Assembly (NCBI GenBank): GCA_012974425.1
Contig: JAAXQE010000095.1
Span: forward strand, 519 to 64,518
Length of the DNA: 64,000 nucleotides
Direction of reading: 5' to 3'
Source of the DNA: Geopsychrobacter sp.
GTDB taxonomy: Bacteria > Desulfobacterota > Desulfuromonadia > Desulfuromonadales > Geopsychrobacteraceae
The position numbers and the translations under genes were made by a program. The notes below the pieces were generated by a model. That model made no database searches. It saw only the letters and a list, made by a program, of their open reading frames with translations, and was not told the DNA's origin. How positions within the stretch are numbered: the stretch's first letter is position 1; each line of letters starts with the position of its first letter. Shown here in pieces: positions 1 to 64,000 of the stretch.

Positions 1-2
1 AC

Positions 3-1631
3 CTGTTTATCCATGACGACAAGGTTGAAATTCGTGATGCTGCACATTTGAAAGGGAAGGGCGCGGTTGAAACTGCGGAACTTCTTAAGCAGGAATTGAA
101 CGATTCGAAAGTGCAGGTTGCGGCGATCGGTATGGCCGGAGAAAATCGGGTCTTTTATGCGTCTATTGAGCAGGGCAGATCCAGTGCCAGTCGTGGCGGC
201 ATCGGCGCAGTTATGGGCGACAAAGGTGTCAAGGCGATCGTAGTGCGCGGCACCAAGGATATCAACGTTGCCGAGCCAGCTGAATATATCGGGCTATGTG
301 GTGAGGTGCTCGATTATATCAAGCACCGCGAAAGCAATCCGATCCCCGGCGTCATGCCGATCCTGGCCGGGCTGGGCTCACCGCAAGAGATGAAGGTCCA
401 CGATGAAAAGTGGCATACCGAGAATTTCATGTGGGGTAATTCACGTGAACGGCGCAAAGATTTCTGGAACGACGAGATCGCAAAAGAGTGGACAGAGACC
501 CTGGAAAAAGCCCGCACGCGATTGGTCAGTTGTTTTAACTGTCCGATGGAATGCGGGGCAACCATCTCCATGCCGGGTCTGCCAACCTACATGATGAAAT
601 GCTTCACCAAGCTGACCTATACCATGGGCGCCTTTTCAGACCTGGATTTCGGTTTAAGGATTGCCCAGAAAGCCACCGAGTACGGCGTCGACGGATTTTC
701 CTGCCCGCAGGTCATGGCCTTTGCCCTTGAGTTGCTAGAGAACGGCATCCTGAAGGATGAAGATTTTCCCGGCATGCCGGAAGATAGCGAGGGCCGGTTT
801 TTCTACCTGCTCGACATGATTGTCCGCCGCGAAGGCGTCGGTGATCTGCTGGCCAATGGCACCTATTGGGCCGCCAAGGCGATCGGCAACGGCGCAGAGG
901 CCTATGCGCATAACAATATCAAGAAGACCGAGCAGTTGCCGCTGAAGCTCTCGATGTTGAATCCGGTATATTTTTTGATGTATGCGACCGGCGAAAAGAT
1001 GAATATTACCCAGATCGAGGGTCAGTTTCCGCAGGCACCCTTTGCGACCAAAGAGGAGCGAGAAGCCTTTGTCTCAGACTGGATCCAGGTACCGCATGAA
1101 AAGTTCAAGCAAATTCTGCTCGACTGGGAATTCCGTGGTGAGAACTCAAACCCCTATTACCCTACGGTCGAAATGTCCTGCGACATCGTCGATTGGCAGG
1201 AGACCATGCACTATATCGATGACGCTCTCGGTCAGTGTGCAGGTTTGTCATCCTTCCCCCTAAAACCTCCTTACCATATCCACAACTATCCGAAATTTAT
1301 CTCGGCCGGAGCTGGAATCGAGATGGATCAAGCCAAACTTACTCAGGCGGCCAAGCGTTACCGGACTTTAGTCAGGGCGGTCAATATCAGCAGAGGGATG
1401 CGCCGCAAAGATGAGAAGCCGCCTGCGAACCACTGGAAGAAAAGATTCCCCGAGCTTGAGGAAGAGCTGCTGGATGCCTATTACAAGCTCAAGGGATGGA
1501 ACAACGATGGTATTCCGACCACAGAATCCTTGCATGAATTGGGTTTGGATTACGTGAGCGATGCCTTCATCGAGCGGGGGATCTTGACCGACGTTGAAGA
1601 TGCTTCGGTTGAAAATAAAGTGGAGGCCTGA
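3..1631 (+). CDS. bamB: Class II benzoyl-CoA reductase, tungsten-pterin catalytic subunit (AOR family); 5'-truncated by window edge
   Basis: Frame is open from nt 3 (LFIHDDKVEIRDAAHLKGKG...). Contains BamB-type segments GSPQEMKVHDEKWHTENF, SCFNCPMEC and MMKCFTKL (W-ligating Cys), recognised from memory of Geobacter BamB. Followed by bamC-I. Confidence 0.95.
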   Translation: MFIHDDKVEIRDAAHLKGKGAVETAELLKQELNDSKVQVAAIGMAGENRVFYASIEQGRSSASRGGIGAVMGDKGVKAIVVRGTKDINVAEPAEYIGLCGEVLDYIKHRESNPIPGVMPILAGLGSPQEMKVHDEKWHTENFMWGNSRERRKDFWNDEIAKEWTETLEKARTRLVSCFNCPMECGATISMPGLPTYMMKCFTKLTYTMGAFSDLDFGLRIAQKATEYGVDGFSCPQVMAFALELLENGILKDEDFPGMPEDSEGRFFYLLDMIVRREGVGDLLANGTYWAAKAIGNGAEAYAHNNIKKTEQLPLKLSMLNPVYFLMYATGEKMNITQIEGQFPQAPFATKEEREAFVSDWIQVPHEKFKQILLDWEFRGENSNPYYPTVEMSCDIVDWQETMHYIDDALGQCAGLSSFPLKPPYHIHNYPKFISAGAGIEMDQAKLTQAAKRYRTLVRAVNISRGMRRKDEKPPANHWKKRFPELEEELLDAYYKLKGWNNDGIPTTESLHELGLDYVSDAFIERGILTDVEDASVENKVEA

Positions 1632-1634
1632 ACC

Positions 1635-2177
1635 GTGACGACGAATAAAAAAACCAAAACGATCAAGTCGATAAAAATTGATATCGATAAATGTAATGGT
1701 TGCCGGGCTTGTGAGGTTATCTGCTCCGCCTTCCATGCCATGCCGAAATATAGCAGCAATAATCCGGCGAGATCACGGATCCGGGTGACGCGTGAACCGA
1801 TCAGAGACGTCTATGTACCGGTCTACGCAGGCGATTACGTGGTCGCCGAATGCGCGGGACGAGACAAGTACTTGATCGACGGTAAGGAATATGATGAGTG
1901 CACCTTTTGCCGTGCCTCCTGCCCTTCTCGTGATCTGTTCAAAGAGCCAGATTCCGGCCTGCCGCTGAAATGCGATATGTGTGAAGGCGAAGATGAGCCT
2001 TTGTGTGTAAAGTGGTGCATGGTTGACGCCTTGACTTACGAAGAGCGGGAAGAGGAAATCATCGAGGAAGAAGTGACGCCAGGCGAGGTCGAAACCGGCC
2101 TGGAGGCTTTGGTCAATAAACATGGCATAGATAAAGTCGCTGATATAGTCGCGCAAATTTCAAAAGCAAAGAAGTGA
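1635..2177 (+). CDS. bamC: Class II benzoyl-CoA reductase Fe-S subunit
   Basis: Ferredoxin-type Cys motifs CNGCRACEVIC, CTFCRASC and CDMC...C; starts 3 nt after the bamB stop. Confidence 0.92.
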   Translation: MTTNKKTKTIKSIKIDIDKCNGCRACEVICSAFHAMPKYSSNNPARSRIRVTREPIRDVYVPVYAGDYVVAECAGRDKYLIDGKEYDECTFCRASCPSRDLFKEPDSGLPLKCDMCEGEDEPLCVKWCMVDALTYEEREEEIIEEEVTPGEVETGLEALVNKHGIDKVADIVAQISKAKK

Positions 2178-2193
2178 ATCGTTAGACTTCAAT

Positions 2194-2215
2194 CCCTCTC
2201 TCTCAGGGAGAGGGG
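2194..2215. repeat. Intercistronic palindromic stem-loop (CCCTCTC/GAGAGGG type) between bamC and bamD
   Basis: CCCTCTCTC-TCA-GGGAGAGGG, about 9 bp including one G-U pair. Confidence 0.6.
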
Positions 2216-2266
2216 ACGATTTGAGCAGTAGTACCAGCAAGATAATCTGAAAGAATAGGTGGTCTC

Positions 2267-3415
2267 GTGGAAACTGTAGCCCCCGAAAAAGAAATTATTG
2301 AGGTCATAAAAGAGAACGGTGGCGATTCGTTCAAGTACTGCTACCAGTGCGGCAAATGCGATGTGGTCTGCCCCTGGAACCGGGTGCGCGATTTCAGCAT
2401 GCGTAAACTGATCCGTCAGGCGACCTTCGGTTTGACCGAGATCGATCAGGAAGAGATGTGGCGCTGCACCACCTGCAAGACCTGCGTCGACAGTTGTCCG
2501 CGGGGGGTGGATCAGATTACTGCCGGGGTCGCCCTGCGTAAGCTTGGCGCCGAATATGATGTCTACCCGGGCAACATCGCCCCGATCCAGAATGTCGTGG
2601 CCAGCCTGACCTCAGAGGGTAATTCTCTGGGTGGGGATCGTGACAAGCGGGCAGAATGGGCCAAGGGCTTAGCGGTGAAGAACTATTCCGAGGAGATGGA
2701 AATTCTTTATTTTACAGGATGTTACCTAAGCTACGACCCCAGAATGAGAGAGGTCGCTGCTGCTACCGCGAACATCCTGAATAAGGCCGGGGTCGACTTT
2801 GGAATTCTCGGTTCAAGGGAGAGCTGCTGCGGGGAGAGTATCCGCAAGACCGGCAACGAAGATCTGTTCAAGCGCCTCGCCAAGGAGAATATCAAAGCCT
2901 TTATCGATAACGGCGTGAAGAAAGTTCTGGTCTCATCTCCACATTGTTATCACAGCTTCAAAAACGAATATCCCGAGTTCATGGTCAACTTCGAAGTGGT
3001 CTTCATCTCTGAGTATATCAACGAGCTGGTGAACGAAGGCCGACTTGAGTTCAAAAACGAGTACGCCAGAAAAGTGACCTATCACGATCCTTGCTATTTG
3101 GGCCGTCATAACGACATTTATGATGAACCACGCGAGCTGCTACAGAACGTTCCTGGTCTTCAGTTGAGCGAGATGGTTGATTCTCGGGAGAAGAGTCTCT
3201 GCTGTGGCGGGGGTGGTGGCAGGATCTGGGTGGAGACGCCCAAGGAAGACCGCTTCTCCGATCTGCGCGTGCAGCAGGCGGTTGATGTCGGCGCCGAGGT
3301 TCTGGTGACATCCTGTCCTTATTGCATCACAAATTTCACAGATAGCTGCCTGGGCCTGGATGAGGGTGTCCTGGAGATCAAGGATATCACCGAAATCATT
3401 CAGGCCGTGCTTTAG
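2267..3415 (+). CDS. bamD: HdrD-like subunit (2x[4Fe-4S] plus two CCG domains) of class II BCR
   Basis: CYQCGKCDVVCP, CTTCKTCVDSCP, CCGES, YHDPCYLGR and CCGGGGG motifs; GTG start; position in bam operon. Confidence 0.9.
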   Translation: METVAPEKEIIEVIKENGGDSFKYCYQCGKCDVVCPWNRVRDFSMRKLIRQATFGLTEIDQEEMWRCTTCKTCVDSCPRGVDQITAGVALRKLGAEYDVYPGNIAPIQNVVASLTSEGNSLGGDRDKRAEWAKGLAVKNYSEEMEILYFTGCYLSYDPRMREVAAATANILNKAGVDFGILGSRESCCGESIRKTGNEDLFKRLAKENIKAFIDNGVKKVLVSSPHCYHSFKNEYPEFMVNFEVVFISEYINELVNEGRLEFKNEYARKVTYHDPCYLGRHNDIYDEPRELLQNVPGLQLSEMVDSREKSLCCGGGGGRIWVETPKEDRFSDLRVQQAVDVGAEVLVTSCPYCITNFTDSCLGLDEGVLEIKDITEIIQAVL

Positions 3416-3430
3416 ATAAAGGACAAAGTC

Positions 3431-6400
3431 ATGGAGCACAACCCAGTAGAAATACAAATTATTGATGATTCCGCAGACAGCAAGGGCGATGTGCTGGTTG
3501 TTGGTGGAGGGATCAGCGGTATCCAGGGCGCTCTGGATATGGCCAATTCTGGCTTTCGGGTTTTTCTGGTTGATAATTCACCATCACTCGGTGGCAAGAT
3601 GTCTCAGCTGGACAAAACCTTCCCCTCCAATGACTGCTCGATGTGCATCGAGTCGCCCAAGTTTATCGAGTGCTCGCGCCATCCCAATATTGAGATCATG
3701 ACTTACACCGAAGTCGGGGAGGTCAAGGGTGAGGCGGGTGATTTCAAGGTTAAACTGATCAAGAAACCCCGCTACATCCTCGAGAATAAATGTACCGGCT
3801 GTAACCTCTGTGTCGATTACTGCCCGGTCGAAATTCCTGATCCATTTAATCAGAACCTGTCGCAGAACAAATCTGTCCATATCTACTTCTCTCAGGCCGA
3901 ACCTCTGGTCACCTATGTTGACCCGGAGACCTGTCTCTACCTTAAGGAGGAGAAGTGTCAGATCTGCGTCGGGGTTTGTAAGGCGAACGCCTTCGATTTC
4001 AAACAGAAGCCGGAAGAGATCGAGATCGAGGTCGGAGCTATTCTGCTCTCCCCGGGGTACGATACCTTCGATCCGAAGCTGCGCACCGATTTCGGCTATG
4101 GCGTCATGGAGAATGTCGTCACCAGTCTTGATTACGAGCGAATCCTCTGCTCGACCGGCCCCTACGCGGGTGAGGTGCTGCGGCCTTCGGACATGACACA
4201 TCCGAAAAAGATTGCCTGGATTCAGTGTGTCGGCTCCCGGCAGGTTATCGAAGGGGGCAACAGCTACTGTTCCGCGGTCTGCTGTACCTACACCCAGAAG
4301 CAGGTGATCCTGACCAAAGATCATTACAGCGACGTCGATGCCACCATCTTCCATAACGATATCCGCGCTTACGGCAAGGATTTCGAGCGATTCTATCAGC
4401 GCGCGGCGAAGTTGGACGATGTCCGCTTTATCCGCAGCTATGTGAGCGTCGGTCGGGAGATCGAAGAGAGCAAGAATGTCACCATCCGCTATTCGACCTT
4501 GGATGAGGGGGTTAAGGAAGAAGAGTTCGATATGGTGGTGTTGTCGGTAGGACTGAACCCACCCAAAGATGTTGAAGGCATAGCAACGACCTTCGATATC
4601 GAACTCAATGAGCACGGCTTCTGCAAAACCAATCCGGTCAACCCGATCGAGACCAGTCGTAAAGGGGTTTTTGTGAGCGGTGCCTTCCAGGGTCCTCTTG
4701 ATATCCCCGAAGCGGTGGTCACCGCCAGCGGCGCCGATGCCATGGTCGGCCAGATGCTCGATTATCGGCGTGATAAGTTGAGCCGCGAGCGGCTCTATCC
4801 AGAAGAGCGGGATGTCTCTGAAGAGGAGTTGAAGATCGGGGTGGTGGTCTGCCACTGTGGCGCCAATATTGGTCGGGTCGTTGATATCCCGGCCCTGGTC
4901 GAATACGCCTCAACCTTACCGAATGTGTCATGGGCCGGGGAGAACCTGTTTGCCTGTTCCACCGAAAACGCCAACATGATCTCCCGCCAGATCGTTGAAA
5001 AAGGTCTCAACCGCGTGGTCCTGGCGGCCTGTACACCTAGAACCCATGAACCGTTGTTCCGGGATACCTGCCGGGAGGCGGGGCTCAATCAGTACTTCTT
5101 CGAATTCGCCAATATTCGTGAGCATTGCTCCTGGGTTCACTCGAAAGAGAAGGAGAATGCCACCCAAAAAGCCATGGATATCGTCCGTATGTCGGTCGCT
5201 CGCGCTGCTCACCTACAGCCGTTGCAGGAATTTGACCTGCCGGTTGACAAAAGAGCACTGGTGATCGGCGGCGGTATTGCCGGGATGACCAGCGCCCTGA
5301 GTATGGCCGAGCAGGGTTTTGAAGTCTATCTGCTTGAGAAGGATTCCGACTTGGGCGGCATGGCCAGACGCATTCACTATACCCTTGAAGGGATGGACGT
5401 TCAGGACCATTTGAACACCTTGATCCGCAAGGTCTACCAGCATCCTTCGCTGCGGGTTCTGACCGATTGCACCATCAATGAGGTGACTGGTTATGTCGGT
5501 AATTTTCACACCACCGTCAAGGCCGCAGGGCGGGTTCGGGAAATTGTTCACGGCATCGTCATCGTCGCCACCGGCGGCCAGGAACATCGGCCGACTGAAT
5601 ACCTTTATGGTGAGAATGAGCAGGTTGTCACCCAGCTGGAACTCGAAGCTGAAATTGTCCAGCAGAGCGACAAAATCAAGAGCGCCCAGAACCTGGTGAT
5701 GATCCAGTGTGTCGGCTGTCGGCAGGAAGATAAGAATTACTGCAGCCGCGTCTGTTGCGGCCAGGCGGTCAAAAACGCCCTGAAGCTCAAAGAGATTAAC
5801 CCGGAACTGGAGATCAGCATCCTCTTCCGTGACATGCGCACCTACGGCTTCAAGGAAGATTATTACCGCGAGGCGGCGAACCAGGATATCAAGTTCATCC
5901 GCTTCGAGCCGGAGAACAAGGCGGTGGTCGAAACCGCAGGCAACGCTCTGAAGGTCACGGTCCCTGATCTGGTGCTGGGGCAGAAGATCGAGCTGGAAGC
6001 CGATCTTGTTGTCCTGTCGGCGGCGGTCAATCCGTCTGATTCCGGGCAGGATATGGCGCGCTTTTACAAGTGTTCGATGAATCCGGACGGCTTCTTTCAG
6101 GAAGCCCATGTAAAGTTGCGGCCAGTAGATTTCGGATCGGACGGTGTATTCTTGTGCGGGACCGCTCAGTATCCGAAGCATATTACCGAAACGATCAGTC
6201 AGGCTTACGGCGCAGCCGGCCGTGCCGGCACGATCCTCTCCGGGGATACTGTGACCGCCTCCGGTTCTGTCTGCGATGTTAACATTCACGACTGTGTCTC
6301 TTGCGGGGCTTGTATCACTTGCTGCAAATATGACGCTATCGAGTTTGTTGATACGCCCTACGGCAAAAAAGCCAAGGTCAATGAAATTCTCTGTAAGGGC

Positions 6401-6511
6401 GACGGCCTGTGTAACGCCAAGTGCCCGACCGGGGCGATTTATTTGAAGCACTACACAGATGATGAGATCTTCGCCCAGATAGACGGCGCGATACGTGAAA
6501 CAGTTGAGTAA
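3431..6511 (+). CDS. bamE: HdrA-like bifurcating flavoprotein subunit (two FAD modules, several Fe-S clusters)
   Basis: Two Rossmann motifs (VVGGGISG, VIGGGIAG), two QCVG.R...YCS.VCC motifs and two inserted ferredoxin domains; 1026 aa with no internal TGA. Confidence 0.92.
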   Translation: MEHNPVEIQIIDDSADSKGDVLVVGGGISGIQGALDMANSGFRVFLVDNSPSLGGKMSQLDKTFPSNDCSMCIESPKFIECSRHPNIEIMTYTEVGEVKGEAGDFKVKLIKKPRYILENKCTGCNLCVDYCPVEIPDPFNQNLSQNKSVHIYFSQAEPLVTYVDPETCLYLKEEKCQICVGVCKANAFDFKQKPEEIEIEVGAILLSPGYDTFDPKLRTDFGYGVMENVVTSLDYERILCSTGPYAGEVLRPSDMTHPKKIAWIQCVGSRQVIEGGNSYCSAVCCTYTQKQVILTKDHYSDVDATIFHNDIRAYGKDFERFYQRAAKLDDVRFIRSYVSVGREIEESKNVTIRYSTLDEGVKEEEFDMVVLSVGLNPPKDVEGIATTFDIELNEHGFCKTNPVNPIETSRKGVFVSGAFQGPLDIPEAVVTASGADAMVGQMLDYRRDKLSRERLYPEERDVSEEELKIGVVVCHCGANIGRVVDIPALVEYASTLPNVSWAGENLFACSTENANMISRQIVEKGLNRVVLAACTPRTHEPLFRDTCREAGLNQYFFEFANIREHCSWVHSKEKENATQKAMDIVRMSVARAAHLQPLQEFDLPVDKRALVIGGGIAGMTSALSMAEQGFEVYLLEKDSDLGGMARRIHYTLEGMDVQDHLNTLIRKVYQHPSLRVLTDCTINEVTGYVGNFHTTVKAAGRVREIVHGIVIVATGGQEHRPTEYLYGENEQVVTQLELEAEIVQQSDKIKSAQNLVMIQCVGCRQEDKNYCSRVCCGQAVKNALKLKEINPELEISILFRDMRTYGFKEDYYREAANQDIKFIRFEPENKAVVETAGNALKVTVPDLVLGQKIELEADLVVLSAAVNPSDSGQDMARFYKCSMNPDGFFQEAHVKLRPVDFGSDGVFLCGTAQYPKHITETISQAYGAAGRAGTILSGDTVTASGSVCDVNIHDCVSCGACITCCKYDAIEFVDTPYGKKAKVNEILCKGDGLCNAKCPTGAIYLKHYTDDEIFAQIDGAIRETVE

Positions 6512-6524
6512 AGTTGTTTGCCTG

Positions 6525-6555
6525 TCCCTTCCCCCTAGAGGGAGAGTGGGGAAGA
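6525..6555. repeat. Degenerate palindromic element between bamE and bamF (same CCC(T)TCCC/GGGAGAG family)
   Basis: Pyrimidine run CCCTTCCCCC followed after a short loop by GGGAGAGTGGGGAAG; boundaries approximate. Confidence 0.4.
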
Positions 6556-6614
6556 ATCTGTAAATAATTATGTTGCCGCTATTCGCAACATTTGAATTAT
6601 GAAAGGAGAGAGAG

Positions 6615-7379
6615 ATGTCTGAATTTGAATTTAAGCCCAACGTCATCGGTTTCTTGTGCACTTGGTGAGCATACGGGGCTGCTGACCTGTCTGGAGTTTC
6701 CAGGCAACAATATAGTACAGAAACAAAGGTTATCCGGGTCATGTGTACCGGCCGGGTCGACATCGCGTTTGTCCTGCGAGCTTTCACCAATGGGGCGGAC
6801 GGCGTGTTCGTCGGCGGTTGCTGGCCTGGTGAGTGCCATTATGTGACCCAAGGCAATTACGATACTTTGTTCAATATGCTTTTCACCAAGAAACTCCTTG
6901 AACAGGTCGGGATCAACCCTGACCGACTCAGGCTGGAGTGGATCGCCGCCTCTGAAGGTAATCGCTATGCCGAAGTGATGAACGACTTCGGTAAAAAGCT
7001 CAAAGGCTTCGGGCCTCTGGGTAAAGGCGAAGGGCTGGATAAGCGGACGATGAAGCTCAAGCTCGAAGCCGTTACGAAGTTGATCCCCTACGCCAAGCTG
7101 GTGGAACGGGAGCGGCTGCGAGTGCGATTCAAGACAGAGCAGGAGTATCTTGACTATTTCGCCAGTGACGATTTCAACCGGTTGTTCAAGGAGCTGTTGG
7201 TCGATAAGCTGGCCATCAGCCAGATCATGCTGCTGTTGGGTGAGGAGGCCTCTTCCGCCCGGGGCATTGCCGAAATTCTCGGTTTGGCTGCCTCTGAAGT
7301 TTCGCGGCACCTGAACATGTCTTCGCGACTTGGCCTGGTGCGTTTCGATGAAGATTTGAAACTCTACGCTTTGACCTGA
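6615..7379 (+). CDS. bamF: MvhD-like selenoprotein subunit of class II BCR with C-terminal winged-HTH-like extension; TGA 6666-6668 = Sec
   Basis: RBS AAAGGAGAG, then ATG 6615 gives MSEFEFKPNVIGFLCTW-TGA-AYGAADLSGVSR...RVMCTGRV, in frame with ORF 6741..7379. MvhD motifs CxxU, CTGR and GCWPGECHY. 254 aa with readthrough. Confidence 0.93.
6666..6706 (+). promoter_or_regulatory. Sec UGA codon with downstream SECIS-like hairpin
   Basis: TGTCTGGA(6688-6695)-GTT-TCCAGGCA(6699-6706): 8-bp stem with one G-U pair; the loop begins with G, 28 nt after the UGA. Confidence 0.75.
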
Positions 7380-7393
7380 TCCTGCTCAACTGT

Positions 7394-7432
7394 TAGCTCG
7401 TCTTATCCAGGTTTAGAGGATAAGGCGAGCTA
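7394..7432. other. Strong intercistronic stem-loop between bamF and bamG
   Basis: TAGCTCGTCTTATCC-N9-GGATAAGGCGAGCTA, 15 bp with one G-U pair; no U-tract. Confidence 0.7.
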
Positions 7433-7463
7433 CTACTAAAGCGCATAAAGTAAGGACGACGAT

Positions 7464-7958
7464 ATGGATATCGGCAAAATTGATCAGATTATTGACAAGC
7501 ACGACGGCGAAGCCAGTTCGTTGATCCAGATATTACTCGACATCCAGAGCGAAAATCATTGGCTCCCCAAGGAAGCGTTGACCAGGGTCGGCGAAAAGTT
7601 GGAAGTTCCCATGAGCCGCATTCAGCATATCACCACATTTTACAAGCACTTCAGCCTCAGCCCTAAAGGCAAACATGAGGTTCATGTCTGTGTCGGGACG
7701 GCCTGTCATGTGCGTGGCGCAGAGCGTATTCTCGACACGGTTCAGGAGGTGACGGGGGTGGGCGCAGGCGAGACCGATCCCGACTTGAACTTTAGCGTCG
7801 AGACCGTAAGTTGCCTCGGATGCTGTGCCCTGGGGCCGGTGATAGTCGTTGATGGTGAGATTCATGGCAACGTCGAGCAGGCTGAAACCGCTGCGGTCTT
7901 GACGGAATTGAAGCAAGCCGAGACAGACGAAGTCATGCAGCAATGTGCCTGTGAGTAA
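7464..7958 (+). CDS. bamG: NuoE-like [2Fe-2S] subunit
   Basis: CVGTACHVRG and CLGCCALGP motifs; position in bam operon. Confidence 0.9.
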   Translation: MDIGKIDQIIDKHDGEASSLIQILLDIQSENHWLPKEALTRVGEKLEVPMSRIQHITTFYKHFSLSPKGKHEVHVCVGTACHVRGAERILDTVQEVTGVGAGETDPDLNFSVETVSCLGCCALGPVIVVDGEIHGNVEQAETAAVLTELKQAETDEVMQQCACE

Positions 7959-7972
7959 TTAAAGGGAAGCTT

Positions 7973-9883
7973 ATGTCTAGAATAAAATCACCTGCCGAGT
8001 TGGAAGCTTTTCGTAAGGAGATCCTCGCCCAGAGGGATCCGGATAAGCCCTGCATTACGCTCTGCTCAGGGAGTGCCTGCAATGCTACCGGGAGTGGCAA
8101 GGTTGCCGCTGCCCTTGAGCTGGAGATCGAAAAGCAGGGGGTTACAACTGAAGTTGTCTCCAGGCGGACCGGTTGTCACGGCTTTTGTGAGCAAGGTCCG
8201 ATTGTGGTCATTTACCCACAGGGGATCTGCTACCTCAAGGTGCAACCTGAAGATATCGCCGAGATAATTTCCGAGACGATCAAAAAGCAGAAGATCGTCG
8301 AGCGGCTGCTCTATGTCGACCCGAACAGCGGCGAAAGAGCGACCCTTGAAGAGGATATCCCTTTCTACAAGAATCAGAAGCGGCTGGTGCTGGGCTCAAA
8401 TCGCAAGATAGACCCCAGAAGTCTCGAAGATTATCTCGCCGTCGAAGGATATCAGGCCTTAACCAAGGTCCTTTTTGAGATGACGCCTGAACAGGTTGTC
8501 GGCGAAGTGAAGGACGCAAAGCTGCGCGGCCGCGGTGGTGCAGGCTTTCCCTCCGGATTGAAATGGGATTTTGCGCGCAAGGCCCCAGGTGACCAGAAGT
8601 ATGTCGTTGTCAATTGTGATGAGGGGGATCCGGGCGCCTACATGGATCGCTCAGTCATGGAAGGCAACCCTTTTGCGGTGCTTGAAGGGTTGATGATCGG
8701 CGCCTACGCGATTGGAGCGAATGAAGGTTATATCTATGTTCGTCAAGAGTATCCGCTGGCGGTCGCCAACCTGACGGTGGCAATCGAAAAAGCCGAGGAA
8801 TATGGTCTGCTCGGCAAGGATATCCTCGGTTCCGGGTTTGATTTTACGATCAAGGTTCATCGTGGTGCAGGCGCATTTATTTGTGGTGAAGAGACCTCGC
8901 TGCTCAACTCTCTGGAAGGGAAGGCGGGCGAACCGAATGCAAGACCGCCATTCCCGGCAATCAGAGGCCTTTGGACTAAGCCGACCAATATCAATAACGT
9001 CGAGACCTGGGCCAACATCCCGATGATTATCAATAAGGGCGCCGCTTTCTTCAGCGCGATCGGTACCGAAAGCAGCAAGGGGACCAAGATCTTTTCGCTG
9101 GTTGGCAAGGTCAACAATACCGGACTGGTCGAAGTGCCGATGGGCGCTAGCCTGCGGGATATTATTTTTAAGATCGGTGGTGGAGTCCCCGGTGACAAAA
9201 AGTTCAAAGCGGTCCAGACCGGCGGTCCTTCGGGCGGTTGCCTGCCGGAAGGTCTGCTCGATACCAAGGTCGACTTCGACGAGTTGAGCCAGGCAGGTGC
9301 CATGATGGGCTCAGGCGGGATGATCGTCATGGATGAGGATACCTGCCTGGTCGACATCGCCAGATATTTCCTCGCATTTCTGAGTGATGAGTCCTGCGGT
9401 AAATGCACTCCCTGTCGCGAAGGGATCAGGCAGATGCTGAAGATCCTGACCAACATGACCAAGGGGCTGGCGAAAGAGGGGGATATCGATCTTCTGTTTG
9501 AGTTGGCCGAGGCGACCAAGGGTTCTTCCATGTGTGCCCTGGGGAAAACCGCTCCCAACCCGGTTTTAAGTACCTTGAAGCATTTCCGGGAAGAGTATGA
9601 GGCGCACATCAATGAGAAGAGGTGCCCGTCGCTCTCCTGCAAGGCGTTGATCGACTTTTATATCGACCCGGAGAAGTGCAAGGGCTGCGGGGCCTGTTTC
9701 CGCAAATGTCCGGCAGAAGCGATCGAGGGTGGTAAAAAACGGATTCACGTTATCGTGCAGGATAAATGCACCAAGTGCGGTGGTTGTCATGAGGCTTGCC
9801 CTGCCGCCTTTGATGCCGTGAACATACTTTCTGGTGTGCCTGTCCCTGAAGCTACCCCTGAAGAAGCAAGAGCCATAGGATAA
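7973..9883 (+). CDS. bamH: NuoF-like FMN/NAD-binding subunit
   Basis: GRGGAGFPSG, NCDEGDPGAYMDR, GAFICGEET and SCGKCTPCREG motifs; N-terminal thioredoxin-like Fe-S domain and C-terminal 2x[4Fe-4S]. Confidence 0.92.
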   Translation: MSRIKSPAELEAFRKEILAQRDPDKPCITLCSGSACNATGSGKVAAALELEIEKQGVTTEVVSRRTGCHGFCEQGPIVVIYPQGICYLKVQPEDIAEIISETIKKQKIVERLLYVDPNSGERATLEEDIPFYKNQKRLVLGSNRKIDPRSLEDYLAVEGYQALTKVLFEMTPEQVVGEVKDAKLRGRGGAGFPSGLKWDFARKAPGDQKYVVVNCDEGDPGAYMDRSVMEGNPFAVLEGLMIGAYAIGANEGYIYVRQEYPLAVANLTVAIEKAEEYGLLGKDILGSGFDFTIKVHRGAGAFICGEETSLLNSLEGKAGEPNARPPFPAIRGLWTKPTNINNVETWANIPMIINKGAAFFSAIGTESSKGTKIFSLVGKVNNTGLVEVPMGASLRDIIFKIGGGVPGDKKFKAVQTGGPSGGCLPEGLLDTKVDFDELSQAGAMMGSGGMIVMDEDTCLVDIARYFLAFLSDESCGKCTPCREGIRQMLKILTNMTKGLAKEGDIDLLFELAEATKGSSMCALGKTAPNPVLSTLKHFREEYEAHINEKRCPSLSCKALIDFYIDPEKCKGCGACFRKCPAEAIEGGKKRIHVIVQDKCTKCGGCHEACPAAFDAVNILSGVPVPEATPEEARAIG

Positions 9884-9888
9884 AAAAT

Positions 9889-10518
9889 ATGAGCGAAATT
9901 AGCTTGCAGATTGATGGAAAAGAAGTTGCAGTATCAGAGGGAACGACCATTCTCGAGGCAGCACGCAGCCTGGGAATTGAGATTCCAACCGTGTGTGATC
10001 ACGCGCAATTGTCTCCTTACGGAGCTTGCCGGATTTGCACGGTTGAGGCGGATGCTAACGGTCGCACGAATCTCGTCGCCTCCTGTCAATACCCGGTAGA
10101 AAAGGACATGGTGGTCAGGACGAAGACCGAACAGATCGACAAAATCCGTAAGGTGCTGTTGGAGCAGATGCTCTCTCACGCCCCCGATTCAGAACAACTC
10201 GTGGCGTTGGGTCAGATCTATGGCGCGGACCGGGATCGTTTTGAAAAAGAGTCTTCGTTCTGTATTCTCTGTGGTCTCTGTGTAAGATACTGCGCCGAGG
10301 TCAAGAAGAAGGATGCGATCAGCTTTTTCGACCGGGGCGCGAAACGTGAAATCGCTTTTTTGCCCGAGATTGCCATGCAGGAATGCTGGGACTGCAAAGA
10401 ATGTTTTCCACTCTGTCCCACTTCGGCCCTGCAGGCTGCCTATGTCCTGACCGAGGCACTAATGACGCCTTCGGTTGTACCCACCCCGTCATGCGGTGGA
10501 AGTTGTGGTTGTAAGTAG
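9889..10518 (+). CDS. bamI: NuoG/FdhA N-terminal-like Fe-S subunit
   Basis: IPTVC...GACRIC...ASC [2Fe-2S] motif, plus CILCGLCVRYC and CWDCKECFPLCP. Confidence 0.88.
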   Translation: MSEISLQIDGKEVAVSEGTTILEAARSLGIEIPTVCDHAQLSPYGACRICTVEADANGRTNLVASCQYPVEKDMVVRTKTEQIDKIRKVLLEQMLSHAPDSEQLVALGQIYGADRDRFEKESSFCILCGLCVRYCAEVKKKDAISFFDRGAKREIAFLPEIAMQECWDCKECFPLCPTSALQAAYVLTEALMTPSVVPTPSCGGSCGCK

Positions 10519-10561
10519 TCAGTTGGTGGTTAATGCTGCTGCGGAGCAGAATAGGGTAACG

Positions 10562-11335
10562 ATGGGAACAGAGGGCGCACGAAAAGTTGTCCGGGTCGTA
10601 CAGGGACTGGCCGAGCAGGTCGAGCGCAAGGTGGTGGAGGAATATCCGCTGCGTTTGCGGGTCAACGGTTGCGATCTGGTGACCCTGGTCTGTTCCTCGC
10701 ACCAGCTCAATTTTTTGCTGGCCGGTTTTTTCCGCCTGCAGGGATTTATTGACAGCCTTGACGATATTCTCTCGATGGGGGTGTGCAGCGAATATGGATT
10801 GGCCGATCTGCACCTCCGGTCTGAATTGCCGGAACGGTTGCAACCGACCCTGACTTCCGGTTGCGGGACCGGAATTACCTACAATTTGCCGCAAACCTTT
10901 CTCGAGACTGACCGATTTCATTTGCGCCGCTATCGCAGTGAAGAACTGTTCGGCTTAATGAAAGAGTTGCACGGCGAGGCGGAGAAGTACCGCAGTCATG
11001 GCGGGATTCATTCTGCGGCCATTGGTGACTCGACCGGTCTGTTGCTCTACGCCGAGGATATCGGTCGCCACAATACCCTCGACCGGCTGGCAGGCGAAGC
11101 GCTGTTTCGGCAGATTGACCTGCAGGACAAGATGCTGGTGACCTCCGGGCGCGTTTCTACCGAGATGGTTGCCAAGGCGGCGCGACTCGGGATCGGCTTG
11201 ATCGCCTCACGTACCTCACCAACCGGTGAAGCCATCGATCTCTGTGAACAGGCCGGAATCACCATGGTCGGTTATCTGCGTGGCAACAGTATGGAAATCT
11301 ACAGCCATGACGAACAGCTGTTGTTGCCGGGCTGA
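10562..11335 (+). CDS. fdhD: FdhD/NarQ-family sulfurtransferase (Mo/W cofactor maturation)
   Basis: TSGCG, GGIHSAA, EDIGRHNTLDRLAG and TSGRVSTEMV motifs. Start moved to ATG 10562 because the ORF-track start at 10475 overlaps bamI. Confidence 0.9.
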   Translation: MGTEGARKVVRVVQGLAEQVERKVVEEYPLRLRVNGCDLVTLVCSSHQLNFLLAGFFRLQGFIDSLDDILSMGVCSEYGLADLHLRSELPERLQPTLTSGCGTGITYNLPQTFLETDRFHLRRYRSEELFGLMKELHGEAEKYRSHGGIHSAAIGDSTGLLLYAEDIGRHNTLDRLAGEALFRQIDLQDKMLVTSGRVSTEMVAKAARLGIGLIASRTSPTGEAIDLCEQAGITMVGYLRGNSMEIYSHDEQLLLPG

Positions 11336-11337
11336 CA

Positions 11338-11502
11338 CTAGTGTCCCGTTTGGTTAATCGTGTCAATTAATTTTGAGGCATTTTGGTTGCGGTCAAGGCG
11401 TGCCGACGCAGGACTGGCCTGAGCTAAGCCGAGAAGGCAGAACGCAGACCGCGATCAAAAGGGCCATAATTTGCGGACAGGCTTAACCGCACGGGGCACT
11501 AG
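11338..11502. mobile_element. 165-bp MITE-like non-autonomous element
   Basis: Ends CTAGTGTCCCGTTTGGTTAA and TTAACCGCACGGGGCACTAG are 17/20 reverse-complementary, with CTAG at both ends. Internal inverted repeat TTTTGGTTGCGGTC / GACCGCGATCAAAA. No transposase. Confidence 0.7.
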
Positions 11503-11578
11503 CTGTATGCCCGGCAATACGCCTGATTCGCTCGGTAGGTAATCTTCCCGATCCACAGAAAAATACAGGAGTCATCCG

Positions 11579-12706
11579 ATGGAAGCATACAGAGGATTCG
11601 AACAGGGGCCGATCAGGCCGCCGAGCGAGGCCGACAGTCTGCTGCTGCGCCTGACCCGCAACTGCCCCTGGAACCGCTGTTCTTTCTGTTCCGTCTACAA
11701 AAAACAAAAATTCTCTCTTCGTCCGGTTGAAGATATCATCCGCGATATCGACAGCATTCATGCGCAGACCTGCGAATTACAGCAGGGCGGTACGCTCGCA
11801 ATAAGGAAATTGAGCCCGGAAGATGAGTCTGCCAGGCACGCCGCACGCAGTTGGCTGGCGCAAGGGATGACCTCGGTCTTTTTACAGGATGCCGACAGTC
11901 TGGTGCTGAAACCGGAGCAAACGATCCGTATTTTGCAGCATATCCGCAAGCGCTTTCCTTCCGTGCAGCGGATTACATCCTACGGCCGCTCGCACACAAT
12001 TGCCCGCATCAGTGACAGCCAGTTGCAGGAAATGGCCGACGCCGGTCTGAATCGAATTCATATCGGCATGGAGACCGCCTGCGACCAGCTTCTGGATATG
12101 GTTCGCAAGGGGGCCAGCAAGGATATCCATATCAAGGCCGGCATCAAAACCAGACAGGCCGGGATCGAGCTGTCCGAGTATGTCCTGACCGGAATCGGTG
12201 GCGAGGAATTCTCGCAGCAGCACGCTATCGAAACCGCTGACGCCATCAACCAGATTAATCCCGACTTTATCCGTTTCAGGACGTTGCATATCCGTGACAG
12301 CCTGAACCTGTTTGAAAACTCGGATGAGTTTGCCTGGCAGCGTCCGACCGACCTGACGATTGCGCGGGAGGTTTTGCTGTTCATTGAAAACCTGGACAAC
12401 ATCACCAGCTGCGTCAAAAGCGATCACATGTACAACCTTTTTCAGGAGATCGACGGGATCCTGCCGCAGGACAAGCAGCGACTGATGGAAGTGTTGCAGG
12501 CCTTCATCGAGATGGATCCTGAAAAGCAGGCCTGTTTCCAGCTCGGCAAACGGCTTGGCCACTTTTATAAATTTTCTGATATGGACATCCCCGGCCGCCT
12601 GACGCGGGTTCAGACGGTCTGCGCTGAAGTCGGAATGACACCTGCAAATGTCGATGCAAAGATCAATACTTTGATTCAGAAATGGATGCGCGAGGGGATG
12701 TGGTGA
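11579..12706 (+). CDS. Radical SAM protein of unknown function
   Basis: CPWNRCSFC (CxxxCxxC), VFLQDAD and RIHIGMET motifs. Confidence 0.85.
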   Translation: MEAYRGFEQGPIRPPSEADSLLLRLTRNCPWNRCSFCSVYKKQKFSLRPVEDIIRDIDSIHAQTCELQQGGTLAIRKLSPEDESARHAARSWLAQGMTSVFLQDADSLVLKPEQTIRILQHIRKRFPSVQRITSYGRSHTIARISDSQLQEMADAGLNRIHIGMETACDQLLDMVRKGASKDIHIKAGIKTRQAGIELSEYVLTGIGGEEFSQQHAIETADAINQINPDFIRFRTLHIRDSLNLFENSDEFAWQRPTDLTIAREVLLFIENLDNITSCVKSDHMYNLFQEIDGILPQDKQRLMEVLQAFIEMDPEKQACFQLGKRLGHFYKFSDMDIPGRLTRVQTVCAEVGMTPANVDAKINTLIQKWMREGMW

Positions 12707-12865
12707 GGAGCAATCGACAAGACCAAATGGTGCTGTCGCTGAAATTGCCGGCGGAGGTCCAAGCCAAAGTGTTTTCGACGAATCCTCGCAGTTTTTTGGG
12801 TTTGACATAAGGTCGTATTTTATTCGGGATGTATTTTTAACGTCTTGCAAAGGCAGGGACATTTT

Positions 12866-13294
12866 ATGAAAGATCGTAAAGTACTGGTTCCCCTCGACGA
12901 TTCGCCTATCTCGCATCAAACCATAAAGAATCTGATTGAATTAAAGGAGAATATCACTCTTCCCTTAACCCTGCTGCATGTCCTGGATTTTAGCAGGGTT
13001 TCCTATCGCGGTTTAGGCCAGGCTTCGTTTGAAAAAATCGAGGACAATGCCAGACAGACTGCCAGACAATTTATTGCCGCGCGACAACAGAAGTTTGCCG
13101 AAGCGGGAATCAAGGTTGAGACGTTGGTCAGGGAAGGGCGTGCCCGCGAAACGATCTGTGCGGTTGCTGATAGCGGAGAATACGATCTGCTGATCATCGG
13201 CAAGCAGGTGGAGAGTGAATTGCGCAATCTGCTTTTTGATCAGGTGGCCAATTATATCGTCCACCATGTCAAGTGCCCGGTCATGATCGTTTAG
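12866..13294 (+). CDS. Universal stress protein (UspA family)
   Basis: KVLVPLDDS...LLHV...DLLIIG...VANYIVHHVKCPVMIV pattern; ATG 12866 chosen as start. Confidence 0.88.
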   Translation: MKDRKVLVPLDDSPISHQTIKNLIELKENITLPLTLLHVLDFSRVSYRGLGQASFEKIEDNARQTARQFIAARQQKFAEAGIKVETLVREGRARETICAVADSGEYDLLIIGKQVESELRNLLFDQVANYIVHHVKCPVMIV

Positions 13295-13369
13295 TCTTTT
13301 CGTGAAATTTCTGACTGGCGAGACAGGCCGTGCCACGGCATGAACCTTTCGACAAAGGACCTGAATGTC

Positions 13370-15139
13370 ATGACTGAAAATCTGCTTAAAGGAGGCGAGT
13401 TTCTTCTGACTGAAGCTGTAGGGATGGGTCTGTTTACCCCGGAGGATTTTACTTCGGAGCAACGGCAGATTGCCGAGACGACTGAATCCTTCGTCGAAAA
13501 CGAAATCTTTCCTGACCTGGAGCGGATGGAGAAGCAGGATTTCGCGTTGGTTGTCGAAAAATTGCGCGGATGTGCCGAGCTGGGACTGTTTCTGGTCGAT
13601 ATCCCGGAGGAGTTTGGCGGACTGGAACTGGACAAGGTGACCAGTATGCTGATTGCCGAAAAGTTGGGCCCGAGTGGCTCCTTTGCGATCAGCTGTACCG
13701 GGCAAACCGGTATCGGTTCCCTGCCACTGGTCTATTACGGAACCGCCGAACAGAAAGAAAGGTACCTTGCCAAACTGACCAGCGGTGAATGGATTGGTGC
13801 CTACTGCCTGACGGAACCGGATTGTGGCAGCGATCCATTAAGTGCCCGGACCACCGCGACCCTCGCGCCCGACGGCTCCTTTTATCTGCTTAACGGTGTT
13901 AAACAGTTTATCACCAATGCCGCATTCGCCGAGCTGTTTACTGTTTTTGCCAAGATTGACGGACAGCATTTTTCTGCCTTTCTGGTCGAGAGGAGCATGG
14001 CCGGTCTCTCCATCGGCAACGAAGAGAAGAAGATGGGACTCAAGGGAACCTCAACCGCTCAGGTAATACTTGAAAATGTTCGCGTGCCGGTGGAAAACCT
14101 GCTTGGTGAAGCGGGGAAAGGGCACAAGATTGCCTTCAATGTTCTCAATATCGGTCGTTTGAAGCTTTCCGCAACCGTCACCGGTGCGGCCAAGGGGGCG
14201 TTTGCTGAGGCGGCAAGTTATGCCGTCGAGCGTAAGCAATTTGGTCAGCCTCTGGCAGATTTTGGTGCCATGCGCGAGAAACTGGCGGACATGACCGGAG
14301 TGCTGTTTGCCTCAGAGTCGGTTCTTTATCGGGTCGCCGGCCTGCTGGATGAGCGGATTGCGACCCTCGATCGCACTGGTGGTGATTACTCCGAACGTTA
14401 TCAGAAGGCGATTGAGGAATATGCCGGTGAGTGTGCCATCGCCAAGGTTTTTTGCACGGAGGGACTGGCCCGGGTGACTGACGAAGCGTTGCAGATTCAC
14501 GGCGGATACGGCTATATCAAGGAATACCCGATTGAACGTTACTATCGTGATGAGCGGATCAACCGAATTTTCGAAGGCACCAACGAAATTAACCGGCTGC
14601 TGATCCCGACCCTGCTGTTGCGTCGGGCAGACAACGGCGGGCTTGATCTTTGGGATCAGGTTCGAAATGCCGGTGTGCAATTGCATGGCGAAGGGATTGA
14701 GGAAGCCGAAGGAACAGCGGTTTTCGGTGAGGAATATTACCTGCTGGGCAGGTTGAAAAAGATCTTTTTATTGCTTGTCGGACATGTCGAGGCGCAGCGG
14801 GAAGAGCAGGAGATATTACTGGCACTGGGTGATATGGCGATCGGCATCTTTGCCATGGAGAGCGCACTGTTACGCGCCGACCGGGGACAAATCGATGCCA
14901 GCGAGCGGAAACAGTTTCTGTTGAAAGCAGTGGCGCGGGTGGTCGCGTTCGAGCAGGCAACGCAAATCCAGACAGCCGCCAACCGTTGCGCTGTCTACGG
15001 AATTCAGGGGCCAGACCTGCTTGCCATACAGAAAATAATCGCCAGGTTAGCGGCCTATCCCGTCATCGGACTCTTGCAAGCCAAGCAGCAACTGGCTTCT
15101 GCTGCGGCCGAGTCGGCAGCCTATCCATTTTCAAATTGA
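13370..15139 (+). CDS. Long (about 590 aa) acyl-CoA dehydrogenase with C-terminal extension
   Basis: CLTEPDCGSD, GVKQFITNA, RKQFGQPL and RIFEGTNEINR (catalytic Glu) motifs; start at MTENLLKGGEFL. Confidence 0.9.
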   Translation: MTENLLKGGEFLLTEAVGMGLFTPEDFTSEQRQIAETTESFVENEIFPDLERMEKQDFALVVEKLRGCAELGLFLVDIPEEFGGLELDKVTSMLIAEKLGPSGSFAISCTGQTGIGSLPLVYYGTAEQKERYLAKLTSGEWIGAYCLTEPDCGSDPLSARTTATLAPDGSFYLLNGVKQFITNAAFAELFTVFAKIDGQHFSAFLVERSMAGLSIGNEEKKMGLKGTSTAQVILENVRVPVENLLGEAGKGHKIAFNVLNIGRLKLSATVTGAAKGAFAEAASYAVERKQFGQPLADFGAMREKLADMTGVLFASESVLYRVAGLLDERIATLDRTGGDYSERYQKAIEEYAGECAIAKVFCTEGLARVTDEALQIHGGYGYIKEYPIERYYRDERINRIFEGTNEINRLLIPTLLLRRADNGGLDLWDQVRNAGVQLHGEGIEEAEGTAVFGEEYYLLGRLKKIFLLLVGHVEAQREEQEILLALGDMAIGIFAMESALLRADRGQIDASERKQFLLKAVARVVAFEQATQIQTAANRCAVYGIQGPDLLAIQKIIARLAAYPVIGLLQAKQQLASAAAESAAYPFSN

Positions 15140-15178
15140 TCAGAATTCTATTCCTTTGTTGAGAGCAGGAGGTCAACC

Positions 15179-17023
15179 ATGAACCCAGCCGAATTTGCTG
15201 CTGTCGATTTTGCTCCGCCCCGTATCTCTATCGAGGGATCTCCCGAGACCGGATATATCTTTACCTCCGCGGCAAGCCTGCAACCGTACGACGAGAATCT
15301 TGGCCAGATGTTACGACACTGGACCGAGCAGTCCCCTGAACGGATGTTTCTTGCTGAGCGAACGGCTGAAGGCGACTGGCGGCGGTTGACTTATGCTGCG
15401 GCGAATCAGCAAGCGAATGCTATTGCCCAGGCTCTGCTTGATAGGCGACTGGGACCCTATCGACCGGTGATGATCCTCTCCGGTAATTCTATCGATCATG
15501 CCCTGCTGATGCTTGGCTGCTTTATCGCCGGTGTCCCGGTGGTACCGGTTTCAGTTCCTTATTCGTTGCTTAGCAAGGACCACCTCAAGCTGCGTTTTAT
15601 CTTTGAAGAGATCTGTCCGGGACTGATTTATGTTGCCGATGCCGATCTGTTTGCCGCACCGCTGGCCAGTCTTGATCTCGCCGGGGTTGAGGTGGTGGCT
15701 GGCAGCGGGGAGCAGAAGAATATTCCGACGACGGCTTTTGCTTCGCTGCTTGAGACCCCGGTCACCGCAGCGGTTGACCTGTCCCTTGGGCAGGTCGGAG
15801 CGGAAACGGTTGCCAAAATCCTTTATACCTCCGGGTCGACCGGGCAACCCAAAGGGGTTATCAATACCCACGGAATGCTGTGTGCCAACCAGCAGATGCT
15901 CGCCCAGGTCTGGCCGTTCGCCAGACAGACACCACCGGTGCTGGTTGACTGGTTACCCTGGAACCATACCTTCGGCGGGAACCACAATTTCAACCTGGTG
16001 CTCAAACAGGGTGGAACCCTCTATATCGACGGTGGCAAACCGGCACCGGGGCTGGTGGATCATACGGTGAAAAACCTGGCCGAAATTTCACCGACCATTT
16101 ATTTTAACGTCCCGGTTGGCTATGCCATGCTGCTGCCGCATCTCGAACAGGATGAAGCACTGCGGCATAATTTTTTTAGAAATCTGCAGCTGATCTTCTA
16201 TGCCGGGGCAGCCCTGCCGCAGGATTTGTGGGAAAGGCTGGAACTGGTCGCTGTGCAGGCCACCGGCAAAAAAGTGCTGATGACCTCTTCCTGGGGAGCG
16301 ACCGAAACCTCACCACTGGCGACCGCTTCCCACTTCCCACTGGAAAAGGCCGGCGTTATCGGCATCCCCTGTCCCGGGGTGTCGTTGAAGATGCTGCCGA
16401 ATGGCGACAGCTATGAACTGCGCGTCAAGGGCCCGAACGTGACACCGGGCTATTTTCGTCGCCCTGATCTGACCGCGGCCGCTTTCGATGAGGACGGCTA
16501 CTACCTGATCGGCGATGCCGGTCGCTTTGTCGATGCTGAGGACCCGGGCAAAGGAATCTCTTTTGCTGGCCGAGTGGCAGAGGATTTCAAATTAACCAGC
16601 GGTACCTGGGTTCGGGTCGGGTTGTTGCGGGTAGAGGTGTTGGCCGCAGCCGCGCCAATATTGCAGTTTGCCCTGGTCACCGGGCATGACCGGGAAGAGG
16701 TTGGTATCCTTGGCTGGCCGAACCTCGCTGCTTGCAGGAGGCTCTGTGCCGACCTTGATGAAAGTGCTTCGGCAGAGGTCCTGGTACAGCAGCCCGAGGT
16801 GGCAGCGGCGTTGCGACAATCCTTGACGGCATTCAATGCCATGCAGCAGGGCTCCTCGACCCGGATAGGGCGGATTATGCTGATGACCGAGCTACCGGAC
16901 AGCGATGCGGGCGAGATTACTGACAAGGGCTATATCAACCAGCGCACGGCGTTACAGCGACGGCAGGAACTGGTAGAGAAACTGTATGCTGAGCCTGCCG
17001 GAGTCGGCGTCATTGTCCTTTGA
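15179..17023 (+). CDS. Feruloyl-CoA synthetase-like AMP-forming acyl-CoA ligase
   Basis: TSGSTGQPKGVINTHGMLCANQQM, DWLPWNHTFGGNHNF, WGATETSP and GEITDKGYINQR are characteristic of the Fcs family. Confidence 0.85.
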   Translation: MNPAEFAAVDFAPPRISIEGSPETGYIFTSAASLQPYDENLGQMLRHWTEQSPERMFLAERTAEGDWRRLTYAAANQQANAIAQALLDRRLGPYRPVMILSGNSIDHALLMLGCFIAGVPVVPVSVPYSLLSKDHLKLRFIFEEICPGLIYVADADLFAAPLASLDLAGVEVVAGSGEQKNIPTTAFASLLETPVTAAVDLSLGQVGAETVAKILYTSGSTGQPKGVINTHGMLCANQQMLAQVWPFARQTPPVLVDWLPWNHTFGGNHNFNLVLKQGGTLYIDGGKPAPGLVDHTVKNLAEISPTIYFNVPVGYAMLLPHLEQDEALRHNFFRNLQLIFYAGAALPQDLWERLELVAVQATGKKVLMTSSWGATETSPLATASHFPLEKAGVIGIPCPGVSLKMLPNGDSYELRVKGPNVTPGYFRRPDLTAAAFDEDGYYLIGDAGRFVDAEDPGKGISFAGRVAEDFKLTSGTWVRVGLLRVEVLAAAAPILQFALVTGHDREEVGILGWPNLAACRRLCADLDESASAEVLVQQPEVAAALRQSLTAFNAMQQGSSTRIGRIMLMTELPDSDAGEITDKGYINQRTALQRRQELVEKLYAEPAGVGVIVL

Positions 17024-17041
17024 GAGAGGAGCAAGCGTTGC

Positions 17042-17821
17042 GTGCAGCAGTCGAGCGGATTTTTTAATATCGATGGTGTTTCGCTTGAATATCAGCTGTT
17101 CAAGCCAGCACAAAGCCTTGATCTGACCCTGGTTTTGCTGCATGAAGGGCTTGGTTGCGTCGCCATGTGGAAGGACTTTCCGCAGCAGCTGGCCCGGAAG
17201 ACCGGCTGCCGGGTTTTGACTTACAGCCGGTCAGGCTACGGCGGTTCAGACCCCTGTGCTTTGCCACGACCACTTTTATTCATGCACGATGAGGGGTTGC
17301 GGGTTCTGCCGAAAGTTCTGACGGCAGCAAACATTAAAAACGCTATCCTGGTTGGGCACAGCGACGGTGCTTCAATTGCCCTGATTGGCGCGGGCGGGCG
17401 AGACGAGCGTATTTTGGGAGTGGTCCTGATGGCCCCTCATGTATTTGTTGAGGAACTCACCCTGACCAGTATTCATGCCGCAACAACCACATACCGCAGC
17501 TCCGGTTTGCGTGAGCGACTGGCCCGCTATCACGGCGACAACGTGGACTGTGCTTTTCTCGGCTGGAGCCAGGTTTGGCTTGATCAGGATTTTCAGGACT
17601 GGACTCTTGACGCGGAACTGGCGAAGATTGAAGTCCCGGTTTTGTTGCTCCAGGGGGAGCAGGATAACTATGGAACAATCCGTCAGCTGGAAACAATCGC
17701 TGGCCAGCTAACCGATTTGACAGAAACAATTTTTCTACCCGACTGCGGTCACTCTGTCTTTCGTGACCAGCCGACGGTGACATTGCACGCGATAACAGAT
17801 TTTTTGCAGAGGCTCTATTAG
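17042..17821 (+). CDS. Alpha/beta-hydrolase
   Basis: LHEGLGCVAMWKDFP, nucleophile elbow GHSDG and C-terminal CGH. Confidence 0.85.
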   Translation: MQQSSGFFNIDGVSLEYQLFKPAQSLDLTLVLLHEGLGCVAMWKDFPQQLARKTGCRVLTYSRSGYGGSDPCALPRPLLFMHDEGLRVLPKVLTAANIKNAILVGHSDGASIALIGAGGRDERILGVVLMAPHVFVEELTLTSIHAATTTYRSSGLRERLARYHGDNVDCAFLGWSQVWLDQDFQDWTLDAELAKIEVPVLLLQGEQDNYGTIRQLETIAGQLTDLTETIFLPDCGHSVFRDQPTVTLHAITDFLQRLY

Positions 17822-17898
17822 TTTGCCTCAGGCGCAAGCCGAACCCATTGGCTTGGTAACAGGATGAATAACACCACCGATTGCAGGGTATGAAAACG

Positions 17899-18741
17899 AT
17901 GAAATTTAACGGAACCGATTCTTATGTCGCAACAGCTGATCTGAACCTGGCAGTCAATGCCGCTATTACACTTGGGCGCCCCCTGCTGATCAAGGGAGAG
18001 CCTGGTACCGGCAAGACGATGCTGGCTGAAGAGGTGGCGAAAAGCCTCGATATGCCGCTGTTTCAGTGGCATGTCAAATCGACCACCAAGGCTAATCAGG
18101 GCCTGTATGAATATGATGCCGTTTCCCGTCTGCGCGATTCGCAGCTCGGTGATGAGCGGGTGCATGATATTGGTAATTATATCCTCAAAGGCAAGCTGTG
18201 GGAGGCCTTCGAGTCGGAGCAGCGGGCGGTGCTGCTGATCGATGAAATCGACAAAGCCGACATTGAGTTTCCCAACGACCTGTTGCAGGAACTCGACCGG
18301 ATGGAGTTCTATGTCTATGAGACCCGGCAGCTGATTAAGGCCAGACACCGGCCGGTGATTATCATCACCAGCAACAATGAGAAGGAGCTGCCCGATGCCT
18401 TTTTGCGTCGCTGCTTTTTCCACTATATTCGCTTCCCCGAGGCTGACACCATGGCGCAGATCGTTGATGTGCACTACCCCGGCATCAAGCAATCATTGCT
18501 CAAGGGTGCGCTGGAAACTTTCTTCGGCATGCGTGACGTGCCCGGTTTGAAGAAGAAGCCTTCGACCTCCGAACTGCTTGACTGGCTCAAGCTGCTGGTG
18601 GCTGAAGAGATCCCGGCTGAAGCCCTGCACAGCAAGCAGCCAGGCAAGTCGATCCCACCGCTGCACGGCGCGTTGCTGAAGAATGAGCAGGATCTTGGGT
18701 TGTTCGAACGGCTGGTCGGCATGACCCGACGTGGTAGATAA
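17899..18741 (+). CDS. MoxR-family AAA+ ATPase
   Basis: Walker A GEPGTGKT, Walker B LLIDEIDKAD and ELPDAFLRRC. Start could be 17890 or 17899. Confidence 0.9.
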   Translation: MKFNGTDSYVATADLNLAVNAAITLGRPLLIKGEPGTGKTMLAEEVAKSLDMPLFQWHVKSTTKANQGLYEYDAVSRLRDSQLGDERVHDIGNYILKGKLWEAFESEQRAVLLIDEIDKADIEFPNDLLQELDRMEFYVYETRQLIKARHRPVIIITSNNEKELPDAFLRRCFFHYIRFPEADTMAQIVDVHYPGIKQSLLKGALETFFGMRDVPGLKKKPSTSELLDWLKLLVAEEIPAEALHSKQPGKSIPPLHGALLKNEQDLGLFERLVGMTRRGR

Positions 18742-18752
18742 GGTCCGCACCT

Positions 18753-19940
18753 ATGTTGGTCGATTTTTTTCTGCAATTAAAGCAGGCCAAAGTGCCGGTT
18801 ACCGTCCGTGAATATTTGAGCCTGCTCGAAGCACTGGATAAACAGGTGGTCTGGGGCAGCGTTGAGGATTTTTACTATCTGGCGCGCCTCTGTCTGGTCA
18901 AGGACGAGACCCATTTTGACAAGTTTGACCGGGTTTTCGCCCAGTATTTTGAGGGAGTGACCGAACTCGGTGAAGAACTGGAAACACGAATCCCCGAGGA
19001 GTGGTTACGTAAACTGTCGGAACTGGTTCTTTCTGCCGAGGAGAAGGCCGAGATCGAAGCGCTTGGTGGTTTCGAGAAGCTGATGGAGACACTGAAGCAG
19101 CGGCTGGCGGAACAGAAAGAGCGTCATCAGGGGGGCAGCAAGTGGATCGGCACTGGCGGACGCTCCCCCTTTGGTGCCTATGGTTACAACCCCGAAGGGG
19201 TCAGGATCGGTCAAGAGGAGTCCCGACATCGCCGGGCGGTCAAGGTTTGGGACAAACGCGAGTTTAAAAATCTGGACGGTGCGGTGGAGTTGGGAACCCG
19301 CAATATCAAGATAGCCCTGCGCCGCTTGCGTCACTTCGCTCGCGAAGGGGCACCCGAAGTTCTCGACATGCCGGGTACCATCCGTGCCACGGCCAACAAT
19401 GCCGGCTATCTCGATTTGCAGCTGGTTCCAAAGCTGCACAACAAGATTAAGGTGCTGCTGTTTTTTGATGTCGGCGGCTCCATGGACGAACACATCAAGA
19501 TTTGCGAAGAACTTTTTTCCGCCGCCCGGGTTGAGTTCAAATACCTTGAGTATTTTTACTTTCACAATTTTGTCTACGAGAGTGTCTGGCGCGACAACCA
19601 ACGCTACCGGGCCGAACGGATCGATCTTTGGGATGTTATCCATACCTACGGTCCCGACTACAAGCTGATCTTTGTCGGTGACGCCGCCATGAGCCCCTAT
19701 GAAATTTCCATGGTCGGTGGCAGTGTCGAACATATGAACGACGAGGCCGGTCATGTCTGGGGGCAACGTTTGCTTGAAGCCTACAAGGATGCCATCTGGC
19801 TGAATCCGACCCCGCAAGGCTGGTGGCATTTTACCCAGTCGGTCGGCATGGTCAGACAAATTATGGGCGGGCGGATGTTCCCGCTGACACTTGAGGGGCT
19901 GGAGGAGGGGATTCGGTTGTTGAGCAAGACCTCCGTGTGA
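18753..19940 (+). CDS. VWA-domain partner of MoxR (CoxE-like)
   Basis: MIDAS-like FDVGGSM and VGDAAMSPYE motifs; directly follows the MoxR gene. Confidence 0.85.
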   Translation: MLVDFFLQLKQAKVPVTVREYLSLLEALDKQVVWGSVEDFYYLARLCLVKDETHFDKFDRVFAQYFEGVTELGEELETRIPEEWLRKLSELVLSAEEKAEIEALGGFEKLMETLKQRLAEQKERHQGGSKWIGTGGRSPFGAYGYNPEGVRIGQEESRHRRAVKVWDKREFKNLDGAVELGTRNIKIALRRLRHFAREGAPEVLDMPGTIRATANNAGYLDLQLVPKLHNKIKVLLFFDVGGSMDEHIKICEELFSAARVEFKYLEYFYFHNFVYESVWRDNQRYRAERIDLWDVIHTYGPDYKLIFVGDAAMSPYEISMVGGSVEHMNDEAGHVWGQRLLEAYKDAIWLNPTPQGWWHFTQSVGMVRQIMGGRMFPLTLEGLEEGIRLLSKTSV

Positions 19941-19982
19941 TCCGCCGGGTCGCACGGACATTTTCCACTTCTACGTTTCATC

Positions 19983-20507
19983 TCAGCCTTGCCAGAAATT
20001 TTCCGTGCCGAAACGTTTTGCCAGTACTTTCGATTGCTCACGTTTTTCCAAACGTTTGTTCTCGCGCTCCGGAGCCCCTTCAAAAAGAAACTTTTCCAGT
20101 TCTGTTTCGGGGATAACCGTCGGGACCATCTGCTTTTCGCCATTAATGTCCATCGCGACAAAGGTCAGGAACGAGGTCGCGCAGACTGTCCGTTCGCCCG
20201 TCAGCATATCTTCAGCGACAACTTTGACGAACACTTCGACCGAGGTGTTGTGGGCCCAGGTTGTAAAGGCTTCCAGGCAGACCGACTGGCCGATGCGGAT
20301 CGGATGCAGGAAATCGACCGAGTCGGTCGAGGCGGTGACCACCGAGGTGCGGGCATGACGGGTCGCAGCAATGGCTGCAATGTCGTCAATATTGGACATG
20401 ACCTTGCCGCCGAACATGGTTCCGTAATTATTGGTATCCGGGGGCAGAACCATGGACGCTTTGACTGCCCTCGATTCTTTACAGAATTTTGCTGGTCTGG
20501 TTGTCAT
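19983..20507 (-). CDS. HotDog-fold acyl-CoA thioesterase (YciA/YkhA-like)
   Basis: DTNNYGTMFGGKVMSNIDD and VVTASTDSVDF motifs; RBS AGGAG upstream of ATG 20507. Confidence 0.88.
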   Translation of the reverse strand: MTTRPAKFCKESRAVKASMVLPPDTNNYGTMFGGKVMSNIDDIAAIAATRHARTSVVTASTDSVDFLHPIRIGQSVCLEAFTTWAHNTSVEVFVKVVAEDMLTGERTVCATSFLTFVAMDINGEKQMVPTVIPETELEKFLFEGAPERENKRLEKREQSKVLAKRFGTENFWQG

Positions 20508-20631
20508 CTTTATATCTCCTGTACAGTGGTATTGCCCTAAATTCACTGTGGCAAGCCAGTTAAGCAGCCACCCGGACTGCAAATGATTAGACAGTTTCTA
20601 CCCGGAGTGGCGGCTCTGGTGGTGGCGTCGC

Positions 20632-21400
20632 TCAGCTGGCTAATAGCTTTGTCAGTATCGCCCTCAGACTTACTTTGAGGTCAGCTGCGTCTGCGTAACG
20701 AACCAACACGTTGTTGTTTGGCTCGCCAAATGCTGTGTCGCACTGAGGTTGTAAAGTGATGACCGGTTTGCCGATGCCCCAAGCGAGGCCAAGGGCCAGC
20801 ATGACGTTGGGAGCTAGGCCGGCAAGGTTGAAGACCGCCAGTCGGCAGGAATACAGTTCCTGGCAGAGCTCACAGAGTGCGGCATCGTCAAGCAAGGGAC
20901 GGTCCGCGCGAAAGAAGGAGAGCCCCTTGGTTTCCAGGGCGGGTTGAATGCCTTGCCAGAAAAGCTTCAGGTCAGCTTCCCCGCCGGGGATCGCGATAAA
21001 AACCCGCTTGTCGGTTAGTGCTGGCGCAATCGGAATACCCTCATTGTCACGATGGAAAAACTTCTCCAGCGGGTGAGCCGAGACAGCCTTCGTTTCGGCC
21101 GCCTTGGTCAACTCCTCGGTCCTGTCTTCCAGGCTGGTGATTTATCGTCTTGACGAACTTTTCCACGCTCGCCATTTTGATCGACTTTCCCGTTGGCGAG
21201 TAATCGATAGGGCTCATTTTGATGATCGGTACGGAAATGATCTTGTCGGCATTCAGCCGGGTTGCTGCCCTGTTGTAGCTTTCCAGCCAGCTGTTGAATG
21301 ACCGCAGATAGACGTATCTGTGGTTCTTCAGGTACCTGCTGACTCTTGCCAAAATGTAATTGAATTCTTCGAGTCGTTCCGAGAGTTGTGCGGTTTCCAT
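20632..21400 (-). pseudogene. Frameshifted gene: unknown N-terminal helical domain plus nucleoside-deoxyribosyltransferase/TIR-like C-terminal domain
   Basis: ORFs 21047..21400 and 20632..21111 join into one 255-aa frame (769 nt minus 1 = 256 codons) if one A of the minus-strand AAA at 21141-21143 is removed (...FVKTIITSLEDRTEELTKAAE...). C-terminus VFIAIP...FFRAD...FNLAGLAPNVMLALGLAWGIGKPVI. Confidence 0.6.
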
Positions 21401-21705
21401 TTTCTGTCCCTTGCAGTTTCCCGGTCAATCAACGGCAGGCTCTCTGTCCTGTTGCGGTTCCTGCTGGGATGATCAGGCCAGGGTGTTATTTGGAAAATAA
21501 CACGTTTGGTTCCCCAGCGGTATGCCTCAAATAACGCAACAGATTTTTCGAAAGTGTTTTTTATGTTCTGGTTTTATTCGGTTTTGCGGAAGCTCTTTTG
21601 GTGAGAAACGGGCATGATAAACCGCTGTGCAGTTGATGGCGACTGCTTAGTGCTTTCTGTCCCCCATAAAAAAACCGCATTGCAGCGAGATTCCCCGAAA
21701 TAAGA

Positions 21706-21735
21706 TTGACACCCCCTGCTTTTACAGAGTATTAA
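21706..21735 (+). promoter_or_regulatory. Putative sigma70-type promoter for the glutaryl-CoA operon
   Basis: TTGACA(21706-21711)-N18-TATTAA(21730-21735), 155 nt upstream of ATG 21891. Confidence 0.45.
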
Positions 21736-21890
21736 TTGGGTTAACTCAAACGATGTTCTATCTGTGGTGAGTTGGAAGAAGGGGATCCGGGTCCGATTGT
21801 CGTAGGTCTGCATCGGTCCGGTCCTGAATAGAACAGACGCGAAAGGCCGCAAGCCAGAGAGCCTTTAAACTTTTTGTCAGGGAGGTTGAC

Positions 21891-23048
21891 ATGCATTTCG
21901 GATTGACGGACGAACAACGGATGATGCAGGAGATGGCCAAGGATTTCGCTGCTAAAGAGATCGCACCTAACCTCAAGGATGATGAGGCGAACCACCGCTA
22001 CCGTCCCGAGCTGGTCAAGCATATGGCCGAGCTTGGTTTCTTCGGTTGCGCGCTGCCCGAAGAATATGGCGGTAACGGCTTCGGCTTTCTCGAGTCGGTG
22101 CTGTTGGCAGAACAGATCGCCAAGGTCAGTGGTTCCTGGCGTCTGCCTTTCAATATGCAGAATATCGGCCCCGCCATCACCGTCAACAAGTTCGGCAATG
22201 AAGAACAGAAAAAACGCTTCATCCCTGCCTGGGTCAATGCCGATTCCACCGGCTTTTTCGCCATCACCGAACCCAACTCAGGTTCTGACGTTGCCAGCAT
22301 GGGGACCACGGCTTCCGATTGCGGTGACCACTGGGAGCTCAACGGCCAGAAGATGTGGATCTCTAACGCTCATGTTGGCGACTGGGGGCTGGTTTACGCC
22401 TTCACCGACAAGAGCAAAAAATATAAAGGGATGACCTGCTTCGTCGTTAATCTCAAAGATAACGAGGGGATCGTCACTGCTCCGATTGAGACCAAACTTG
22501 GATTGTACTGTGCCCCCACCGGTGAAATCGCCTTCTCCAAGGCGAAGATCCCTAAGGATTCGATCTTGGGTGAAGTCGGCCAGGGTTTTCAGATCTGCAT
22601 GTGGCAGCTCAACAATACCCGGATCAGCTGTTCTGCCGGGGCGCTCGGTATCGCTGGTGGCGCCATCGACGCGGCGATTGAATACGCCAATGAGCGCATC
22701 CAGTTTGGTAAAAAGATCGGGGCTTATCAGATGATTCAGGCCCAGATCGCCGACATGGTCGCTGAGCATGAGGCCGCCAAACTGCTTGTCTACCGCGCCG
22801 CCTGGCTCAAGGATCAGGGCTTGCCAAATCAACAGCAAACCTCTATCGCCAAGCTCTTCGCTTCAGAAGCCGCCGTGCACGCCGCCAGCGATACGATGAA
22901 GATTTTTGGAAGTTATGGTTTCTCTACAGAGTACCCGGCCGAGCGTTTTCTGCGTGATGCGCAATCTCTGCGGGTGGTTGAAGGAACCAGCAATATCCAG
23001 AAGACCATCATCGCTGGTATCGCTATGGGCGACGTCGCGAACCGCTAA
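21891..23048 (+). CDS. Glutaryl-CoA dehydrogenase, non-decarboxylating (glutaconyl-CoA-forming) type
   Basis: Acyl-CoA dehydrogenase motifs. Val precedes the catalytic Glu (RVVEGTSNI), SWRLPFNM Arg is present and the protein ends ANR, as recalled for the Desulfococcus multivorans enzyme. Lies directly upstream of gcd genes. Confidence 0.8.
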   Translation: MHFGLTDEQRMMQEMAKDFAAKEIAPNLKDDEANHRYRPELVKHMAELGFFGCALPEEYGGNGFGFLESVLLAEQIAKVSGSWRLPFNMQNIGPAITVNKFGNEEQKKRFIPAWVNADSTGFFAITEPNSGSDVASMGTTASDCGDHWELNGQKMWISNAHVGDWGLVYAFTDKSKKYKGMTCFVVNLKDNEGIVTAPIETKLGLYCAPTGEIAFSKAKIPKDSILGEVGQGFQICMWQLNNTRISCSAGALGIAGGAIDAAIEYANERIQFGKKIGAYQMIQAQIADMVAEHEAAKLLVYRAAWLKDQGLPNQQQTSIAKLFASEAAVHAASDTMKIFGSYGFSTEYPAERFLRDAQSLRVVEGTSNIQKTIIAGIAMGDVANR

Positions 23049-23107
23049 CGGCGCTGAAATTTATTCAGTAACCTAAAGCTCCAGGCCTGGTCTGGATAGG
23101 AGAGTGA

Positions 23108-23299
23108 ATGATGGAGACCGACTGGTCCAAGGTTTTAGAGGTATTCGGCAGCGGCATTATCGGGGTCTTTCTGGTCATGTTTCTGCTGCAGATTCTGACG
23201 CAACTCAGTACCCGAATCATCGACTTTGTCGAGAACAAGAATAAGGACAAGACTCTGGTATCGGTCCCGCAAGAGGCCGTCGCCAAAGAGAAGGCCTAA
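23108..23299 (+). CDS. gcdD: Na+-decarboxylase small membrane anchor subunit (GcdD/OadG family)
   Basis: 63 aa with one hydrophobic segment (GIIGVFLVMFLLQIL); precedes the beta subunit. Confidence 0.7.
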   Translation: MMETDWSKVLEVFGSGIIGVFLVMFLLQILTQLSTRIIDFVENKNKDKTLVSVPQEAVAKEKA

Positions 23300-23310
23300 G
23301 GAGATTCACC

Positions 23311-24429
23311 ATGTTTGACATACTTCGCGAACTTATTTTTACCAGCGGTTTTGTCAGCCTGAGCGGCGGCAATATCATCATGTGGATGATCTCATTCGTT
23401 CTGCTCTATCTGGCGATAAAGAAGCAGTATGAACCGCTGCTGCTGCTGCCGATCGCCTTCGGTATCCTGGTCGTCAACCTGCCGTTGACCTTCCTCATGG
23501 ATCCCGAACACGGCCTGATCTGGTTCTTTTATCATTACGGGATTGAACTCGACATTATCCCGCCGTTGATCTTTCTAGGTCTCGGCGCGATGATCGATTT
23601 CGGTCCGCTGATCGCCAATCCGAAGACGCTGCTGCTGGGGGCGGGTGCTCAGGCCGGACTTTATGTCACCTTCTTCGCCGCTGTTCTGTTCGGTTTCGAT
23701 CTGCAGGAGGCCGGATCTATCGCCATCATTGGCGGCGCCGACGGCCCGACAACCATCTACCTGACCTCTAAACTTGCGCCCCATCTGCTCGGTGCGACCG
23801 CTGTCTCGGCCTACGCTTACATGGCCCTGGTCCCGATCATCCAGCCACCGATGATGAAGCTGTTGACCACCGATGCCGAGCGTAAGATCGTCATGACCAA
23901 ACTGCGCCCGGTCAGCAAGTTGCAGAAGATCTGTTTCCCGATCGTCACTGCCATGACCATCATGCTCGTCGTGCCGCCTGCGGCACCGCTGATCTCGATG
24001 CTGATGCTTGGCAATCTCTTTAAGGAATCGGGCGTCGTCGAACGTTTGACCAATGCCGCATCCAATGAGTTGATGAACGTCGTCACTATTTTTCTCGGGC
24101 TGTCGATCGGTGCCACCATGACCGCAGCGACTTTCCTTAGCCCCAAGGTGCTGTTCATCTTCTTCCTCGGTCTGTTTGCCTTCGCGATCAGTACCGGTGC
24201 CGGACTGCTCATGGCCAAGTTCATGAACCTGTTTCTTAAGGACAAGATCAACCCGCTGATCGGAGCGGCTGGTGTATCTGCGGTCCCGATGGCGGCCCGT
24301 TGTGTTCACAAGGTCGGATCAGAAGCCAACCGCCGCAACTATCTGCTGATGTACGCCATGGGACCGAATGTGGCTGGCGTTATCGGAACTGTGGTGGCGG
24401 CCGCGATCCTGCTGAAAAATCTTGGTTAA
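23311..24429 (+). CDS. gcdB: Na+-translocating carboxybiotin decarboxylase beta subunit
   Basis: YEPLLLLPIAFG, IIGGADGPTTIYL, IGAAGVSAVPMAAR and MGPNVAGVIG motifs. Confidence 0.93.
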   Translation: MFDILRELIFTSGFVSLSGGNIIMWMISFVLLYLAIKKQYEPLLLLPIAFGILVVNLPLTFLMDPEHGLIWFFYHYGIELDIIPPLIFLGLGAMIDFGPLIANPKTLLLGAGAQAGLYVTFFAAVLFGFDLQEAGSIAIIGGADGPTTIYLTSKLAPHLLGATAVSAYAYMALVPIIQPPMMKLLTTDAERKIVMTKLRPVSKLQKICFPIVTAMTIMLVVPPAAPLISMLMLGNLFKESGVVERLTNAASNELMNVVTIFLGLSIGATMTAATFLSPKVLFIFFLGLFAFAISTGAGLLMAKFMNLFLKDKINPLIGAAGVSAVPMAARCVHKVGSEANRRNYLLMYAMGPNVAGVIGTVVAAAILLKNLG

Positions 24430-24477
24430 AGCTGGTTTGTTGAGATTCTATTCATTTTCTAAAAAAGGAGAAAATCG

Positions 24478-24690
24478 ATGCCTGAACTGATTGCACCTAT
24501 AGCCGGTAATGTCTGGAAAGTTCTCGTCGCCGTGGGCGATAAGGTCGAGTTGGACGATGAATTGGTCATCCTCGAAGCCCTGAAGATGGAGACTCCCATC
24601 TACTGTGATGACGCAGGGACTGTCACAGAAATCAAGGTTAAAGAAGGCGATGCAGTCAATGAAGAGGACGTTCTGATCGTGATTGATTGA
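24478..24690 (+). CDS. gcdC: Stand-alone biotin carboxyl carrier protein
   Basis: 70-aa biotinoyl domain, APIAGNVWK...EALKME (variant of AMKM). Confidence 0.85.
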   Translation: MPELIAPIAGNVWKVLVAVGDKVELDDELVILEALKMETPIYCDDAGTVTEIKVKEGDAVNEEDVLIVID

Positions 24691-24752
24691 TCTTGACGTT
24701 TTTACTCGCTAAACCGGTTTTGTAACTCGATGTCACCGTGAAAGGGATAACC

Positions 24753-26510
24753 ATGTCACGCAAGCAAACACCATTGCGCCCGTACTTTGAAAAAATGGCC
24801 GAAATTGGCAAGGAACTCAGGGAAGGGGAGGTACGTCGCTCTCAGGCCAATGTTGAACTCGTCCGGGAACAGGAAGAGATCATCGCCAAGGAAATTCTGC
24901 GGGTGAAAAACGCAGGGATTCCAGCCGAAAAAATCCACCAGCGTGGCGGGATGACCATTCATGATCGACTCGAATACCTGGTCGACGCAGGAACCTGGTC
25001 TCCTCTGCACAGCCTCTACAATCCGAACGATAATGTTGAGGGCTGCACCGGGGTTGTCAACGGCATCGGCAAGATCGAGGGGAAATGGGCGGTCATTATC
25101 GGTTTTGACAACAAGGTCATGGCCGGGGCCTGGATCGCTGGGCAGGCCGAGAATATCCTGATGGTCACCGATATGGCCAAGCGCCTCAATGTGCCGCTGG
25201 TCTGGCTGACCAACTGCAGTGGCGTCAAGCTGATGGAACAGGAGACGGTCTATGCCGGGCGTCGTTCCAGTGGTGCGCCTTTTTATCGCCATGCCGATCT
25301 TAATCATCTGGGCATACCGATACTGAACGGCATCTACGGTACCAATCCGGCCGGTGGCGGCTATCAGGGGATCAGCCCGACCATCCTGCTGGCCCATGAC
25401 GACGCCAATATTGCAGTTGGCGGCGCTGGCATCGTTGGTGGCATGAATCCCAAGGGCTATATCGATGAGGAAGCTGCTCAGGCGCTGATTGAGGGGACCA
25501 AGAATTTCAAGGGGAAGGCTCCGGGTCGGGTTGAGACCCACTTCGACCAGACCGCCTATTTCCGCGAAGCCCATGATACCGAGCAGGGTGTCCTCGACGG
25601 CATCAAGGATTACATGCGGATGATGCCCGCTTACGACCCGATCATGTTCCGGGTCTCAGAACCCGCTGAACCGCGGCTGGCAGTTGAAGACCTCAACCTG
25701 CTCCTTCCTGCCAATCAGAAGCGGCCTTACGATGCGATTCAGATCCTGGCACGCCTCACCGACAACAGTGAATTCATGGAATATCGTCCCGAATACGGAC
25801 GTGAGGTTTTTGCCGGTATCGCCAAAATTGATGGTTTCCCGGTCGCCTTTATCGGCAACCAGCAGGGAGTCTTTCCCGGCTATCCCGATTACGCCAATGG
25901 CGAATATCCCGGTGTCGGCGGTAAACACTATCGTGAGGGGCTGATTAAGCAGGGTGAGTTTGTCACGCTCTGTGGCCGAGACAACCTGCCGATCATCTGG
26001 CTGCAGGACACCACCGGTATCGATGTCGGTGATCTTGCCGAGGAAGCGGAGTTGCTCGCACTGGGTCAGTCACTGGTCTATTCCATCGAGCAGACCGAGC
26101 TGTCGATGATGTGTGTTGTCCTGCGCAAAGGGACCGCTGCGGCCCATTACATCATGTGCGGTCCTCAGGCTAATAACAACAACGCCTTCACGCTCGGGAC
26201 TCCGCTGACTGAAATCAATGTCATGCACGGCGAAACTGCGGCTGCGGCCTCCTATGCGCGGCGCCTGGTCAAGGAGTCGGATGCAGGGAATGATCTGGCC
26301 CCGACGCTGGAGAAGATGAACCAGATGATTCAGGATTATAAGGACAAGTCGCAGCCAGCCTATTGCGCCAAGAGCGGCTTCGTCGACGAGATCGTCTCAC
26401 TGACTGATCTGCGTAAATATATTCAGGCCTTCACCGGGGCCAACTATCAGAACCCCAGATCGATCACTCCGGTACACCAGATGCTGCTGCCGCGCATCAT
26501 CAAGGGGTAA
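24753..26510 (+). CDS. gcdA: Glutaconyl-CoA decarboxylase carboxyltransferase alpha subunit
   Basis: DNKVMAGAWIAGQ, GTNPAGGGY, EIIAVGG-like NIAVGGAGIVGG, WLQDTTG and VMHGETAA segments typical of GcdA; RBS AAGGGA before ATG 24753. Confidence 0.88.
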   Translation: MSRKQTPLRPYFEKMAEIGKELREGEVRRSQANVELVREQEEIIAKEILRVKNAGIPAEKIHQRGGMTIHDRLEYLVDAGTWSPLHSLYNPNDNVEGCTGVVNGIGKIEGKWAVIIGFDNKVMAGAWIAGQAENILMVTDMAKRLNVPLVWLTNCSGVKLMEQETVYAGRRSSGAPFYRHADLNHLGIPILNGIYGTNPAGGGYQGISPTILLAHDDANIAVGGAGIVGGMNPKGYIDEEAAQALIEGTKNFKGKAPGRVETHFDQTAYFREAHDTEQGVLDGIKDYMRMMPAYDPIMFRVSEPAEPRLAVEDLNLLLPANQKRPYDAIQILARLTDNSEFMEYRPEYGREVFAGIAKIDGFPVAFIGNQQGVFPGYPDYANGEYPGVGGKHYREGLIKQGEFVTLCGRDNLPIIWLQDTTGIDVGDLAEEAELLALGQSLVYSIEQTELSMMCVVLRKGTAAAHYIMCGPQANNNNAFTLGTPLTEINVMHGETAAAASYARRLVKESDAGNDLAPTLEKMNQMIQDYKDKSQPAYCAKSGFVDEIVSLTDLRKYIQAFTGANYQNPRSITPVHQMLLPRIIKG

Positions 26511-26529
26511 AGGGCTTTTCTCGTTTAAA

Positions 26530-26573
26530 CCTTCTCCTTCAAGGGGGAAGGTAGCCGAAGGCCGGATGAGGGG
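26530..26573. repeat. Proteobacterial palindromic repeat (CCCTCATCCGGCCTTCGG...CCTTCCCCC..AAGGAGAAGG type)
   Basis: Two hairpins, CCTTCTCCTT-CA-AGGGGGAAGG and GCCGAAGGC. The minus strand reads [15 protein letters not shown], a translation typical of this repeat family. Confidence 0.7.
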
Positions 26574-26639
26574 AACCTTCCACAAGATTATGCCGCAGAT
26601 TCAGTTTGCTATGGAACACAACCCGCTAGAGGTGGACAC

Positions 26640-28700
26640 ATGAGCAGGGCGACAAAACCCTTAAGGATTACCGAACTTGTGCTGCGCGACGCACATCAGT
26701 CCCTGTTTGCGACCCGGATGCGCCTCGACGATATGCTTCCGATCGCCGAAAAACTGGACCAGGTCGGCTACTGGTCGCTTGAGACCTGGGGCGGTGCGAC
26801 CTTCGACTCCTGCATCCGTTATCTGGGTGAGGACCCCTGGGAGCGGCTGCGGGCTTTGAAGAAAGCCATGCCGAACACCCCGCAGCAGATGCTCTTTCGC
26901 GGCCAGAACATTCTTGGCTACCGTCACTATGCCGATGATGTTGTCGTAAAGTTTGTCGAGCGGGCGGCAGTGAACGGCATCGATGTATTCCGGGTCTTTG
27001 ACGCCATGAACGATCCGCGGAACCTGGAGACGGCCATCAAGGCGGTCATCCAGCAGGAGAAGCATGTCCAGGGTTGTATCTCCTATACCGTCAGTCCGGT
27101 TCATACCCTCGCCAAGTGGGTCGAACTGGCCAAGACGATAGAGGATATGGGGGCGCACTCGATCTGCATCAAGGATATGGCCGGCCTGATTACCCCTAGC
27201 GTCGCCTACGATATGGTCAAAAAGCTCAAAAAAGCGGTGGATGTCCCGATTCATATGCACTGTCATGCCACCACCGGCATGTCCACCTCCGCCTATCTGA
27301 AGGCGATCGAGGCTGGCATCGACGGCGTCGATACCGCTATCTCTTCGATGAGCCTGACCTACGCACACTCTCCGACTGAGACACTGGTCGCCATGACCGA
27401 GGGGACCGAGCGTGACACCGGTCTCGATCTGGCGCCGTTGCAGGAGATAGCTGCATACTTTCGCGAAGTCCGTAAGAAATACGCCAAGTTCGAAGGCGCA
27501 CTTAAGGGGATCGACTCGCGGATTATCACGGCCCAGGTTCCCGGTGGCATGCTGACCAATATGGAGAGCCAGCTGCGCGAGCAGGGAGCCAGTGACAAGA
27601 TCGATCAGGTGCTGGATGAGATTCCCTTCGTCCGCGAGGATCTCGGTTTTCTCCCGCTGGTGACTCCGACCTCACAGATTGTCGGTAGCCAGGCGGTCTT
27701 GAATGTCTTGGCGGGCGAGCGCTACAAGGCGGTCACCAAGGAAACCACCGCCGTCCTCAAGGGCGAATATGGCACCACTCCGGCACCGGTGAACAAGGAC
27801 GTTCAGACAAAAATTCTAAAGGGGGCGACACCGATCACCTGCCGTCCGGCCGATCTGCTTGAGCCCGAGGTGGAGAAGCTGACCGGCGAGTTGCGTGGCA
27901 TCGCTACCGAAAAGTCACTCAGTCTGGCTGATGATGTGATTGATGATGTACTGACCTATGCGCTCTTCCCGCAAGTGGGACTTAAATTTATCGAAAACCG
28001 CAATAATCCCGCTGCATTTGAGCCTGTTCCGACCGGCGTGGATGAACCTCCGGCAGTGTCGTCTGCTGCGATGACCGGTGGAGAGATCTACACCGTGACT
28101 GGTGGCGGAAAAAGTTTCATGGTTCAGGTTGCCGGTGCAGACGGTGCGGCTGCAGCTGCGGTCGCCGCGGCTGCAGGGGTTCCGGCTGGAACTGCCGCCG
28201 CAACCGGCATCGCAGACACTGTTGATGCTCATCTTGCCGGAAATATCTGGAAGATAGAGGTGACTCCAGGTCAGGAAGTTCAAGAAGGAGATCTGCTCTT
28301 CATCCTTGAAGCGATGAAGATGGAGCATGAAGTTGTGGCCGAGAAGTCAGGTGTGGTCGCCGAGATTCTGGTTAAGGAAGGCGATGCTGTTGATATCGGC
28401 GCGGCACTGCTCAGTTATGTTGGGGACGGAAGCAGCAGTGTTTCAGCCGCACCAGCCCAGGCGGTCGCAGCCCCTGTCGCTGAAGTTGCCAACGGGATTG
28501 TCGCACCGCTGGCCGGAAATATCTGGAAGCTGGAAGTTACCGCCGGTCAGCAGGTTGAAGAGGGCGACTTGTTGATTATTCTTGAGGCGATGAAAATGGA
28601 GAATGAAATCATCGCTGAACGTGACGGGATCGTTGGCCAAATTTTGATTGCTGAAGGTGATGCCGTTGATATCGGCCAGGTGCTGTTGACTCTGGACTGA
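26640..28700 (+). CDS. oadA: Oxaloacetate decarboxylase alpha-type carboxyltransferase with two tandem C-terminal biotinoyl domains
   Basis: [22 protein letters not shown] and HMHCHAT motifs; EAMKM occurs twice (28308-28322 and 28584-28598), separated by an Ala/Pro-rich linker. Confidence 0.88.
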
Positions 28701-28808
28701 TTAACTGCTCCGGGATTCTCTCATGCGTGAAGGGTCGTCACGGGCGCGGGCAGTCTTTCCAGACTGGAATCATGTGTTAGCCCAGCCTTTTCTATAAGGA
28801 AATAGCCT

Positions 28809-29669
28809 ATGTTTCGATCTGCTGCAGATTCAACTTCAGTTGAGGCGCATTATGCTCACCAGAATCTTGAAGATACGATCCTGAATGCTTTGGTTGATTC
28901 GGGAATCGATCTGGCACAGCTTAAAGTTGAAGATCTGGCGCCGATCGACGAATTTCACATCGGCGGGCGCAAGGCCACGCTCGAATTTGCCCGTCAGCTT
29001 GGCCTTGACGAAACGTTGCAGGTTCTCGATGTCGGCAGCGGTATCGGGGGCGCATCCCGTTGCCTTGCCGTAGAGTTTGGTTGTCAGGTGACCGGAATCG
29101 ATCTTTCCGGAGAGTATTGCAAGGTTGCAACTAAGCTGGCAGGGCGTCTCGGTCTTGATTCCAGTGTCACTTATCAACACGGAAGCGCCCTTGAGATGCC
29201 CTTTGCCGATAACAGCTTCGATCTTCTCTGGACGCAACACGCGGCGATGAATATCGCGGACAAGGCCGGACTCTACGCCGAGATGTGGCGCGTTTTAAAA
29301 CCTGGCGGCAGGCTGGCAATTTATGATGTTCTCGCAGGTGAGGGCGGACCAATTCACTTTCCGGTTCCCTGGGCACGTGGGCCGGGAATCAGCTTTTTGA
29401 TCAGCCCGCAACAGCTACGCGACCAGCTTGAGGTGGCAGGTTTCGAGATTATCAGTTGGCAGGACAGCACCGAAAAGGGTCGTTCCTGGTTTCGTCGTAT
29501 GGGTGCTAAAATCGGTTCGAAAGGGCTACCGCGCCTGGGAATCCATCTGTTGCTGGGAGAAGATTTTAGACTGATGGCGAACAATCAGGTCCGGAACCTG
29601 GAAGAAGGCCGCATCGCGCTGATAGAAACAATCGTCCAGCGGCCATCACTCGCGGATGTTCAGCAATGA
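28809..29669 (+). CDS. Class I SAM-dependent methyltransferase
   Basis: VLDVGSGIGG, GIDLS, GSALEMPFADNSFD and RVLKPGG motifs. Confidence 0.88.
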   Translation: MFRSAADSTSVEAHYAHQNLEDTILNALVDSGIDLAQLKVEDLAPIDEFHIGGRKATLEFARQLGLDETLQVLDVGSGIGGASRCLAVEFGCQVTGIDLSGEYCKVATKLAGRLGLDSSVTYQHGSALEMPFADNSFDLLWTQHAAMNIADKAGLYAEMWRVLKPGGRLAIYDVLAGEGGPIHFPVPWARGPGISFLISPQQLRDQLEVAGFEIISWQDSTEKGRSWFRRMGAKIGSKGLPRLGIHLLLGEDFRLMANNQVRNLEEGRIALIETIVQRPSLADVQQ

Positions 29670-29832
29670 GACCTGAATCAGCAAGTAGCCGACCTTGGCG
29701 ATAAAGAGTATTGAGCGAATAAATATTCGATGATTATTAGTATGAGGTGTTAATTGAGTCAGGTAATCAACATTGTCAAATCTTCATTTTCCCCGCATCG
29801 CTCTGCGAACGGGTACCATTTGGAGAACTGTT

Positions 29833-30630
29833 ATGGATTCTGAAGATAAAACTGCAGGTTTACAGCAGAAAGAACGCAAGTTTGTTACAGCTCTTGCGCG
29901 AGGGCTTGAGATCTTGAGCTGTTTTCATGCCAGCGACCGTTTCCTCGGCAACAAACAGATCGCCGAACGAACAGGGTTGCCTATAACGACTGTCACAAGG
30001 CTTACCTTCACCTTGACCGAACAGGGTTTTCTGAGCTTTCAGCCGAATATAAATAAATATCGCCTTGGCACTGCAGTTCTCAGCCTGAGCTATTCTTTGC
30101 TGGCCCAGATGGATGTTCGTCGTATCGCACGTCCCCTGATGCAGGCCCTTGCCGAGCATACGCAAGCGGCGGTTAACATCGGGGTGCGGGATCGGTTGGA
30201 TATGGTTTATGTCGATACCTATCGCAATGCTTCGAGCTACGCTGTCCAGCTTGATGTCGGATCGCAACTGCCGGTCGCCTCAACCTCCATGGGCAGGGCC
30301 TGTCTGGTTGCACTCCCGGAACAGGAACGGCTGGAACTTATGGAGGAGATCCGCAAGCAGGATGAACACAACTGGCCGCGAATCAAGGACGCCATCGACC
30401 AGTCACTTATTGACTACCGTGAGCGAGGCTACTGCCTGTCGCTCGGGGATTGGCGCAAGGAGGTTCACGCTATTGCCGTACCTCTGCTGCCGGAAGACGG
30501 CTCTGAAATTATCGTCTTCAGTTGCAGCGGGGCATCCTTTCAATTAAGTCCCGAGGCGATTGAAACCGATGTCGGTCCCCGCCTGCTTAACCTGGTCGGG
30601 AACGTGAAGACCGCTTTGAGTCGTCTGTAG
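29833..30630 (+). CDS. IclR-family (PcaR/PobR-like) regulator
   Basis: FVTALARGLEIL and HTH IAERTGLPITTVTRLTFTL, plus STSMGRA; RBS GGAGA before ATG 29833. Confidence 0.9.
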   Translation: MDSEDKTAGLQQKERKFVTALARGLEILSCFHASDRFLGNKQIAERTGLPITTVTRLTFTLTEQGFLSFQPNINKYRLGTAVLSLSYSLLAQMDVRRIARPLMQALAEHTQAAVNIGVRDRLDMVYVDTYRNASSYAVQLDVGSQLPVASTSMGRACLVALPEQERLELMEEIRKQDEHNWPRIKDAIDQSLIDYRERGYCLSLGDWRKEVHAIAVPLLPEDGSEIIVFSCSGASFQLSPEAIETDVGPRLLNLVGNVKTALSRL

Positions 30631-30732
30631 CGCTTGGCTACTGCTTTTTGCTGGATGTTTTTTTGATTTTTAGCCCGGCGGGTATTTTTACCGTTATCGG
30701 TGATCCTTTTTTTCCTTATGAAGAGGGTGATT

Positions 30733-31908
30733 ATGAGAGATGTTTATGTTGTTGAATCGTTGCGTACTCCCCAGGGATCCTTTGGTGGTGTGCTCGCTGA
30801 TGTGGAGGCGACACGGCTTGCGGCGGCAGTTATTCAGGGGTTGTTGGAGAGAACCGGTCTGATGGCCGGGGCGGTCGAGGAAGTGATTGTCGGTCAGGTT
30901 TTGTCCGGTGGTTCAGGTCAGGCTCCCGCCCGCCAAGCGATGCGTTTCGCCGGTCTACCCGATACTATCCCTGCCATGACCATCAACAAGGTTTGTGGCA
31001 GCGGCCTGAAGGCATTGATGCTCGGTGCCGGTTCCATCCGTCTGGGTGATGCCGAAGTGGTGATCGCCGGCGGGATGGAAAGTATGTCTCAGGCTCCCTA
31101 CCTGCTCAAACAGGCACGCTATGGTCAGCGGCTGGGCAACGGTGAAATGATCGACCTGATGATTCATGATGGCTTGCAGGACCCTTACAGCAATCAGCAC
31201 ATGGGGGTGATCGCCGAGGCGAGCGTCGAAAGTCAGGGTCTGTCTCGTGAAGAACAGGATCAATTTGCTGTGCGCTCCTACCGGCGCGCCCAGGCGGCGG
31301 TCAACAATGGCACCTTTGCTGCCGAGCTGGTGTCGGTGGTTAAACAAACCCGCAAGGGTGAGGTGACCGTTGTCGAGGACGAGGAGCCTGGCAAGGTTGA
31401 TTTTGACAAACTGCCCGGACTGCGGGCTGTTTTCAAAAAAAACGGTTGTATCACAGCGGGCAACGCTTCGACCATCAACGATGGTGCCGCTCTCACACTG
31501 CTGGCCAGTGGCGAGGCGGTTGAAAAATATGGCCTGCAGCCAAAGGCTCGCCTGCTTGCTTACGCCTCCAACAGTACCCACCCGGACGATTTCACTCTGG
31601 CTCCGGTGGGGGCGATTGAAAAGGTTTGTGACAAGGCCGGGCTTGCTGTCGCTGACATAGATCTCTTCGAGATTAATGAAGCTTTTGCTGCCGTGCCCCT
31701 GTTCGCCATCAAGCAGTTGGGGCTCGATCCTGAAAAGGTCAACGTAAATGGCGGCGCGGTTGCTATCGGTCATCCGCTCGGCGCCAGTGGCGGTCGTCTG
31801 GCTGCGACCCTGGTGCGCGAGCTGCAGCAGCGCAGGGCCCGCTACGGACTGGCGACCTTGTGCATTGGCGGCGGCGAAGCGGTGGCCGCTATTTTTGAGA
31901 GAATCTAG
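30733..31908 (+). CDS. Acetyl-CoA acetyltransferase (thiolase)
   Basis: NKVCGSG, NEAFA, GHPLGASG and LCIGGG motifs; start moved to ATG 30733. Confidence 0.93.
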   Translation: MRDVYVVESLRTPQGSFGGVLADVEATRLAAAVIQGLLERTGLMAGAVEEVIVGQVLSGGSGQAPARQAMRFAGLPDTIPAMTINKVCGSGLKALMLGAGSIRLGDAEVVIAGGMESMSQAPYLLKQARYGQRLGNGEMIDLMIHDGLQDPYSNQHMGVIAEASVESQGLSREEQDQFAVRSYRRAQAAVNNGTFAAELVSVVKQTRKGEVTVVEDEEPGKVDFDKLPGLRAVFKKNGCITAGNASTINDGAALTLLASGEAVEKYGLQPKARLLAYASNSTHPDDFTLAPVGAIEKVCDKAGLAVADIDLFEINEAFAAVPLFAIKQLGLDPEKVNVNGGAVAIGHPLGASGGRLAATLVRELQQRRARYGLATLCIGGGEAVAAIFERI

Positions 31909-32022
31909 CGCCTGGCAAACCGAATACCGGTACTATGCGCCGTCAGACACGCCTTGTTGGCAGGTCAAATTCTTTCGCAATTTTGCGACACTTTATGATT
32001 TACAAGGCACCAGGAGGTAACC

Positions 32023-32868
32023 ATGATCAGGCAAGTTGGAGTACTCGGGGCGGGACAGATGGGCAGTGGAATTGCCCACGTGCTGGCCATGCAGGAATAT
32101 CAGGTGGTCCTTTTCGATATTGCTGAAGAACAGTTGCAGAAGGCCCTGACCGGTATCAGGAAAAATCTTGGACGCCAGGCCGACAAAGGCCTGGTCGATA
32201 GCAGTGCGATTGACGACATTGTCGGACGGATCAAAGTCTCGCAGGCGATGGAGGATCTGGCCGATTGTGATATGGCGATTGAGGCGGTTACGGAGAGAGA
32301 AGAGCTCAAGCTTGATATCTTCCGGAAACTCGATGAAATCGTCAAGAAAGAGGCGATTCTCGCCTCCAACACCTCGTCGATACCGATCACCCGTATCGCT
32401 GCTGTCACCAGTCGGCCGGATCGGGTCATCGGCATGCACTTCATGAATCCGGTCCCGGTGATGAAACTGGTCGAGGTGATCCGGGGTCTCGCCACCAGCG
32501 ACGAGACCTTCGCTGCGATTACCGATCTGGTGGAGAAACTCGGTAAAGAATCGTCGGTTTCGGCCGACTATCCAGGTTTTATCGTCAACCGTATTCTCAT
32601 CCCGATGATTAACGAGGCGGCCTTTGCGCTCTACGAAGGGGTGGCTTCTGCCGAAGATATCGACAAGGGGATGCAGCTGGGTACCAATCAGCCGATGGGT
32701 CCGTTGACTCTGGCCGACTTTATCGGTCTTGATACCTGCCTGGCGATCATGAATGTCCTTTACGAAGGCTTCAAGGATTCCAAGTATCGTCCCTGTCCAT
32801 TATTGGTAAAAATGGTTGAAGCCGGATTTCTCGGCAGGAAAACAGGCCGCGGGTTCTATACTTACTGA
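32023..32868 (+). CDS. hbd: 3-hydroxybutyryl-CoA dehydrogenase
   Basis: GAGQMGSG, SNTSS, GMHFMNP, PGFIVNR and PMGPL motifs. Confidence 0.92.
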   Translation: MIRQVGVLGAGQMGSGIAHVLAMQEYQVVLFDIAEEQLQKALTGIRKNLGRQADKGLVDSSAIDDIVGRIKVSQAMEDLADCDMAIEAVTEREELKLDIFRKLDEIVKKEAILASNTSSIPITRIAAVTSRPDRVIGMHFMNPVPVMKLVEVIRGLATSDETFAAITDLVEKLGKESSVSADYPGFIVNRILIPMINEAAFALYEGVASAEDIDKGMQLGTNQPMGPLTLADFIGLDTCLAIMNVLYEGFKDSKYRPCPLLVKMVEAGFLGRKTGRGFYTY

Positions 32869-32882
32869 ACAGGACAGTCACC

Positions 32883-33665
32883 ATGGAAATGAAAAATCTG
32901 CTTATTGAAAATCAGGCCGGGGTCGCCCTGCTGACCGTGAACCGGCCACAGGCTCTGAATGCCCTTAACAGTGTCTTGCTGGACGAATTGCGCACTGCCT
33001 TCGAACAACTGCAGCAGGATAAAGGTGTCAAGGTTGTGATCGTTACTGGCAGTGGCGAGAAAGCATTTGTAGCCGGGGCCGATATCGCCGAAATGGCTGA
33101 CATTGATGCCATGCAGGCGCTGGCTTTTGCCCGCAAGGGGCAGGACCTGATCAAGTCAATTGGACAGCTGAATAAGCCAGTCATAGCTGCGGTCAACGGT
33201 TTTGCCCTCGGCGGTGGATTTGAATTGGCTCTGGCCTGTGATTTTATTTATGCATCGGAGAAGGCACGATTTGGTCTGCCGGAAGTGACTTTGGGGATTA
33301 TGCCCGGATTCGGCGGTACGCAAAAACTGGCACGGATTATCGGTCGCAATCGGGCCAATGAGCTGGTCTTCACTGGCAAGATGCTGAATGCCGTCGAGGC
33401 TGAAAACTGGGGCATAGTCAATGCTGTTCTGCCCGCTGGCGAGTTGCTTGACAGGGCAATGGAAACTGCCGGGAAAATTAGCGGCAATGGTGCCTGCGGT
33501 GTGGCCCATGCCAAGGATGCGATCAGGAGCGGTCTTGATATGGCTGAAGTGGACGGGCTGCGTTACGAATCATCTCTGTTTGCTGCCCTGTTCGCATCGG
33601 CAGATCAAAAGGAAGGCATGCAGGCGTTTTTGCAAAAGCGAAAAGCCGATTTTACCGGTTGTTGA
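32883..33665 (+). CDS. crt: Enoyl-CoA hydratase (crotonase)
   Basis: AFVAGADI, GGGFELALACD and PEVTLG (both catalytic Glu present). Confidence 0.9.
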   Translation: MEMKNLLIENQAGVALLTVNRPQALNALNSVLLDELRTAFEQLQQDKGVKVVIVTGSGEKAFVAGADIAEMADIDAMQALAFARKGQDLIKSIGQLNKPVIAAVNGFALGGGFELALACDFIYASEKARFGLPEVTLGIMPGFGGTQKLARIIGRNRANELVFTGKMLNAVEAENWGIVNAVLPAGELLDRAMETAGKISGNGACGVAHAKDAIRSGLDMAEVDGLRYESSLFAALFASADQKEGMQAFLQKRKADFTGC

Positions 33666-33706
33666 ATCGGATTGTTTTGAGAGTGCGCAGACGGAGGTAA
33701 CAAGAT

Positions 33707-35692
33707 ATGGAATTCACACGCGAAATCTACTGGAATGTAGGTCATGGCGCATCCACCCTGGTGCCGATGTATCTGTTTACTTTCCTGGCTGTCGCACTGT
33801 TGATCAATGAGGCGCGCCGACGAATCACTGCCTATCGTCAGGGCAAGCCGCTTGATCGCACTGATCAGCTGCCGGTACGACTGGTGATGATGGTAAAAAA
33901 CGTGCTGTTGCAGCGCAAGGTGCTCAGTGTGCGCGGACCTGGCCTGGCGCACAGCATGTTCTTTTTGGGGTTTTTTCTGCTGTTTATCGGTACCTGTCTG
34001 ATTGTCCTGCAGGCCGATTTCACCGATCTGTTTTTCGGCGTCAAGTTTCTCAAGGGAACCTTCTACCTTCTGTTTTCGGTGATCCTGGATCTGGCCGGAC
34101 TGGTTGCTATCATCATGCTGGCCGGTCTGCTGGTCCGCCGCTATATCGTTCGACCTGAAGGGCTGGACTGCAAGATTGACGATCTCTTTATGCACGGGTT
34201 GTTGTTTGCCATTTTGATCAGCGGCTTTGTCATCGAAGGTGCGCGGATGGCGGTTACCGAAATGGGAACTCCGCTGGCAATCTGGTCACCGGTCGGGCTG
34301 GCGTTCGCCAAGAGTATGTCCGGAATGACAGCGGAATCGTTGCGCTCCCTGCATGGTGTCACCTGGTGGCTGCATTTTGCGCTGGTGGCCTGTTTTATCG
34401 GCAGCATCCCTTTCACCAAGTTCCGGCACATTTTTACCACCAGCGCCAACTACCTGTTCGCCGATCTCGGCCCCAAGGGGAAGTTGGCCACCCTCGATCT
34501 GGAAGACGAAGATGCGGAGAGCTTTGGCGCGGCCAGTGTGCAGGATCTTTCCTGGAAGGACCTGTTTGATGGCGATGCCTGCACCAGTTGCAAGCGTTGC
34601 CAGGATCGTTGTCCGGCGCATAATACCGACAAGCCGCTGTCGCCGATGAAACTGGTACAGCAGATCAGTGAAGCTGCACAGCACAATCCTGAAATGAACC
34701 TGATTGAAGCCTGCGACAAGGATGCGATCTGGTCCTGTACCACCTGCTTTGCCTGTCAGGAAATTTGTCCGGCCGCCGTCGAGCATGTTGGCAAAATTGT
34801 CGATATGCGCCGGAACCTGGTGCTGATGGAGGGGGATTTCCCTGGCGAAGAGGTTATGGCCGCCATGGAACAGGCCGAAGTTAACGGCAACCCGTTGGGA
34901 ATCGGTTACGCCAGCCGTGGTGACTGGGCGCAAGAGCTTGGTATTAAAACCCTGGCAGCAGACCCGGAGGTCGATATCCTCTATTTCGTCGGCTGTTACG
35001 CTTCGTTTGATGCACGTAATATTAAGATTGCCAAGGCCTTTGTTCAACTCTGTCAGGCCGCCGGGATCAAAGTCGGTATCCTCGGCAAGGAAGAGAAATG
35101 CTGCGGCGAGCCGATGCGCAAGATGGGCAACGAGTATTTGTATCAGACCCTGGCCCGCGAGAATATCGAGCTGATCAAGGGCTACGGGATCAAGAAAGTG
35201 GTCACCAGCTGTCCGCACTGTTTCAACACCCTGGCTAAGGATTACCGCGATTTCGACTTTGATGTTGAGGTTGAGTCCTACACCGTATTTCTGGAACGAC
35301 TGGTCGCTGGCGGCCAGCTCAAACTTAAGGCGGAGTCGTTCGATTGCACCTATCACGATTCCTGTTACCTCGGCCGGCACAATAATCTGTACGAGGCTCC
35401 GCGCAATCTGATCCAGGCCGCCGGGGGCACCATCACCGAAATGGAGAAGAATTACAGCGAGGCATTCTGTTGCAGTGCTGGTGGTGGCCGGATTATGGCC
35501 GAAGAGAATCTCGGAAGCCGGATTAACGTCAAGCGCGTGATGATGGCAGGTGAGACCGGTGCGCCGAGTTTGCTCTCCAACTGTCCATTTTGCCTGACCA
35601 TGTTTGAAGATGGTGTCAAGGGTGCCGAACTAGAAGAAAGCCTCAAACCCCTCGATATTGCCGAGATTCTGGTGGACCGGCTGGAGAGCTGA
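33707..35692 (+). CDS. Membrane cytochrome b/Fe-S/CCG oxidoreductase (ETF:menaquinone oxidoreductase, EMO/DUF224-type)
   Basis: N-terminal transmembrane helices with His residues, CTSCKRCQDRCP, CTTCFACQEICP and two CCG-like domains; directly upstream of etfBA. Confidence 0.85.
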   Translation: MEFTREIYWNVGHGASTLVPMYLFTFLAVALLINEARRRITAYRQGKPLDRTDQLPVRLVMMVKNVLLQRKVLSVRGPGLAHSMFFLGFFLLFIGTCLIVLQADFTDLFFGVKFLKGTFYLLFSVILDLAGLVAIIMLAGLLVRRYIVRPEGLDCKIDDLFMHGLLFAILISGFVIEGARMAVTEMGTPLAIWSPVGLAFAKSMSGMTAESLRSLHGVTWWLHFALVACFIGSIPFTKFRHIFTTSANYLFADLGPKGKLATLDLEDEDAESFGAASVQDLSWKDLFDGDACTSCKRCQDRCPAHNTDKPLSPMKLVQQISEAAQHNPEMNLIEACDKDAIWSCTTCFACQEICPAAVEHVGKIVDMRRNLVLMEGDFPGEEVMAAMEQAEVNGNPLGIGYASRGDWAQELGIKTLAADPEVDILYFVGCYASFDARNIKIAKAFVQLCQAAGIKVGILGKEEKCCGEPMRKMGNEYLYQTLARENIELIKGYGIKKVVTSCPHCFNTLAKDYRDFDFDVEVESYTVFLERLVAGGQLKLKAESFDCTYHDSCYLGRHNNLYEAPRNLIQAAGGTITEMEKNYSEAFCCSAGGGRIMAEENLGSRINVKRVMMAGETGAPSLLSNCPFCLTMFEDGVKGAELEESLKPLDIAEILVDRLES

Positions 35693-35764
35693 ATGTCCGC
35701 GCGGGATGCAACCGCATAACCGTTTAAAACTGATTTTCAGCCCATGACGATTTAGGAGGACAAT

Positions 35765-36538
35765 GTGAAAATTCTCGTGTGTATCAAGCAGGTTCCCGAT
35801 ATGGAATCAAAGTTCAAGATCAATGCCGAAGGCACCTGGTATGACGGTATCGATCTGGCTTGGCGGATGAATGAATATGATGAGTACGCCGTCGAGCAGG
35901 CGGTGCAGCTCAAGGAACAGGTCGCAGGCTCCGACTTGACAGTCCTTTGCATCGGTCGTCAGCAGGTTCAGGAGACGATGAAAAAAGCCCTCGCGATAGG
36001 CTGTGATCGCGGTGTTCATGTCGCTGATGAGAATTCCCATCAGAAAGATCCGTTTGAGATTGCCTCGGTGATCGCCGAGTTTGCCAGTGACAAGGGCTTC
36101 GATCTGATCTTTACCGGCATGCAATCGCAGGATCGTGGCAGCGCTCAGGTCGGCGTCCTGATTGCCGAGATGCTTGGCATGCCGAGTATTTCGACGATTG
36201 TTGACTTCGCTTTTGCCGATGGTCAGATCAGCGCCAAACGTGAACTGGAAGGGGGCATCAAGGCGCTCGTAAAAACCACCGCTCCGGCACTGGTCACCTG
36301 CCAGTTGGGTCTGAACACCCCGCGTTATCCGACATTGCCAAACATCATGAAGGCCAAAAAGAAAGAACTGCTCAGCGTTGAGGTCGCTGATTTACTCAAG
36401 GTCGAGGCCAAGCAGGAGACTGCCAAAATCTACTTCCCGGAAAAGAAGGGCGGCGGATTGGTCCTCGAAGGCGAGGTCGCTGATCTGGCTGATCAGTTGA
36501 TCCAGATTCTTAAAGACAAAACTGCTGTTCTGGCCTAA
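35765..36538 (+). CDS. etfB: Electron transfer flavoprotein beta subunit
   Basis: MKILVCIKQVPD, NEYDEYAVE, QSQDRGSAQVG and PRYPTLPNIMKAKKK motifs. Confidence 0.95.
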   Translation: MKILVCIKQVPDMESKFKINAEGTWYDGIDLAWRMNEYDEYAVEQAVQLKEQVAGSDLTVLCIGRQQVQETMKKALAIGCDRGVHVADENSHQKDPFEIASVIAEFASDKGFDLIFTGMQSQDRGSAQVGVLIAEMLGMPSISTIVDFAFADGQISAKRELEGGIKALVKTTAPALVTCQLGLNTPRYPTLPNIMKAKKKELLSVEVADLLKVEAKQETAKIYFPEKKGGGLVLEGEVADLADQLIQILKDKTAVLA

Positions 36539-36548
36539 GGAGATAAAT

Positions 36549-37472
36549 ATGAAAGCATTACTGGTTGCTGAATATAGAGACGGACAACTGCTCGGTTCAA
36601 CTTATGAACTGGTCGCTTTTGCCAATCAGCTCGGTGCCGAGTCGGCCATGTTCCTGGTCGGTAGCGACAGCGCCTTGCCACAATACGACGGTCCCCTCTA
36701 TCTGGCCGATAGCGGGAAATACAGCGAATTCAACCCGGCGGTACATAAGCAGCTGTTACTCGATGTGATTGCGAAAGAACAGCCGGAGATGGTCGTCTTT
36801 GCCCATTCTTCCTATGGTTGGGATCTGGCCCCACGGATCGCCCTGACACTTGGTGCCGCTCAGGTCTCCGAAGTGGTCGAGATCGTCGATGGTGTTCCGG
36901 TTGCCCCGGTCTGCAACTCCAAGCTGCGGCGCCAGGTAAAAGCCAATACCGACCGGACCGTGGTCACCCTGCAGGCTGGTGCTTTCGGCTTGAGTGACGA
37001 ACCCTCCGGCAGCCCGACGGTTGAAATGATTGATACCGATAGCGATAGCGCGGCGCAGATTGAGTTCTGTGGCTACGAAGAAGCCGAAGCAGGCGGTGTT
37101 GACCTCTCCAAGGCCGATGTGATCGTCAGTGCCGGTCGCGGGATTGGCAAACCGGAGAACTTGGAGATTGTTGAAGTTTTGGCCAAAGCTCTCGGCGGCG
37201 AGTACGGTGCCAGTCGCCCGGTGGTCGATTCTGACTGGGCCGATCACAGTCGCCAGGTCGGTACGACCGGCCAGACCGTCTCGCCAAAGCTCTATGTTGC
37301 CTGTGGTATCTCCGGCGCCATCCAGCATTTGGCCGGCATGAAGAAGTCAGAATTCATCGTCGCTATCAATACTGACAAGGATGCACCGATCGGTGAAGTC
37401 GCTGATGTCCTTCTGGTCGCCGACCTGAAGCAGTTTCTGCCGGTACTGACAGAAAAGGTCCGGGCGTTGTAG
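36549..37472 (+). CDS. etfA: Electron transfer flavoprotein alpha subunit
   Basis: [31 protein letters not shown] and AINTD motifs. Confidence 0.95.
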
Positions 37473-37581
37473 TCTGCCAATTAAGCCGGGGGCGGGCTGA
37501 GTCGTTCAATTTCATTCGCATCCACCCTGTATCAGTGGCATAGCTGCAGGTTAACCTGTGGGACCATACGCAGGATACTTC

Positions 37582-37617
37582 AGGCCCCCCTGTCCATTCA
37601 ATTGGTCAGGGGGGCCT
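37582..37617. terminator. GC-rich hairpin between convergent etfA and AOR genes (possible terminator)
   Basis: AGGCCCCCCTG-N14-CAGGGGGGCCT, 11-bp perfect stem; only a weak U-tract. Confidence 0.5.
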
Positions 37618-37712
37618 TGTCGTGGTCAAACAAAAGTGTCCAATTACCACGTCACACCCGAATGGGCTGCCGGGAATTGACATAACAGGTTTGATATCAG
37701 GTTGGTCCGCAT

Positions 37713-37834
37713 GAGTGGATCATGCTGAGCCAGGACTGGAAAGCCGCTTTCAACAGATTCACCATCTCGTTCGAAGATCGGATTCCGGCTTGCTGACAAC
37801 AAAAAAGAAACGCATTTATGCAAACAACGTTACC
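37713..37834 (+). mobile_element. IS256-family remnant (transposase C-terminus plus degenerate right end)
   Basis: 37713-37796 translates EWIMLSQDWKAAFNRFTISFEDRIPAC*, matching the IS256 C-terminal pattern W.M....WKAA.NRF.I.FEDR. Followed by ATTTATGCAAACAACGTTAC, resembling ATTTACACAAAA...TTAC ends. Confidence 0.65.
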
Positions 37835-37934
37835 GGTATCGGGCGACCGGAAAGGAGTTTATTCTCCTTAACCGGCTCCGACATCCGGGTTAAAGAGAAG
37901 ACAATCAACCTGTACGCCTCACAGTTATGGTTTC

Positions 37935-40259
37935 TTAGCCTCCTGCAACGAAGGAAATCAGACTGATTTCACTGCCGTCAGGAATTTCAATTCGGTCTTC
38001 TCCGGCAAGAATCATCTTGTCGTTGATGACAATAAGCAGGTTCGGATCGTCCAGGGTTTTAATCGACTCTGGCAGCTTGCTGCGCAGCAACTGGCGAAGC
38101 TCTCCCAGGTGTTCGACCTGCTCATCAATGATAATGCTCTGTTCCGGGCTGCCTGGGAGTGTGCAGGGCAGTTTGACCCTGATGCTGTAACCGGTGACGA
38201 TCTTCGCGAGCCGGGCGTGCCAGTCGAGTTCGGGCGCTCCTTCACGATTGAGTCCGCTAATCTTGTAAAAACGTTGCTTGAGAGCCTCAAACTGTTCCCT
38301 GTTGATTTTTTCCCCCTTGAAGGGCCCGACCGTGATTGGCTCATCGAACCAGCGGTCTGGCAGACTGTCATCTTCTGCCCGCAGCCCCAGGCGGTAGTTG
38401 ATCATCCGCTCCAGTCCGGTGATGTTGCGACCAATTTCGTCCAGTTTTTCGGCATCGAACGGCAACCGGGTCAGCTCATTGAGATGGTCGGAAAAGTCTG
38501 TCAGATCAGGGGTTGATGGCGAGTTGAACAGTTTGGTGTTGAAACGGCACATGCCGACCGAATCCCCGGCGGCAAAAGTATTTTCGCAGCGCCTGACCGC
38601 GTACTCCTTCCCCTCGTACGAGGTTGGTTCAGGGGAGACGACACCGCCGTAGAGGGCGGTTTTGAAGGCGGCATCATCGTTGATGCGGGCGTTAATCTCC
38701 AGGGTGGCCCGATTGCGCAGATGATCCATACCGCGGGTGGCAACCGCCAGCCCAAGGGCAAACGCCTTGAGAATCCGGGCGTCGTGAGGATCGGACTGGA
38801 ACAGCCCCTTGGAGGCCATACAGTATTTTAGTGCTTCTGCTGGATACTTTCCCTGTTCGACTGCACGGCTGGAGGTGGCGATAGTGTCGCCGAAACCTTG
38901 CCGTTTTGCCGTCAGGAACAGTAACTGCTCAATGACCGGATAGTTCCCCCAGCTCAAATCCAGTCCACCGGTGATCTGCTGATCGATGATACCGCGCTGA
39001 AAAAGTTCCATCGCCCAGGCGATGGCGCTGCCGGTGCTGGAGGCATCGAGCGCCAGATCGTTGATAATGTTGTTCAGTCGCAGAACCTGTTCCGGTTCCT
39101 TAATGCCGATATTCGGACCGAATTTGCCGACGGTGATGTACTCCGGGCCTTCGCCCTTGTCGTACTTGTCGAATTTTCCGTCGTTGTTGATACCGTTGTA
39201 GGTGCGTTGTTTGTGATGCTCCAGACTGCTCTGCTCTTTATCGTAACTGGCGTTACCGCTCAGACCGGTCAGAGCGCTGGCCCCCCAGCCGCCTTTACCG
39301 CCGGGAAGCATGTCGTTGTTAGCCCGGCAACCGACCGGGCACTGGAAACAGCGGCTCATGTTCGGTCGGTAGGGATCGAAGTTGTCGGCGTCGAGACTAT
39401 CGTGCCAGGTGGTCTCCTGGTTGTTCTTGGTGCCCATGGCGCAGAGAACCCGGCTCGGTTTGTAGAGAAAGGGCGTACCGACCTTTTTCAGCGCATTCTG
39501 CACTACGCTGGCAGACAGGATCTTTTTGCCAAGTTCCCGGTTTTTCTGTTTGTGTGCTGCAGAAAGTGCAAGCCCCGGCGGTTTGCCCTGAATCATGATT
39601 GCTTTCAGGTTCAACGAACCCATTTTGGCGCCACCACCACCTCTGGCCCAGATTGCTTTTTCTCCTGCCATGATACCGCTGCAGAGGACCTGGTTTTCAC
39701 CGGCACTGCTGATCCTCGCCATAGCCATATCTGTTCTTTCGTGGCAGTTAAAATCTCTCTCAATTGACTTGGTGAACTCGATGTTGTCCATGCCGTAATA
39801 GGGGCTGGCATCGATAAATCTGACTTGCTCCTGATCGATTTTTAGCATGGTCCATTGCGGATTACGACCATAGAGGACCAGATGGTCGTAGCCGTGACGT
39901 TTGAGATAGGTGGGGAAGAAGTCACCAGCGTTGCTGTCGAGGATCGCCCGGCTTTCCGGTGAACGGCTGGTGACGTTGCCGCGGGTAGCTGCCGGCATGC
40001 TGCCGGTTAGCACGCCGGCGCCGAAGATTAATGGGACTTCGGGGTCAAGGGCATCCATTTCTTCCTGCAGCAGGTTGTAGAGCAGGTACATGTTTCCGCC
40101 GCGCCCGGCCAGAAAATGCTGGACCGCGTCAAGCGGCAGGAAGCCTCGCTGGCTGCTGCGCCGTTCAAGGTCGACAAACAGCACCGCACCCTGGCTTGGG
40201 TATTGTGGTTCGGCATGCATCCGGTTGAGAAGTCGTGTAACCCGCTGTCTGATATCCAA
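37935..40259 (-). CDS. Tungsten aldehyde oxidoreductase (AOR)-family protein fused to C-terminal MoaD/ThiS-like domain
   Basis: GRGG, TSRSP, RGGGGAKMGSLNLKAI, CFQCPVGC, GPEY and RGMDH motifs; C-terminal beta-grasp domain ending ISFVAGG*. Confidence 0.88.
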   Translation of the reverse strand: MDIRQRVTRLLNRMHAEPQYPSQGAVLFVDLERRSSQRGFLPLDAVQHFLAGRGGNMYLLYNLLQEEMDALDPEVPLIFGAGVLTGSMPAATRGNVTSRSPESRAILDSNAGDFFPTYLKRHGYDHLVLYGRNPQWTMLKIDQEQVRFIDASPYYGMDNIEFTKSIERDFNCHERTDMAMARISSAGENQVLCSGIMAGEKAIWARGGGGAKMGSLNLKAIMIQGKPPGLALSAAHKQKNRELGKKILSASVVQNALKKVGTPFLYKPSRVLCAMGTKNNQETTWHDSLDADNFDPYRPNMSRCFQCPVGCRANNDMLPGGKGGWGASALTGLSGNASYDKEQSSLEHHKQRTYNGINNDGKFDKYDKGEGPEYITVGKFGPNIGIKEPEQVLRLNNIINDLALDASSTGSAIAWAMELFQRGIIDQQITGGLDLSWGNYPVIEQLLFLTAKRQGFGDTIATSSRAVEQGKYPAEALKYCMASKGLFQSDPHDARILKAFALGLAVATRGMDHLRNRATLEINARINDDAAFKTALYGGVVSPEPTSYEGKEYAVRRCENTFAAGDSVGMCRFNTKLFNSPSTPDLTDFSDHLNELTRLPFDAEKLDEIGRNITGLERMINYRLGLRAEDDSLPDRWFDEPITVGPFKGEKINREQFEALKQRFYKISGLNREGAPELDWHARLAKIVTGYSIRVKLPCTLPGSPEQSIIIDEQVEHLGELRQLLRSKLPESIKTLDDPNLLIVINDKMILAGEDRIEIPDGSEISLISFVAGG

Positions 40260-40308
40260 TTTATCCTCGCAATTCTATAGGTGGGCGAGACATGCCTCGG
40301 CCCAACGA

Positions 40309-40995
40309 TCAATTTTGTCCAGGGGCGCCACATGAGGCGGCAGGCTTCATTTCCGCATCGGCACCAAAATCACCACCCGCATTGTTACCGAGCAGTTTTG
40401 GGCTGTACTTCTTGTAGGTGACGGTAATTTCCGCAAAGGGGACATCGGCAAAGAACCCGCGCACATGGACATATTCCATATGTCTTCGCTGGTCAGAATC
40501 GCAGGCATGGAAAATCGAATCATCCCGACCGTTGAATTCGAGCGGTTTGACCCGGAATCTGCTGCAGAGGTCCAGATTGAAGGCGGGGGTCGCCTTGACC
40601 CATGTCCCTTGCAGCCAGAGTTCGCAGAAGGCGTGCCAGCGAAACAGGTCACCGCCGTTCAGTTTTCTTAATCGGGGAGTGTTGAGATGGTTTTTCACAT
40701 CGGCAAATCCGAGTCGCGAGGGGATACCGCTCACCCGGCAGCAGGCTGCCAACAGCGCAGCTTTGGATATGCAGAAACCATAACCGCTGCGCAGAACGTT
40801 GCTGGCCCGATAGGTTTCCGGATCACCATAATCAAGGTAGGGCGTGTAACTTATGTCGTCGCGGATGCGATAATAAAGGGCTACTGCCTTGTCGATATCC
40901 GACTGTGAGGAACCGACGACGTCTTTCGCGTACTCCTGAATGACGCTGGCGTTACTGTCGACATATTCTGCACTCTGAAGAAACAGATGATCCAT
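40309..40995 (-). CDS. Transglutaminase-like cysteine protein
   Basis: GFCISKAALLAA, IPSRLGFADVKNH, WHAFCEL and WVKATPAFN motifs. Confidence 0.8.
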   Translation of the reverse strand: MDHLFLQSAEYVDSNASVIQEYAKDVVGSSQSDIDKAVALYYRIRDDISYTPYLDYGDPETYRASNVLRSGYGFCISKAALLAACCRVSGIPSRLGFADVKNHLNTPRLRKLNGGDLFRWHAFCELWLQGTWVKATPAFNLDLCSRFRVKPLEFNGRDDSIFHACDSDQRRHMEYVHVRGFFADVPFAEITVTYKKYSPKLLGNNAGGDFGADAEMKPAASCGAPGQN

Positions 40996-41028
40996 TTAGG
41001 GGTTTCTCTCCGTGGAGGCCAGACTTCC

Positions 41029-41454
41029 TCAAAACAACAGTATCGGACATTTGACCGCCCGAATAACATAGTTTGCCACCGAACCGAACATGATGTCGCG
41101 GACTCCGCCACCGCCGGGGTGGCGTCCGATAATCACCAGTTGCATGTCCTGCTCATTGACGATAGTCATGATCGTTTCGCCTGGATTGCCCAGGACCAGC
41201 TGCAGTTCCGGTTTAAAACCTGCATCCTTGAAGGGCAGGGCCAATCTCTCCAGAATCCGGCGGCCCGATTTTTCAGCAGCCTCGTGGATCATGCTTTTCT
41301 GAATGTCTGGCACCAGGTGCCGGATCTTGTGGACATCTACAACATGGAGCAGCAGGATCTCTCGCGGCATCAGGTCCTTGTTGGCAATGATGGCGTCAAT
41401 CGTATGCTGTGCCGTTTCCGACTCGTCAACCGGGATCAGTATCTTTGCGGGCAT
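41029..41454 (-). CDS. Universal stress protein (UspA family)
   Basis: KILIPVD...LLHV...IIGRH...FGSVANYVIRAVKCPILL pattern. Confidence 0.88.
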   Translation of the reverse strand: MPAKILIPVDESETAQHTIDAIIANKDLMPREILLLHVVDVHKIRHLVPDIQKSMIHEAAEKSGRRILERLALPFKDAGFKPELQLVLGNPGETIMTIVNEQDMQLVIIGRHPGGGGVRDIMFGSVANYVIRAVKCPILLF

Positions 41455-41517
41455 GCCAGGCTCCTTGTTCCTTCAGTGTGCATCCGGTGGCATGAACGAA
41501 CCCCGGACAGAAATCTA

Positions 41518-42804
41518 TCAACCGTAAACCAGGTGAGGCAAGAAGAGAACCAGGTCCGCCCAGTAGGTCAGAATTAGCAGAATGCCGATCTGAATCAGCA
41601 GAAATGGCATGACTGCCTTTGATACGTAAAGCAGGCTACGGTCAACTGCCGCCCCCGAGATATACAGGCTGACACCCAACGGTGGGGTGCAGTAGCCAAT
41701 CCCCAGATTTATGGTCATCAGCAGGCCGAAATGCATGGTGTCAATGCCGAAAGGGGCGAGCAACGGCAGAAAAATCGGCGTCAGGATCAGGGTCGCGGAA
41801 ATGATGTCCATGAACATCCCGACTACCAGCAGCATGACATTAACCGCCAGTAGAAATACCCAGGGAGAGGTGATCTGGCTAACGACCGCTGTGGCTATTT
41901 TGTCCGGTATCTGTTCAAAGGTGAGATATTCGCCGAAAACCGACGCCCCGGCAACGATTATCAGCAGGGTCGCAGAGGTAACCGATGAAGAAACAATGAC
42001 TTTTTTAATGTCTTGAAGCTTCATATCCTTGTGAATGAAGACTTCGACAAAAAATGCATAAAAGCAGGCCACAACTGCGGCCTCGTTGGCAGTAAACATG
42101 CCGGAATAGATGCCGCCAAAAATCAGTACCGGCAGACAGAGAGCCCAGATGCTCTCTCTGCAAACTGAGATAATTTCCTTAAGGTTAGGCCGTGCGAGGG
42201 TTTTGTAGCCTTTTCGTTTGCAGTAGAAATAAGCGTACAGGCTCATCGCCACCATGATCATAGTTCCTGGAATAAACCCGGTTAAAAACAGTGCCTCTAT
42301 CGGGTCGTTGCTGACCATCGCGTAAAGGATCATGGCGATCGATGGTGGAATAATGATGCCCAGATTCGGTGCGGTGGTCATGATGCCGACGGAAAATTTT
42401 TCGTCATAGCCGTTTTCGATCAGCGCCGGGATCATGAACCCGCCGATGGCGACCACGGTGGCAACCGTCGAACCGGAGATTGCGCCGAAGAAACCACAGG
42501 CCAGGACGCCGGCCATTGCCAGTCCGCCAGGGAGAAAGCCAACCATGGCATTGGCCGTCTTGATCAGTTTGTGCACGATCGAACCGGTGGTCATGATGTT
42601 GCCGCAAAGAATAAAGAACAGCACTACAACCAGGGCAAACTTGTCCATACTGCGGTAGAGCACTTCAATGACAATTTGCGCGTCGATGCCGATCATGAAC
42701 ACCAGGCCGACCGTGCCGGTAAAGAAGAGTGCCATGAAGACCGGTACGGTCGAGGCAAGCAGACCGAGTAGCATAAACAGGATAATCAGATAGCTGGAGT
42801 CCAT
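41518..42804 (-). CDS. dctM: TRAP transporter large permease
   Basis: FGAISGSTVATV, LGIIIPPSI and TPPLGVSL motifs; highly hydrophobic, 428 aa. Confidence 0.93.
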   Translation of the reverse strand: MDSSYLIILFMLLGLLASTVPVFMALFFTGTVGLVFMIGIDAQIVIEVLYRSMDKFALVVVLFFILCGNIMTTGSIVHKLIKTANAMVGFLPGGLAMAGVLACGFFGAISGSTVATVVAIGGFMIPALIENGYDEKFSVGIMTTAPNLGIIIPPSIAMILYAMVSNDPIEALFLTGFIPGTMIMVAMSLYAYFYCKRKGYKTLARPNLKEIISVCRESIWALCLPVLIFGGIYSGMFTANEAAVVACFYAFFVEVFIHKDMKLQDIKKVIVSSSVTSATLLIIVAGASVFGEYLTFEQIPDKIATAVVSQITSPWVFLLAVNVMLLVVGMFMDIISATLILTPIFLPLLAPFGIDTMHFGLLMTINLGIGYCTPPLGVSLYISGAAVDRSLLYVSKAVMPFLLIQIGILLILTYWADLVLFLPHLVYG

Positions 42805-42849
42805 AAGTAATTCAGGCCTTTCACGTAAAGTATCGGAAAAAACCGATTC

Positions 42850-43347
42850 TCAGGTGATGGCCCCCTCCTTCCAGTCGGCAATCATGACAAGCAGGGTGCG
42901 AAAAAACATCATCACCCCAATCGTTGGCAATAAGGCATAAAATATCCATTCCGGGATCTGCAGGCTGGCGGTCCGGGCGTATTCATCTTCATACATCATG
43001 ACCGTCATCGACCAGCCGAGGTAAATCAGGGCTCCGGCGAAAATCAGAGTGACAGCATGGGCAAACAGGGTCAGGGGTCTTTTTAGCCCTGGAACCAGTT
43101 GGGGCAGGGCATCTATCCGGATCAATGTCCCGCCACGGATCGCGACGACGCTGCCGACGTAAGTCGAGAAGTAAATCGTTTTGCGCACGACTTCATCCGA
43201 CCAGTACAGGTTGACGTCGTCAGTAAGTTTGCGTAAGAGAACATTCGCCATGGCGACGGTCAGTGCCGTGCATACTGAAAGTATCAGTGCCCAATCTTCA
43301 AAGAAGGTGAAGAATCGGTCAATTTTATGGACTGTTTTTTTCAGCAT
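42850..43347 (-). CDS. dctQ: TRAP transporter small permease
   Basis: About four transmembrane segments, WSDEVVR and IRID motifs; lies between dctP and dctM. Confidence 0.88.
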   Translation of the reverse strand: MLKKTVHKIDRFFTFFEDWALILSVCTALTVAMANVLLRKLTDDVNLYWSDEVVRKTIYFSTYVGSVVAIRGGTLIRIDALPQLVPGLKRPLTLFAHAVTLIFAGALIYLGWSMTVMMYEDEYARTASLQIPEWIFYALLPTIGVMMFFRTLLVMIADWKEGAIT

Positions 43348-43370
43348 GTTGGTGCCCCGATGAAGAAGTT

Positions 43371-43393
43371 GCCGGGGAGCAGCGCTCCCCGGC
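43371..43393. other. Perfect stem-loop between dctP and dctQ (mRNA stabiliser or partial terminator)
   Basis: GCCGGGGAGC-AGC-GCTCCCCGGC, 10 bp; followed by AACTTCTTC on the minus strand. Confidence 0.65.
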
Positions 43394-43423
43394 TTCGATC
43401 AAGTGATAGAAATTCTCTGGATG

Positions 43424-44479
43424 TTAAATGGCGCCGAGTGTAGAGCGAACTTTGGTCAGATAGTCATCATCAACCTTTTTTCCCCACTTGACGTAAACCG
43501 GTGCGGCCATTTGGACCAGCTTGGCTTTGTCTTCTGCCGACAGTTGGATAAATTCGACGCCGGCTTCTTTGGCTTTGGCAACCTGCTGGGTATGTTGCTT
43601 TCTGGTCAACTCACGTGTCTTGGCACTCTCTTCGGCGATGACTTCCAGGAAAATCGTTTGCAGATCTTTCGGTAATTTCTTGAACCAGCGCTTGTTGACC
43701 AGGTGAATGTACAGTCCCTGAGCGTAATTGACCTCAGTGAAGTATTTGGCGATGGAGAACTTCTTGGTAATGTTACAGACGATCGCCGTATGGTCGAGAC
43801 CGTTGATGACACCAGTCTGCAGTGCCTGGGAGACGTCCGGCCAAGGTAGAACAGTAAACTTGGCACCCCAGGATTTATACAGATCGGTGTTGACCGGAGC
43901 TTGGGCGATGCGGAAGTTGACCGTCTTGGCGTCAGCCAGGTTGCGTACCGGAGTGGTGGTGGCCCAGCCGTACAGGCCGTAGCCGGTGATGTCGGGGACC
44001 ATCAGTCCAGCAGCCTGGGCAGCGTTACTAAACGGCTCCCAAAGCTCCGGATCGTTGCGGAACCGATCTAGCTTGTCAAAGCTGTCGACAACATAAGGCA
44101 GGTTAACGATGCCGAGTTTGTCGGCAATGTTGGCCGATGCCACCGATGATGCCAGCATCCCTTGTACTGCACCGATTTTCAGCTTGGAGATGACGGCCTT
44201 TTCACCACCGAGCTGTGCCAATGGGCGATAATCGACATAGATGCGGCCGTTAGACTTGGCCCACAGCGAGTCGCGAATGTTGTAGCCAACCGCTCCGCCT
44301 TCAATGATCGGATGTGAGATGTTCGACAGAATGTAGGTATATTCCGCCTTTGAATGATCAAACTTGGTTTTCCAGTTGGCCAGTGGATCTTTTTTCTTGC
44401 CTGCCGCGAGCAGTGGGCTGGCCAGCAAACTGACAATCAGCAGAGCCAACAGCGGAAACAGGACGAATGTTTTTCTCAT
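43424..44479 (-). CDS. dctP: TRAP transporter periplasmic substrate-binding protein
   Basis: Signal peptide, LGIVNLPYV, NFRI (conserved carboxylate-binding Arg) and ALQTGVINGLD. Confidence 0.9.
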   Translation of the reverse strand: MRKTFVLFPLLALLIVSLLASPLLAAGKKKDPLANWKTKFDHSKAEYTYILSNISHPIIEGGAVGYNIRDSLWAKSNGRIYVDYRPLAQLGGEKAVISKLKIGAVQGMLASSVASANIADKLGIVNLPYVVDSFDKLDRFRNDPELWEPFSNAAQAAGLMVPDITGYGLYGWATTTPVRNLADAKTVNFRIAQAPVNTDLYKSWGAKFTVLPWPDVSQALQTGVINGLDHTAIVCNITKKFSIAKYFTEVNYAQGLYIHLVNKRWFKKLPKDLQTIFLEVIAEESAKTRELTRKQHTQQVAKAKEAGVEFIQLSAEDKAKLVQMAAPVYVKWGKKVDDDYLTKVRSTLGAI

Positions 44480-44612
44480 CTGACACCTCCTATAGGGGGG
44501 GTTGGCCTATGCCAGGTATTTGGCGACAGGCGCTATGTGTGTAAAACATTGATAGTTAATAACGCCAGGAGCGTTTCAGGCTCTGCAATTTCATTGCTTT
44601 TTCCGTTCTAAG

Positions 44613-45554
44613 CTAGGTTTCAAGCGCCTTGACCAAGCTGCGTAAGGTCGTGTTGAAGGGCGTCTTTACCCCCGCTCGTTCGCCATATTCAATGATTTTT
44701 CCATTGATGTAGTCGATTTCCGTTTGTCGCTTCGCTTCGATATCCTGCAGCATCGAGGGCTTGTGGTGGCCAGCTTCCTTGATGTAGTCGATACATTCGA
44801 TGTAATAATCCGGCCCGAGCAACAGTTCATTGGCTCTGGCGACTCTGACCCCTTCTTTTAACAACGAGTTGACCAGGCCCATAACAATCGGATCGTTGAT
44901 AACTTCAAACATGGTCTTGCCGGTGACCGCGCAGACCGGATTCATGCAGGAGTTGTTGATCGTTTTCGTCCAGACCATGTTGCGGATCTGGTTGGTGTGG
45001 TGCGTGTCAAGGCCGCATTCGGTCAGAGCGTTACAGATTGCCTGAGCAGCGTCCTTTGAACCCGGATCAAGTTCTTGCAGATAGTGCGGGCGGTGATGGA
45101 AGGCCAGTTTGACCTTCGCCGGGCCCTCCAGGATGCAACCGTAGTTAACCACCGCGCGCATGACCTGTTTTTTACCGAGTCGTTCAGCCAGAACCTGCTC
45201 GGTGTCGATGCCGTTTTGCCAGCTGACAACGTAGCGTCCCGCGGTAATAAAAGTTTCCAGGGCAGAAGTGATGATCGGCAGCGCCGTCGCCTTCACTGTA
45301 ACGATCACGACATCTGGTGGATCGGCGGCCAGTTCATCAATCCGGGTCGTCGTCCTGGTCACCTTTGCCTGAAATTCATCAGCACCAGACAGGCTGATTC
45401 CCGGATTTAGCGCCGGCTCAAGCAGGCTGGTCTGAACATCGCAGAGCGTGACATCGTAACCTCCCCTGGCGAGGAACGCGGCAACGATGCAACCGACCGG
45501 ACCAGCGCCAACGACGGCAAATTTCTTTGGTTTGAAACTGTTGTTTTCCTGCAT
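44613..45554 (-). CDS. Ketopantoate reductase-family (PanE/ApbA) 2-oxoacid reductase, copy 2
   Basis: GAGPVG, SWQNGI, WTK...N and SMLQD...TEIDYING motifs; 313 aa. Confidence 0.85.
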   Translation of the reverse strand: MQENNSFKPKKFAVVGAGPVGCIVAAFLARGGYDVTLCDVQTSLLEPALNPGISLSGADEFQAKVTRTTTRIDELAADPPDVVIVTVKATALPIITSALETFITAGRYVVSWQNGIDTEQVLAERLGKKQVMRAVVNYGCILEGPAKVKLAFHHRPHYLQELDPGSKDAAQAICNALTECGLDTHHTNQIRNMVWTKTINNSCMNPVCAVTGKTMFEVINDPIVMGLVNSLLKEGVRVARANELLLGPDYYIECIDYIKEAGHHKPSMLQDIEAKRQTEIDYINGKIIEYGERAGVKTPFNTTLRSLVKALET

Positions 45555-45611
45555 GCCAGACTCCCGGTGTACAATGAGAATTGGAACTGAATCAAGGTAT
45601 CGTTGCAGGCA

Positions 45612-46067
45612 TTAGCCTGCATGGTTCCGATCGACCAGAATGCCGAATGAATCCGCATCGAGCAGCTTTAAATTGTTTTCCCGCAGGGTCGCTATGGCCT
45701 GATCAATTTCGCTGAAGCGGAAGACCATGACTGCGTTGTCCCGATTGGCGCCCGCCACTGCATACATATATTCAACATTGATTCTGGTGCCGAGAAACAG
45801 CTGCAGCAGATCAGCAAGACAGCCGGGCCGGTCGTCAATTTCGACCGCGACCACATCTTCCACCCGGGCTGGAATGTATTTTTCCATGATCACGCCGCGG
45901 GCTGCGGCGAGGTCGGACACCAGGATCCGCAGCACGCCAAAATCATGGGCCGAATCGCAGATGCAATGCGCCCGCAAGTTGATACCCGCGTCGCCCAGTG
46001 CCCTGGTGACGTCATGCAACCGTCCCGGTGAATTTTCAAGCGGGATGGAAAGTTGTTGTAATTTCAT
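45612..46067 (-). CDS. Tandem ACT-domain protein, copy 2
   Basis: QLSIPLENSPGRL, DRPGCLA and INVEYMYA motifs; RBS AAGGGAG before ATG 46067. Confidence 0.85.
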   Translation of the reverse strand: MKLQQLSIPLENSPGRLHDVTRALGDAGINLRAHCICDSAHDFGVLRILVSDLAAARGVIMEKYIPARVEDVVAVEIDDRPGCLADLLQLFLGTRINVEYMYAVAGANRDNAVMVFRFSEIDQAIATLRENNLKLLDADSFGILVDRNHAG

Positions 46068-46129
46068 GGGAAGCTCCCTTGTCAATAATCGGACCGATAA
46101 TCGGGCGCGGCATGCCTCGCCCGCGAAGA

Positions 46130-47071
46130 CTATTTCGGTTCCAGCGCCTTGACCAGACCCCGGATCATATTGTTGTAGGGGGTCGGAACGCCGGCTTGCA
46201 CACCGTATTCGACAATTTTACCGTTGATGTAATCAATTTCGGTGCGACGATTTGCCTCAATATCCTGCAGCATCGATGGTTTGTGCGCGCCGGCATTTTT
46301 TATGTAGTTGATAGCGAAAGGGTAGTAGTTCGAGCCCAGAGAAAATTCATTGATCCGGGCTACCGCGATCGCTTCCTTGATCAACGCATCGACCAGACTG
46401 AAGGTGATCGGATCGTTAATAACTTCAACCATGGTCATGCCGGTTACGGCACACATCGGATTCATGCTGGCGTTAAGGACCGACTTTCGCCAGACCATGT
46501 CGGTAATCTGTTCTGTGTGTTTGGTGTCAAGGCCGCACTCGGTCAGAACGTTGCAGATGGCGATCGCTGCATCCTTTGACTCCGGATCGAGTTCCTGCAA
46601 GTAATGCGGACGATGATGAAAAGCTAGGCGGATGTGGCAAGGACTTAGCGGCACGCAGCCAAAATTAACCACCCCGCGCATCACCGCCTTATTGCCCAGG
46701 TGCTGGGCAAGTTCCAGTTCGGTATCGATACCGTTTTGCCAGCTGATCACATAGCGTCCTTCGGCAACAAAGTCTTCCAGCGCAGAGGCAATCAGAGGCA
46801 GGGCCGTGGCCTTGACCGTGACGAAAATGACGTCGGGTGGATCGTTGATCAGGTCGTCAATATTGGTTGTGGTTCGGCTCACTTTTGCCTGCAGGTTGTC
46901 AACCCCTTCGAGGATGATTCCCGGCTCCATGGCCGGCGCCAGCAGTTCCGGTACGATGTCGCAAAGCGTGACATCATAGCCGCCTTTGGCCAGAAAGGCG
47001 GCGACAATACCGCCGACGGGACCGGCACCGATGACGGCAAATCTGGTTGGACGATAGTTGGTTTCAGCCAT
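46130..47071 (-). CDS. Ketopantoate reductase-family (PanE/ApbA) 2-oxoacid reductase, copy 1
   Basis: GAGPVG, SWQNGI, WRK...N and SMLQD...TEIDYING motifs; RBS AGGAG before ATG 47071; 313 aa. Confidence 0.85.
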   Translation of the reverse strand: MAETNYRPTRFAVIGAGPVGGIVAAFLAKGGYDVTLCDIVPELLAPAMEPGIILEGVDNLQAKVSRTTTNIDDLINDPPDVIFVTVKATALPLIASALEDFVAEGRYVISWQNGIDTELELAQHLGNKAVMRGVVNFGCVPLSPCHIRLAFHHRPHYLQELDPESKDAAIAICNVLTECGLDTKHTEQITDMVWRKSVLNASMNPMCAVTGMTMVEVINDPITFSLVDALIKEAIAVARINEFSLGSNYYPFAINYIKNAGAHKPSMLQDIEANRRTEIDYINGKIVEYGVQAGVPTPYNNMIRGLVKALEPK

Positions 47072-47164
47072 CGTGCTAATCTCCTTGTCCGGAACCGGTG
47101 GATGGATTGTCCAACAGGTTCCTGGAAACTCAGAACTCAATGAAAAGATCAGTTACAGTCGATA

Positions 47165-47605
47165 TCAGGTGTTCTCGAGAATCCCGAACGATTCGGCATC
47201 CAAAAGTTTTACCCCGTTGTCTAGCAGCAGCTGGATCGCCTGATCATTGTCGCTGAAGCAGAAAACCATCACTGCATCGACCGAAGAGGTTCCCGCGAGA
47301 GCGTACATGTAGTCGACGTTTATCTGTTTATCCATCAGCAGCTTGAGGATTTTGGCCAGACTGCTCGGGGTATCGGTGATTTGGGCGGCGACAACATCGT
47401 CGACCCTGGCCGGCAGCTGTTTCTTCATAATAATGCGTCGCGCCTTGGCAACGTCAGAGACCAGAATCCTCAAGACACCAAAACCGGAAACGTCGCAAAT
47501 TGATAAAGATCTCAGGTTGAGGCCAGCTTCACCGAGGGCCTGAGTTGCTTCATAGAGGCGTCCCGGCGAATTTTCCAGAAATATTGAAATCTGTTTCAGT
47601 TTCAT
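47165..47605 (-). CDS. Tandem ACT-domain protein, copy 1
   Basis: QISIFLENSPGRL and INVDYMYA motifs; RBS spacing favours ATG 47605. Confidence 0.85.
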   Translation of the reverse strand: MKLKQISIFLENSPGRLYEATQALGEAGLNLRSLSICDVSGFGVLRILVSDVAKARRIIMKKQLPARVDDVVAAQITDTPSSLAKILKLLMDKQINVDYMYALAGTSSVDAVMVFCFSDNDQAIQLLLDNGVKLLDAESFGILENT

Positions 47606-47626
47606 GACCATCTCCCTTGCCCGAGC

Positions 47627-47657
47627 TCCGGATCCGCCGCGTATCGACGGATCCGGA
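47627..47657. other. Stem-loop between iorB and the first ACT gene
   Basis: TCCGGATCCG-N11-CGGATCCGGA, perfect 10 bp. Confidence 0.6.
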
Positions 47658-47701
47658 TTTAAGTGATGTCGAACGACTGGACCAATGCGGTTCGATTTAG
47701 A

Positions 47702-48274
47702 TCAAGCCGCCGCGCCGCCGGCCAGAGCCTTTAAGTTGACCTCTCTCCCTTTGCCTTGCGAGAGTTGCTTAACAACGGCGGTAATGACTTCTTCAGTGAT
47801 CGGCAGCTGTTTCATGACTGTCCCGACCATCACCATATTGACCGCTTTGCCATTGCCGGCTTCGCGGGCGATCGAAAGGGCATCAATGCCCAGCGCTTCG
47901 GTGCAGACCGCGTCGATCTGTTGCTCCACATCGGCCGGGTAAATCGCCAGGCCAGCGGCCACAGTACTTGGGTTGATGGTCACCTTGTTGTAGACCAGCC
48001 GCCCTCCGGGCTTGAGGTAGTGGCTATAGCGCAAGGCTTCCAGCGGTTCGAAGGAGATCAGCAGGTCGGCGGTGCCGGGCATGACCACCGGTGAACTGAC
48101 CTGGTCGCCGATGCGGACAAAGCTGATGACGCTGCCACCACGCTGGGCCATGCCGTGCACTTCGTTCTGCTTGACGTCCATGCCACTGGCCAGAGCGCTT
48201 TCGGAGAGAACCTTGGAGGCCATCAGGACTCCCTGTCCACCGACACCGGCAATTACGATATTAAAGATTTGCAT
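47702..48274 (-). CDS. iorB: Indolepyruvate:ferredoxin oxidoreductase beta subunit
   Basis: IAGVGGQGVL, EVHGMAQRGGSV and FEPLEALR motifs; start at MQIFNIV (48274), overlapping the iorA stop. Confidence 0.9.
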   Translation of the reverse strand: MQIFNIVIAGVGGQGVLMASKVLSESALASGMDVKQNEVHGMAQRGGSVISFVRIGDQVSSPVVMPGTADLLISFEPLEALRYSHYLKPGGRLVYNKVTINPSTVAAGLAIYPADVEQQIDAVCTEALGIDALSIAREAGNGKAVNMVMVGTVMKQLPITEEVITAVVKQLSQGKGREVNLKALAGGAAA

Positions 48275-50033
48275 TGTTAGCTCCCTCCAGTTCGTGCATC
48301 GCGTCGAATTTACACATCTGTGTGCAGACGCCGCAGCCATTACAGATATTGGGGTCGACCCGTACGGTCTGCTTGTCGCCACTGCCGGTTAGTCCCAGTG
48401 CCATGCAGGCCACCCTGAGACAGGCGCGGCAACCGGTGCATTTGTCGGTCTCGACAGTCATGGCCGGTTTGCGGATTTTGTAACGCAGGATGCAGGGATT
48501 TTTGTCGATCAGCACATAGGGGCCTGGTGTTTCGAGACCTTTTTTGATTGCTGCTTCGGTCGCTTTCAGGTCGTAGGCATCCAGTTCAACGACGTTGTCG
48601 ATACCCAGCGCCTTGACCAGCGGGGCAATCTCGACCTGACGGGCGGGGAGGCCCTGAAGGGTTTTGCCGGTGCCGGGATTCTCCTGGCCGCCGGTCATGC
48701 CGGTGGTGCGGTTATCCATGATGATGACCAGGGCGTTGCCGGTGTTGTAAGCCATGCTGAGCAGGCCGGTCATCCCGGAATGGAAGAAGGTCGAGTCGCC
48801 GATAACGGCAACCGGTTTTTCCCGACCGCCGGCCATCTCGTTGACCTTGGCAATGCCGTGGGCGGCGCTGATGCTGGCGCCCATGTCGATACAGGTGTGC
48901 ATGGCGCCCATCGGCGGCAGTGCGCCCAGGGTGTAGCAGCCGATGTCACCGGAGACGAAGACCTTCAGTTTGCTGAGAATGGTAAACAGGCCGCGGTGCG
49001 CGCAGCTGGGACAGAACACCGGCGGACGCTGCGGCAGTCCTTCGACCGGGGCGGTTCCGGTTGCTACCGGCTGATCCTCGGCGGCAGAACGGATGATGTC
49101 GGTGTTGACCTCGCCGCAAAAAGAGATCTTGTCTTTGCCGACGTCAACGTTGATGCCCATGGCGCGGATCTGCTCTTCGAAGATACCGTCCAGTTCCTCG
49201 ACAATCATCAAACGATCGACCTTGCTGGCAAACTCGCGGATTTTGTTTTCGGGCAGCGGGTGGACCATGCCAAGCTTCAAAATCGAGGCGTTGGGGTAGG
49301 TCTCCTTGACGTGGTGGTAGGCGACCCCACAGGTGATAATGCCGAGCTCGGTATCCTTTAGTTCCACCCGGTTCAGTGGGCTGGTCTCGGCAAATTCCTT
49401 GAGACGCAGCAGGCGCTCTTCAATTTCAGCGTGCTTGATTCTGCCGAAGTTCGGTAACATGACATACTTCGGCACGTTCTTGTCCAGGTCGCGGATCTGC
49501 GGTTCGATCTTTTCCTGTTGCTCGACGATCCCTTTGGCGTGTGAAATGCGGGTTGTGGTCCGCAGCATCAGCGGGGTATCGAACTGTTCGGAAATCTCAA
49601 AACCGGCTTTGACGAAATCGTAGGCCTCTTGAGAGTCGGACGGATCAAGCATTGGAACCTTGGCGAACTTGGCGTAGTTGCGGCTGTCCTGCTCGTTCTG
49701 CGACGAGTGCATACCGGGATCGTCGGAGACCATCAGGATCAGCCCAGCGTTGACACCGGTCTGGGTCAGGGTCATCAGCGCATCGGCAGCCACGTTGACG
49801 CCAACGTGCTTCATGGTAGCGATGGTGCGTCCGCCGGCGATCGAGGCGCCGATGGCCGACTCGAGAGCGACCTTCTCGTTTGGAGCCCACTCGCAGTAAA
49901 CCTTACCGTGGCGGGCGACCTCTTCAAGGGTTTCGGTACTGGGCGTGCCGGGATAACCGGAGGCGAAAACCCCACCAAAGTCGGTGAAGCCCAGAGCGAT
50001 TGCTTCGTTGCCCGAGATTATTTTTTTCATCAA
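48261..50033 (-). CDS. iorA: Indolepyruvate:ferredoxin oxidoreductase alpha subunit
   Basis: GNEAIA, GYPGTPSTE, SSQNEQDSR, RPPVFCPSCAHR, TPP motif GDSTFFHSG...DN and C-terminal 2x[4Fe-4S]. Confidence 0.93.
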   Translation of the reverse strand: MMKKIISGNEAIALGFTDFGGVFASGYPGTPSTETLEEVARHGKVYCEWAPNEKVALESAIGASIAGGRTIATMKHVGVNVAADALMTLTQTGVNAGLILMVSDDPGMHSSQNEQDSRNYAKFAKVPMLDPSDSQEAYDFVKAGFEISEQFDTPLMLRTTTRISHAKGIVEQQEKIEPQIRDLDKNVPKYVMLPNFGRIKHAEIEERLLRLKEFAETSPLNRVELKDTELGIITCGVAYHHVKETYPNASILKLGMVHPLPENKIREFASKVDRLMIVEELDGIFEEQIRAMGINVDVGKDKISFCGEVNTDIIRSAAEDQPVATGTAPVEGLPQRPPVFCPSCAHRGLFTILSKLKVFVSGDIGCYTLGALPPMGAMHTCIDMGASISAAHGIAKVNEMAGGREKPVAVIGDSTFFHSGMTGLLSMAYNTGNALVIIMDNRTTGMTGGQENPGTGKTLQGLPARQVEIAPLVKALGIDNVVELDAYDLKATEAAIKKGLETPGPYVLIDKNPCILRYKIRKPAMTVETDKCTGCRACLRVACMALGLTGSGDKQTVRVDPNICNGCGVCTQMCKFDAMHELEGANNANL

Positions 50034-50199
50034 TCTTATCCTTCTTTCGTCTATGTGGTTGATCGACTGAACGCATCCTGCGTCGGCGTGGGTCGGTTGG
50101 GCCGCATTCCGCTAGCCTGGTTTGCGGCCCGAATCCGTCTCTTAACCGGTTGTACCGGAGCCTGGCCGATTTCGATTTCGATTTCTTGTTCTGCCGCCG

Positions 50200-51609
50200 C
50201 TATGCTGGCGCCGCGATCGTTTGTGCCGCTGCTTGAACGGTTTTGCCTGCCTGTGGCGGCTGCAGCGTTGCCCCGAGGTAGTTCAGTTCTCGGGCCTGCG
50301 CGGTCAATTGCTCGCGGAACTGTGGATGAGCAATGTCGATCAGTGCCTGGCTGCGCTGGCGGACGCTCTTGCCGTAGAGGTCGGCGATGCCGAACTCGGT
50401 GACGACATAGCGGACATGATTGCGGCTGGTAACGACACCGGCACCATGTTTGAGCATCGGGACGATTTTGCTGACCACAGAGCCATCGCGCAGAGTTGAA
50501 GTACTCGGCATGGTGATAATCGCAACGCCGCCCTTGGAGCGTGAGGCACCGTAGGTGAAATCGAGCTGTCCGCCGACCGCTGAATACATCTTCGGGCCGA
50601 TACTGTCGGCACAGACCTGGCCGGTGAAATCGACTTCGATGGCCTGGTTGATAGCGACCATTTTGTCATTCTGGGCAATTACCATCGGATCGTTGATATA
50701 TTCAGAGCGACGTAGTTCTATCATCGGATTGTTGTTCGCCCACTCATAGAGACGTTTGGTGCCGAGCAGGAAACCGGCGACGATCTTACCGGGATGCAGG
50801 GTCTTGCGGGAACCGTTGATGACCCCGGCCTCGACCAGGTCGATAATGCCATCGGAGATCAGTTCGGAGTGGATGCCGAGGTCCTTCTTGTCGTGCAGGT
50901 GCTTGAGGACGGCATCGGCAACGCCACCGATACCGAGCTGCATGGTGGCACCGTCGGGAATCAAACTGGCAATATGGCCGGCGATCTGTTCGACCAGTTC
51001 TGGATCGTTCTCATCGGCCATGTGGCGCTCGGTCAGCGGTACATCGACTTCGACAATGTGGTTCATGCGCGAAACGTGCATGGCGGTATCGCCGAGAGTG
51101 CGTGGCATCTGCTGGTTAACCTGCGCGATGACGATGCGTGCGGATTCGGCAGCGGTCATGGTCAGCCCTGCTTCACCACCGAGGGAACAGAAACCGTTTT
51201 CATCGGGGGTCGAGACATGAATCAAGGCGACATCGAGAGGCAGGATGCCGTTTTTGAACAGCAACGGAAATTCGGACAGCAGCACCGGGGTGAAATCGCC
51301 ACGTCCTTCGTTGATCGCCGCGCGGACATTGGGGCTGATGAACATAGAGTTGACCCGCAGGTGGCCGGCCATCTCGGGGGCGACATAATCTGATGAGCAG
51401 ATGGTCAGAACCTGGGCAATTTCGACGTTGTAAATCTCTGGGGCGCGCTTTACCAGTGCCTCAAGCAGCTGCAATGGCACCGAAGCATTGCCGGTGAGGT
51501 AAACCCGCTGATCTGAATTGACCGCTTTGATAGCTTCATCAGCAGTAGTCACGCGTGAAGAATAAATTTCTTTCCAATTTTTGATGTCTTTCCAGTCTGT
51601 TATCACCAT
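50200..51609 (-). CDS. Acetyl-CoA hydrolase/4-hydroxybutyrate CoA-transferase (Cat2) family
   Basis: QLGIGG, IHSELISD, GQVCADSIG, GGQLDF and VVTEFGIA motifs; about 25-aa low-complexity C-terminal tail. Confidence 0.88.
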   Translation of the reverse strand: MVITDWKDIKNWKEIYSSRVTTADEAIKAVNSDQRVYLTGNASVPLQLLEALVKRAPEIYNVEIAQVLTICSSDYVAPEMAGHLRVNSMFISPNVRAAINEGRGDFTPVLLSEFPLLFKNGILPLDVALIHVSTPDENGFCSLGGEAGLTMTAAESARIVIAQVNQQMPRTLGDTAMHVSRMNHIVEVDVPLTERHMADENDPELVEQIAGHIASLIPDGATMQLGIGGVADAVLKHLHDKKDLGIHSELISDGIIDLVEAGVINGSRKTLHPGKIVAGFLLGTKRLYEWANNNPMIELRRSEYINDPMVIAQNDKMVAINQAIEVDFTGQVCADSIGPKMYSAVGGQLDFTYGASRSKGGVAIITMPSTSTLRDGSVVSKIVPMLKHGAGVVTSRNHVRYVVTEFGIADLYGKSVRQRSQALIDIAHPQFREQLTAQARELNYLGATLQPPQAGKTVQAAAQTIAAPA

Positions 51610-51713
51610 GGTTAGCTCCTTCTGTCGTGGGTTTGTTTCACATTCACTGTTTTAGGTTTCTGGTAAATCGATTGTTAGCAGCGCAGACGACTGCGTCGGG
51701 CTACCGGTATTCC

Positions 51714-53801
51714 TTAAATTCTGATGCGGCCGTCGACGGCGAAGAGGCTGTTTTCGAAAGCCATCAGTGGGTTCAAATCCATCTCTTGAATCATTGGCAA
51801 GTCGCCAAGTAGTTGCGAGACCCGCTGGATTACTTCGATGACCGCCTGCTTGTCGATACCCGCTTCGCCGCGCACACCATCGAGCAGCGCAGCGGTCTTG
51901 ATCCCGGCCAGCATCTCTTCGGCTTCGACGCGGGTCACCGGAGCGACCTTGAAAATGACATCCTTAAGGACTTCGACATAGATGCCGCCGAGCCCGAACA
52001 TCACCAGATGACCAAGTTCCCGTTCGGCGCTGGCGCCAATAATCAGCTCTTTTCCACCAGGCATGAATTTTTGCACCAGAAAGCCGAGTTCGCCATAGGT
52101 GCCAAGCCGTTGTTGCATCTCCACAACGGTACTGCGTACCGCCTCTGCATCCTTGAGATTGATGGCGACTCCGCCCATGTCACTTTTATGATCGATTTCG
52201 GCACAGTCAACCTTGACGACCACCGGGTAGCCGATCTCGCTGGCGGCGGCGACAGCCTGGCCGGCATTGCTGACCACCTGCCATGGCGCAACCTGGATTC
52301 CATAGGCTTCGAATATTCGGTAGACTTCGTAGGCCGAGAGCACTTCACGACCGGCCTGCCGGGCGGCCTCGATAATCTCTTTGGCCATGTCGGCTTTGGT
52401 GTCGCTGAATATCTGCGGTTGACCGATATCGCGCTGCTGGATACGGCCGTATTTGACCAGTGCACCGAGGGCGCGGGCGGCATCGCCCGGGTTGGCATAG
52501 CAGGGGACCTCGCCCTCTTTCATGATCGCAGCAGTCTTCTGGTAACGCTCCAGTTTCATATTGGTCATGAAGTTACAGACCAGCGGCTTGCGACGTTGCC
52601 GGCTGACTTCGACGATTTCGCGGGCCACTGCATCGGTATCGGTGAAGGGCGCGGTGACGAAGTTGATGTAGATACAGTCGATCTGGTCATCGTCAAGCAT
52701 AACGTCGAGGGCTGCCCGGAACTGGGGGCCGCCAGCGGTGGCAACAACGTCGATCGGGTTTTCCAGTGCGGCCTGCGGGAGCTGGGTTTCGCGCAGTTTG
52801 GCGATAGAGGCTTCGCAAAGTTTGGGCACGTCAAGGTCGAAATCGACCAGCACATCGGTGGCGATAACGGCCGGTCCGCCGGTGTTGGTGATAATGCCGA
52901 CCCGGTTGCCGGTCGGAATCGGCTGACTGGAAAAGGCCATCGCTGCGCGGACGATTTCACCTTCATCATGGAAGGGCAGGACGCCGACCTTCTCGAAAAT
53001 AAGTTCGGTGGCAATATCCACGCCGGCCAGTGAACCGGTATGTGATGACGCGGCCTTGGCGCCTTGCTCGGTGCGCCCGGACTTCATCGCCAGAACCGGT
53101 TTTTTCTTTGTCACCTCGCGGGCTACTTCAAGAAACTCGCGCGGCTTGTCGAAGCCTTCGGTATAGAGGATGATGGCGTTGGTCCCTTCATCCTGGCCAT
53201 AGTATTCAATGATTTCCGGAATCGACACGTCACAGGCATTGCCGTTGGAGGCGTAGAGGCGCTGGCCAATGTCCAGATCGTCCAGCACCTGCATGATCAG
53301 CGCGCCAACTCCGCCGCTCAGGGCGACGACGGAAATGCTGCCCGGTTTCGGAAAGGTAAAGGTGAAATTGCAGTAGGCATTCAGTTCCGGATCGGAATTG
53401 ATAATCCCCTGACAGTTGGGTCCGAACACCCGGATCCCGTATTTGCGGGCGGTGGCCAGAAACTCTTCCTGCAGTCTGGCACCCTCGTCGCCCATTTCGC
53501 TGAAACCGGCTGAATTGATGATGACTGCCTTGACACCTTTTTGCCCACATTCTTCCATCGCTTGTGGAACGAACTGGGCGGGGATGATGATGTGCGCCAG
53601 ATCGATTTCGCCGGGGATTTCAGTCAGGGTCGCATAGGACTTGAGTCCGCAGACCTCGCTGGCTTTGGCGTTAACCGGATAGATTTCTCCCGTGTAGCCG
53701 TAATGTTGCAGGTTTCTGATGATGACGTTGCCGATGGACAGTTCTTTGGTCGAGGCACCGATCAGGGCGACCGCTTTTGGCTTAAACAGGGCGTCTAACA
53801 T
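51714..53801 (-). CDS. ADP-forming acyl-CoA synthetase (ACD), fused alpha/beta
   Basis: CoA-binding AVALIGAS, GPNCQG, phospho-His motif SSHTGSLAG, and ATP-grasp domain YPVVVK...HKSD.GGV...DLNP. Confidence 0.88.
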   Translation of the reverse strand: MLDALFKPKAVALIGASTKELSIGNVIIRNLQHYGYTGEIYPVNAKASEVCGLKSYATLTEIPGEIDLAHIIIPAQFVPQAMEECGQKGVKAVIINSAGFSEMGDEGARLQEEFLATARKYGIRVFGPNCQGIINSDPELNAYCNFTFTFPKPGSISVVALSGGVGALIMQVLDDLDIGQRLYASNGNACDVSIPEIIEYYGQDEGTNAIILYTEGFDKPREFLEVAREVTKKKPVLAMKSGRTEQGAKAASSHTGSLAGVDIATELIFEKVGVLPFHDEGEIVRAAMAFSSQPIPTGNRVGIITNTGGPAVIATDVLVDFDLDVPKLCEASIAKLRETQLPQAALENPIDVVATAGGPQFRAALDVMLDDDQIDCIYINFVTAPFTDTDAVAREIVEVSRQRRKPLVCNFMTNMKLERYQKTAAIMKEGEVPCYANPGDAARALGALVKYGRIQQRDIGQPQIFSDTKADMAKEIIEAARQAGREVLSAYEVYRIFEAYGIQVAPWQVVSNAGQAVAAASEIGYPVVVKVDCAEIDHKSDMGGVAINLKDAEAVRSTVVEMQQRLGTYGELGFLVQKFMPGGKELIIGASAERELGHLVMFGLGGIYVEVLKDVIFKVAPVTRVEAEEMLAGIKTAALLDGVRGEAGIDKQAVIEVIQRVSQLLGDLPMIQEMDLNPLMAFENSLFAVDGRIRI

Positions 53802-55045
53802 TGGCTCTCCTCCAGTTGCTCAATAAAGGCTTCGATATTGGTGCGATTCTGTTCGTCGGAAACACAGCGCAGGTCGTTCAGGTCGCCGGAAATTACCAGA
53901 CTCGGGATGCCGGTTTCCCGCTCCAGTCGCTGTGGCATGCCGTAGCGACTGTTCGAATTGCAAGGGCAGGTCCTGGCGTCGTGGTAGATAATGCCGTCGA
54001 CGCTGAATTTCTCCAGCATCTCTTTGATATAGCTTTCCTTGTAGCTGTCGGAACGGACGATAAACAGGGCCAGGTAGGCCTTGGCCATGCTGCGGATCGG
54101 TTGGTCGGCAGCAAAATCAGGAAAAATCCAGCTGCTGCAGTAGGTGGAAACCACTACGCTGGTATCCAGTTCGGAGAACAGTTCGGAGTGCTGACGTAAC
54201 CGTCCCCAGACCGGCATGCCTTCCCAGTAGATGCGGTATTTCTCGTCGTCGATCGCACCGACTTTGTCGGACGTGCGTTGCTTGAGTTCTTCGAGCAGTT
54301 GCCGGTAATAGTCGATCGCTTGTCGGGTGCCGCGTAATACCACCGCCGGACCCATGTGGATGGTGCCATCGAAGAAGGTCAGCGGTGCCGGTTTGCTGGC
54401 TGCGGTCTCGAGTACCTGGCGCCAGAGATCGGTGCATTCGCGCGATAGGGCAACCGTGTCACGCAGGCGCTGCATGTCCAGCTTTTCGCCGGAAATTTCT
54501 TCCAGGGTCGGGATCAACGCTTCGATCTGCCGGGTGACATCATCAATCAGAATGTCGCTGACATCGGTAAAGTTTTTCGGTGAGGTGATCCCGATACAGG
54601 GAACCTGCAACTCTTTGGCGTACCAGCAGAACCAGTCCTGGACATCGCGGCACTGATTGGTGTTGTAGACCAGCACATCGGGACGGGGTGGTGCTTCAAT
54701 ACCCGGGTAGGCCTTGGCCAGCGGTGAAACCCCTTTCAGGTACGCGCCGATATCTGCCGTCAGGTAAGAGCAGATTTCGGGCGAATAGCCGATGGTGTTG
54801 GCTTCGGGGATCAGCTCGGTGGCCATCCGGGTGGCCCCGAGCATCGCAGCATGATTCTCCGGAAAGTGGACGGCAAATCCCATGGCCCTGAGAAGTTCGG
54901 CCGGGCCGACACTGGTACACCAAGCGACCTTGCGGTCGGTCGATTTTGCCGCCTCGTTCAGATCGTAGAAGTAGTCGGACATGATTTTCATCATCTGTCC
55001 GGTTGACTCGATCTTCTTTCTTTGCGGTTGCTTCGCTTGTGCCAT
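53795..55045 (-). CDS. 2-hydroxyacyl-CoA dehydratase family subunit (HgdAB/FldBC/BcrBC superfamily)
   Basis: GFAVHFPENH, EICSYL, YNTNQC, DGIIYHDARTC and IPSLVISGD motifs. Confidence 0.85.
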   Translation of the reverse strand: MAQAKQPQRKKIESTGQMMKIMSDYFYDLNEAAKSTDRKVAWCTSVGPAELLRAMGFAVHFPENHAAMLGATRMATELIPEANTIGYSPEICSYLTADIGAYLKGVSPLAKAYPGIEAPPRPDVLVYNTNQCRDVQDWFCWYAKELQVPCIGITSPKNFTDVSDILIDDVTRQIEALIPTLEEISGEKLDMQRLRDTVALSRECTDLWRQVLETAASKPAPLTFFDGTIHMGPAVVLRGTRQAIDYYRQLLEELKQRTSDKVGAIDDEKYRIYWEGMPVWGRLRQHSELFSELDTSVVVSTYCSSWIFPDFAADQPIRSMAKAYLALFIVRSDSYKESYIKEMLEKFSVDGIIYHDARTCPCNSNSRYGMPQRLERETGIPSLVISGDLNDLRCVSDEQNRTNIEAFIEQLEESQC

Positions 55046-55200
55046 GATCTCTCCCCAAACGTCTTTGTTTAGTCGATCTCAAGCCGTATAGTTTTGCTGT
55101 CCTGAGTCGAAAAGGTACAGTATTGGAAAACTTTTAATTCGCCATATCAAACTCGAAAGGGGAGGTGCCCCTTTGTTGTTTACTGAAAAATCCTGTCACT

Positions 55201-56010
55201 CTATGCCAGCTTTTGGCCTGGCATATCTTCGGTTGCCGCATCCAGGGCATAGAGCGCTGCGCCATGCGCTCCGGTGAGCTGAGGGAACTCGGTCAGCAGA
55301 ACCGGCCGACCGATCAGCTCCTCGGCCATCTCCACCAGATAGGGGTTGTGGGCGACCACGCCGCCGCACAAAACAACTTTATCGGTCAGCGAATCCATCT
55401 CCAGAACCCGTTGGATCATTGAGTAGAAGATCCCCTTGATGATGGCAGTGACCGGTTTGCCGTGACGGATGTTCTCCAGCACCTCGGTGGCGGAGAAAAC
55501 CGTACAATAGCTGCCGAGCTTGATCATCTCTGTCGCCTGGTGGGCCAGGTTGTTCATCTCGTCGAGCGGGATGTCGAGCCGGCTCGACATCTCCTCAAGA
55601 AAGGCTCCGGTTCCGGCGGCGCATTTTCGATTCATTTTAAAACTGTCGCGGCGCCCCTCGGTATCCAGCTTGATGATTTTGTTGTCCTGCCCACCGATAT
55701 CAATGATGGTGATCGCTTCTGTAAAACTGTAGTAACAGCCTTTGGCGTGGCAGCCGATTTCAGTTTTGCTCTTTTCGGTAACAAAAGCGACGTTGTTGCG
55801 GCCATAGCCGGTAGCGACGGCGTCGGAAATGTCACTCCGGTTGGCACCAGCCAGTTCCAGCGAGGCATCCAGGCAAAGCGCAGCCGTCGCGGCAAAATCG
55901 GTACCCGACTTTTTGACTGCGTGTCCGAGCAGCACCCCGTGGCGGTCGATAACCGCCACCTTGGTGCGTGATGCTCCCATGTCGAGTCCGACATAGACTG
56001 GCTGTGCCAT
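55201..56010 (-). CDS. ATP-dependent dehydratase activator (HgdC/FldI archerase family)
   Basis: GLDMGASRTK, ATGYGR, IIDIGGQDNK, MNRKCAAGTG, CTVFS and GGVA motifs. Confidence 0.92.
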   Translation of the reverse strand: MAQPVYVGLDMGASRTKVAVIDRHGVLLGHAVKKSGTDFAATAALCLDASLELAGANRSDISDAVATGYGRNNVAFVTEKSKTEIGCHAKGCYYSFTEAITIIDIGGQDNKIIKLDTEGRRDSFKMNRKCAAGTGAFLEEMSSRLDIPLDEMNNLAHQATEMIKLGSYCTVFSATEVLENIRHGKPVTAIIKGIFYSMIQRVLEMDSLTDKVVLCGGVVAHNPYLVEMAEELIGRPVLLTEFPQLTGAHGAALYALDAATEDMPGQKLA

Positions 56011-56052
56011 ACTTGCCTCGTTTTTTCTGCTGTGGATTACGCCTGGGTCCGC

Positions 56053-56925
56053 TTAGTACCGGGCTGCTTCCGATTCAATCGTTCTGACCAGATTAACCAG
56101 CCTGGGGCCAATGTCGTCTTCAAGCATATGTTGTCGCAGCACAAATGCTGGTGCTGCACAGTTAAAGGTCAGCAGTCGTGAGCCTGAAATCGGCAGCATC
56201 GGCACGCCGATCGCGTTAACGTCGCTACGCCAGTCGCCGATTGACAGGCAGAAGCCGCGCTCCTCGTAGTCGCGTAACGCCTGTTCGATGCCACTTTTAT
56301 TCTCTGTCCAGTTGTTCGGGTCGCGCTGGCGGATGTTGTCCATCAGCTGCTCTCGCTCATCCTCTGGCAGGCCGCAAAGCAGGGCTCTGCCCATGGCGGT
56401 GCTAGCGATAGGAACCCGGGTACCCGGTTCGCGGCGCAAGGAGACGGTGGCGTCAGTGCTGTGTCGTCCGTCAAGGTAGATCATGCCGAGTCGGTCACGG
56501 GTGCCGACTGAAACTACGGTATGTGAATAGTCTGCCAGATCCTGCATCAGGGGGCGGGCAATCTTCAGTACATCCATGTTGGTGAGTAGCGAAAAGCCGA
56601 GGGAGAGCACTGCGGTGCCGAGTTGGTACTTGCCAAGTTTTACGTCGTGATGCAGATAGTTCATGCGTGTCAGGGTGTAGGTCAATCGAGAAACGGTCGG
56701 TTTCGGCAGCCCGGTGCGCTCGGCAATGTCCTGGTTTCCCAGATGCCGATCTCTCGGTTTGAAGCAGCGCAAAACTTCCAGTCCACGAGCCAGGGCGGTT
56801 ACAAATTGTCGGTCCTTGCTGTTCTCTTCTAGCGAGGAGATGCCGTCCAGCCCAATCAGCTCTGCCCGGTCGTTTTTATTTGTCGGTGCTGTGTTGTCGT
56901 TCATAGCCATATTCTCCGCAGCCAC
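56053..56925 (-). CDS. IclR-family (PcaR/PobR-like) regulator
   Basis: FVTALARGLEVL, IAERTGLPKPTVSRLTYTL and STAMGRA; paralogous to the gene at 29833. Confidence 0.9.
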   Translation of the reverse strand: MAAENMAMNDNTAPTNKNDRAELIGLDGISSLEENSKDRQFVTALARGLEVLRCFKPRDRHLGNQDIAERTGLPKPTVSRLTYTLTRMNYLHHDVKLGKYQLGTAVLSLGFSLLTNMDVLKIARPLMQDLADYSHTVVSVGTRDRLGMIYLDGRHSTDATVSLRREPGTRVPIASTAMGRALLCGLPEDEREQLMDNIRQRDPNNWTENKSGIEQALRDYEERGFCLSIGDWRSDVNAIGVPMLPISGSRLLTFNCAAPAFVLRQHMLEDDIGPRLVNLVRTIESEAARY

Positions 56926-57060
56926 TTGTGCCGATGACGCACATATATAGTAAGGACTGGCTTTGCTGTTTTGACCGGTGCCAGATTTCTCTTGTTATTA
57001 ATGTCTATAGAAAAGATGGGGGGCTGTCAAGGAATAAAACAATGTTTTTACGAAATGTGA

Positions 57061-57075
57061 TTTCGCATTGTGAAA
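57061..57075. promoter_or_regulatory. Palindromic operator, copy 1
   Basis: TTTCGCA-T-TGTGAAA (14/15 identical to copy 2) in the divergent intergenic region. Confidence 0.7.
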
Positions 57076-57258
57076 TTGATAAGCGACCCTTACTGGCCTA
57101 TAAGTAACTCTCTTAGTACCCTTTTGTTCTTTCCGTGCTGCTTGTTATCCTGTTGTATCACTACGTTAGGCGGAGTTGGTTTTTTCTTGTTTATTTTCTG
57201 AAATATATATTTACAAACGCTGTTATGTCGGTTAGGCTTTACTGGAAGCGAAAATTAG

Positions 57259-57273
57259 TTTCGCATTGCGAAA
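57259..57273. promoter_or_regulatory. Palindromic operator, copy 2
   Basis: Perfect palindrome TTTCGCA-T-TGCGAAA, 112 nt upstream of ATG 57385. Confidence 0.75.
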
Positions 57274-57384
57274 TACGAGAGGGTGGACTTATCCTGGTTT
57301 GGACAGGCCCGAAACTGATCGCCCCTGCACTGGCAGGATGTTCTGGATCTCACAGCTATTTAACATTACAAAGAGGGTAGGCGA

Positions 57385-59400
57385 ATGAAATCGATTGCAA
57401 CAGTAGGCGTCGTTGGCGCCGGAACCATGGGCTCAGCAATTGCTCAACACTTTGTCATGAAGGGGCTGCCGGTCATTCTGGTTGACCAGCAACAGGAGTT
57501 TCTTGAGCGGGGGGTCGGTTATATCCGTGAATCCCTGGGGGAAGCTTTGCAGCGAGGCCTGATCGATCAGCCAGCATTTGATCAAGTGCTTGGTCGACTG
57601 CACTGCTCAACTGATCAGGCTGAGCTGGCTAAGGCGGATCTGGTGGTCGAGGCTATTTTCGAAAACCTTGAAGTCAAGAAGGGGCTGTTCGCCGAACTGG
57701 AAAAGGTGGTCAGTGCCGATTGCATCCTCGCCAGTAATACCTCATCTTTTTTGATCAGTGAAATTGCCGCCGACTTGCAAACGCCGGAGCGGGTTGTTGG
57801 AGTTCACTACTTCTATCACGCCGCCAAAAACAAACTGGTTGAGTTGATCCCTGGCGAAAAGTCTTCACCGGAGATCGTCGCTGCCCTCGAAAATTTTTAC
57901 GCCTTTTATGACAAGACCCCGATTCTGGTCAAGGATGCTCCGGGGTTTGCAGTCAATCGTTTCTTTGTGCCCTGGTTGAATGAAGCAGCTCGTCTGTACG
58001 AAGAGGGTTGTGGCAGTATCGCCTTTATCGATCAGGTCGCCTGTGACGTTTTCGGTGTTGGTATGGGGCCTTTCGCGTTGATGAATGCGACCGGTGTGCC
58101 GATCGCTATGCATGCCGCCGATGGTTTGGCTGGTGAGCTTGGTGCTTTTTATGCGCCAGCGAAACGCCTTTGCCAGCAGGTTGAAGCCAAACAGGACTGG
58201 AACGTTGAGGATACCAGTCACCTCAATAGCGGTTCCGACAAGGTTGATGTTGTCACTCGCCGCCTGGTTGGTGCCAGTCTTGGGGTTGCTGCGCAAATGG
58301 TCGATGAAGGGGTGGTTGATGCGACCTCGACCGATCTGGGCGCTCGTGCCGGTCTGCGTTGGCCGATTGGTCCCTTCGAGTTGCTCGAAAAGCTTGGCGC
58401 ATCGCAGGTCGGGGAAATGGTGGAGAGCGTTTTTTCTGCCTGGGAGCTTCCCGTGCCGGACTGTCTGGCCGATTCTGGCCGAGCGCAAAATTTGCGTCTT
58501 AACTGGGTGAGAACCGAGGTTATCGCCGAGACTGGATTTATCATTCTCGATCTGCCGGACCGGATGAACCCGCTTGGTGAGCAGGTGATGAGTCAGTTTG
58601 ATCGCTGTGTGGATGAACTTAACGGTAGAGCCGACATCAGCAAGATCATCATTCATGGCAAGGGCAAGGCATTTATCGCCGGTGCCGACATCAAGTTCTT
58701 CCTCGATTCCATAGATGCTGATGATTTGCAGCGAATTCAGACCTTTACCGAGTTCGGGCAGCAGGTCCTGAACAAGATCAGTGGCTCCGACAAAGTGACA
58801 ATTGCCTACCTTGACGGATTGGCCCTTGGCGGTGGACTGGAACTGGCACTGGCTTGCGATTATCGTCTCGGCACCCGCAAATCGGTACTGGCTTTTCCGG
58901 AAACCGGAATTGGTATCTACCCTGGTCTCGGCGGTACCCAGCGTGCCAGTCGATTGATCGGTGTCGCCCGCGCCAAGCAACTAATCGCCAGCGGTCAGTT
59001 TATCAACGCCAAAAAAGCTTATGAATACGGCTTGATCGACGCCATTATCGAGCCGGTTTTAGACTGGCGGGAATTAGCTGGGGTGTCCCTTGAAAAGGCC
59101 CAGTCCGGTCGTAAGGAGGGAACTCCGGAGGAACTCGAATTCGCCGCCTTCGATGGTGAGCTTGGGCATCCGCTGCTGGCCCGTGAAGGCTCGGAAAAAC
59201 TCGCCAAGACTTTAAGCCGCAAGGCGCCGCTAGCATTGAAAACAGCCATGAATCTGATTGATCAGGGGTACGGTCTGGAGCTTCAGGCCGGCCTGCAACT
59301 GGAACTTAAAGGGTTGAAAACCATCTTTGCCACCAAGGACGCCCGGAGCGGTCTCTCAAGTATTCTCAGCGGCCAGAAACCGAACTATATCGGTAAATAA
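57385..59400 (+). CDS. Bifunctional 3-hydroxyacyl-CoA dehydrogenase (N-terminal) / enoyl-CoA hydratase (C-terminal)
   Basis: GAGTMGSA, SNTSS, VHYFYHA and PGFAVNR in the N-half; AFIAGADI, GGGLELALACD and FPETGIG in the C-half. Confidence 0.88.
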   Translation: MKSIATVGVVGAGTMGSAIAQHFVMKGLPVILVDQQQEFLERGVGYIRESLGEALQRGLIDQPAFDQVLGRLHCSTDQAELAKADLVVEAIFENLEVKKGLFAELEKVVSADCILASNTSSFLISEIAADLQTPERVVGVHYFYHAAKNKLVELIPGEKSSPEIVAALENFYAFYDKTPILVKDAPGFAVNRFFVPWLNEAARLYEEGCGSIAFIDQVACDVFGVGMGPFALMNATGVPIAMHAADGLAGELGAFYAPAKRLCQQVEAKQDWNVEDTSHLNSGSDKVDVVTRRLVGASLGVAAQMVDEGVVDATSTDLGARAGLRWPIGPFELLEKLGASQVGEMVESVFSAWELPVPDCLADSGRAQNLRLNWVRTEVIAETGFIILDLPDRMNPLGEQVMSQFDRCVDELNGRADISKIIIHGKGKAFIAGADIKFFLDSIDADDLQRIQTFTEFGQQVLNKISGSDKVTIAYLDGLALGGGLELALACDYRLGTRKSVLAFPETGIGIYPGLGGTQRASRLIGVARAKQLIASGQFINAKKAYEYGLIDAIIEPVLDWRELAGVSLEKAQSGRKEGTPEELEFAAFDGELGHPLLAREGSEKLAKTLSRKAPLALKTAMNLIDQGYGLELQAGLQLELKGLKTIFATKDARSGLSSILSGQKPNYIGK

Positions 59401-59409
59401 GGAGTCATC

Positions 59410-60675
59410 ATGAAAGCAAGCGTACAGGGATTTCAGAACAAGCAGGCTGGCAGCGGTGCTCTTTTTGAGGACATCTATCTGCTCGACGGGAAGCGTACCC
59501 CCTTTGGTAAGTACACCGGCGGCCTGTCGACGGTTTCGCCGACCGACCTGGGTATTTTCGCCAGTCGCGCCGCGATCGCTGCGGCCGGAGTGCCGGCTGC
59601 CGACATCGATCAGACCATCGTTGCCAATATCGGTCAGGCCAGCGCCGACAGCTTTTTCTTGCCGCGTCACGTTGCCCTGTATGCAGGAGCGCCGATCGCC
59701 AGCACTGCTGTTTTGACCCAGCGAATCTGTGGCTCCGGCGTCGAATTGCTGGGGCAGGCGGCAGAGCAGATCGCCCTCGGCAAGGCCAACCTGATTCTTG
59801 GCTGTGGGACCGACACCATGAGCCGCTTCCCTCTTGCATCCTATTCCGCTCGTCAGGGTTTTCAGTTGGGTCGGCCCGAGTTTGTTGATCTGCTCTGGGA
59901 AGCTCTCAACGATACCGCCGCAGTGCCTATGGGGGCTACGGCTGACAATCTGGCCAGAGAGTATGCCCTGACGCGGGAAGAGGTCGATGCCTTCGCCCTG
60001 CGCAGTCAACAGCGCTATGCCAATGCTGCAGAAGCCGGGTTCTTCCAGCAGGAGATCACTCCGGTGGAGGCCAAAGGGGTCCTGGAGATGGAAGGTTTCA
60101 ACCCGCGTAAATACCGCTGTAACGGTCGTAACGGGATCAGCGCAGATGAACACCCGCGGCAGGCCACCATGGAAGAGTTGGGCAAACTGCCCTTTGTTTT
60201 CAGTAAAGAGGGGCCTACCACTGCCGGCAGTGCTTCGGGCATCGTCGATGGTGCAGCGGCACTGATGGTTGCTTCGGGCGACTATGTTCGGGCCCATGGT
60301 CTGAAGCCGCTCGGCAAGATTCGTGGCTTCGCTTCGACCGGTGTGCAACCGGAGATTATGGGGATCGGTCCGGTTCCGGCGATCCGTTTATTATTGACGC
60401 AGATGGGGCTGAAAATCGGCGATATCGACCGGTTTGAAATCAATGAGGCCTTCTCCGCCCAGTGCCTGGCCGTGGCCAGAGCTCTTGAGCTGGATCAGGA
60501 TAAACTGAATGTGAATGGTGGTGCTATCGCCATCGGTCATCCGCTCGGGGCGACCGGTGTGCGTCTGGCTTTGACCTGCCTGAAGACCTTGCAACGTGAC
60601 GGCAAACAGTTGGGGATCGCTTCCGCCTGTATTGGTGGCGGACAAGGGATTGCCATGGTCGTGGAGGCCTGCTGA
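59410..60675 (+). CDS. Thiolase
   Basis: QRICGSG, NEAFSA, GHPLGATG and ACIGGG motifs. Confidence 0.9.
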   Translation: MKASVQGFQNKQAGSGALFEDIYLLDGKRTPFGKYTGGLSTVSPTDLGIFASRAAIAAAGVPAADIDQTIVANIGQASADSFFLPRHVALYAGAPIASTAVLTQRICGSGVELLGQAAEQIALGKANLILGCGTDTMSRFPLASYSARQGFQLGRPEFVDLLWEALNDTAAVPMGATADNLAREYALTREEVDAFALRSQQRYANAAEAGFFQQEITPVEAKGVLEMEGFNPRKYRCNGRNGISADEHPRQATMEELGKLPFVFSKEGPTTAGSASGIVDGAAALMVASGDYVRAHGLKPLGKIRGFASTGVQPEIMGIGPVPAIRLLLTQMGLKIGDIDRFEINEAFSAQCLAVARALELDQDKLNVNGGAIAIGHPLGATGVRLALTCLKTLQRDGKQLGIASACIGGGQGIAMVVEAC

Positions 60676-61442
60676 TGGCCGCCGCGGATCAGCCAGTTCG
60701 GGGCCGGGTGGTTGTCATCACCGGCGCCGGACAGGGGATAGGTGCCGCAATCAGTCGGCGTTTTGCTGATCAAGGAGCACGTCTGGCCTTGGTCGATGTC
60801 AACGCAGAGCAACTACACCAACTGGCCGGAAGTCTTGAGGGTTCCGGTTGTGAGATTTTGCCGATCATCGCTGATATTGCTGACAAGGAGCAGGTTCAGC
60901 AGCTGGTCGCACAGGTGACAGAGAAGTTTGGCGGCATAGACGTGCTGGTTAATAATGCCGGTGTCATTCGTGACAACCTGATCAGCAACATCTCGGAGCA
61001 GGATTGGGATCAGGTACTGAATATCAATCTGAAGGGGGCCTTTCTCTGTTGTCAGGCGGTTTTTCCAACACTGAAAAGCCAGCGTTCGGGAAAGATTGTC
61101 AATATCGTTTCGCGAGCCTGGCTCGGCAGTATCGGTCAGGCGAACTATACCGCCAGCAAGGGGGGACTGGTCAGTTTAACCCGTTCGCTGGCGCTCGAAT
61201 TTGCCCGTTTTCAGATTAATGTCAATGCCGTGGCGCCAGGGGCAATTGAATCACCGATGACCCAAAGTATGCCGACCGAGGCACGTGAGCGACTGATTCG
61301 TATGCAACCAACCGGCAAGATGGGCAAGGTTGAGGATATCGCTGCTGCGGTTGCTTTTCTCGCTTCGGATGATGCTGAGTTTATCACCGGTCAGGTGTTG
61401 CATGTCGACGGCGGCAAGAGCTGCGGTCTACTGTCACTTTAG
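60675..61442 (+). CDS. Short-chain dehydrogenase (FabG-like 3-oxoacyl reductase)
   Basis: TGAGQGIG, NNAG and YTASK motifs; TGATG translational coupling to the upstream thiolase. Confidence 0.88.
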   Translation: MAAADQPVRGRVVVITGAGQGIGAAISRRFADQGARLALVDVNAEQLHQLAGSLEGSGCEILPIIADIADKEQVQQLVAQVTEKFGGIDVLVNNAGVIRDNLISNISEQDWDQVLNINLKGAFLCCQAVFPTLKSQRSGKIVNIVSRAWLGSIGQANYTASKGGLVSLTRSLALEFARFQINVNAVAPGAIESPMTQSMPTEARERLIRMQPTGKMGKVEDIAAAVAFLASDDAEFITGQVLHVDGGKSCGLLSL

Positions 61443-61451
61443 GGGAAATTA

Positions 61452-62597
61452 ATGGACGCTTATCTGGTCGAAGCAAAACGGACTGCCATCGGCAAGGCCC
61501 ATCCCGAAAAAGGACTGTTCCGTGATGTCCGGGCCGACGATATGCTTGCTGCCCTGATGCGGGGATTGCTTGACGGCATGCCTGCTGGCGTAGCACTGAG
61601 TGAAGCCATTGATGATATTTACATCGGTTGTGTCGGTCAGCATCTGGAGCAGGGGAAAAATATCGCCCGGCTCGCTGCGTTGTTGGCCGGCCTCCCCGAC
61701 AGGGTGCCGGGTGTTACCATCAATCGTCTTTGTGCCTCCAGTTTGCAAGCGTTTAATTTTGCCGCCTCTACCATTGGCGCTGGGCATGCCGACCTGCTGC
61801 TGGCCGGTGGCGTTGAGCATATGGGCCATGTGCCGATGGCAGCAGCCATCGATTATAATCCCGGGCTGTTTGAACACTTCGAGTTCCCTTTTACCAATAT
61901 GGGGCTGACCGCAGAAAAGGTTGCGGACGTCTATGGTATCAGTCGTTCCACACAGGATGATTTTGCCGTGGAGAGTCATCGCAAGGCCGTCGCCGCCCAA
62001 CAGGCGGGTCATTTTGCCAGGGAGATTGTCCCGATCCCTGCCGGTGACGCCATTGCCGATCAGGATCAGTCACCACGGCCGGGAACCAATCGCGAAAGTC
62101 TCGCCGGGCTGAAGAGCATCTTCAAGGAAAACGGCACGGTCACAGCGGGCAACAGTTCGCCGCTCAATGATGGCGCCAGTCTGACCCTGCTTGCATCGGC
62201 GGCCGCCTGTGAGCGCTTTGAGTTGCCACGTCGGGCACGCGTGGTCGATTTTGCTGTGGTCGGTCTCGACCCTTGTCAGATGGGGATGGGGCCGGTTCCG
62301 GCGATCCGTCAACTGCTGCAGAAAAATCAACTCTCGGTGGCGGACATTGATCTGTTTGAATTGAATGAAGCCTTTGCCAGTCAAGCTGTGGCCTGTATCA
62401 ACGAGCTGCAGTTGCCCTTGCAAAAGGTCAACCCTTGGGGTGGAGCTTCCTCTCTCGGCCACCCCTTGGGTTGCACTGGAACCCGCCTGATCACCACCTT
62501 GCTCAATGGTCTGGAGACCAGTGGCGGGCGCTACGGAATCGCATCGCTGTGCATCGGTCATGGTCAGGGGATGGCAACCCTGATTGAACGGCTTTGA
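61452..62597 (+). CDS. Thiolase (FadA-like)
   Basis: NRLCASS, NEAFA, GHPLGCTG and LCIGHG motifs. Confidence 0.9.
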   Translation: MDAYLVEAKRTAIGKAHPEKGLFRDVRADDMLAALMRGLLDGMPAGVALSEAIDDIYIGCVGQHLEQGKNIARLAALLAGLPDRVPGVTINRLCASSLQAFNFAASTIGAGHADLLLAGGVEHMGHVPMAAAIDYNPGLFEHFEFPFTNMGLTAEKVADVYGISRSTQDDFAVESHRKAVAAQQAGHFAREIVPIPAGDAIADQDQSPRPGTNRESLAGLKSIFKENGTVTAGNSSPLNDGASLTLLASAAACERFELPRRARVVDFAVVGLDPCQMGMGPVPAIRQLLQKNQLSVADIDLFELNEAFASQAVACINELQLPLQKVNPWGGASSLGHPLGCTGTRLITTLLNGLETSGGRYGIASLCIGHGQGMATLIERL

Positions 62598-62621
62598 ACC
62601 AGACAACTTGCGGATGATTTT

Positions 62622-63050
62622 ATGAAACCAAAATCTGAAGTCGAAATAGATGTCCGTTACGCCGAAACTGATCAGATGGGCGTTGTTCACCACGCCAACT
62701 ATCTGGTCTGGTTCGAATTGGCTCGTACCCGGTTTTGTCTCGACGCGGGGAAGCCTTATCCCGAAATTGAAGAACTCGGATATTTTATGCTCATCACTCA
62801 GGCCCAGCAGAATTACCGTCTGGCGGCCTGTTATGGTGACAGTGTCAAAGTCACCGCCTGGCTCGACTGGGTTGCCAGTCGCAGCCTGCAATTCAGTTAT
62901 CAGGTGGAACGTGGAGACCAGCTTCTGACCACCGGCCATACCAGGCATATCTGGGTCAAACGCGAATCACGGCAACCCTGCAGTATGCCCATCAGTTTGC
63001 GCGAGACCTTTCTCAAGCTTGCCGAACAGACAACATTTAAAAGGTCCTGA
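62622..63050 (+). CDS. Acyl-CoA thioesterase (YbgC/4-hydroxybenzoyl-CoA thioesterase family)
   Basis: VRYAETDQMGVVHHANYLVWFELAR motif. Confidence 0.88.
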   Translation: MKPKSEVEIDVRYAETDQMGVVHHANYLVWFELARTRFCLDAGKPYPEIEELGYFMLITQAQQNYRLAACYGDSVKVTAWLDWVASRSLQFSYQVERGDQLLTTGHTRHIWVKRESRQPCSMPISLRETFLKLAEQTTFKRS

Positions 63051-63091
63051 AGGTTTATGGGGGCTAAAATCGATTCACAGGAGAAGACGTC

Positions 63092-64000
63092 ATGTCGATA
63101 AATGCTTACCGTTGGATGATGAATGGAGTGAATGAGCCTCTGACCCGCCAGGAATTCCTCGCGCAGCCTAATGCAGGCGAGGTGGTTGTCGAGGTCGCGG
63201 GTTGTGGGGTTTGTCATACCGATCTGGGTTTCTTTTATGATGGGGTGCGGACCAACTCAGAGCTGCCACTGACTCTGGGTCACGAAATCAGCGGCCGGGT
63301 GGTTGCCACTGGCGTGGGAGCTAGTGACTGGCTGAACAAGGCCGTGATTATCCCTGCGGTCATGCCCTGTGGCGAATGTGATCTGTGCAAGCGTGGCAAG
63401 GGGACCATCTGTCGCAGCCAGCAGATGCCGGGTAACGATATTCAGGGCGGTTTTGCCAGCCACATAGTGGTGTCTGCGCGTGATTTGTGCCCGGTCGACG
63501 AAAAACGACTGAGTGCTGCCGGCCTTGAGTTGGCAGATGTCTCTGTGGTTGCCGATGCGGTGACAACCCCCTACCAGGCGGTGCATCAAGCGGGCGTGAC
63601 CCCGGGGAGCCTGGCGATTGTTGTCGGTGTTGGTGGTGTCGGTGGTTATTGCGTGCAGATGGCCAAAGCCTTCGGCGCGACGGTGGTCGCGATCGATATC
63701 GATCAGAACAAGCTGGATGCCATTACTGAATATGGTGCAGCAGTCACCTTCAACGCGGGTGAGATCAGTGGCCGTGATCTGAAGAAGGCGATCGGTGCAT
63801 TCGCCAAAGAGAATGGCCTGCCGAGCACTGAATGGTTCATCTTCGAATGTTCCGGCAGCAAACCGGGGCAGGAATCAGCCTACGGCCTGATGGTCCACGG
63901 CGCCACCCTGAGTGTGGTGGGATTCACCATGGCGACGGTTGATATCCGTCTCTCCAACCTGATGGCCTTCCATGCCCGCGCGATCGGCAACTGGGGTTGC
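63092..64000 (+). CDS. had: 6-hydroxycyclohex-1-ene-1-carbonyl-CoA dehydrogenase (Had/BamQ; Zn-MDR); 3'-truncated and absent from the ORF track
   Basis: RBS AGGAG, then ATG 63092 gives [10 protein letters not shown]...[18 protein letters not shown]...LGHEISG...PCGECDLC...AIGNWGC; frame stays open to the window end. Confidence 0.88.

Follow-up and report, generated by a model that had tools for sequence, protein, structure and literature searches.

A Geopsychrobacter glutaconyl-CoA decarboxylase gene cluster with a two-biotin OadA that may divide carboxyl groups between a Na+ pump and pyruvate

The DNA analysed here (the window, a 64-kb stretch) comes from a Geopsychrobacter sp., a relative of an iron-reducer from marine sediment. 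At positions 21891-29669 (+), the genes are arranged in the order acd, small membrane subunit, OAD_beta, 70-aa biotin carrier, gcdA, oadA and methyltransferase. The initial annotation had described gcdD-gcdB-gcdC-gcdA followed in the same orientation by an OadA-type gene, and each of these genes was recovered in its place on the + strand. It had also reported neither a second beta or gamma gene nor a biotin carboxylase in the window, and Pfam scans of all other long ORFs and tblastn searches with the cluster proteins agreed: no second OAD_beta or OAD_gamma, no biotin carboxylase/PycA and no carboxyltransferase beyond GcdA and OadA was detected in 64 kb, and the Pfam scans revealed no malic enzyme gene in the window. 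The last gene of the cluster (28809..29669, +) encodes a SAM-dependent methyltransferase (Methyltransf_11/25 in Pfam), and the next one (29773..30630, +) an IclR/PcaR-type protein (PF09339 and PF01614; TIGR02431 142 bits, under its cut-off) that is a candidate regulator of the cluster; an IclR gene lies beside acd in L002, L004, L166, L167 and L171. A site scan of the 129-nt spacer between gcdA and oadA (26511..26639, +) found no terminator-like or promoter-like site on the + strand; a 10-bp hairpin in the spacer lacks a U tract, and the fold is unremarkable (z −0.12). We infer that the cluster is co-transcribed.

The acd gene (21891..23048, +) belongs to the non-decarboxylating glutaryl-CoA dehydrogenase (GDH) lineage. 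Its product matched best in the PDB with 3mpi, the GDH of D. multivorans (345 bits versus about 178 bits for decarboxylating GDHs), and scored 444 bits with NCBIfam NF045552 (GlutCoADH_Des), slightly below the cut-off of 470; free glutaconyl-CoA is the predicted product. Wherever GcdA is close (at least 76% identity), acd almost always lies immediately 5' of gcdA or of the pump module; in L086 the pump module is missing between acd and gcdA.

The beta subunit (23311..24429, +), a GcdB-like protein of 372 aa, matched PF03977 (OAD_beta) with 511 bits and TIGR01109 with 491 bits (cut-off 190.6). In the alignment with Salmonella OadB (6iva, 388 bits), the surroundings of the catalytic Asp and of the residues of the Na+ site are conserved, including IIGGADGPT, YxYMALVP and GVSAVPMAAR, and the protein is predicted to be a membrane carboxybiotin decarboxylase and Na+ translocator. 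Its nearest named relatives among the best 120 homologues are from Geothermobacter and Malonomonas (91-92% identity), then from Desulfosporosinus and Desulfobacterales (69-75%), and none of these 120 (down to 69% identity) bears the name Geobacter, Geotalea, Citrifermentans or Geomonas. Identity to gammaproteobacterial OadB is 44-59%.

The small membrane subunit (23108..23299, +) comprises 63 aa: a single transmembrane helix and a tail that is short and variable. It had no Pfam match at E ≤ 0.001; the weak top match was PF04277 (OAD_gamma; E 0.009, 17 bits versus a cut-off of 27), which was covered in its N-terminal part only (positions 4-55 of 76), and five homologues gave the same weak top match (E 0.002-0.04, positions 2-55 of 76 only). 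The helix is kept at 47-82% identity in every pump-containing locus. These proteins measure 52-70 aa, and their variable tails show no difference between loci with and without oadA and are unconserved even where oadA is present; the window protein ends 20-25 residues past the helix. In L168 the small subunit is fused in frame to beta, which supports an association of both proteins. Judged from its sequence, the small subunit is a truncated OadG/GcdD-like protein that lacks the C-terminal segment by which OadG binds the OadA association domain. It is through this segment that the small subunit of OAD attaches to OadA and connects it to OadB (PMC7145394).

The biotin carrier (24478..24690, +) is a mini protein of 70 aa made of a biotinyl domain only, with Lys36 within an EALKME motif that is conserved across pump modules. 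It scored 62.8 bits with PF00364 (Biotin_lipoyl) and 94.1 bits with NF006079 (cut-off 95). The N-terminal anchor and the Ala/Pro linker that accompany the biotinyl domain of clostridial GcdC (PMC7145394) were not found in it. The names gcdD and gcdC used in the initial annotation overstate the likeness; both proteins are minimal versions without the clostridial linker and anchor regions. The gcdA gene (24738..26510, +; GTG start) encodes a glutaconyl-CoA:biotin carboxyltransferase of 590 aa; an alternative start at 24753 corresponds to the public gene call (585 aa). GcdA, a PF01039 protein, aligned over its full length with 3gf3 (707 bits) and 1pix (683 bits), while the next carboxyltransferases, of the propionyl-/methylcrotonyl-CoA types, reached at most 130 bits. 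Scores were 78 bits with the 12S subunit (1on3) and 130 with the mmdA model TIGR01117, whose cut-off is 999. Features of both the alpha and the beta subunit of Gcd were found in the window proteins.

The oadA gene (26640-28700, +) encodes 686 aa and is separated from the beta gene by those of the carrier and GcdA. OadA scored above the cut-offs of the NCBIfam oadA equivalog TIGR01108 (932 bits, cut-off 756.5) and PRK14040 (1126 bits, cut-off 892). Residues 1-456 (26640..28007, +) form an oxaloacetate/pyruvate carboxyltransferase domain, a 5S-like TIM barrel, that aligned gap-free with V. cholerae OadA (2nx9, 679 bits) and with 514 bits with the 5S transcarboxylase subunit (1rqb). D17, K178, H207 and H209, which we take from the 2nx9 structure to be metal/catalytic positions, are conserved, and all positions checked are kept across the clade. 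According to the alignment, residues 457-523 (28008..28208, +) hold an association-domain-like beta hairpin and then a poly-Ala linker. Biotinyl domain 1 (28209..28421, +; EAMKMEHE, Lys560) is equivalent to the single domain of canonical OadA, and biotinyl domain 2 (28482..28700, +; EAMKMENE, Lys652) is an extra one, 65% identical to the first; their presence as a pair had been overlooked in the initial annotation. OadA has thus the carboxyltransferase, association and biotin domains of an Oad alpha subunit. Two biotin motifs are present in 119 of its 120 best homologues; those included in the tree group together in a single clade, to which a TVTGGG motif in the hairpin region is specific; the motif is identical in pump-containing and pump-less members. 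The second biotin domain is absent from all 45 gammaproteobacterial OadA proteins (encoded next to oadB, or on short contigs). The window OadA is 59-69% identical to gammaproteobacterial proteins, and its clade is sister to the gammaproteobacterial oadA-oadB operons.

This relationship, together with the score above the oadA equivalog cut-off, the gap-free alignment and the retained hairpin, would suit an OadA that is a true Na+-pump alpha subunit and shares beta and the small subunit with GcdA. Decarboxylation of either glutaconyl-CoA or oxaloacetate would then power one module, which in the opposite direction would use the Na+ gradient to carboxylate pyruvate. That 64 kb contain a single beta subunit, and that pump and oadA are kept together in five loci, also speaks for such sharing. 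Nevertheless, we consider it rather unlikely. The small subunit is a helix with a short unconserved tail, without the OadA-binding C-terminal segment known in OAD (PMC7145394), and the tails do not differ with the presence of oadA. In addition, beta shares 69-75% identity with its counterparts in Firmicutes and Desulfobacterales but 44-59% with OadB, and oxaloacetate would presumably not be an intermediate in need of decarboxylation during benzoate oxidation.

The comparison of loci also bears on this question. The order acd-small-beta-bccp-gcdA-oadA-methyltransferase was found in five loci (the window, Geopsychrobacter L002, L166, L167 and L168), with OadA identities of 74-86%; its repetition in four other genomes or contigs indicates that the arrangement pointed out by the initial annotation is beyond chance. 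In eight further loci acd, gcdA and oadA are adjacent, and their surroundings contain no gene for the mini-BCCP, beta or the small subunit (G. daltonii L004, C. bremense L170, G. argillaceus L171, L091, L093, L094, Georgfuchsia L005 and L103); for loci on short metagenome contigs, absence refers to the contig. They comprise five Geobacteraceae, Georgfuchsia toluolica and two further contigs, one of which ends inside oadA. Five others (L088, L089, L090, L092 and L099) have the pump and a GcdA 86-92% identical to that of the window, without oadA, and are intermixed with the pump-plus-oadA loci in the GcdA tree. Since such close relatives carry the same pump module alone, the pump appears to be independent of OadA, and OadA a module that was gained or lost. 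Both these loci and the pump-less ones, where the same OadA clade thrives, argue against an OadA that depends on a shared pump. The methyltransferase gene adjoins the 3' end of oadA in the pump-containing loci (starting 1-4 nt past the oadA stop in L002 and L166), gcdA in the pump-only loci and maeB in Geobacteraceae; oadA lies between gcdA and the methyltransferase gene, which are otherwise direct neighbours. A MaeB-type malic enzyme gene directly follows oadA in all five pump-less Geobacteraceae loci and in none of the five pump-containing ones.

OadA did not match the features of a two-subunit pyruvate carboxylase (PycAB): the PycB equivalog models stayed far below their cut-offs (PRK14042, 613 vs 1182; PRK14041, 604 vs 734), and 64 kb encode no biotin carboxylase. 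The same results weigh on a broader alternative, namely that the position of oadA beside gcdA is functionally meaningless and that OadA has its partner elsewhere, either a PycA-type biotin carboxylase or a separate oadGB. This would agree with the match of OadA to PRK09282, a domain-level PycB model, and with L169, where the same kind of OadA is encoded away from gcdA; besides, our comparison covers a 64-kb window of the genome. However, PycB-like proteins fall outside the two-biotin clade in the tree, and oadA adjoins gcdA and acd in 13 loci from Desulfuromonadales, Geobacteraceae and one betaproteobacterium, even where the gene order has changed: in L005, from the betaproteobacterium Georgfuchsia, and in L103 it reads acd-oadA-gcdA, and the spacers are 27 nt long. 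We therefore hold a chance neighbourhood to be very improbable.

A further alternative is that OadA would serve as carrier or tether only: a Gcd complex in which GcdC and GcdD no longer have linkers of their own would receive from it a docking hairpin and two biotin domains on long arms, while the carboxyltransferase domain of OadA would be idle or regulatory. Among the cluster proteins only OadA has long Ala-rich linkers; the mini-BCCP and the small subunit have neither the anchor nor the Ala/Pro linker known from their clostridial counterparts GcdC and GcdD, and the two-biotin feature was raised in this sense in 2010 (PMC2996986). An idle carboxyltransferase domain would be unexpected given how highly it is conserved, gap-free to an active enzyme and with the checked catalytic/metal positions kept clade-wide. 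Moreover, pump-only loci manage with the mini-BCCP alone, and in pump-less genomes carboxybiotin would be left without an exit if there were no second catalytic site. This role seems to us quite improbable.

Taken as a whole, the comparative evidence clearly favours a predicted functional link between GcdA and OadA with transcarboxylation at its core. Because pump-plus-oadA, pump-less and pump-only loci all occur, it seems that carboxybiotin from GcdA can go to either the Na+ pump or pyruvate as interchangeable sinks, and the window offers both. Our best reading, to which we give about an even chance, is that the glutaconyl-CoA decarboxylase pumps Na+ and that a branch of it works as a transcarboxylase (glutaconyl-CoA + pyruvate -> crotonyl-CoA + oxaloacetate). 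The cluster would carry out a branched biotin-dependent carboxyl transfer in the lower benzoyl-CoA/glutaryl-CoA pathway, in which Acd would oxidize glutaryl-CoA to free glutaconyl-CoA and GcdA would move the carboxyl group to biotin, three biotin domains being on offer (the 70-aa carrier and the two of OadA, which GcdA presumably loads). Through a first exit, beta and its small helix partner would decarboxylate carboxybiotin and export Na+; relatives with the pump genes only suggest that this decarboxylase pump is complete by itself. Through a second, the carboxyltransferase domain of OadA would pass the carboxyl group to pyruvate, giving oxaloacetate, so that the branch would probably act as a glutaconyl-CoA:pyruvate carboxyltransferase and serve anaplerosis without ATP. 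In pump-less Geobacteraceae the second exit would be the sole one, and malic enzyme would return oxaloacetate/malate to pyruvate. The initial annotation had offered transcarboxylation and a membrane module shared by both substrates side by side. The former is favoured by the pairing kept in eight pump-less loci, and the latter is weakened by the truncated small subunit and by a beta closer to those of Desulfosporosinus and Desulfobacterales than to OadB; both are compatible insofar as any carboxybiotin could reach beta.

The free energy of oxaloacetate decarboxylation is similar to that of glutaconyl-CoA decarboxylation, which would place the proposed transfer close to equilibrium, like the reaction of the classical transcarboxylase. 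For glutaconyl-CoA, the standard free-energy change is about -30 kJ/mol (PMC7145394). Three points speak against the branch: the flux of glutaconyl-CoA in benzoate oxidation is far above anaplerotic need, which makes the gain from the branch doubtful where the pump is also present; OadA most resembles true Na+-pump alpha subunits; and in L169 the gene of a two-biotin OadA has no gcdA within 8 kb of it. To our knowledge, CO2 transfer from glutaconyl-CoA to pyruvate has never been demonstrated as an enzyme activity. The idea is not wholly new, as the pump-less GcdA/OadA pairing was already flagged in G. bemidjiensis, where Gbem_1452-1454 are acd-gcdA-oadA, OadA has two biotin attachment domains, and no beta, gamma or delta homologue is reported from anywhere in the genome (Aklujkar et al., 2010; PMC2996986); we found no biochemical follow-up of it in the literature. 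Pyruvate would be the sole carboxyl acceptor in G. bemidjiensis because a carboxybiotin decarboxylase is lacking there. Its sister species C. bremense has the same locus.

With the Na+-translocating GcdABCD of Acidaminococcus fermentans and Clostridium symbiosum, the cluster shares a clear GcdA orthologue (683-707 bits to 1pix and 3gf3) and, encoded together, an OAD_beta subunit of about 372 aa, a biotin carrier and a one-helix small subunit. It differs in its bare carrier domain, in the missing C-terminal region of the small subunit, in the second carboxyltransferase and in its context, where a non-decarboxylating GDH and the anaerobic degradation of aromatics take the place of glutamate fermentation. 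OadGAB of Vibrio cholerae, Klebsiella and Salmonella is similar in its OadA, gap-free against 2nx9 and colinear through the association hairpin and the first biotin domain. Unlike OadGAB, the window has a second biotin domain in OadA and no OadG with an OadA-binding tail, oadA is not followed by oadB as it is in 40 of the 45 gammaproteobacterial loci, and the OadA clade also occurs in genomes without the pump. The 12S/5S/1.3S transcarboxylase of Propionibacterium freudenreichii (EC 2.1.3.1) likewise combines a PF01039 acyl-CoA carboxyltransferase, a 5S-type one and biotin carriers without biotin carboxylase, as do GcdA, OadA residues 1-456 and the three biotin domains here. Its acyl-CoA partner is the methylmalonyl-CoA 12S subunit and not GcdA, and its carrier 1.3S is a separate protein, whereas two carriers and the 5S-like subunit form a tandem fusion in the window, which has also a carboxybiotin-decarboxylase pump that the pump-less relatives, like the transcarboxylase, do without. 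Gbem_1452-1454 of G. bemidjiensis are the same three genes, with a two-biotin OadA; in contrast to that pump-less genome, in whose relatives oadA is followed by a malic enzyme gene, the window has none and carries the genes for small subunit, beta and BCCP between acd and gcdA.

Nine closely packed genes occupy positions 21891-30630 of the plus strand, with spacers of 11-129 nucleotides. The first, acd (21891-23048, +), encodes an acyl-CoA dehydrogenase whose best solved match was the non-decarboxylating glutaryl-CoA dehydrogenase of Desulfococcus multivorans (3mpi, 345 bits, versus only about 178 bits to decarboxylating glutaryl-CoA dehydrogenases), and which scored 444 bits against the NCBIfam model GlutCoADH_Des, slightly under the cut-off of 470. 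It is followed by a small subunit of 63 amino acids (23108-23299, +), composed of a single hydrophobic helix and a short charged tail, for which a Pfam search gave no significant match and a comparison with PDB sequences nothing meaningful. PF04277 (OAD_gamma) was each time the weak top match for this protein and four homologues (E 0.002-0.04), the match being confined to positions 2-55 of the 76 in the profile, its N-terminal two-thirds. The beta subunit (23311-24429, +) belongs to OAD_beta/TIGR01109 and showed 388 bits to Salmonella OadB (6iva). Next comes a mini biotin carrier, a 70-amino-acid biotinyl domain (24478-24690, +) whose motif reads EALKME instead of the usual EAMKME and precedes a conserved PIY, as in the homologues at comparison loci L002, L088-L092, L099 and L166-L168. 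Pump-module carriers keep EALKME and OadA domains keep EAMKME, and the former motif may be a mark of carrier specialisation. The product of gcdA (24738-26510, +) gave 707 bits to 3gf3 and 683 bits to 1pix, versus 130 bits at most to all other carboxyltransferases; these scores ruled out assignment of the 590-amino-acid protein as a classical 12S methylmalonyl-CoA carboxyltransferase.

The gene oadA (26640-28700, +) encodes a protein of 686 amino acids that exceeds the NCBIfam oadA equivalog cut-off. Residues 1-456 aligned without gaps to Vibrio cholerae OadA (2nx9) with 679 bits, the score to the 5S transcarboxylase subunit was 514 bits, and D17, K178, H207 and H209 are conserved; identification as PycB was ruled out by NCBIfam cut-offs and tree position. 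The protein ends in two biotinyl domains, with lysines 560 and 652, that are 65% identical to one another, the second being a feature absent from the initial annotation. That annotation had described two carboxyltransferases beside one beta subunit, with neither a second beta or gamma subunit nor a biotin carboxylase, and this was borne out within the 64-kb window, where no further carboxyltransferase was found either. After oadA come a SAM methyltransferase gene and an IclR regulator gene.

Upstream of the cluster are bamB-I-type genes for a class II benzoyl-CoA reductase, and downstream are genes for thiolase, hbd, crotonase and an Etf system; the genomic setting is the lower benzoyl-CoA pathway. 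Two genes of the aldehyde:ferredoxin oxidoreductase family are present: one (48-1631, +), cut by the window start, is the first gene of the bamB-I-like cluster, and its paralogue of 774 amino acids (37935-40259, −) adjoins a TRAP transporter on the opposite strand. An AAA ATPase and VWA (CoxE-like) pair at 17881-19940 (+), upstream of the cluster, is a conserved neighbour, found downstream of the methyltransferase in the Geopsychrobacter locus L002 (13131-15170). A further block at 47702-56925 (−) encodes an IOR-like 2-oxoacid:ferredoxin oxidoreductase, an acetyl-CoA hydrolase/transferase, an ADP-forming acyl-CoA synthetase, one HGD-D dehydratase subunit, a BcrAD/BadFG-type activator ATPase and an IclR regulator, and could be a 2-hydroxyacyl-CoA dehydratase-type pathway. 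As for the source, an identical OadA was found on a marine-sediment metagenome contig, and the nearest named relatives, all Desulfuromonadales, were Geopsychrobacter for OadA (82%) and Geothermobacter and Malonomonas for beta (91-92%).

In the comparative analysis, window proteins were placed by tblastn on the surroundings of the closest OadA relatives and on 80 metagenome loci around GcdA relatives. Five architectures were distinguished among loci with a GcdA of at least 76% identity. Type A, acd-small-beta-bccp-gcdA-oadA-methyltransferase, comprises the window, Geopsychrobacter L002, L166, L167 and L168; type B has the same order minus oadA (L088, L089, L090, L092, L099 and probably L124). 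In type C, acd-gcdA-oadA occurs with no pump gene in its vicinity (G. daltonii L004, C. bremense L170, G. argillaceus L171, L091, L093, L094), with a permuted order, acd-oadA-gcdA, in Georgfuchsia toluolica L005 (27-nucleotide spacers) and L103. Type D combines acd-gcdA-bccp with a distant beta (for example L095-L100, L105, L107, L109, L114-L116, L118 and L119), and type E is acd-gcdA only (L086, L101, L102, L108, L110, L111, L122). The type D loci are mostly water-column metagenome contigs in which bccp is followed by a protein about 30% identical to the window beta, a distinct pump lineage joined to the same GcdA family. Types A and B were interspersed in a neighbour-joining tree of GcdA; very close relatives have therefore gained or lost oadA, and the pump module plus mini biotin carrier is sufficient without it.

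For G. bemidjiensis, other Gcd and Oad subunit homologues are absent from the whole genome according to its genome paper (PMC2996986). No Geobacter-family name appeared among the 120 best beta homologues (down to 69% identity), which is weak support for the absence of a pump, as most of these matches are unnamed. A MaeB-type malic enzyme gene (malic, Malic_M, PTA_PTB) lies directly 3' of oadA in each of the five Geobacteraceae type C loci whose sequence extends far enough downstream (L004 12205-14472; L170 10353-12692; L171 10229-12496; L093 5767-8028; L094 5752-6159) and in none of the five pump-containing type A loci. At L169 (6985-10076), an OadA with two biotin domains, from the same clade, adjoins a MaoC/MFE-2-type hydratase, with no gcdA found within 8 kb, and may have another partner or belong to a dispersed system.

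In acd/gcdA clusters the SAM methyltransferase gene is conserved in the last position, with the pump, OadA, both or neither (L086) present, as at 28809-29669 (+) in the window, L002 12063-12908, L166 10054-10896, L004 14542-15387 and L089 5414-6244; against the PDB its product gave generic class-I matches only. In the window oadA stands between gcdA and this gene, which elsewhere directly follows gcdA, and in L002 and L166 the methyltransferase starts 1-4 nucleotides 3' of oadA. The 129-nucleotide gcdA-oadA spacer showed no terminator or promoter pattern, and its fold was not exceptional. Sequencing runs matching the locus were DNA metagenomes only. Co-transcription of oadA with the cluster thus has only indirect support, from gene position, methyltransferase spacing and the spacer free of terminator-like sites.

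Two biotin motifs were present in 119 of the 120 best OadA homologues. A genome scan with OadA relied on generic back-translated patterns (EAMKME and similar), and its output was used as a control set only; among the matches listed, gammaproteobacterial OadA with one biotin domain predominated, accompanied by PycB-like proteins and proteins from Firmicutes. A neighbour-joining tree built on the carboxyltransferase domain grouped the two-biotin proteins sampled into a single clade, sister to gammaproteobacterial OadA (one biotin domain, oadB next), a placement that is indicative only, as the tree carries no bootstrap values. The window beta was 69-75% identical to proteins of Desulfosporosinus, Thermoanaerobacteraceae, Syntrophomonadaceae and Desulfobacterales, versus 44-59% to OadB. 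Because beta is closer to those of these anaerobes than to OadB, and the OadA clade is sister to OAD proteins, these sequence relationships suggest that the pump most likely came with the gcd module, to which an OadA descended from OAD was added. The OadA association hairpin (TVTGGG) is specific to the clade and identical across types A and C. The small subunit of OAD has been described as an OadA-binding tether (PMC7145394). Both in type A and in type B the small subunit has a short tail of variable sequence, and at L168 (4391-5710) the one-helix protein is fused in frame to beta in a 439-amino-acid ORF, a natural fusion which argues that it is a partner of beta. The small subunit therefore looks like a beta-associated helix, not an OAD-type tether.

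The cluster encodes two intact carboxyltransferases that differ in specificity class, together with three biotin domains and a single pump subunit of the carboxybiotin-decarboxylase type; no biotin carboxylase lies nearby and synteny is conserved; the feature is real and conserved. Carboxylation of biotin from glutaconyl-CoA is established for GcdA orthologues (PMC7145394), and the window GcdA would act likewise. Carboxybiotin would then have two exits: discharge by the beta subunit, accompanied by export of Na+, or transfer by the OadA carboxyltransferase domain to pyruvate, giving oxaloacetate. The initial annotation had proposed either a shared membrane module or such transcarboxylation. 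Reversibility of the OadA half-reaction means that the pump could also be fed by oxaloacetate, one beta subunit serving GcdA and OadA; this is compatible with transcarboxylation and not mutually exclusive with it. The two-biotin OadA still adjoins gcdA in loci without the pump, where the OadA/pyruvate route would be the sole chemically available exit; having two carboxyltransferases but neither a carboxylase nor a decarboxylase, such a system would therefore be a transcarboxylase by construction. The co-encoded malic enzyme would fit recycling of oxaloacetate or malate into the pyruvate acceptor. Transcarboxylation is the best supported reading, and we consider the chances that it is correct evenly balanced. 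In the window organism, bulk flux would probably go through the pump, with OadA diverting carboxyl groups to ATP-free anaplerosis.

A wider scheme, which we regard as rather improbable, would be a three-way hub in which one Na+-translocating carboxybiotin decarboxylase is common to GcdA and OadA via the three biotin domains, allowing Na+ pumping from glutaconyl-CoA, ATP-free oxaloacetate formation from pyruvate, and coupling of the pyruvate/oxaloacetate pair to the Na+ gradient; in pump-less Geobacteraceae, transcarboxylase, malate dehydrogenase and NADP-dependent malic enzyme would turn decarboxylation energy into NADH-to-NADPH transhydrogenation. If so, glutaconyl-CoA:pyruvate carboxyltransferase would be a new enzyme activity. 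To our knowledge, the methylmalonyl-CoA:pyruvate enzyme of propionibacteria is the sole transcarboxylase established by biochemistry, and the glutaconyl-CoA enzyme, if confirmed, would be a second one, independently assembled. The 2010 G. bemidjiensis genome paper already pointed out the pump-less trio acd-gcdA-oadA with two biotin domains, whose cooperation 'deserves investigation' (PMC2996986). A literature search on Gbem_1453/1454, gcdA-oadA and glutaconyl-CoA transcarboxylase returned this paper and general reviews only, with no later experimental or bioinformatic treatment within the literature that could be searched. As far as can be told, the pump-plus-OadA architecture, the modular A/B/C pattern and the complementary distribution of pump and malic enzyme are new. 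The co-occurrence of pump and OadA in the window means that these modules are mixed and matched in nature; each architecture is represented among cultured organisms, the one with the pump by Geopsychrobacter electrodiphilus and the pump-less one by G. daltonii or G. bemidjiensis, and the matter bears on how energy and carbon are budgeted when aromatic compounds are degraded anaerobically in sediments and aquifers.

Compared with known systems, the cluster works like a hybrid between the Gcd Na+ pump and the propionibacterial transcarboxylase. With respect to Gcd, the alpha and beta subunits qualify, whereas the carrier, which lacks the GcdC architecture, and the small subunit are minimal versions; the latter, compared with GcdD, is a helix with a short variable tail and a weak, N-terminal-only PF04277 match. 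With respect to OAD, the score of OadA is sufficient, but the window cluster lacks the OadG tether and beta is nearer the betas of anaerobes outside Gammaproteobacteria than OadB. From the classical transcarboxylase the cluster differs in having an acyl-CoA subunit that does not match in specificity, and in the presence of a decarboxylase. The window system is best filed among biotin-dependent enzymes of the decarboxylase/transcarboxylase kind.

Follow-up and report, generated by a model that had tools for sequence, protein, structure and literature searches.

A divergent gene cluster in a Geopsychrobacter species that most likely converts aryl 2-oxo and 2-hydroxy acids to benzoyl-CoA via a radical dehydratase

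The window, the whole 64-kb stretch of DNA that was analysed, derives from Geopsychrobacter sp. (GCA_012974425.1, contig JAAXQE010000095.1), a relative of a marine-sediment metal-reducer. It contains two gene runs that diverge from a shared spacer, and the minus run carries the following genes:

37935-40259, minus strand: AOR, tungsten-type aldehyde:ferredoxin oxidoreductase, 774 aa, extended at the C-terminus by a weakly ThiS/MoaD-like part (Pfam AFOR_N and AFOR_C)
40309-40995, minus strand: transglutaminase-like protein with no assigned role (Pfam Transglut_core, 65.8 bits)
41518-42804, minus strand: DctM of a TRAP importer (Pfam DctM)
42850-43347, minus strand: DctQ of the same importer (Pfam DctQ)
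43424-44479, minus strand: DctP of the same importer (Pfam DctP)
44613-45554, minus strand: PanE-a, ketopantoate-reductase family, proposed to reduce arylpyruvate to (R)-aryllactate (ApbA and ApbA_C domains)
45612-46085, minus strand: ACT-domain-pair protein a (Pfam ACT_8, 75 bits)
46130-47140, minus strand: PanE-b (ApbA and ApbA_C domains)
47165-47611, minus strand: ACT-domain-pair protein b (Pfam ACT_8, 66 bits)
47702-48382 as called, 47702 to about 48277 as part of IorAB, minus strand: IorB (NF005322, 226 bits, just under the cut-off of 237)
48261-50033, minus strand: IorA, indolepyruvate/arylpyruvate:ferredoxin oxidoreductase (TIGR03336, 656 bits against a cut-off of 650.9)
50200-51609, minus strand: CoA-transferase of the 4-hydroxybutyrate CoA-transferase (AbfT/Cat2) family (Pfam AcetylCoA_hydro and AcetylCoA_hyd_C)
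51714-53801, minus strand: ACD, fused ADP-forming acyl-CoA synthetase, 695 aa (Pfam CoA_binding, Succ_CoA_lig and ATP-grasp_5)
53795-55045, minus strand: HGD-D, single alpha-type 2-hydroxyacyl-CoA dehydratase subunit, 416 aa (Pfam HGD-D, 234 bits)
55201-56010, minus strand: HgdC-type ATP-dependent activase (Pfam BcrAD_BadFG; TIGR00241, 193 bits against a cut-off of 125)
56053-56925, minus strand: IclR2, IclR/PcaR-family regulator (Pfam HTH_IclR and IclR_C)

Domain and family searches recovered every gene that the first-pass annotation had named in the two runs; the two ACT-pair proteins and the transglutaminase-like gene, which has no conserved neighbour status in the compared loci, had been overlooked. 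In PDB comparison, AOR is nearest to the P. furiosus (1aor) and A. aromaticum (8c0z) AOR structures, with a far weaker match to BamB, and copies at 62-67% identity are present in the equivalent cluster of loci L019 and L022. The TRAP genes lie upstream of ACT-PanE-activase-HGD-D in 8 loci, and PDB comparison gave no clue to the ligand of the importer. PanE-a and PanE-b are 68% identical in an alignment that starts at residue 24 of PanE-b, and the true start of PanE-b is likely near 47071; PanE-a reaches the subfamily TIGR00745 only, attaining no equivalog level, and its nearest PDB entries are 2ew2 and the D-mandelate dehydrogenase 3wfi. The CoA-transferase, reported earlier without this refinement, matches PDB 3gk7 (E 2e-130) and belongs to the AbfT/Cat2 family, not to the FldA or Gct type. 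The best NCBIfam match of ACD is ADP-forming 4-hydroxybutyrate-CoA ligase, with a score under the cut-off, and IclR2, which scores 135 bits and under the cut-off with TIGR02431, has orthologues (61-88% identity) preceding the activase in 12 loci.

HGD-D is nearest to HadB alpha, the alpha subunit of 2-hydroxyisocaproyl-CoA dehydratase (3o3m_A, E 1.5e-48, 169 bits), and its C92, C132 and C360 are common to HadB and invariant in 10 orthologues. As a counterpoint to an aryl substrate, this best structural relative uses 2-hydroxyisocaproyl-CoA and not phenyllactyl-CoA. To our knowledge, every characterised 2-hydroxyacyl-CoA dehydratase is an alpha-beta heterodimer, whereas one alpha-type subunit is encoded here and no linked beta subunit was found, although an unlinked one may exist; the first-pass annotation had missed that the subunit stands alone. 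HGD-D also scores 130 bits with MbdO, a subunit of 3-methylbenzoyl-CoA reductase, and its invariant Cys43 aligns to a Cys in MbdO and to a Ser in HadB. These likenesses, together with the had, oah and dch genes that often adjoin the core, would suit a minimal ATP-dependent aryl-CoA or dienoyl-CoA reductase made of HGD-D and the activase and related to class I benzoyl-CoA reductase, but this is very improbable, since HGD-D is nearer to HadB alpha, PanE (fusions to HGD-D included), ACT and ACD would have no role in ring reduction, and the host already has BamB-I. Moreover, class I reductases require two different catalytic and two different ATPase subunits, and only one of each is present here.

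The plus run and the spacer comprise the following features:

57061-57075, no strand: candidate palindromic operator 1, TTTCGCATTGTGAAA, near the IclR2/minus-run promoter
57259-57273, no strand: candidate palindromic operator 2, TTTCGCATTGCGAAA, near the plus-run promoter
57385-59400, plus strand: HAD/ECH, 3-hydroxyacyl-CoA dehydrogenase/enoyl-CoA hydratase fusion, 671 aa (Pfam 3HCDH_N, 3HCDH and ECH_1)
59410-60675, plus strand: thiolase 1
60675-61442, plus strand: SDR
61452-62597, plus strand: thiolase 2
62622-63050, plus strand: 4HBT-type acyl-CoA thioesterase
63092-64000 (window end), plus strand: had (TIGR03201, 501 bits against a cut-off of 339)

In relatives had is followed by oah, and in L001 the next gene is indeed oah (TIGR03200, 645 bits). 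The same window holds a complete gene cluster for class II benzoyl-CoA reductase (BamB-I), as well as GDH and GcdABC 25-30 kb upstream and, also upstream, EtfAB and acyl-CoA dehydrogenases. Judged from its sequence, the plus run could oxidise either cinnamoyl-CoA or 3-hydroxypimeloyl-CoA of the lower benzoyl-CoA pathway, and it may work for that lower pathway alone. The twin palindromes reported between the runs were confirmed: the palindrome TTTCGCATTGYGAAA occurs at 2 sites in 64 kb, both in the divergent spacer (chance expectation 0.21), and six related loci keep both sites in their orthologous spacer. Geopsychrobacter electrodiphilus, Geothermobacter hydrogeniphilus and five MAGs retain the entire divergent arrangement, and therefore the juxtaposition of the runs is not by chance.

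The core of activase, single HGD-D and ADP-forming ligase was found at ≥62% identity in at least 591 species, archaea included, as counted by relatives of HGD-D, and the 80 loci compared are those nearest to the window, hence biased toward its relatives. In the 40 well-flanked loci (at least 6 kb on either side of HGD-D), the neighbours of HGD-D include the activase (38/40), ACD following HGD-D (34/40), PanE (28/40) and an ACT protein immediately before PanE (20/40), then a divergent thiolase (17/40), IorAB (16/40, missing within 10 kb in the other 24/40), had (12/40), PaaK (11/40) and oah (7/40). No aromatic marker was found within 10 kb in 8 of the 40, mainly Burkholderiales MAGs. PanE-HGD-D fusion proteins were also found (P0242, P0260 and P0245), and in Desulfonema magnum ACT-PanE-activase-HGD-D-ACD forms a unit that stands alone. 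In loci of Geobacter, Desulfobacterales, Ignavibacterium and Anaerolineae, the had and oah genes adjoining the core score above their equivalog cut-offs, and distant phyla likewise show IorAB, PaaK, ACT, had, oah and a 4-hydroxybenzoyl-CoA-reductase-like enzyme beside the core. The latter, a xanthine-dehydrogenase-family enzyme between PanE and had in Ignavibacterium L083, fits a tyrosine-derived substrate.

The stop codon of HGD-D overlaps the start codon of ACD (CAATGTTAG), by which ACD is predicted to be translationally coupled to HGD-D. ACD thus looks like the partner of the dehydratase rather than of IOR, which goes against its earlier assignment to IOR in a parallel ATP-yielding branch. 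IOR, ACD and AOR form the peptide-fermentation set of Thermococcales, and their co-occurrence here resembles it; a Stickland-like module is conceivable, in which IorAB and ACD would turn arylpyruvate via arylacetyl-CoA into arylacetate with a gain of ATP, and arylpropionate would be the end product of a reductive branch like that of Clostridium sporogenes, made up of PanE, HGD-D and an enoyl-CoA reductase, with the benzoyl-CoA genes nearby by chance. All parts of the clostridial reductive branch are present bar the enoyl-CoA reductase, and EtfAB and acyl-CoA dehydrogenases lie upstream. We nevertheless consider this module unlikely, because ACD goes with HGD-D more often than IorAB does, the had/oah adjacency recurs in four phyla, at least six orthologous spacers have the shared IclR operators that link the minus run to the had operon, and the host has its own class II reductase cluster.

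Aliphatic 2-oxo acids are slightly more doubtful still as substrates, whether 2-oxoglutarate or 2-oxoadipate were converted via a 2-hydroxyacyl-CoA to glutaconyl-CoA for Gcd, the alternative offered by the first-pass annotation, or 2-oxoisocaproate from leucine to isocaprenoyl-CoA for beta-oxidation. PanE-family enzymes of Lactococcus reduce branched-chain 2-oxo acids, the nearest solved structure is that of the 2-hydroxyisocaproyl-CoA enzyme, GDH/Gcd genes immediately precede the core in L021 and L027 and lie farther upstream in the window, and Geobacter loci have thiolase-like, crotonase and HBD genes downstream of ACD. Against this, GDH/Gcd genes were found within 10 kb of the core in 0/40 well-flanked loci and 4/82 overall, and are part of the lower benzoyl-CoA pathway anyway; no GctAB-type transferase is present, and the recurrent neighbours are IorAB, PaaK, had, oah and the Hcr-like enzyme. 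In addition, the cluster of the sulfate reducer Desulfococcus multivorans is tied to phenyl compounds (PMC5109826).

The route proposed earlier, from arylpyruvate through (R)-aryllactate, aryllactyl-CoA and cinnamoyl-CoA to benzoyl-CoA, remains unproven and is the best fit to the comparative data, because IorAB, PaaK and had/oah recur beside the core and Gcd does not. Most likely, the gene set converts phenylpyruvate, phenyllactate and perhaps phenylacetate to benzoyl-CoA via a radical dehydratase. We put at about 0.6 the probability that the minus run serves the catabolism of aryl 2-oxo and 2-hydroxy acids (phenylpyruvate, phenyllactate and 4-hydroxy or indolyl analogues), possibly also of arylacetates; gene presence, family membership and synteny underlie this reading, with all catalytic roles inferred and the substrate taken from the neighbours. 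The acids would be imported by the TRAP system, and arylpyruvate would be reduced to (R)-aryllactate by the PanE-type reductases, each with its own ACT protein. The aryllactate might then be activated by the ADP-forming ligase, or by the AbfT-type CoA-transferase with acetyl-CoA, and dehydrated to cinnamoyl-CoA by the HadB-alpha-like HGD-D, presumably a homodimer of its single subunit primed by the HgdC-type activase. The HAD/ECH fusion and one thiolase of the plus run would hydrate, oxidise and thiolyse cinnamoyl-CoA to benzoyl-CoA and acetyl-CoA, after which BamB-I would reduce benzoyl-CoA and Had and Oah would open the ring; the 3-hydroxypimeloyl-CoA step is a plausible task for the SDR and the second thiolase. 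IorAB may run either way between arylpyruvate and arylacetyl-CoA, AOR might act on arylacetaldehyde or aryl acids, and IclR2 would control both operons through one palindrome per divergent promoter.

The first-pass annotation had taken this combination to be possibly undescribed, which is refuted by Doerries et al. 2016, whose Table S1 lists the equivalent cluster of D. multivorans gene by gene, with labels such as 'predicted R-phenyllactate dehydratase' and 'putative phenylpyruvate reductase' (PMC5109826). The two clusters are laid out divergently in the same way and share IorAB, ACT, a PanE-type "phenylpyruvate reductase", the activator, TRAP and a divergent HAD/ECH plus thiolase, and the "R-phenyllactate dehydratase alpha" has 416 aa, equal in length to HGD-D; the orthology of HGD-D and Dmul_24850 is drawn from identical length, order and annotation, not from sequence comparison. 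By this analogy, the minus run is the Desulfuromonadales version of the 'phenylacetate/phenylpyruvate' cluster. Proteomics tied that cluster to growth on phenylacetate and phenylpyruvate, with the TRAP (DctM4Q4P4), ligase, Hbd5, HAD/ECH, thiolase and IorAB proteins specific to cells grown on one or the other, and phenyllactate also supports growth (PMC5109826). The dehydratase, activator and reductase, which are not named among the proteins stated as formed, were read by the authors as a 'phenyllactate to phenylpyruvate' set (PMC5109826). HAD/ECH fusions of 680 aa occur both in this cluster and in the cinnamate cluster, and the paralogous HAD/ECH and thiolase pair was assigned to cinnamoyl-CoA beta-oxidation (PMC5109826). 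New here are the spread of the core over at least 591 species, the PanE/ACT adjacency, the PanE-HGD-D fusions, and the recurrence beside the core of true had/oah, IorAB and PaaK, and not of Gcd genes.

It is possible, as a tentative extension of the aryl-acid reading that does not contradict it, that the main job of the module is phenylacetate degradation in strict anaerobes that lack PadBCD/PadEFGHI. Phenylacetate would be activated by PaaK in relatives, or by ACD or the CoA-transferase here, and IorAB would run in reverse, reductively carboxylating phenylacetyl-CoA to phenylpyruvate with reduced ferredoxin; PanE would give phenyllactate, and activation and dehydration would lead via cinnamoyl-CoA to benzoyl-CoA and acetyl-CoA. 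Such a carboxylation would need low-potential ferredoxin and the two activations would be costly, IorAB is often missing from the neighbourhood, and the window has no PaaK gene, but in Geopsychrobacter a PaaK gene separates the CoA-transferase from IorA, and Desulfobacterales loci have IorA-IorB-PaaK-PanE-activase-HGD-D-ACD-ligase-thiolase in order on one strand. Moreover, D. multivorans forms its cluster proteins on phenylacetate without padB and padEFGHI, and its authors call the conversion of phenylacetate to benzoyl-CoA 'unclear' (PMC5109826). Every step of a related clostridial arylpyruvate:ferredoxin oxidoreductase pathway is reportedly reversible in thermodynamic terms (PMC13285125).

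The gene content from 37935 to the end of the window is best explained by a module for aryl 2-oxo and 2-hydroxy acids that feeds benzoyl-CoA formation through an activase-primed, single-subunit dehydratase, a reading to which we give a probability of about 0.6. Such a module would import aryl 2-oxo or 2-hydroxy acids, reduce the oxo acid with a ketopantoate-reductase-family (PanE) protein, activate the aryllactate with an ADP-forming acyl-CoA synthetase (ACD) or a CoA-transferase, and dehydrate aryllactyl-CoA to cinnamoyl-CoA, which the divergent β-oxidation operon would handle to give benzoyl-CoA for the BamB-I reductase. The first-pass annotation had proposed this pathway; it is plausible and now better supported on the sequence side, by predicted fusions of PanE with the dehydratase and by had, oah, IorAB and PaaK neighbours. 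The ORF listing and the Pfam and NCBIfam scans gave the following map, in which both divergent runs are present as first described.

56925 downward, minus strand (minus run, first half): IclR regulator (IclR2, 56053-56925), HgdC-type activase (55201-56010), one dehydratase subunit (HGD-D, 416 aa, 53795-55045), fused ACD (51714-53801), CoA-transferase, IorA and IorB (indolepyruvate:ferredoxin oxidoreductase)
To 37935, minus strand (minus run, rest): ACT-pair protein (ACT), PanE-b, ACT, PanE-a, the TRAP importer DctP, DctQ and DctM, transglutaminase-like protein, tungsten aldehyde oxidoreductase (AOR)
From 57385, plus strand (plus run): HAD/ECH fusion, thiolase, SDR, second thiolase, 4HBT thioesterase, had

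The genes named at first reading were all recovered, while the two ACT-pair proteins, the transglutaminase-like gene and the single state of the dehydratase subunit had been overlooked. The CoA-transferase had likewise been recognized, but not its family: it belongs to the AcetylCoA_hydro / 4-hydroxybutyrate CoA-transferase family (PDB 3gk7, E 2e-130) and, by Pfam and PDB comparison, is neither of the FldA/HadA (family III) nor of the GctAB type. The had gene is bona fide (TIGR03201, 501 bits against a cut-off of 339) and is interrupted by the window end; IorA is above the TIGR03336 cut-off (656.3 versus 650.9 bits), and IorB is slightly under its NCBIfam cut-off (225.6 versus 237 bits). In the plus run, the HAD/ECH fusion and the first thiolase are candidates for acting on cinnamoyl-CoA, and the SDR and the second thiolase for 3-hydroxypimeloyl-CoA. 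The solved structures nearest to PanE score alike (an uncharacterised Enterococcus KPR, a Thermococcus KPR and D-mandelate dehydrogenase), and DctP has too remote a best match (an isethionate-binding protein, 97 bits) for its ligand to be read from structures. Promoter and terminator counts in the minus run were not above those in shuffles and so did not delimit its operons.

The plus strand upstream of the two runs carries the class II benzoyl-CoA reductase cluster, from a partial BamB to BamI, and FdhD. The same upstream region encodes GcdB, GcdA and a biotin carrier protein beside a 385-aa acyl-CoA dehydrogenase, as well as a second IclR, a thiolase, HBD, a crotonase, a membrane FeS oxidoreductase and EtfBA. 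These surroundings make the window an aromatic "catabolic island", its host being a strict anaerobe that is uncultured; among sequencing runs, the DNA was found in marine sediment metagenomes and in no RNA run. At 13340-19940, genes for an acyl-CoA dehydrogenase of 599 aa and an AMP-ligase of 614 aa stand ahead of those for an alpha/beta hydrolase, a MoxR-type AAA ATPase and a VWA/CoxE-like protein. This dehydrogenase-ligase pair resembles in size and type AcdA4 and FadD3 of the 3-phenylpropanoate cluster of Desulfococcus multivorans (D. multivorans) and could be a second entry to cinnamoyl-CoA.

The dehydratase subunit belongs to PF06050 (Pfam HGD-D, 234.5 bits). Its best phmmer match is the substrate-binding alpha subunit of 2-hydroxyisocaproyl-CoA dehydratase (3o3m_A, E 1.5e-48), followed by MbdO, a subunit of a class I reductase (E 1e-36); the HadC beta chain was not matched. 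With 220 bits against a cut-off of 750 for the NCBIfam HadB equivalog, it is, judged by profile score, a family member and not a HadB equivalog, while the activase exceeds the cut-off of TIGR00241, "acyl-CoA dehydratase activase" (193.4 versus 125.4 bits). Residues C92, C132 and C360, which align with cysteines in HadB, MbdO and BzdO and are invariant in 10 orthologues, are inferred to be ligands of the active-site [4Fe-4S] cluster. Also invariant are Cys43 (codon at about 54917-54919, minus strand), which aligns with a cysteine in MbdO and a serine in HadB, and Cys204, Cys303 and Cys394, which have no counterpart in HadB; these extra cysteines may point to a different cluster arrangement in a single-subunit enzyme.

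Only one PF06050 gene is present in the run, without a side-by-side alpha and beta pair, and no second one occurs within 10 kb on either side in Geopsychrobacter, Geobacter hydrogenophilus or Desulfonema magnum. In nearly all of 80 loci, HGD-D is directly flanked by the activase and ACD. The lack of a linked beta subunit implies that this enzyme is either homodimeric or has an unlinked partner; to our knowledge, all characterised members of the family are alpha-beta heterodimers. That the two genes encode a minimal ATP-dependent aryl-CoA reductase, to whose class MbdO belongs, is very improbable. Class I benzoyl-CoA reductases have two different catalytic (BcrB/C) and two different ATPase (BcrA/D) subunits, while the window has a single HGD-D gene and a single activase gene, with scores far under the BCR equivalog cut-offs (151 versus 487 and 118 versus 578 bits). 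By sequence, the system is of the 2-hydroxyacyl-CoA dehydratase kind, with a single subunit, a PanE-type reductase, an ADP-forming ligase and an oxidative context.

The stop codon of HGD-D overlaps the start codon of ACD (CAATGTTAG), and ACD co-occurs with HGD-D in 34 of 40 loci as against 16 of 40 for IorAB; Desulfonema magnum has ACD but, over 10 kb around it, no IorAB. A pairing of ACD with IOR in a parallel branch, as first suggested, is therefore unlikely. IorAB, ACD-family and AOR-family enzymes are indeed all in the window, as in the IOR / ACS-II (ACD) / AOR system of Thermococcales, but ACD is tied genetically to the dehydratase rather than to IOR, relatives pair IorAB with PaaK, and AOR is only an occasional neighbour of the core (5/40 loci). 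The best NCBIfam matches of ACD are ADP-forming 3-hydroxypropionate and 4-hydroxybutyrate ligases, and these two acids are known substrates of ADP-forming ligases of its family. Fermenters activate the hydroxy acid by transferring CoA to it from the end product of the same pathway, while an enoyl-CoA that is oxidised further as a CoA ester requires a ligase or an acetyl-CoA-dependent transfer. From this need, the codon overlap and the way in which ACD tracks HGD-D, we infer that ACD is a hydroxyacid-CoA ligase; the AbfT-type transferase would be a cheaper, acetyl-CoA-dependent alternative to it. Moreover, PanE-HGD-D fusions are predicted among the database protein representatives P0242 (728 aa), P0260 (768 aa) and P0245 (603 aa), with the PanE/ApbA reductase N-terminal and an HGD-D part C-terminal that is 36-53% identical to the window protein, which is classic Rosetta-stone evidence for reductase and dehydratase in one pathway.

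Relatives of HGD-D were found by genome scan in at least 591 species. The best 80 of these, 62-89% identical, come from Desulfuromonadota, Desulfobacterota, Burkholderiales, an alphaproteobacterium, Bacteroidota, Ignavibacteria, Aminicenantes and Anaerolineae among the bacteria and from Thermoplasmatota and Asgard archaea; the closest proteins (89%) belong to MAGs of Desulfuromonadales and Geobacteraceae. A library clustered at 50% identity contains essentially a single member of the clade (59%), followed by full-length relatives of at most 46% identity. Neighbours were obtained by mapping the window proteins onto all loci with tblastn and by clustering the adjoining ORFs without prior labels.

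Genes near HGD-D, counted in the 40 loci that extend 6 kb or more to either side of it
Activase, adjacent to HGD-D: 38/40
ACD: 34/40
PanE: 28/40
ACT: 20/40
Divergent thiolase of about 396 aa: 17/40
IorAB: 16/40
AMP-ligase of about 520 aa (absent from the window): 16/40
had: 12/40
AbfT-type transferase: 12/40
PaaK-type ligase: 11/40
HAD/ECH fusion: 8/40
oah: 7/40
TRAP: 6/40
AOR: 5/40
Xanthine-dehydrogenase-family enzyme: 3/40
GDH/Gcd: 0/40

Desulfonema magnum has a stand-alone ACT-PanE-activase-HGD-D-ACD unit, which was taken as the minimal module. The complete divergent arrangement is kept at 66-92% protein identity in Geopsychrobacter electrodiphilus, Geothermobacter hydrogeniphilus and five MAGs, with had-thioesterase-thiolase-SDR-thiolase-HAD/ECH on one side, IclR-activase-HGD-D-ACD-transferase-IorAB-ACT-PanE-ACT-PanE on the other, and oah after had. 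In the closest cultured relatives, a PaaK-type phenylacetate-CoA ligase, also present in 21 of 82 loci, stands between the CoA-transferase and IorA (in a Geopsychrobacter locus, L001, at 14943-16286: 447 aa, AMP-binding and AMP-binding_C_2 domains). The window has no PaaK at that spot but a 166-nt gap (50034-50199), so the gene was lost or never present in this organism. In two Promethearchaeota MAGs (L078, L080) and a Thermoplasmatota MAG (L072), an HGD-D 64% identical to the window protein is combined with an AMP-ligase, a thiolase-like gene, AOR with a 4Fe-4S subunit, and PanE. The Promethearchaeota loci also have had/dch/BadI-like genes under equivalog cut-offs, and the substrate at these archaeal loci may differ from the bacterial one.

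By sequence, the recurrent neighbours of the core point to aromatic acids: IorAB, the PaaK-type ligase, the ACT-pair proteins, had and oah. Both had and oah are above equivalog cut-offs in loci from Geobacter (L024), Desulfobacterales (L058), Ignavibacterium (L083) and Anaerolineae (L075). Between PanE and had, the Ignavibacterium locus encodes an enzyme with FAD-binding, 2Fe-2S and molybdopterin domains that is 4-hydroxybenzoyl-CoA reductase-like, as would be needed if 4-hydroxyphenyllactate from tyrosine went to 4-hydroxybenzoyl-CoA. This cluster (6746-21242 of the chromosome of Ignavibacterium sp. bin94) starts with two BcrA/D-like ATPases (474 and 287 aa), an activase, HGD-D, ACD and PanE, continues with the FAD subunit, a fused 2Fe-2S/molybdopterin subunit, had, oah and a dch-like gene, and looks, from its gene content, like a complete aromatic-acid route; we know of no such route in this phylum. 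In eight of the 40 loci, mostly from Burkholderiales MAGs, aromatic markers are absent within 10 kb, which leaves room for a wider range of substrates. Aliphatic 2-oxo acids as substrates, including the earlier idea of glutaconyl-CoA feeding the Gcd pump, are nevertheless quite improbable. GDH/Gcd occurs near the core in 0/40 loci, the Gcd genes of the window lie 25 kb from the dehydratase beside glutaryl-CoA dehydrogenase, and GctAB is absent near the dehydratase; the linkage of dehydratase with Gcd and GctAB seen in the hydroxyglutarate pathway (HgdH, GctAB, HgdAB/C, GcdABC) does not occur in the window, and the rare GDH/Gcd adjacency is explained by the benzoyl-CoA lower pathway.

The gene combination had been thought undescribed, which was mistaken, since an annotation of the module exists for one cultured sulfate reducer: Doerries et al. 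2016 (BMC Genomics 17:918; PMC5109826) gave the gene set Dmul_24730-24900 of D. multivorans DSM 2059 under "Phenylacetate, Phenylpyruvate". Its forward strand carries hbd5, a 680-aa HAD/ECH fusion and a 396-aa thiolase, two-component regulators lie between the strands, and the reverse strand carries dctM4Q4P4, two AMP-ligases (FadD4, Dmul_24830), an "R-phenyllactate dehydratase activator" of 269 aa, a "dehydratase subunit alpha" of 416 aa, a "putative phenylpyruvate reductase" of 319 aa, a 144-aa protein with an ACT domain, iorB3 and iorA3 (PMC5109826). Growth on phenylacetate and on phenylpyruvate led to the specific formation of TRAP, ligase, Hbd5, fusion and thiolase, and growth on phenylpyruvate to that of IorA3B3; padB and padEFGHI are missing from the strain, which can grow on phenyllactate, and the cluster sits between bam and ring-opening genes (PMC5109826). 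The authors assigned the activator, dehydratase and reductase genes to "phenyllactate to phenylpyruvate" and β-oxidation-type enzymes to phenylglyoxylate formation, called the benzoyl-CoA step "unclear", and assigned a paralogous fusion and thiolase in a neighbouring cluster to cinnamoyl-CoA β-oxidation (PMC5109826).

By annotation, length and order, the window matches this module in IorAB, ACT, the PanE-type reductase, the activator, the 416-aa alpha subunit and TRAP; the divergent HAD/ECH fusion and thiolase, the single dehydratase subunit and the aromatic hotspot by bam and ring-opening genes are also shared. In contrast, D. multivorans has two AMP-forming ligases after the dehydratase where the window has ACD and the AbfT-type CoA-transferase, a two-component regulator instead of IclR, and one ACT-PanE pair instead of two, and no AOR is given for its module. 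Where that paper routes phenylacetyl-CoA via phenylglyoxylate and proposes no cinnamoyl-CoA (PMC5109826), the cinnamoyl-CoA route is favoured here. In a protein search seeded with a Desulfobacteraceae orthologue, Desulfonema magnum was among the best 120 matches and D. multivorans was not. A 2026 benzene paper from the same school drew a hypothetical route from phenylpyruvate via 2-hydroxy-3-phenylpropanoyl-CoA and cinnamoyl-CoA to benzoyl-CoA with a "yet unassigned dehydratase" (PMC13416013). The BzS1 cluster 26180-26210 of that paper was considered as a counterpart and set aside as a different set, with family III transferases, a "dehydratase domain" protein and an acyl-CoA synthetase (PMC13416013), and Geobacter metallireducens was rejected as a host, its genome being without the HGD-D catalytic subunit (Butler et al. 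2007). A literature search on the activase/HGD-D/ACD/PanE combination in Geobacter or archaea returned no functional or biochemical study of the clade.

Clostridial dehydratases are well known from FldABC with FldI (C. sporogenes, phenyllactate dehydratase) and HadBC with HadI (C. difficile, 2-hydroxyisocaproyl-CoA dehydratase). The window shares with them a PF06050 subunit, an HgdC-type activase, a preceding 2-oxo-acid reductase and CoA activation, and the predicted chemistry, elimination of the alpha-hydroxyl to a 2-enoyl-CoA, is the same. It differs in its single alpha-type subunit without beta, in a PanE/ApbA-type rather than D-2-hydroxyacid-dehydrogenase-type reductase, in an ADP-forming ligase and AbfT-type transferase rather than a family III (FldA/HadA) transferase, and in the predicted oxidation of the enoyl-CoA to benzoyl-CoA in a respiring organism, whereas clostridia reduce and excrete it. 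A Stickland-like fermentative module, to which the shared parts could belong, is an unlikely alternative. The oxidative half of the favoured aryl-acid route resembles cinnamate/3-phenylpropanoate β-oxidation in Aromatoleum aromaticum EbN1, Rhodopseudomonas palustris and D. multivorans (Dmul_24630-24680) in its HAD/ECH fusion and thiolase and in the predicted intermediates, cinnamoyl-CoA and 3-hydroxy- and 3-oxo-3-phenylpropionyl-CoA, giving benzoyl-CoA and acetyl-CoA. The source of cinnamoyl-CoA would differ, being radical dehydration of aryllactyl-CoA instead of cinnamate ligation or phenylpropionyl-CoA dehydrogenation.

The route may extend to phenylacetate if IorAB works in reverse, carboxylating it to phenylpyruvate, which would then follow the same steps. 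The operon order IorAB-PaaK-PanE-activase-HGD-D in Desulfobacterales speaks for this, as do the proteins formed on phenylacetate by D. multivorans and the absence of Pad enzymes from it (PMC5109826), while the window itself lacks PaaK; we hold the extension to be possible but doubtful. Equally tentative is the wider proposal that ACT-PanE-activase-HGD-D-ACD constitutes a new alpha2 dehydratase with its own ligase and, with IorAB, the missing route from phenylacetate, phenylpyruvate and phenyllactate to benzoyl-CoA. Under this proposal, an ADP-forming hydroxyacid-CoA ligase would be part of a five-gene unit present in at least 591 bacterial and archaeal species, IorAB would act as a carboxylating enzyme (with PaaK in relatives), and the users would be strict anaerobes without PadBCD and PadEFGHI. 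Phenylacetyl-CoA and CO2 would give phenylpyruvate, then phenyllactyl-CoA, cinnamoyl-CoA and finally benzoyl-CoA plus acetyl-CoA, the side chain in effect gaining one carbon and then losing two.

The favoured aryl-acid route would offer an answer to the question of how sulfate reducers, metal reducers, syntrophs and other obligate anaerobes bring phenylalanine-derived acids to benzoyl-CoA. The PadB and PadEFGHI of denitrifiers are absent from D. multivorans and D. toluolica (PMC5109826), and radical dehydration via cinnamoyl-CoA, if true, would close the gap left by these enzymes. Likewise, a clostridial reductive Stickland enzyme would be reused as an oxidative funnel, and a well-studied family of radical enzymes would gain a form with one subunit and a coupled ligase. 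The spread of the module to Ignavibacteria, Anaerolineae, Burkholderiales, Thermoplasmatota and Asgard archaea also bears on genome labels: HGD-D proteins are often labelled "BcrC/BadD/HgdB" and could pass for benzoyl-CoA reductase when aromatic degradation is inferred from metagenomes. Cultured carriers, namely Geopsychrobacter electrodiphilus, Geothermobacter hydrogeniphilus, Geobacter hydrogenophilus, Citrifermentans bremense, Desulfonema magnum and, by annotation, D. multivorans, make the hypothesis of aryllactate dehydration directly testable.

Between the two runs, the twin palindromes noted at first reading hold up: TTTCGCATTGTGAAA lies at 57061-57075 and TTTCGCATTGCGAAA at 57259-57273, each about 120-140 nt upstream of one divergent start codon, and with up to two mismatches no further sites occur in the 64 kb (0.21 expected by chance). 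Orthologous spacers keep both palindromes about 200 bp apart, and in Geobacter-type loci without the plus run one or two boxes still precede IclR2. Through these two candidate boxes, IclR2 would co-regulate both divergent operons. The second IclR paralogue (29773-30630), 53% identical to IclR2, precedes the thiolase-HBD-crotonase genes and has no TTTCGCATTGCGAAA box in its vicinity; its operator is therefore presumably another one.

Two further proteins of the window have unusual ends or frames. The AOR has a C-terminal extension of about 70 aa (37935-38150) that weakly resembles ThiS/MoaD (21.9 bits, slightly short of the 22.5-bit cut-off); the AOR of the related locus L019 is also long (797 aa, 67% identical to the window AOR). 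The BamF-like MvhD/FlpD protein (6615-7379) ends in a region that weakly matches an ArsR-type HTH, and near its start it reads MSEFEFKPNVIGFLCTW*AYGAAD..., the asterisk being an in-frame TGA (6666-6668). The FlpD match after the TGA starts at model position 10 of 123, which places the N-terminal part of the domain upstream of it. A selenocysteine codon is known in Geobacter BamF, and by analogy this TGA is most likely one as well.

Follow-up and report, generated by a model that had tools for sequence, protein, structure and literature searches.

The window analyzed here, a 64,000-nucleotide stretch of Geopsychrobacter sp. DNA, encodes an AOR-family enzyme whose C-terminus carries its own MoaD-type beta-grasp domain, ending in an intact Gly-Gly directly before the stop codon (Table 1). 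Pfam, the fold model and the sequence agree on this point, which an earlier note on the same DNA had proposed. We consider it probable that the fused tail acts as a dedicated sulfur carrier, or as a recruiting handle, for tungstopterin synthesis. The architecture itself was already known: an Azoarcus AOR-MoaD fusion was published by Iyer, Burroughs and Aravind (Genome Biol 2006; PMC1779556), and AOR-linked MoaD genes were assigned to W-cofactor synthesis by published inference at the same time. Thus, the novelty implied by the earlier note is not borne out, and the instance in the window adds no new architecture.

Table 1. Features of the AOR-MoaD fusion locus in the window (coordinates are window positions; residue numbers refer to the fusion protein).
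Feature	Coordinates	Strand	Evidence
AOR-MoaD fusion gene (single uninterrupted ORF, 774 aa, TTG start, TAA stop)	37935..40259	(-)	ORF list and translation
AFOR_N (residues 25-225), pterin-binding N-terminal domain of AOR	39585..40187	(-)	Pfam PF02730, E 3.9e-49
AFOR_C domains 2 and 3 (residues 241-684)	38208..39539	(-)	Pfam PF01314, E 1.4e-83
Gly-rich insertion, ~48 residues (~320-368), between the CxxCxxxC and GPEY motifs	39156..39302	(-)	alignment A1
MoaD-type beta-grasp domain (residues 692-774)	37938..38186	(-)	PF02597, profile vs PDB, structural match 1FM0_D
C-terminal Gly-Gly, stop directly after	37938..37943	(-)	sequence GGA GGC TAA; invariant in alignment A2
Transglutaminase-core (Cys-protease fold) gene, 50 nt upstream of the fusion	40309..40995	(-)	Pfam PF01841, E 4.9e-18

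The start codon matches, in the alignment, the annotated start of the AOR-1 protein of Aromatoleum aromaticum EbN1, and the frame ends with the codons GTT GCA GGA GGC TAA (stop at 37935-37937). The domain-architecture search suggested in the earlier note recovered AFOR_N, AFOR_C and ThiS/MoaD in Pfam, in that order, with the 83-residue beta-grasp tail running into the GG-stop. An assembly or frameshift artefact was rejected because the identical 774-aa frame recurs in more than 100 protein clusters and 80 loci, to which the window protein is colinear over 100% coverage at 59-87% identity, insertion and fused tail included. More than 100 homologue clusters are exactly 774 aa long, and this rigid fusion family is found in 238 species-level genomes of Desulfuromonadales, Rhodocyclales, Oceanospirillales and others. 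No Moco/Wco riboswitch or other Rfam element was found within the window.

The AOR body scores 167.5 bits for AFOR_N and 281.7 bits for AFOR_C (Pfam cut-offs 29.8 and 27, respectively) and retains all cofactor ligands in the alignment. The [4Fe-4S] cysteines C304, C307, C311 and C571 (CxxCxxxC plus a distal Cys), together with Glu373 and His513, all lie within AFOR_C; these six residues are invariant in the 65 fusion-family rows and near-invariant in 50 distant AORs, and across 117 AORs the four cysteines are invariant or near-invariant. Residues 20-690 of the AlphaFold2 model superpose on the AOR of P. furiosus (1AOR) with a Z of 47.4 and an rmsd of 1.7 Å over 591 residues. The Gly-rich insertion, where the pLDDT of the body is at its lowest (67-82), is specific to the fused clade: in alignment A1, 65/65 family rows have it and none of the distant AORs shown does; the nearest unfused AORs are only ~40% identical to this clade. 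From its sequence, the gene product is predicted to be a catalytically intact AOR-family tungstoenzyme, and gene context suggests that its substrates are aldehydes from 2-oxoacid or aromatic-acid catabolism.

A linker of ~3 residues, including an invariant Thr-Gly, joins the last AOR helix to the beta-grasp domain. The ~90 extra residues that the earlier note placed after the AOR do include a beta-grasp tail, but this boundary was slightly generous, since residues 671-691 (~20) are that last AOR helix and the domain proper has 83 residues. The match to ThiS/MoaD (PF02597) covers residues 707-774, with 21.9 bits in the whole protein, just under the 22.5 cut-off, and 26.5 bits (E 9e-6) for the tail alone; 49/49 family tails match the same profile (best E 8e-12). 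Among solved structures, a profile built from these 49 tails matched E. coli MoaD best (E 3e-4), in an alignment that extends to the terminal GG. The full-length AlphaFold2 model (pLDDT 94.2, pTM 0.94) gives the tail a beta-beta-alpha-beta-beta-beta order and a predicted five-stranded beta-grasp of the MoaD/ThiS/Urm1 type. Its superposition on MoaD 1FM0_D (Z 10.7, rmsd 2.5 Å, 78/81 residues) supports the fold that had been proposed for the tail. When the tail was modelled alone, the top Foldseek matches were SAMP1, MoaD, MOCS2A and CysO, with SAMP1 first. The last four residues have a pLDDT of only ~45-51, so a flexible end is predicted, as in MoaD. The tail lies outside canonical MoaD as defined by the NCBIfam equivalog TIGR01682 (the small subunit of the MoaD2-MoaE2 MPT synthase): its score of 16.1 bits is far below the cut-off of 66.15, an observation that counts against a carrier.

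The GG-stop is kept in 69/70 species-level loci, and both terminal glycines are invariant in a family whose mean identity is 53% in the tail vs 74% in the body. A pN/pS of 0.28 indicates that the tail is under purifying selection, and its conserved columns coincide with motifs of MoaD itself (the Leu-Arg in the helix, the Asn in 'avN' and 'dGD..v....GG'). A rather unlikely alternative is that the tail is a structural or recruiting domain without sulfur chemistry, providing a stable surface on which the enzyme could dimerise or dock a ferredoxin partner or cofactor-maturation proteins, with the GG retained because the extended end plugs into a partner's pocket. The very short linker and the pTM of 0.94 would fit such a fixed domain; they suggest a tail packed against the AOR body, a position in which MoeB or MoaE might dock less easily. 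The tail also has about twice the body's rate of change, the Desulfuromonadales clade carries a degraded 'GSE..S' in place of the canonical 'GD..PP' motif, and MoaE was not found in this genome (see below). However, beta-grasp domains that are not carriers have generally lost their GG end, and a purely structural role leaves unexplained both the near-universal GG-stop and the invariance of the glycines amid varying neighbours.

On the sulfur-carrier reading, a canonical-type MoaD domain has become a permanent part of the AOR C-terminus. With the AOR on the N-terminal side of MoaD, the carboxylate of the Gly-Gly remains free. By analogy with MoaD/ThiS/SAMP chemistry, the terminal Gly would be adenylated by a MoeB/ThiF-type E1, and a sulfurtransferase would then convert the adenylated Gly to a thiocarboxylate, whose sulfur could build the dithiolene of both pyranopterins of the enzyme's own W-bis-MPT cofactor. 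Since this amounts to four sulfurs per AOR, the tethered domain would have to cycle, or would mainly serve as a handle by which the nascent apo-enzyme recruits the machinery of MPT synthesis.

The rest of the genome offers parallels to this arrangement. Five of its seven AOR genes have a private Ubl, the fused one and four that are adjacent; the latter four are standalone proteins of 74-77 aa with a GGG end, encoded ~50-740 nt from their AOR gene. MoeB and tungstate ABC-transporter genes directly follow one of these four Ubls, and the genome has three ThiF-family genes. On the sulfur-carrier reading, the fusion is a covalent form of the 'one private Ubl per AOR' pattern that the four other AOR genes show. 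The fused tail type itself occurs only on this AOR clade, all long carriers being AORs of ~771-784 aa or fragments thereof, and no standalone version was found. The sole short match (P0122, 113 aa) was rejected as a standalone tail, given that it is a fragment call whose start lies within the region of the AOR C-terminal helix.

The earlier note had suggested that the sulfur-carrier tail serves the enzyme's own tungstopterin, and this is the best-supported reading, with the retained GG-stop, purifying selection, the MoaD positions and the four AOR-adjacent Ubls (one of them next to MoeB) in its favour and the undetectable MoaE against it. Its other suggestion, that the enzyme is a conjugation donor, found no supporting context because no E1 or JAB gene is nearby. 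Under ubiquitin-like conjugation, the E1-activated AOR C-terminus would be ligated to lysines of other proteins or of the enzyme itself in a SAMP/TtuB-like manner, cross-linking or regulating it; we regard this as very unlikely. MoaD-type Ubls such as SAMP1 and those of T. kodakarensis both carry sulfur and conjugate with an E1 only (PMC11323500). SAMP1 heads the Foldseek matches of the tail, and in Desulfuromonadales a transglutaminase-fold gene lies directly upstream of the fusion. This fold is used by isopeptide-forming as well as isopeptide-cleaving enzymes. On the other hand, most family members are without a transglutaminase-like neighbour, and we know of no precedent for an 85-kDa enzyme as a conjugated 'modifier'. 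In addition, neither the annotated neighbours at 26.6 to 50 kb nor the annotated recurrent neighbour clusters of the 80 loci include a ThiF/E1, E2-like or JAB gene. That no E1 adjoins the fused gene among the annotated neighbours across these loci is an observation that also counts against a carrier.

The transglutaminase-core gene adjoins the fusion in 14/80 loci, nearly all of them the Desulfuromonadales-type loci closest to the window; it is a lineage-specific neighbour with only a putative link to the fusion. The downstream EtfAB and membrane FeS oxidoreductase were rejected as partners, as they occur with the fusion in 1/80 loci.

MoaE is the canonical partner that receives the sulfur of MoaD. 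It was not found in this 99.8%-complete genome by Pfam search (PF02391) or by tblastn with the MoaE of three relatives, nor in 22/26 relatives, one of which is a closed genome from the same genus. Its apparent absence from this genome again counts against a carrier. The best weak MoaE match was rejected as an unrelated ORF without real similarity to MoaE. A 238-aa ORF between AOR and MoaD-MoeB on another contig (P0273, contig C182) was rejected as a divergent MoaE, being without a Pfam match at E 10 and without BLAST similarity to MoaE; for this protein the ESM Atlas returned only hypothetical proteins. MoaE is encoded in other fusion hosts, namely Rhodocyclaceae, Amphritea, Motiliproteus and a Geobacteraceae MAG, where it presumably forms a housekeeping MPT synthase, so that the fused copy may be redundant there.

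These gene contents raise the possibility, which we judge quite unlikely, that the tail delivers sulfur independently of MoaE: to a small MOSC protein, to cPMP bound in apo-AOR, or to tungsten as a terminal sulfido ligand. In addition to the undetected MoaE, MoaC is present in 23/26 relatives and MOSC in 22/26, and the cofactor clusters (AOR-MoaD-MoaA-MOSC and MOSC-MoeA) contain two small MOSC genes. Authors working on T. kodakarensis have also speculated that MPT may gain sulfur after the apo-cofactor binds its target enzyme (PMC11323500). Yet this proposal, with MOSC as a hypothetical substitute for MoaE, rests purely on gene content; many fusion hosts have MoaE, and MOSC and MoaE occur together in three relatives. 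With correspondingly little probability, both the AOR-attached and the AOR-adjacent MoaD-type carriers of MoaE-less Desulfuromonadales may use such a route, via a small MOSC or apo-AOR-bound cPMP. If true, the AOR-MoaD fusion would be a 'Rosetta stone' for the enzyme-specific, in situ sulfuration of the tungsten cofactor.

The sulfur-carrier reading bears on how tungsten and molybdenum cofactors reach particular apo-enzymes. In T. kodakarensis, the three Ubls, among them the AOR-adjacent UblC (TK1065), have a part in making the W cofactor. The authors propose that Ubls are specific for cognate apoenzymes, and their work points to particular Ubl sulfur carriers for individual tungstoenzymes (PMC11323500). 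Among genomic hints of a physical carrier-client interaction, the conserved covalent fusion of AOR and MoaD is the strongest. Moreover, the present genome illustrates well how 'one Ubl per AOR' can go together with an undetectable MoaE, and so bears on MPT synthesis without MoaE. The literature searched contained neither biochemical evidence for any member of the fusion family nor biochemical studies of the AOR-1 paralogue in EbN1. With a family member and a published deletion strain, A. aromaticum EbN1 could be a convenient test system.

Compared with known systems, the AOR body has the same three-domain fold as P. furiosus AOR (1AOR), with 30% identity and conserved [4Fe-4S] cysteines, Glu and His, whereas the ~48-residue insertion after the Cys motif and the C-terminal beta-grasp are found only in the fused clade. 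The tail shares its fold, terminal GG and motif positions with E. coli MoaD (1FM0 chain D), but is only ~20-22% identical to it, is not a free protein, falls below the TIGR01682 cut-off and is without a detectable MoaE partner in this genome. In AOR-linked standalone MoaD/Ubl genes (the neighbourhoods of Iyer 2006, A. aromaticum aorD/aorE and T. kodakarensis UblC), a GG-ending beta-grasp is likewise tied to one AOR gene. The standalone Ubls of this genome are proteins in their own right, 74-77 aa long and of a shorter, archaeal-MoaD-like type with a GGG end, whereas the fused tail is covalent, 83 aa long and closest to canonical E. coli-type MoaD.

The closest known counterpart is AOR-1 of A. 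aromaticum EbN1 (formerly Azoarcus sp. EbN1; CAI09166 / Q5P0J8), which belongs to the 774-aa family and is the Azoarcus fusion of 2006. It is 774 aa long, colinear, composed of AFOR_N, AFOR_C and ThiS/MoaD with a GG end, and the representative of its 90%-identity cluster is 68% identical to the window protein. Its host is a denitrifying betaproteobacterium, in contrast to the Desulfuromonadales relative here, and the neighbours differ: an FMN 2-hydroxyacid dehydrogenase and a 2-oxoacid:ferredoxin oxidoreductase there, and IorAB, ACT/PanE-like pairs, a TRAP transporter, Usp and the transglutaminase-like gene here. The C-terminal motif is 'GSEISLISFVAGG' in the window protein vs the more canonical 'GDRVTLVPIIAGG' in AOR-1. 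Finally, MoaX of Mycobacterium tuberculosis, a fused MoaD-MoaE (PMC4326299), likewise joins a MoaD domain to a protein that is its functional partner. In MoaX the GG is internal and cleavage is required for activity, whereas the GG of AOR-MoaD is already the C-terminus, so that no cleavage is needed.

The C-terminal extension of the 774-aa tungsten-type aldehyde oxidoreductase (AOR) is a MoaD-type beta-grasp. The earlier note correctly claimed that the enzyme ends in its own MoaD/ThiS-like domain with an intact C-terminal Gly-Gly: the gene closes with ...GTT GCA GGA GGC TAA, encoding Val-Ala-Gly-Gly, and the domain-architecture check that it proposed found AFOR_N, AFOR_C and ThiS/MoaD all matched by Pfam in this protein (see table). 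Against PF02597 (cut-off, 22.5 bits), the tail scores 21.9 bits as part of the full-length protein; a search restricted to the last 104 residues gives 26.5 bits (E 9e-6). For the tail, NCBIfam gives only weak moaD, moaD_arch and thiS matches, far under equivalog cut-offs. PF02597 is matched by all 49 family tails, and their profile has E. coli MoaD as its best match among solved structures (E 3e-4), in an alignment that reaches the terminal GG and pairs the helix Leu-Arg, the Asn of 'avN' and 'dGDxV....GG'.

That the tail would fold as a beta-grasp was borne out by AlphaFold2 models and structural alignment to MoaD. The whole-protein model (input alignment of 117 sequences; mean pLDDT 94.2, pTM 0.94) gives the tail the order beta-beta-alpha-beta-beta-beta, with low confidence confined to the final four residues. 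Residues 692-774 align with mycobacterial and E. coli MoaD at Z 10.8 and 10.7 (78 of 81 residues on 1FM0_D, E. coli MoaD, at 2.5 A), followed by CysO, SAMP1 and Urm1; modelled by itself, the tail reaches pLDDT 88 and its top Foldseek matches are SAMP1 and MoaD. With the final AOR helix ending near residue 689 and the first tail strand beginning at 693, the linker spans about 3 residues; it includes an invariant Thr-Gly. The body (residues 20-690) aligns with P. furiosus AOR 1AOR at Z 47.4 and rmsd 1.7 A over 591 residues. Judged from conserved residues, the enzyme part looks functional: no family member departs from the [4Fe-4S] cysteines (C304, C307, C311, C571), Glu373 or His513, and distant AORs nearly always share them. 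A Gly-rich insertion is the lowest-confidence region of the model. The residue following Glu-Tyr is Ile or Val in the fused clade; it is variable across AORs generally, being Glu in just 14 of 50.

Features of the fusion locus and of cofactor loci elsewhere in the genome (window coordinates unless a contig or residues are named)
Feature	Position	Strand	Remarks
AOR-MoaD fusion gene	37935-40259	-	single open frame, 774 codons, TTG start, TAA stop
AFOR_N	residues 25-225		Pfam, 167 bits
AFOR_C	residues 241-684		Pfam, 282 bits
ThiS/MoaD (PF02597)	residues 707-774		Pfam
Gly-rich insertion, ~48 residues, after CxxCxxxC motif	39156-39302	-	in every fused-clade member, not in other AORs
Transglutaminase-core (Cys-protease fold) gene	40309-40995	-	50 nt upstream of fusion, same strand
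IorAB, ACT, PanE-like, ACT, PanE-like, TRAP transporter string	44613-50033	-	accompanies fusion in Desulfuromonadales
AOR-Ubl pairs	contigs C307, C316, C182, C242 (loci L103-L106)		four of the six other AOR paralogues
C182 gene order	contig C182		radical-SAM/SPASM, AOR, 238-aa ORF, Ubl, MoeB, TupBC-like
C307 gene order	contig C307		AOR, Ubl, MoaA, MOSC; near: TupA-like, permease, ATPase, MoeA
P0273, ORF without assigned function	contig C182, 4931-5644 (locus L103)	+	between AOR gene and Ubl-MoeB pair
Small MOSC gene	contig C307, 9112-9432	-	in AOR-Ubl-MoaA-MOSC cofactor cluster
Small MOSC gene	contig C13, 8723-9040	+	in MOSC-MoeA cofactor cluster

A word-based search recovered more than 100 clusters with 67-87% identity to the fusion, nearly all exactly 774 aa, from Desulfuromonadales (Geopsychrobacter, Geothermobacter, Malonomonas), Oceanospirillales (Motiliproteus, Amphritea) and Rhodocyclales (Aromatoleum/Azoarcus, Sulfuritalea); every full-length member ends in GG. 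In an exhaustive 50%-cluster library the family forms essentially one cluster; after it come full-length AORs of about 620-630 aa that share about 40% identity and have no tail. A relative is encoded by 238 stretches of one-genome-per-species contigs (the best 80 at 59-85% identity). In 69 of the 70 loci that include the 3' end, GG is followed directly by a stop codon. The sole exception, in a gammaproteobacterial MAG (L070, about 7400-7412), reads GGGQ-stop, which could reflect a sequencing error, an inactivated copy or a protein that has to be trimmed. Two contigs binned as Thermoplasmatota archaea (L085 and L092) encode a bacterial-type 774-aa fusion at about 62-63% identity, reflecting either horizontal transfer or a binning error. 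Searches with the tail profile returned, among longer proteins, only AORs of this clade (about 771-784 aa) or their fragments and, among short proteins, a single fragment and no standalone tail; thus, this tail type exists only fused to this AOR clade.

The genome holding the window (3.28 Mb, 327 contigs, 99.8% complete) encodes seven AFOR_N proteins, the other six only about 24-28% identical to the fusion, and six ThiS-family matches: one true ThiS adjoining ThiF, the fused tail, and four ubiquitin-like beta-grasp proteins (Ubls) of 74-77 aa with GGG ends, each about 50-740 nt from an AOR gene. A private Ubl therefore accompanies five of the seven paralogues, in a one-private-Ubl-per-AOR pattern that the fusion takes to its covalent extreme. 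P0273 (238 aa as called, probably about 200) has no Pfam match even at E 10. Conserved in 14 of 26 relatives, and in one of these located about 1.5 kb from MoaE, it is a candidate for an undescribed tungsten-cofactor maturation factor.

On average, pairs of family members are 74% identical in the body and 53% in the tail, with pN/pS of 0.15 and 0.28 (pairs at least 78% identical), so the tail evolves faster than the body yet is clearly constrained. A non-catalytic docking domain is an unlikely account of this tail. A working MoaD-type carrier is the best-supported reading, and a reasonably probable one, in view of a GG that is both free and invariant, purifying selection on the tail, motifs resembling those of MoaD and the private-Ubl pattern. 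Its GG would be adenylated and then thiocarboxylated, and the tail would serve synthesis of its own enzyme's W-bis-pyranopterin cofactor, either by donating sulfur in repeated cycles or by tethering maturation machinery to the apo-enzyme.

Neither a genome search nor tblastn with the MoaE proteins of three relatives detected MoaE (PF02391) in this genome, and none was found in 22 of 26 relatives, one of them a closed genome from the same genus. The genome does encode MoaA, MoaC and two MoeA, and MoaC occurs in 23 of the 26. MOSC is present in 22 of the 26, and the sole same-family relative with MoaE is without it, a co-occurrence among kin and not proof. A MoaE-independent or sulfido-ligand route for the fused tail is improbable. 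MoaE is encoded in four of the five further fusion hosts, so possession of the fusion does not go hand in hand with this apparent lack of MoaE.

Among the annotated neighbours across loci, no E1, JAB, MoaE or MoeA gene accompanies the fusion, and use of the GG tail in Ubl-type conjugation seems very improbable. The conserved Desulfuromonadales order is IorA-IorB, ACT, PanE-like, ACT, PanE-like, TRAP DctPQM, Usp, transglutaminase-like, AOR-MoaD and alpha/beta hydrolase. Rhodocyclales neighbours are a two-subunit 2-oxoacid:ferredoxin oxidoreductase, an FMN-dependent 2-hydroxyacid dehydrogenase, an ADP-forming acyl-CoA synthetase and a PaaK-like ligase. Both neighbourhoods, compared in the window and at loci L023-L041, L078 and L082, suggest a shared role in oxidising aldehydes from 2-oxo/2-hydroxy (aryl) acid catabolism. 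The transglutaminase-core neighbour is kept in Desulfuromonadales members only (14 of 80 loci). Conservation with the fusion does not extend to the convergent etfBA and membrane FeS genes.

The interest of the fusion is modest and rests on putative enzyme-specific Ubl biology and the apparent MoaE gap of the Desulfuromonadales lineage. Our literature search found no biochemical study of any family member. The architecture is already known, NCBI naming several members 'MoaD/ThiS family protein', and the sulfur-carrier interpretation is reasonable but not original: Iyer, Burroughs and Aravind (Genome Biol 2006; PMC1779556) noted the AOR-MoaD fusion of Azoarcus sp. EbN1, and also delineated MoaD genes that lie strictly next to AOR genes, for which they proposed a role in producing molybdopterin for the W cofactor of the neighbouring enzymes. 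The nearest solved structures to the body are AORs sensu stricto, at about 30% identity, and the cluster of 'AOR-1' of Aromatoleum aromaticum (formerly Azoarcus sp.) EbN1 (CAI09166/Q5P0J8, 774 aa) has a representative 68% identical to the fusion in the window.
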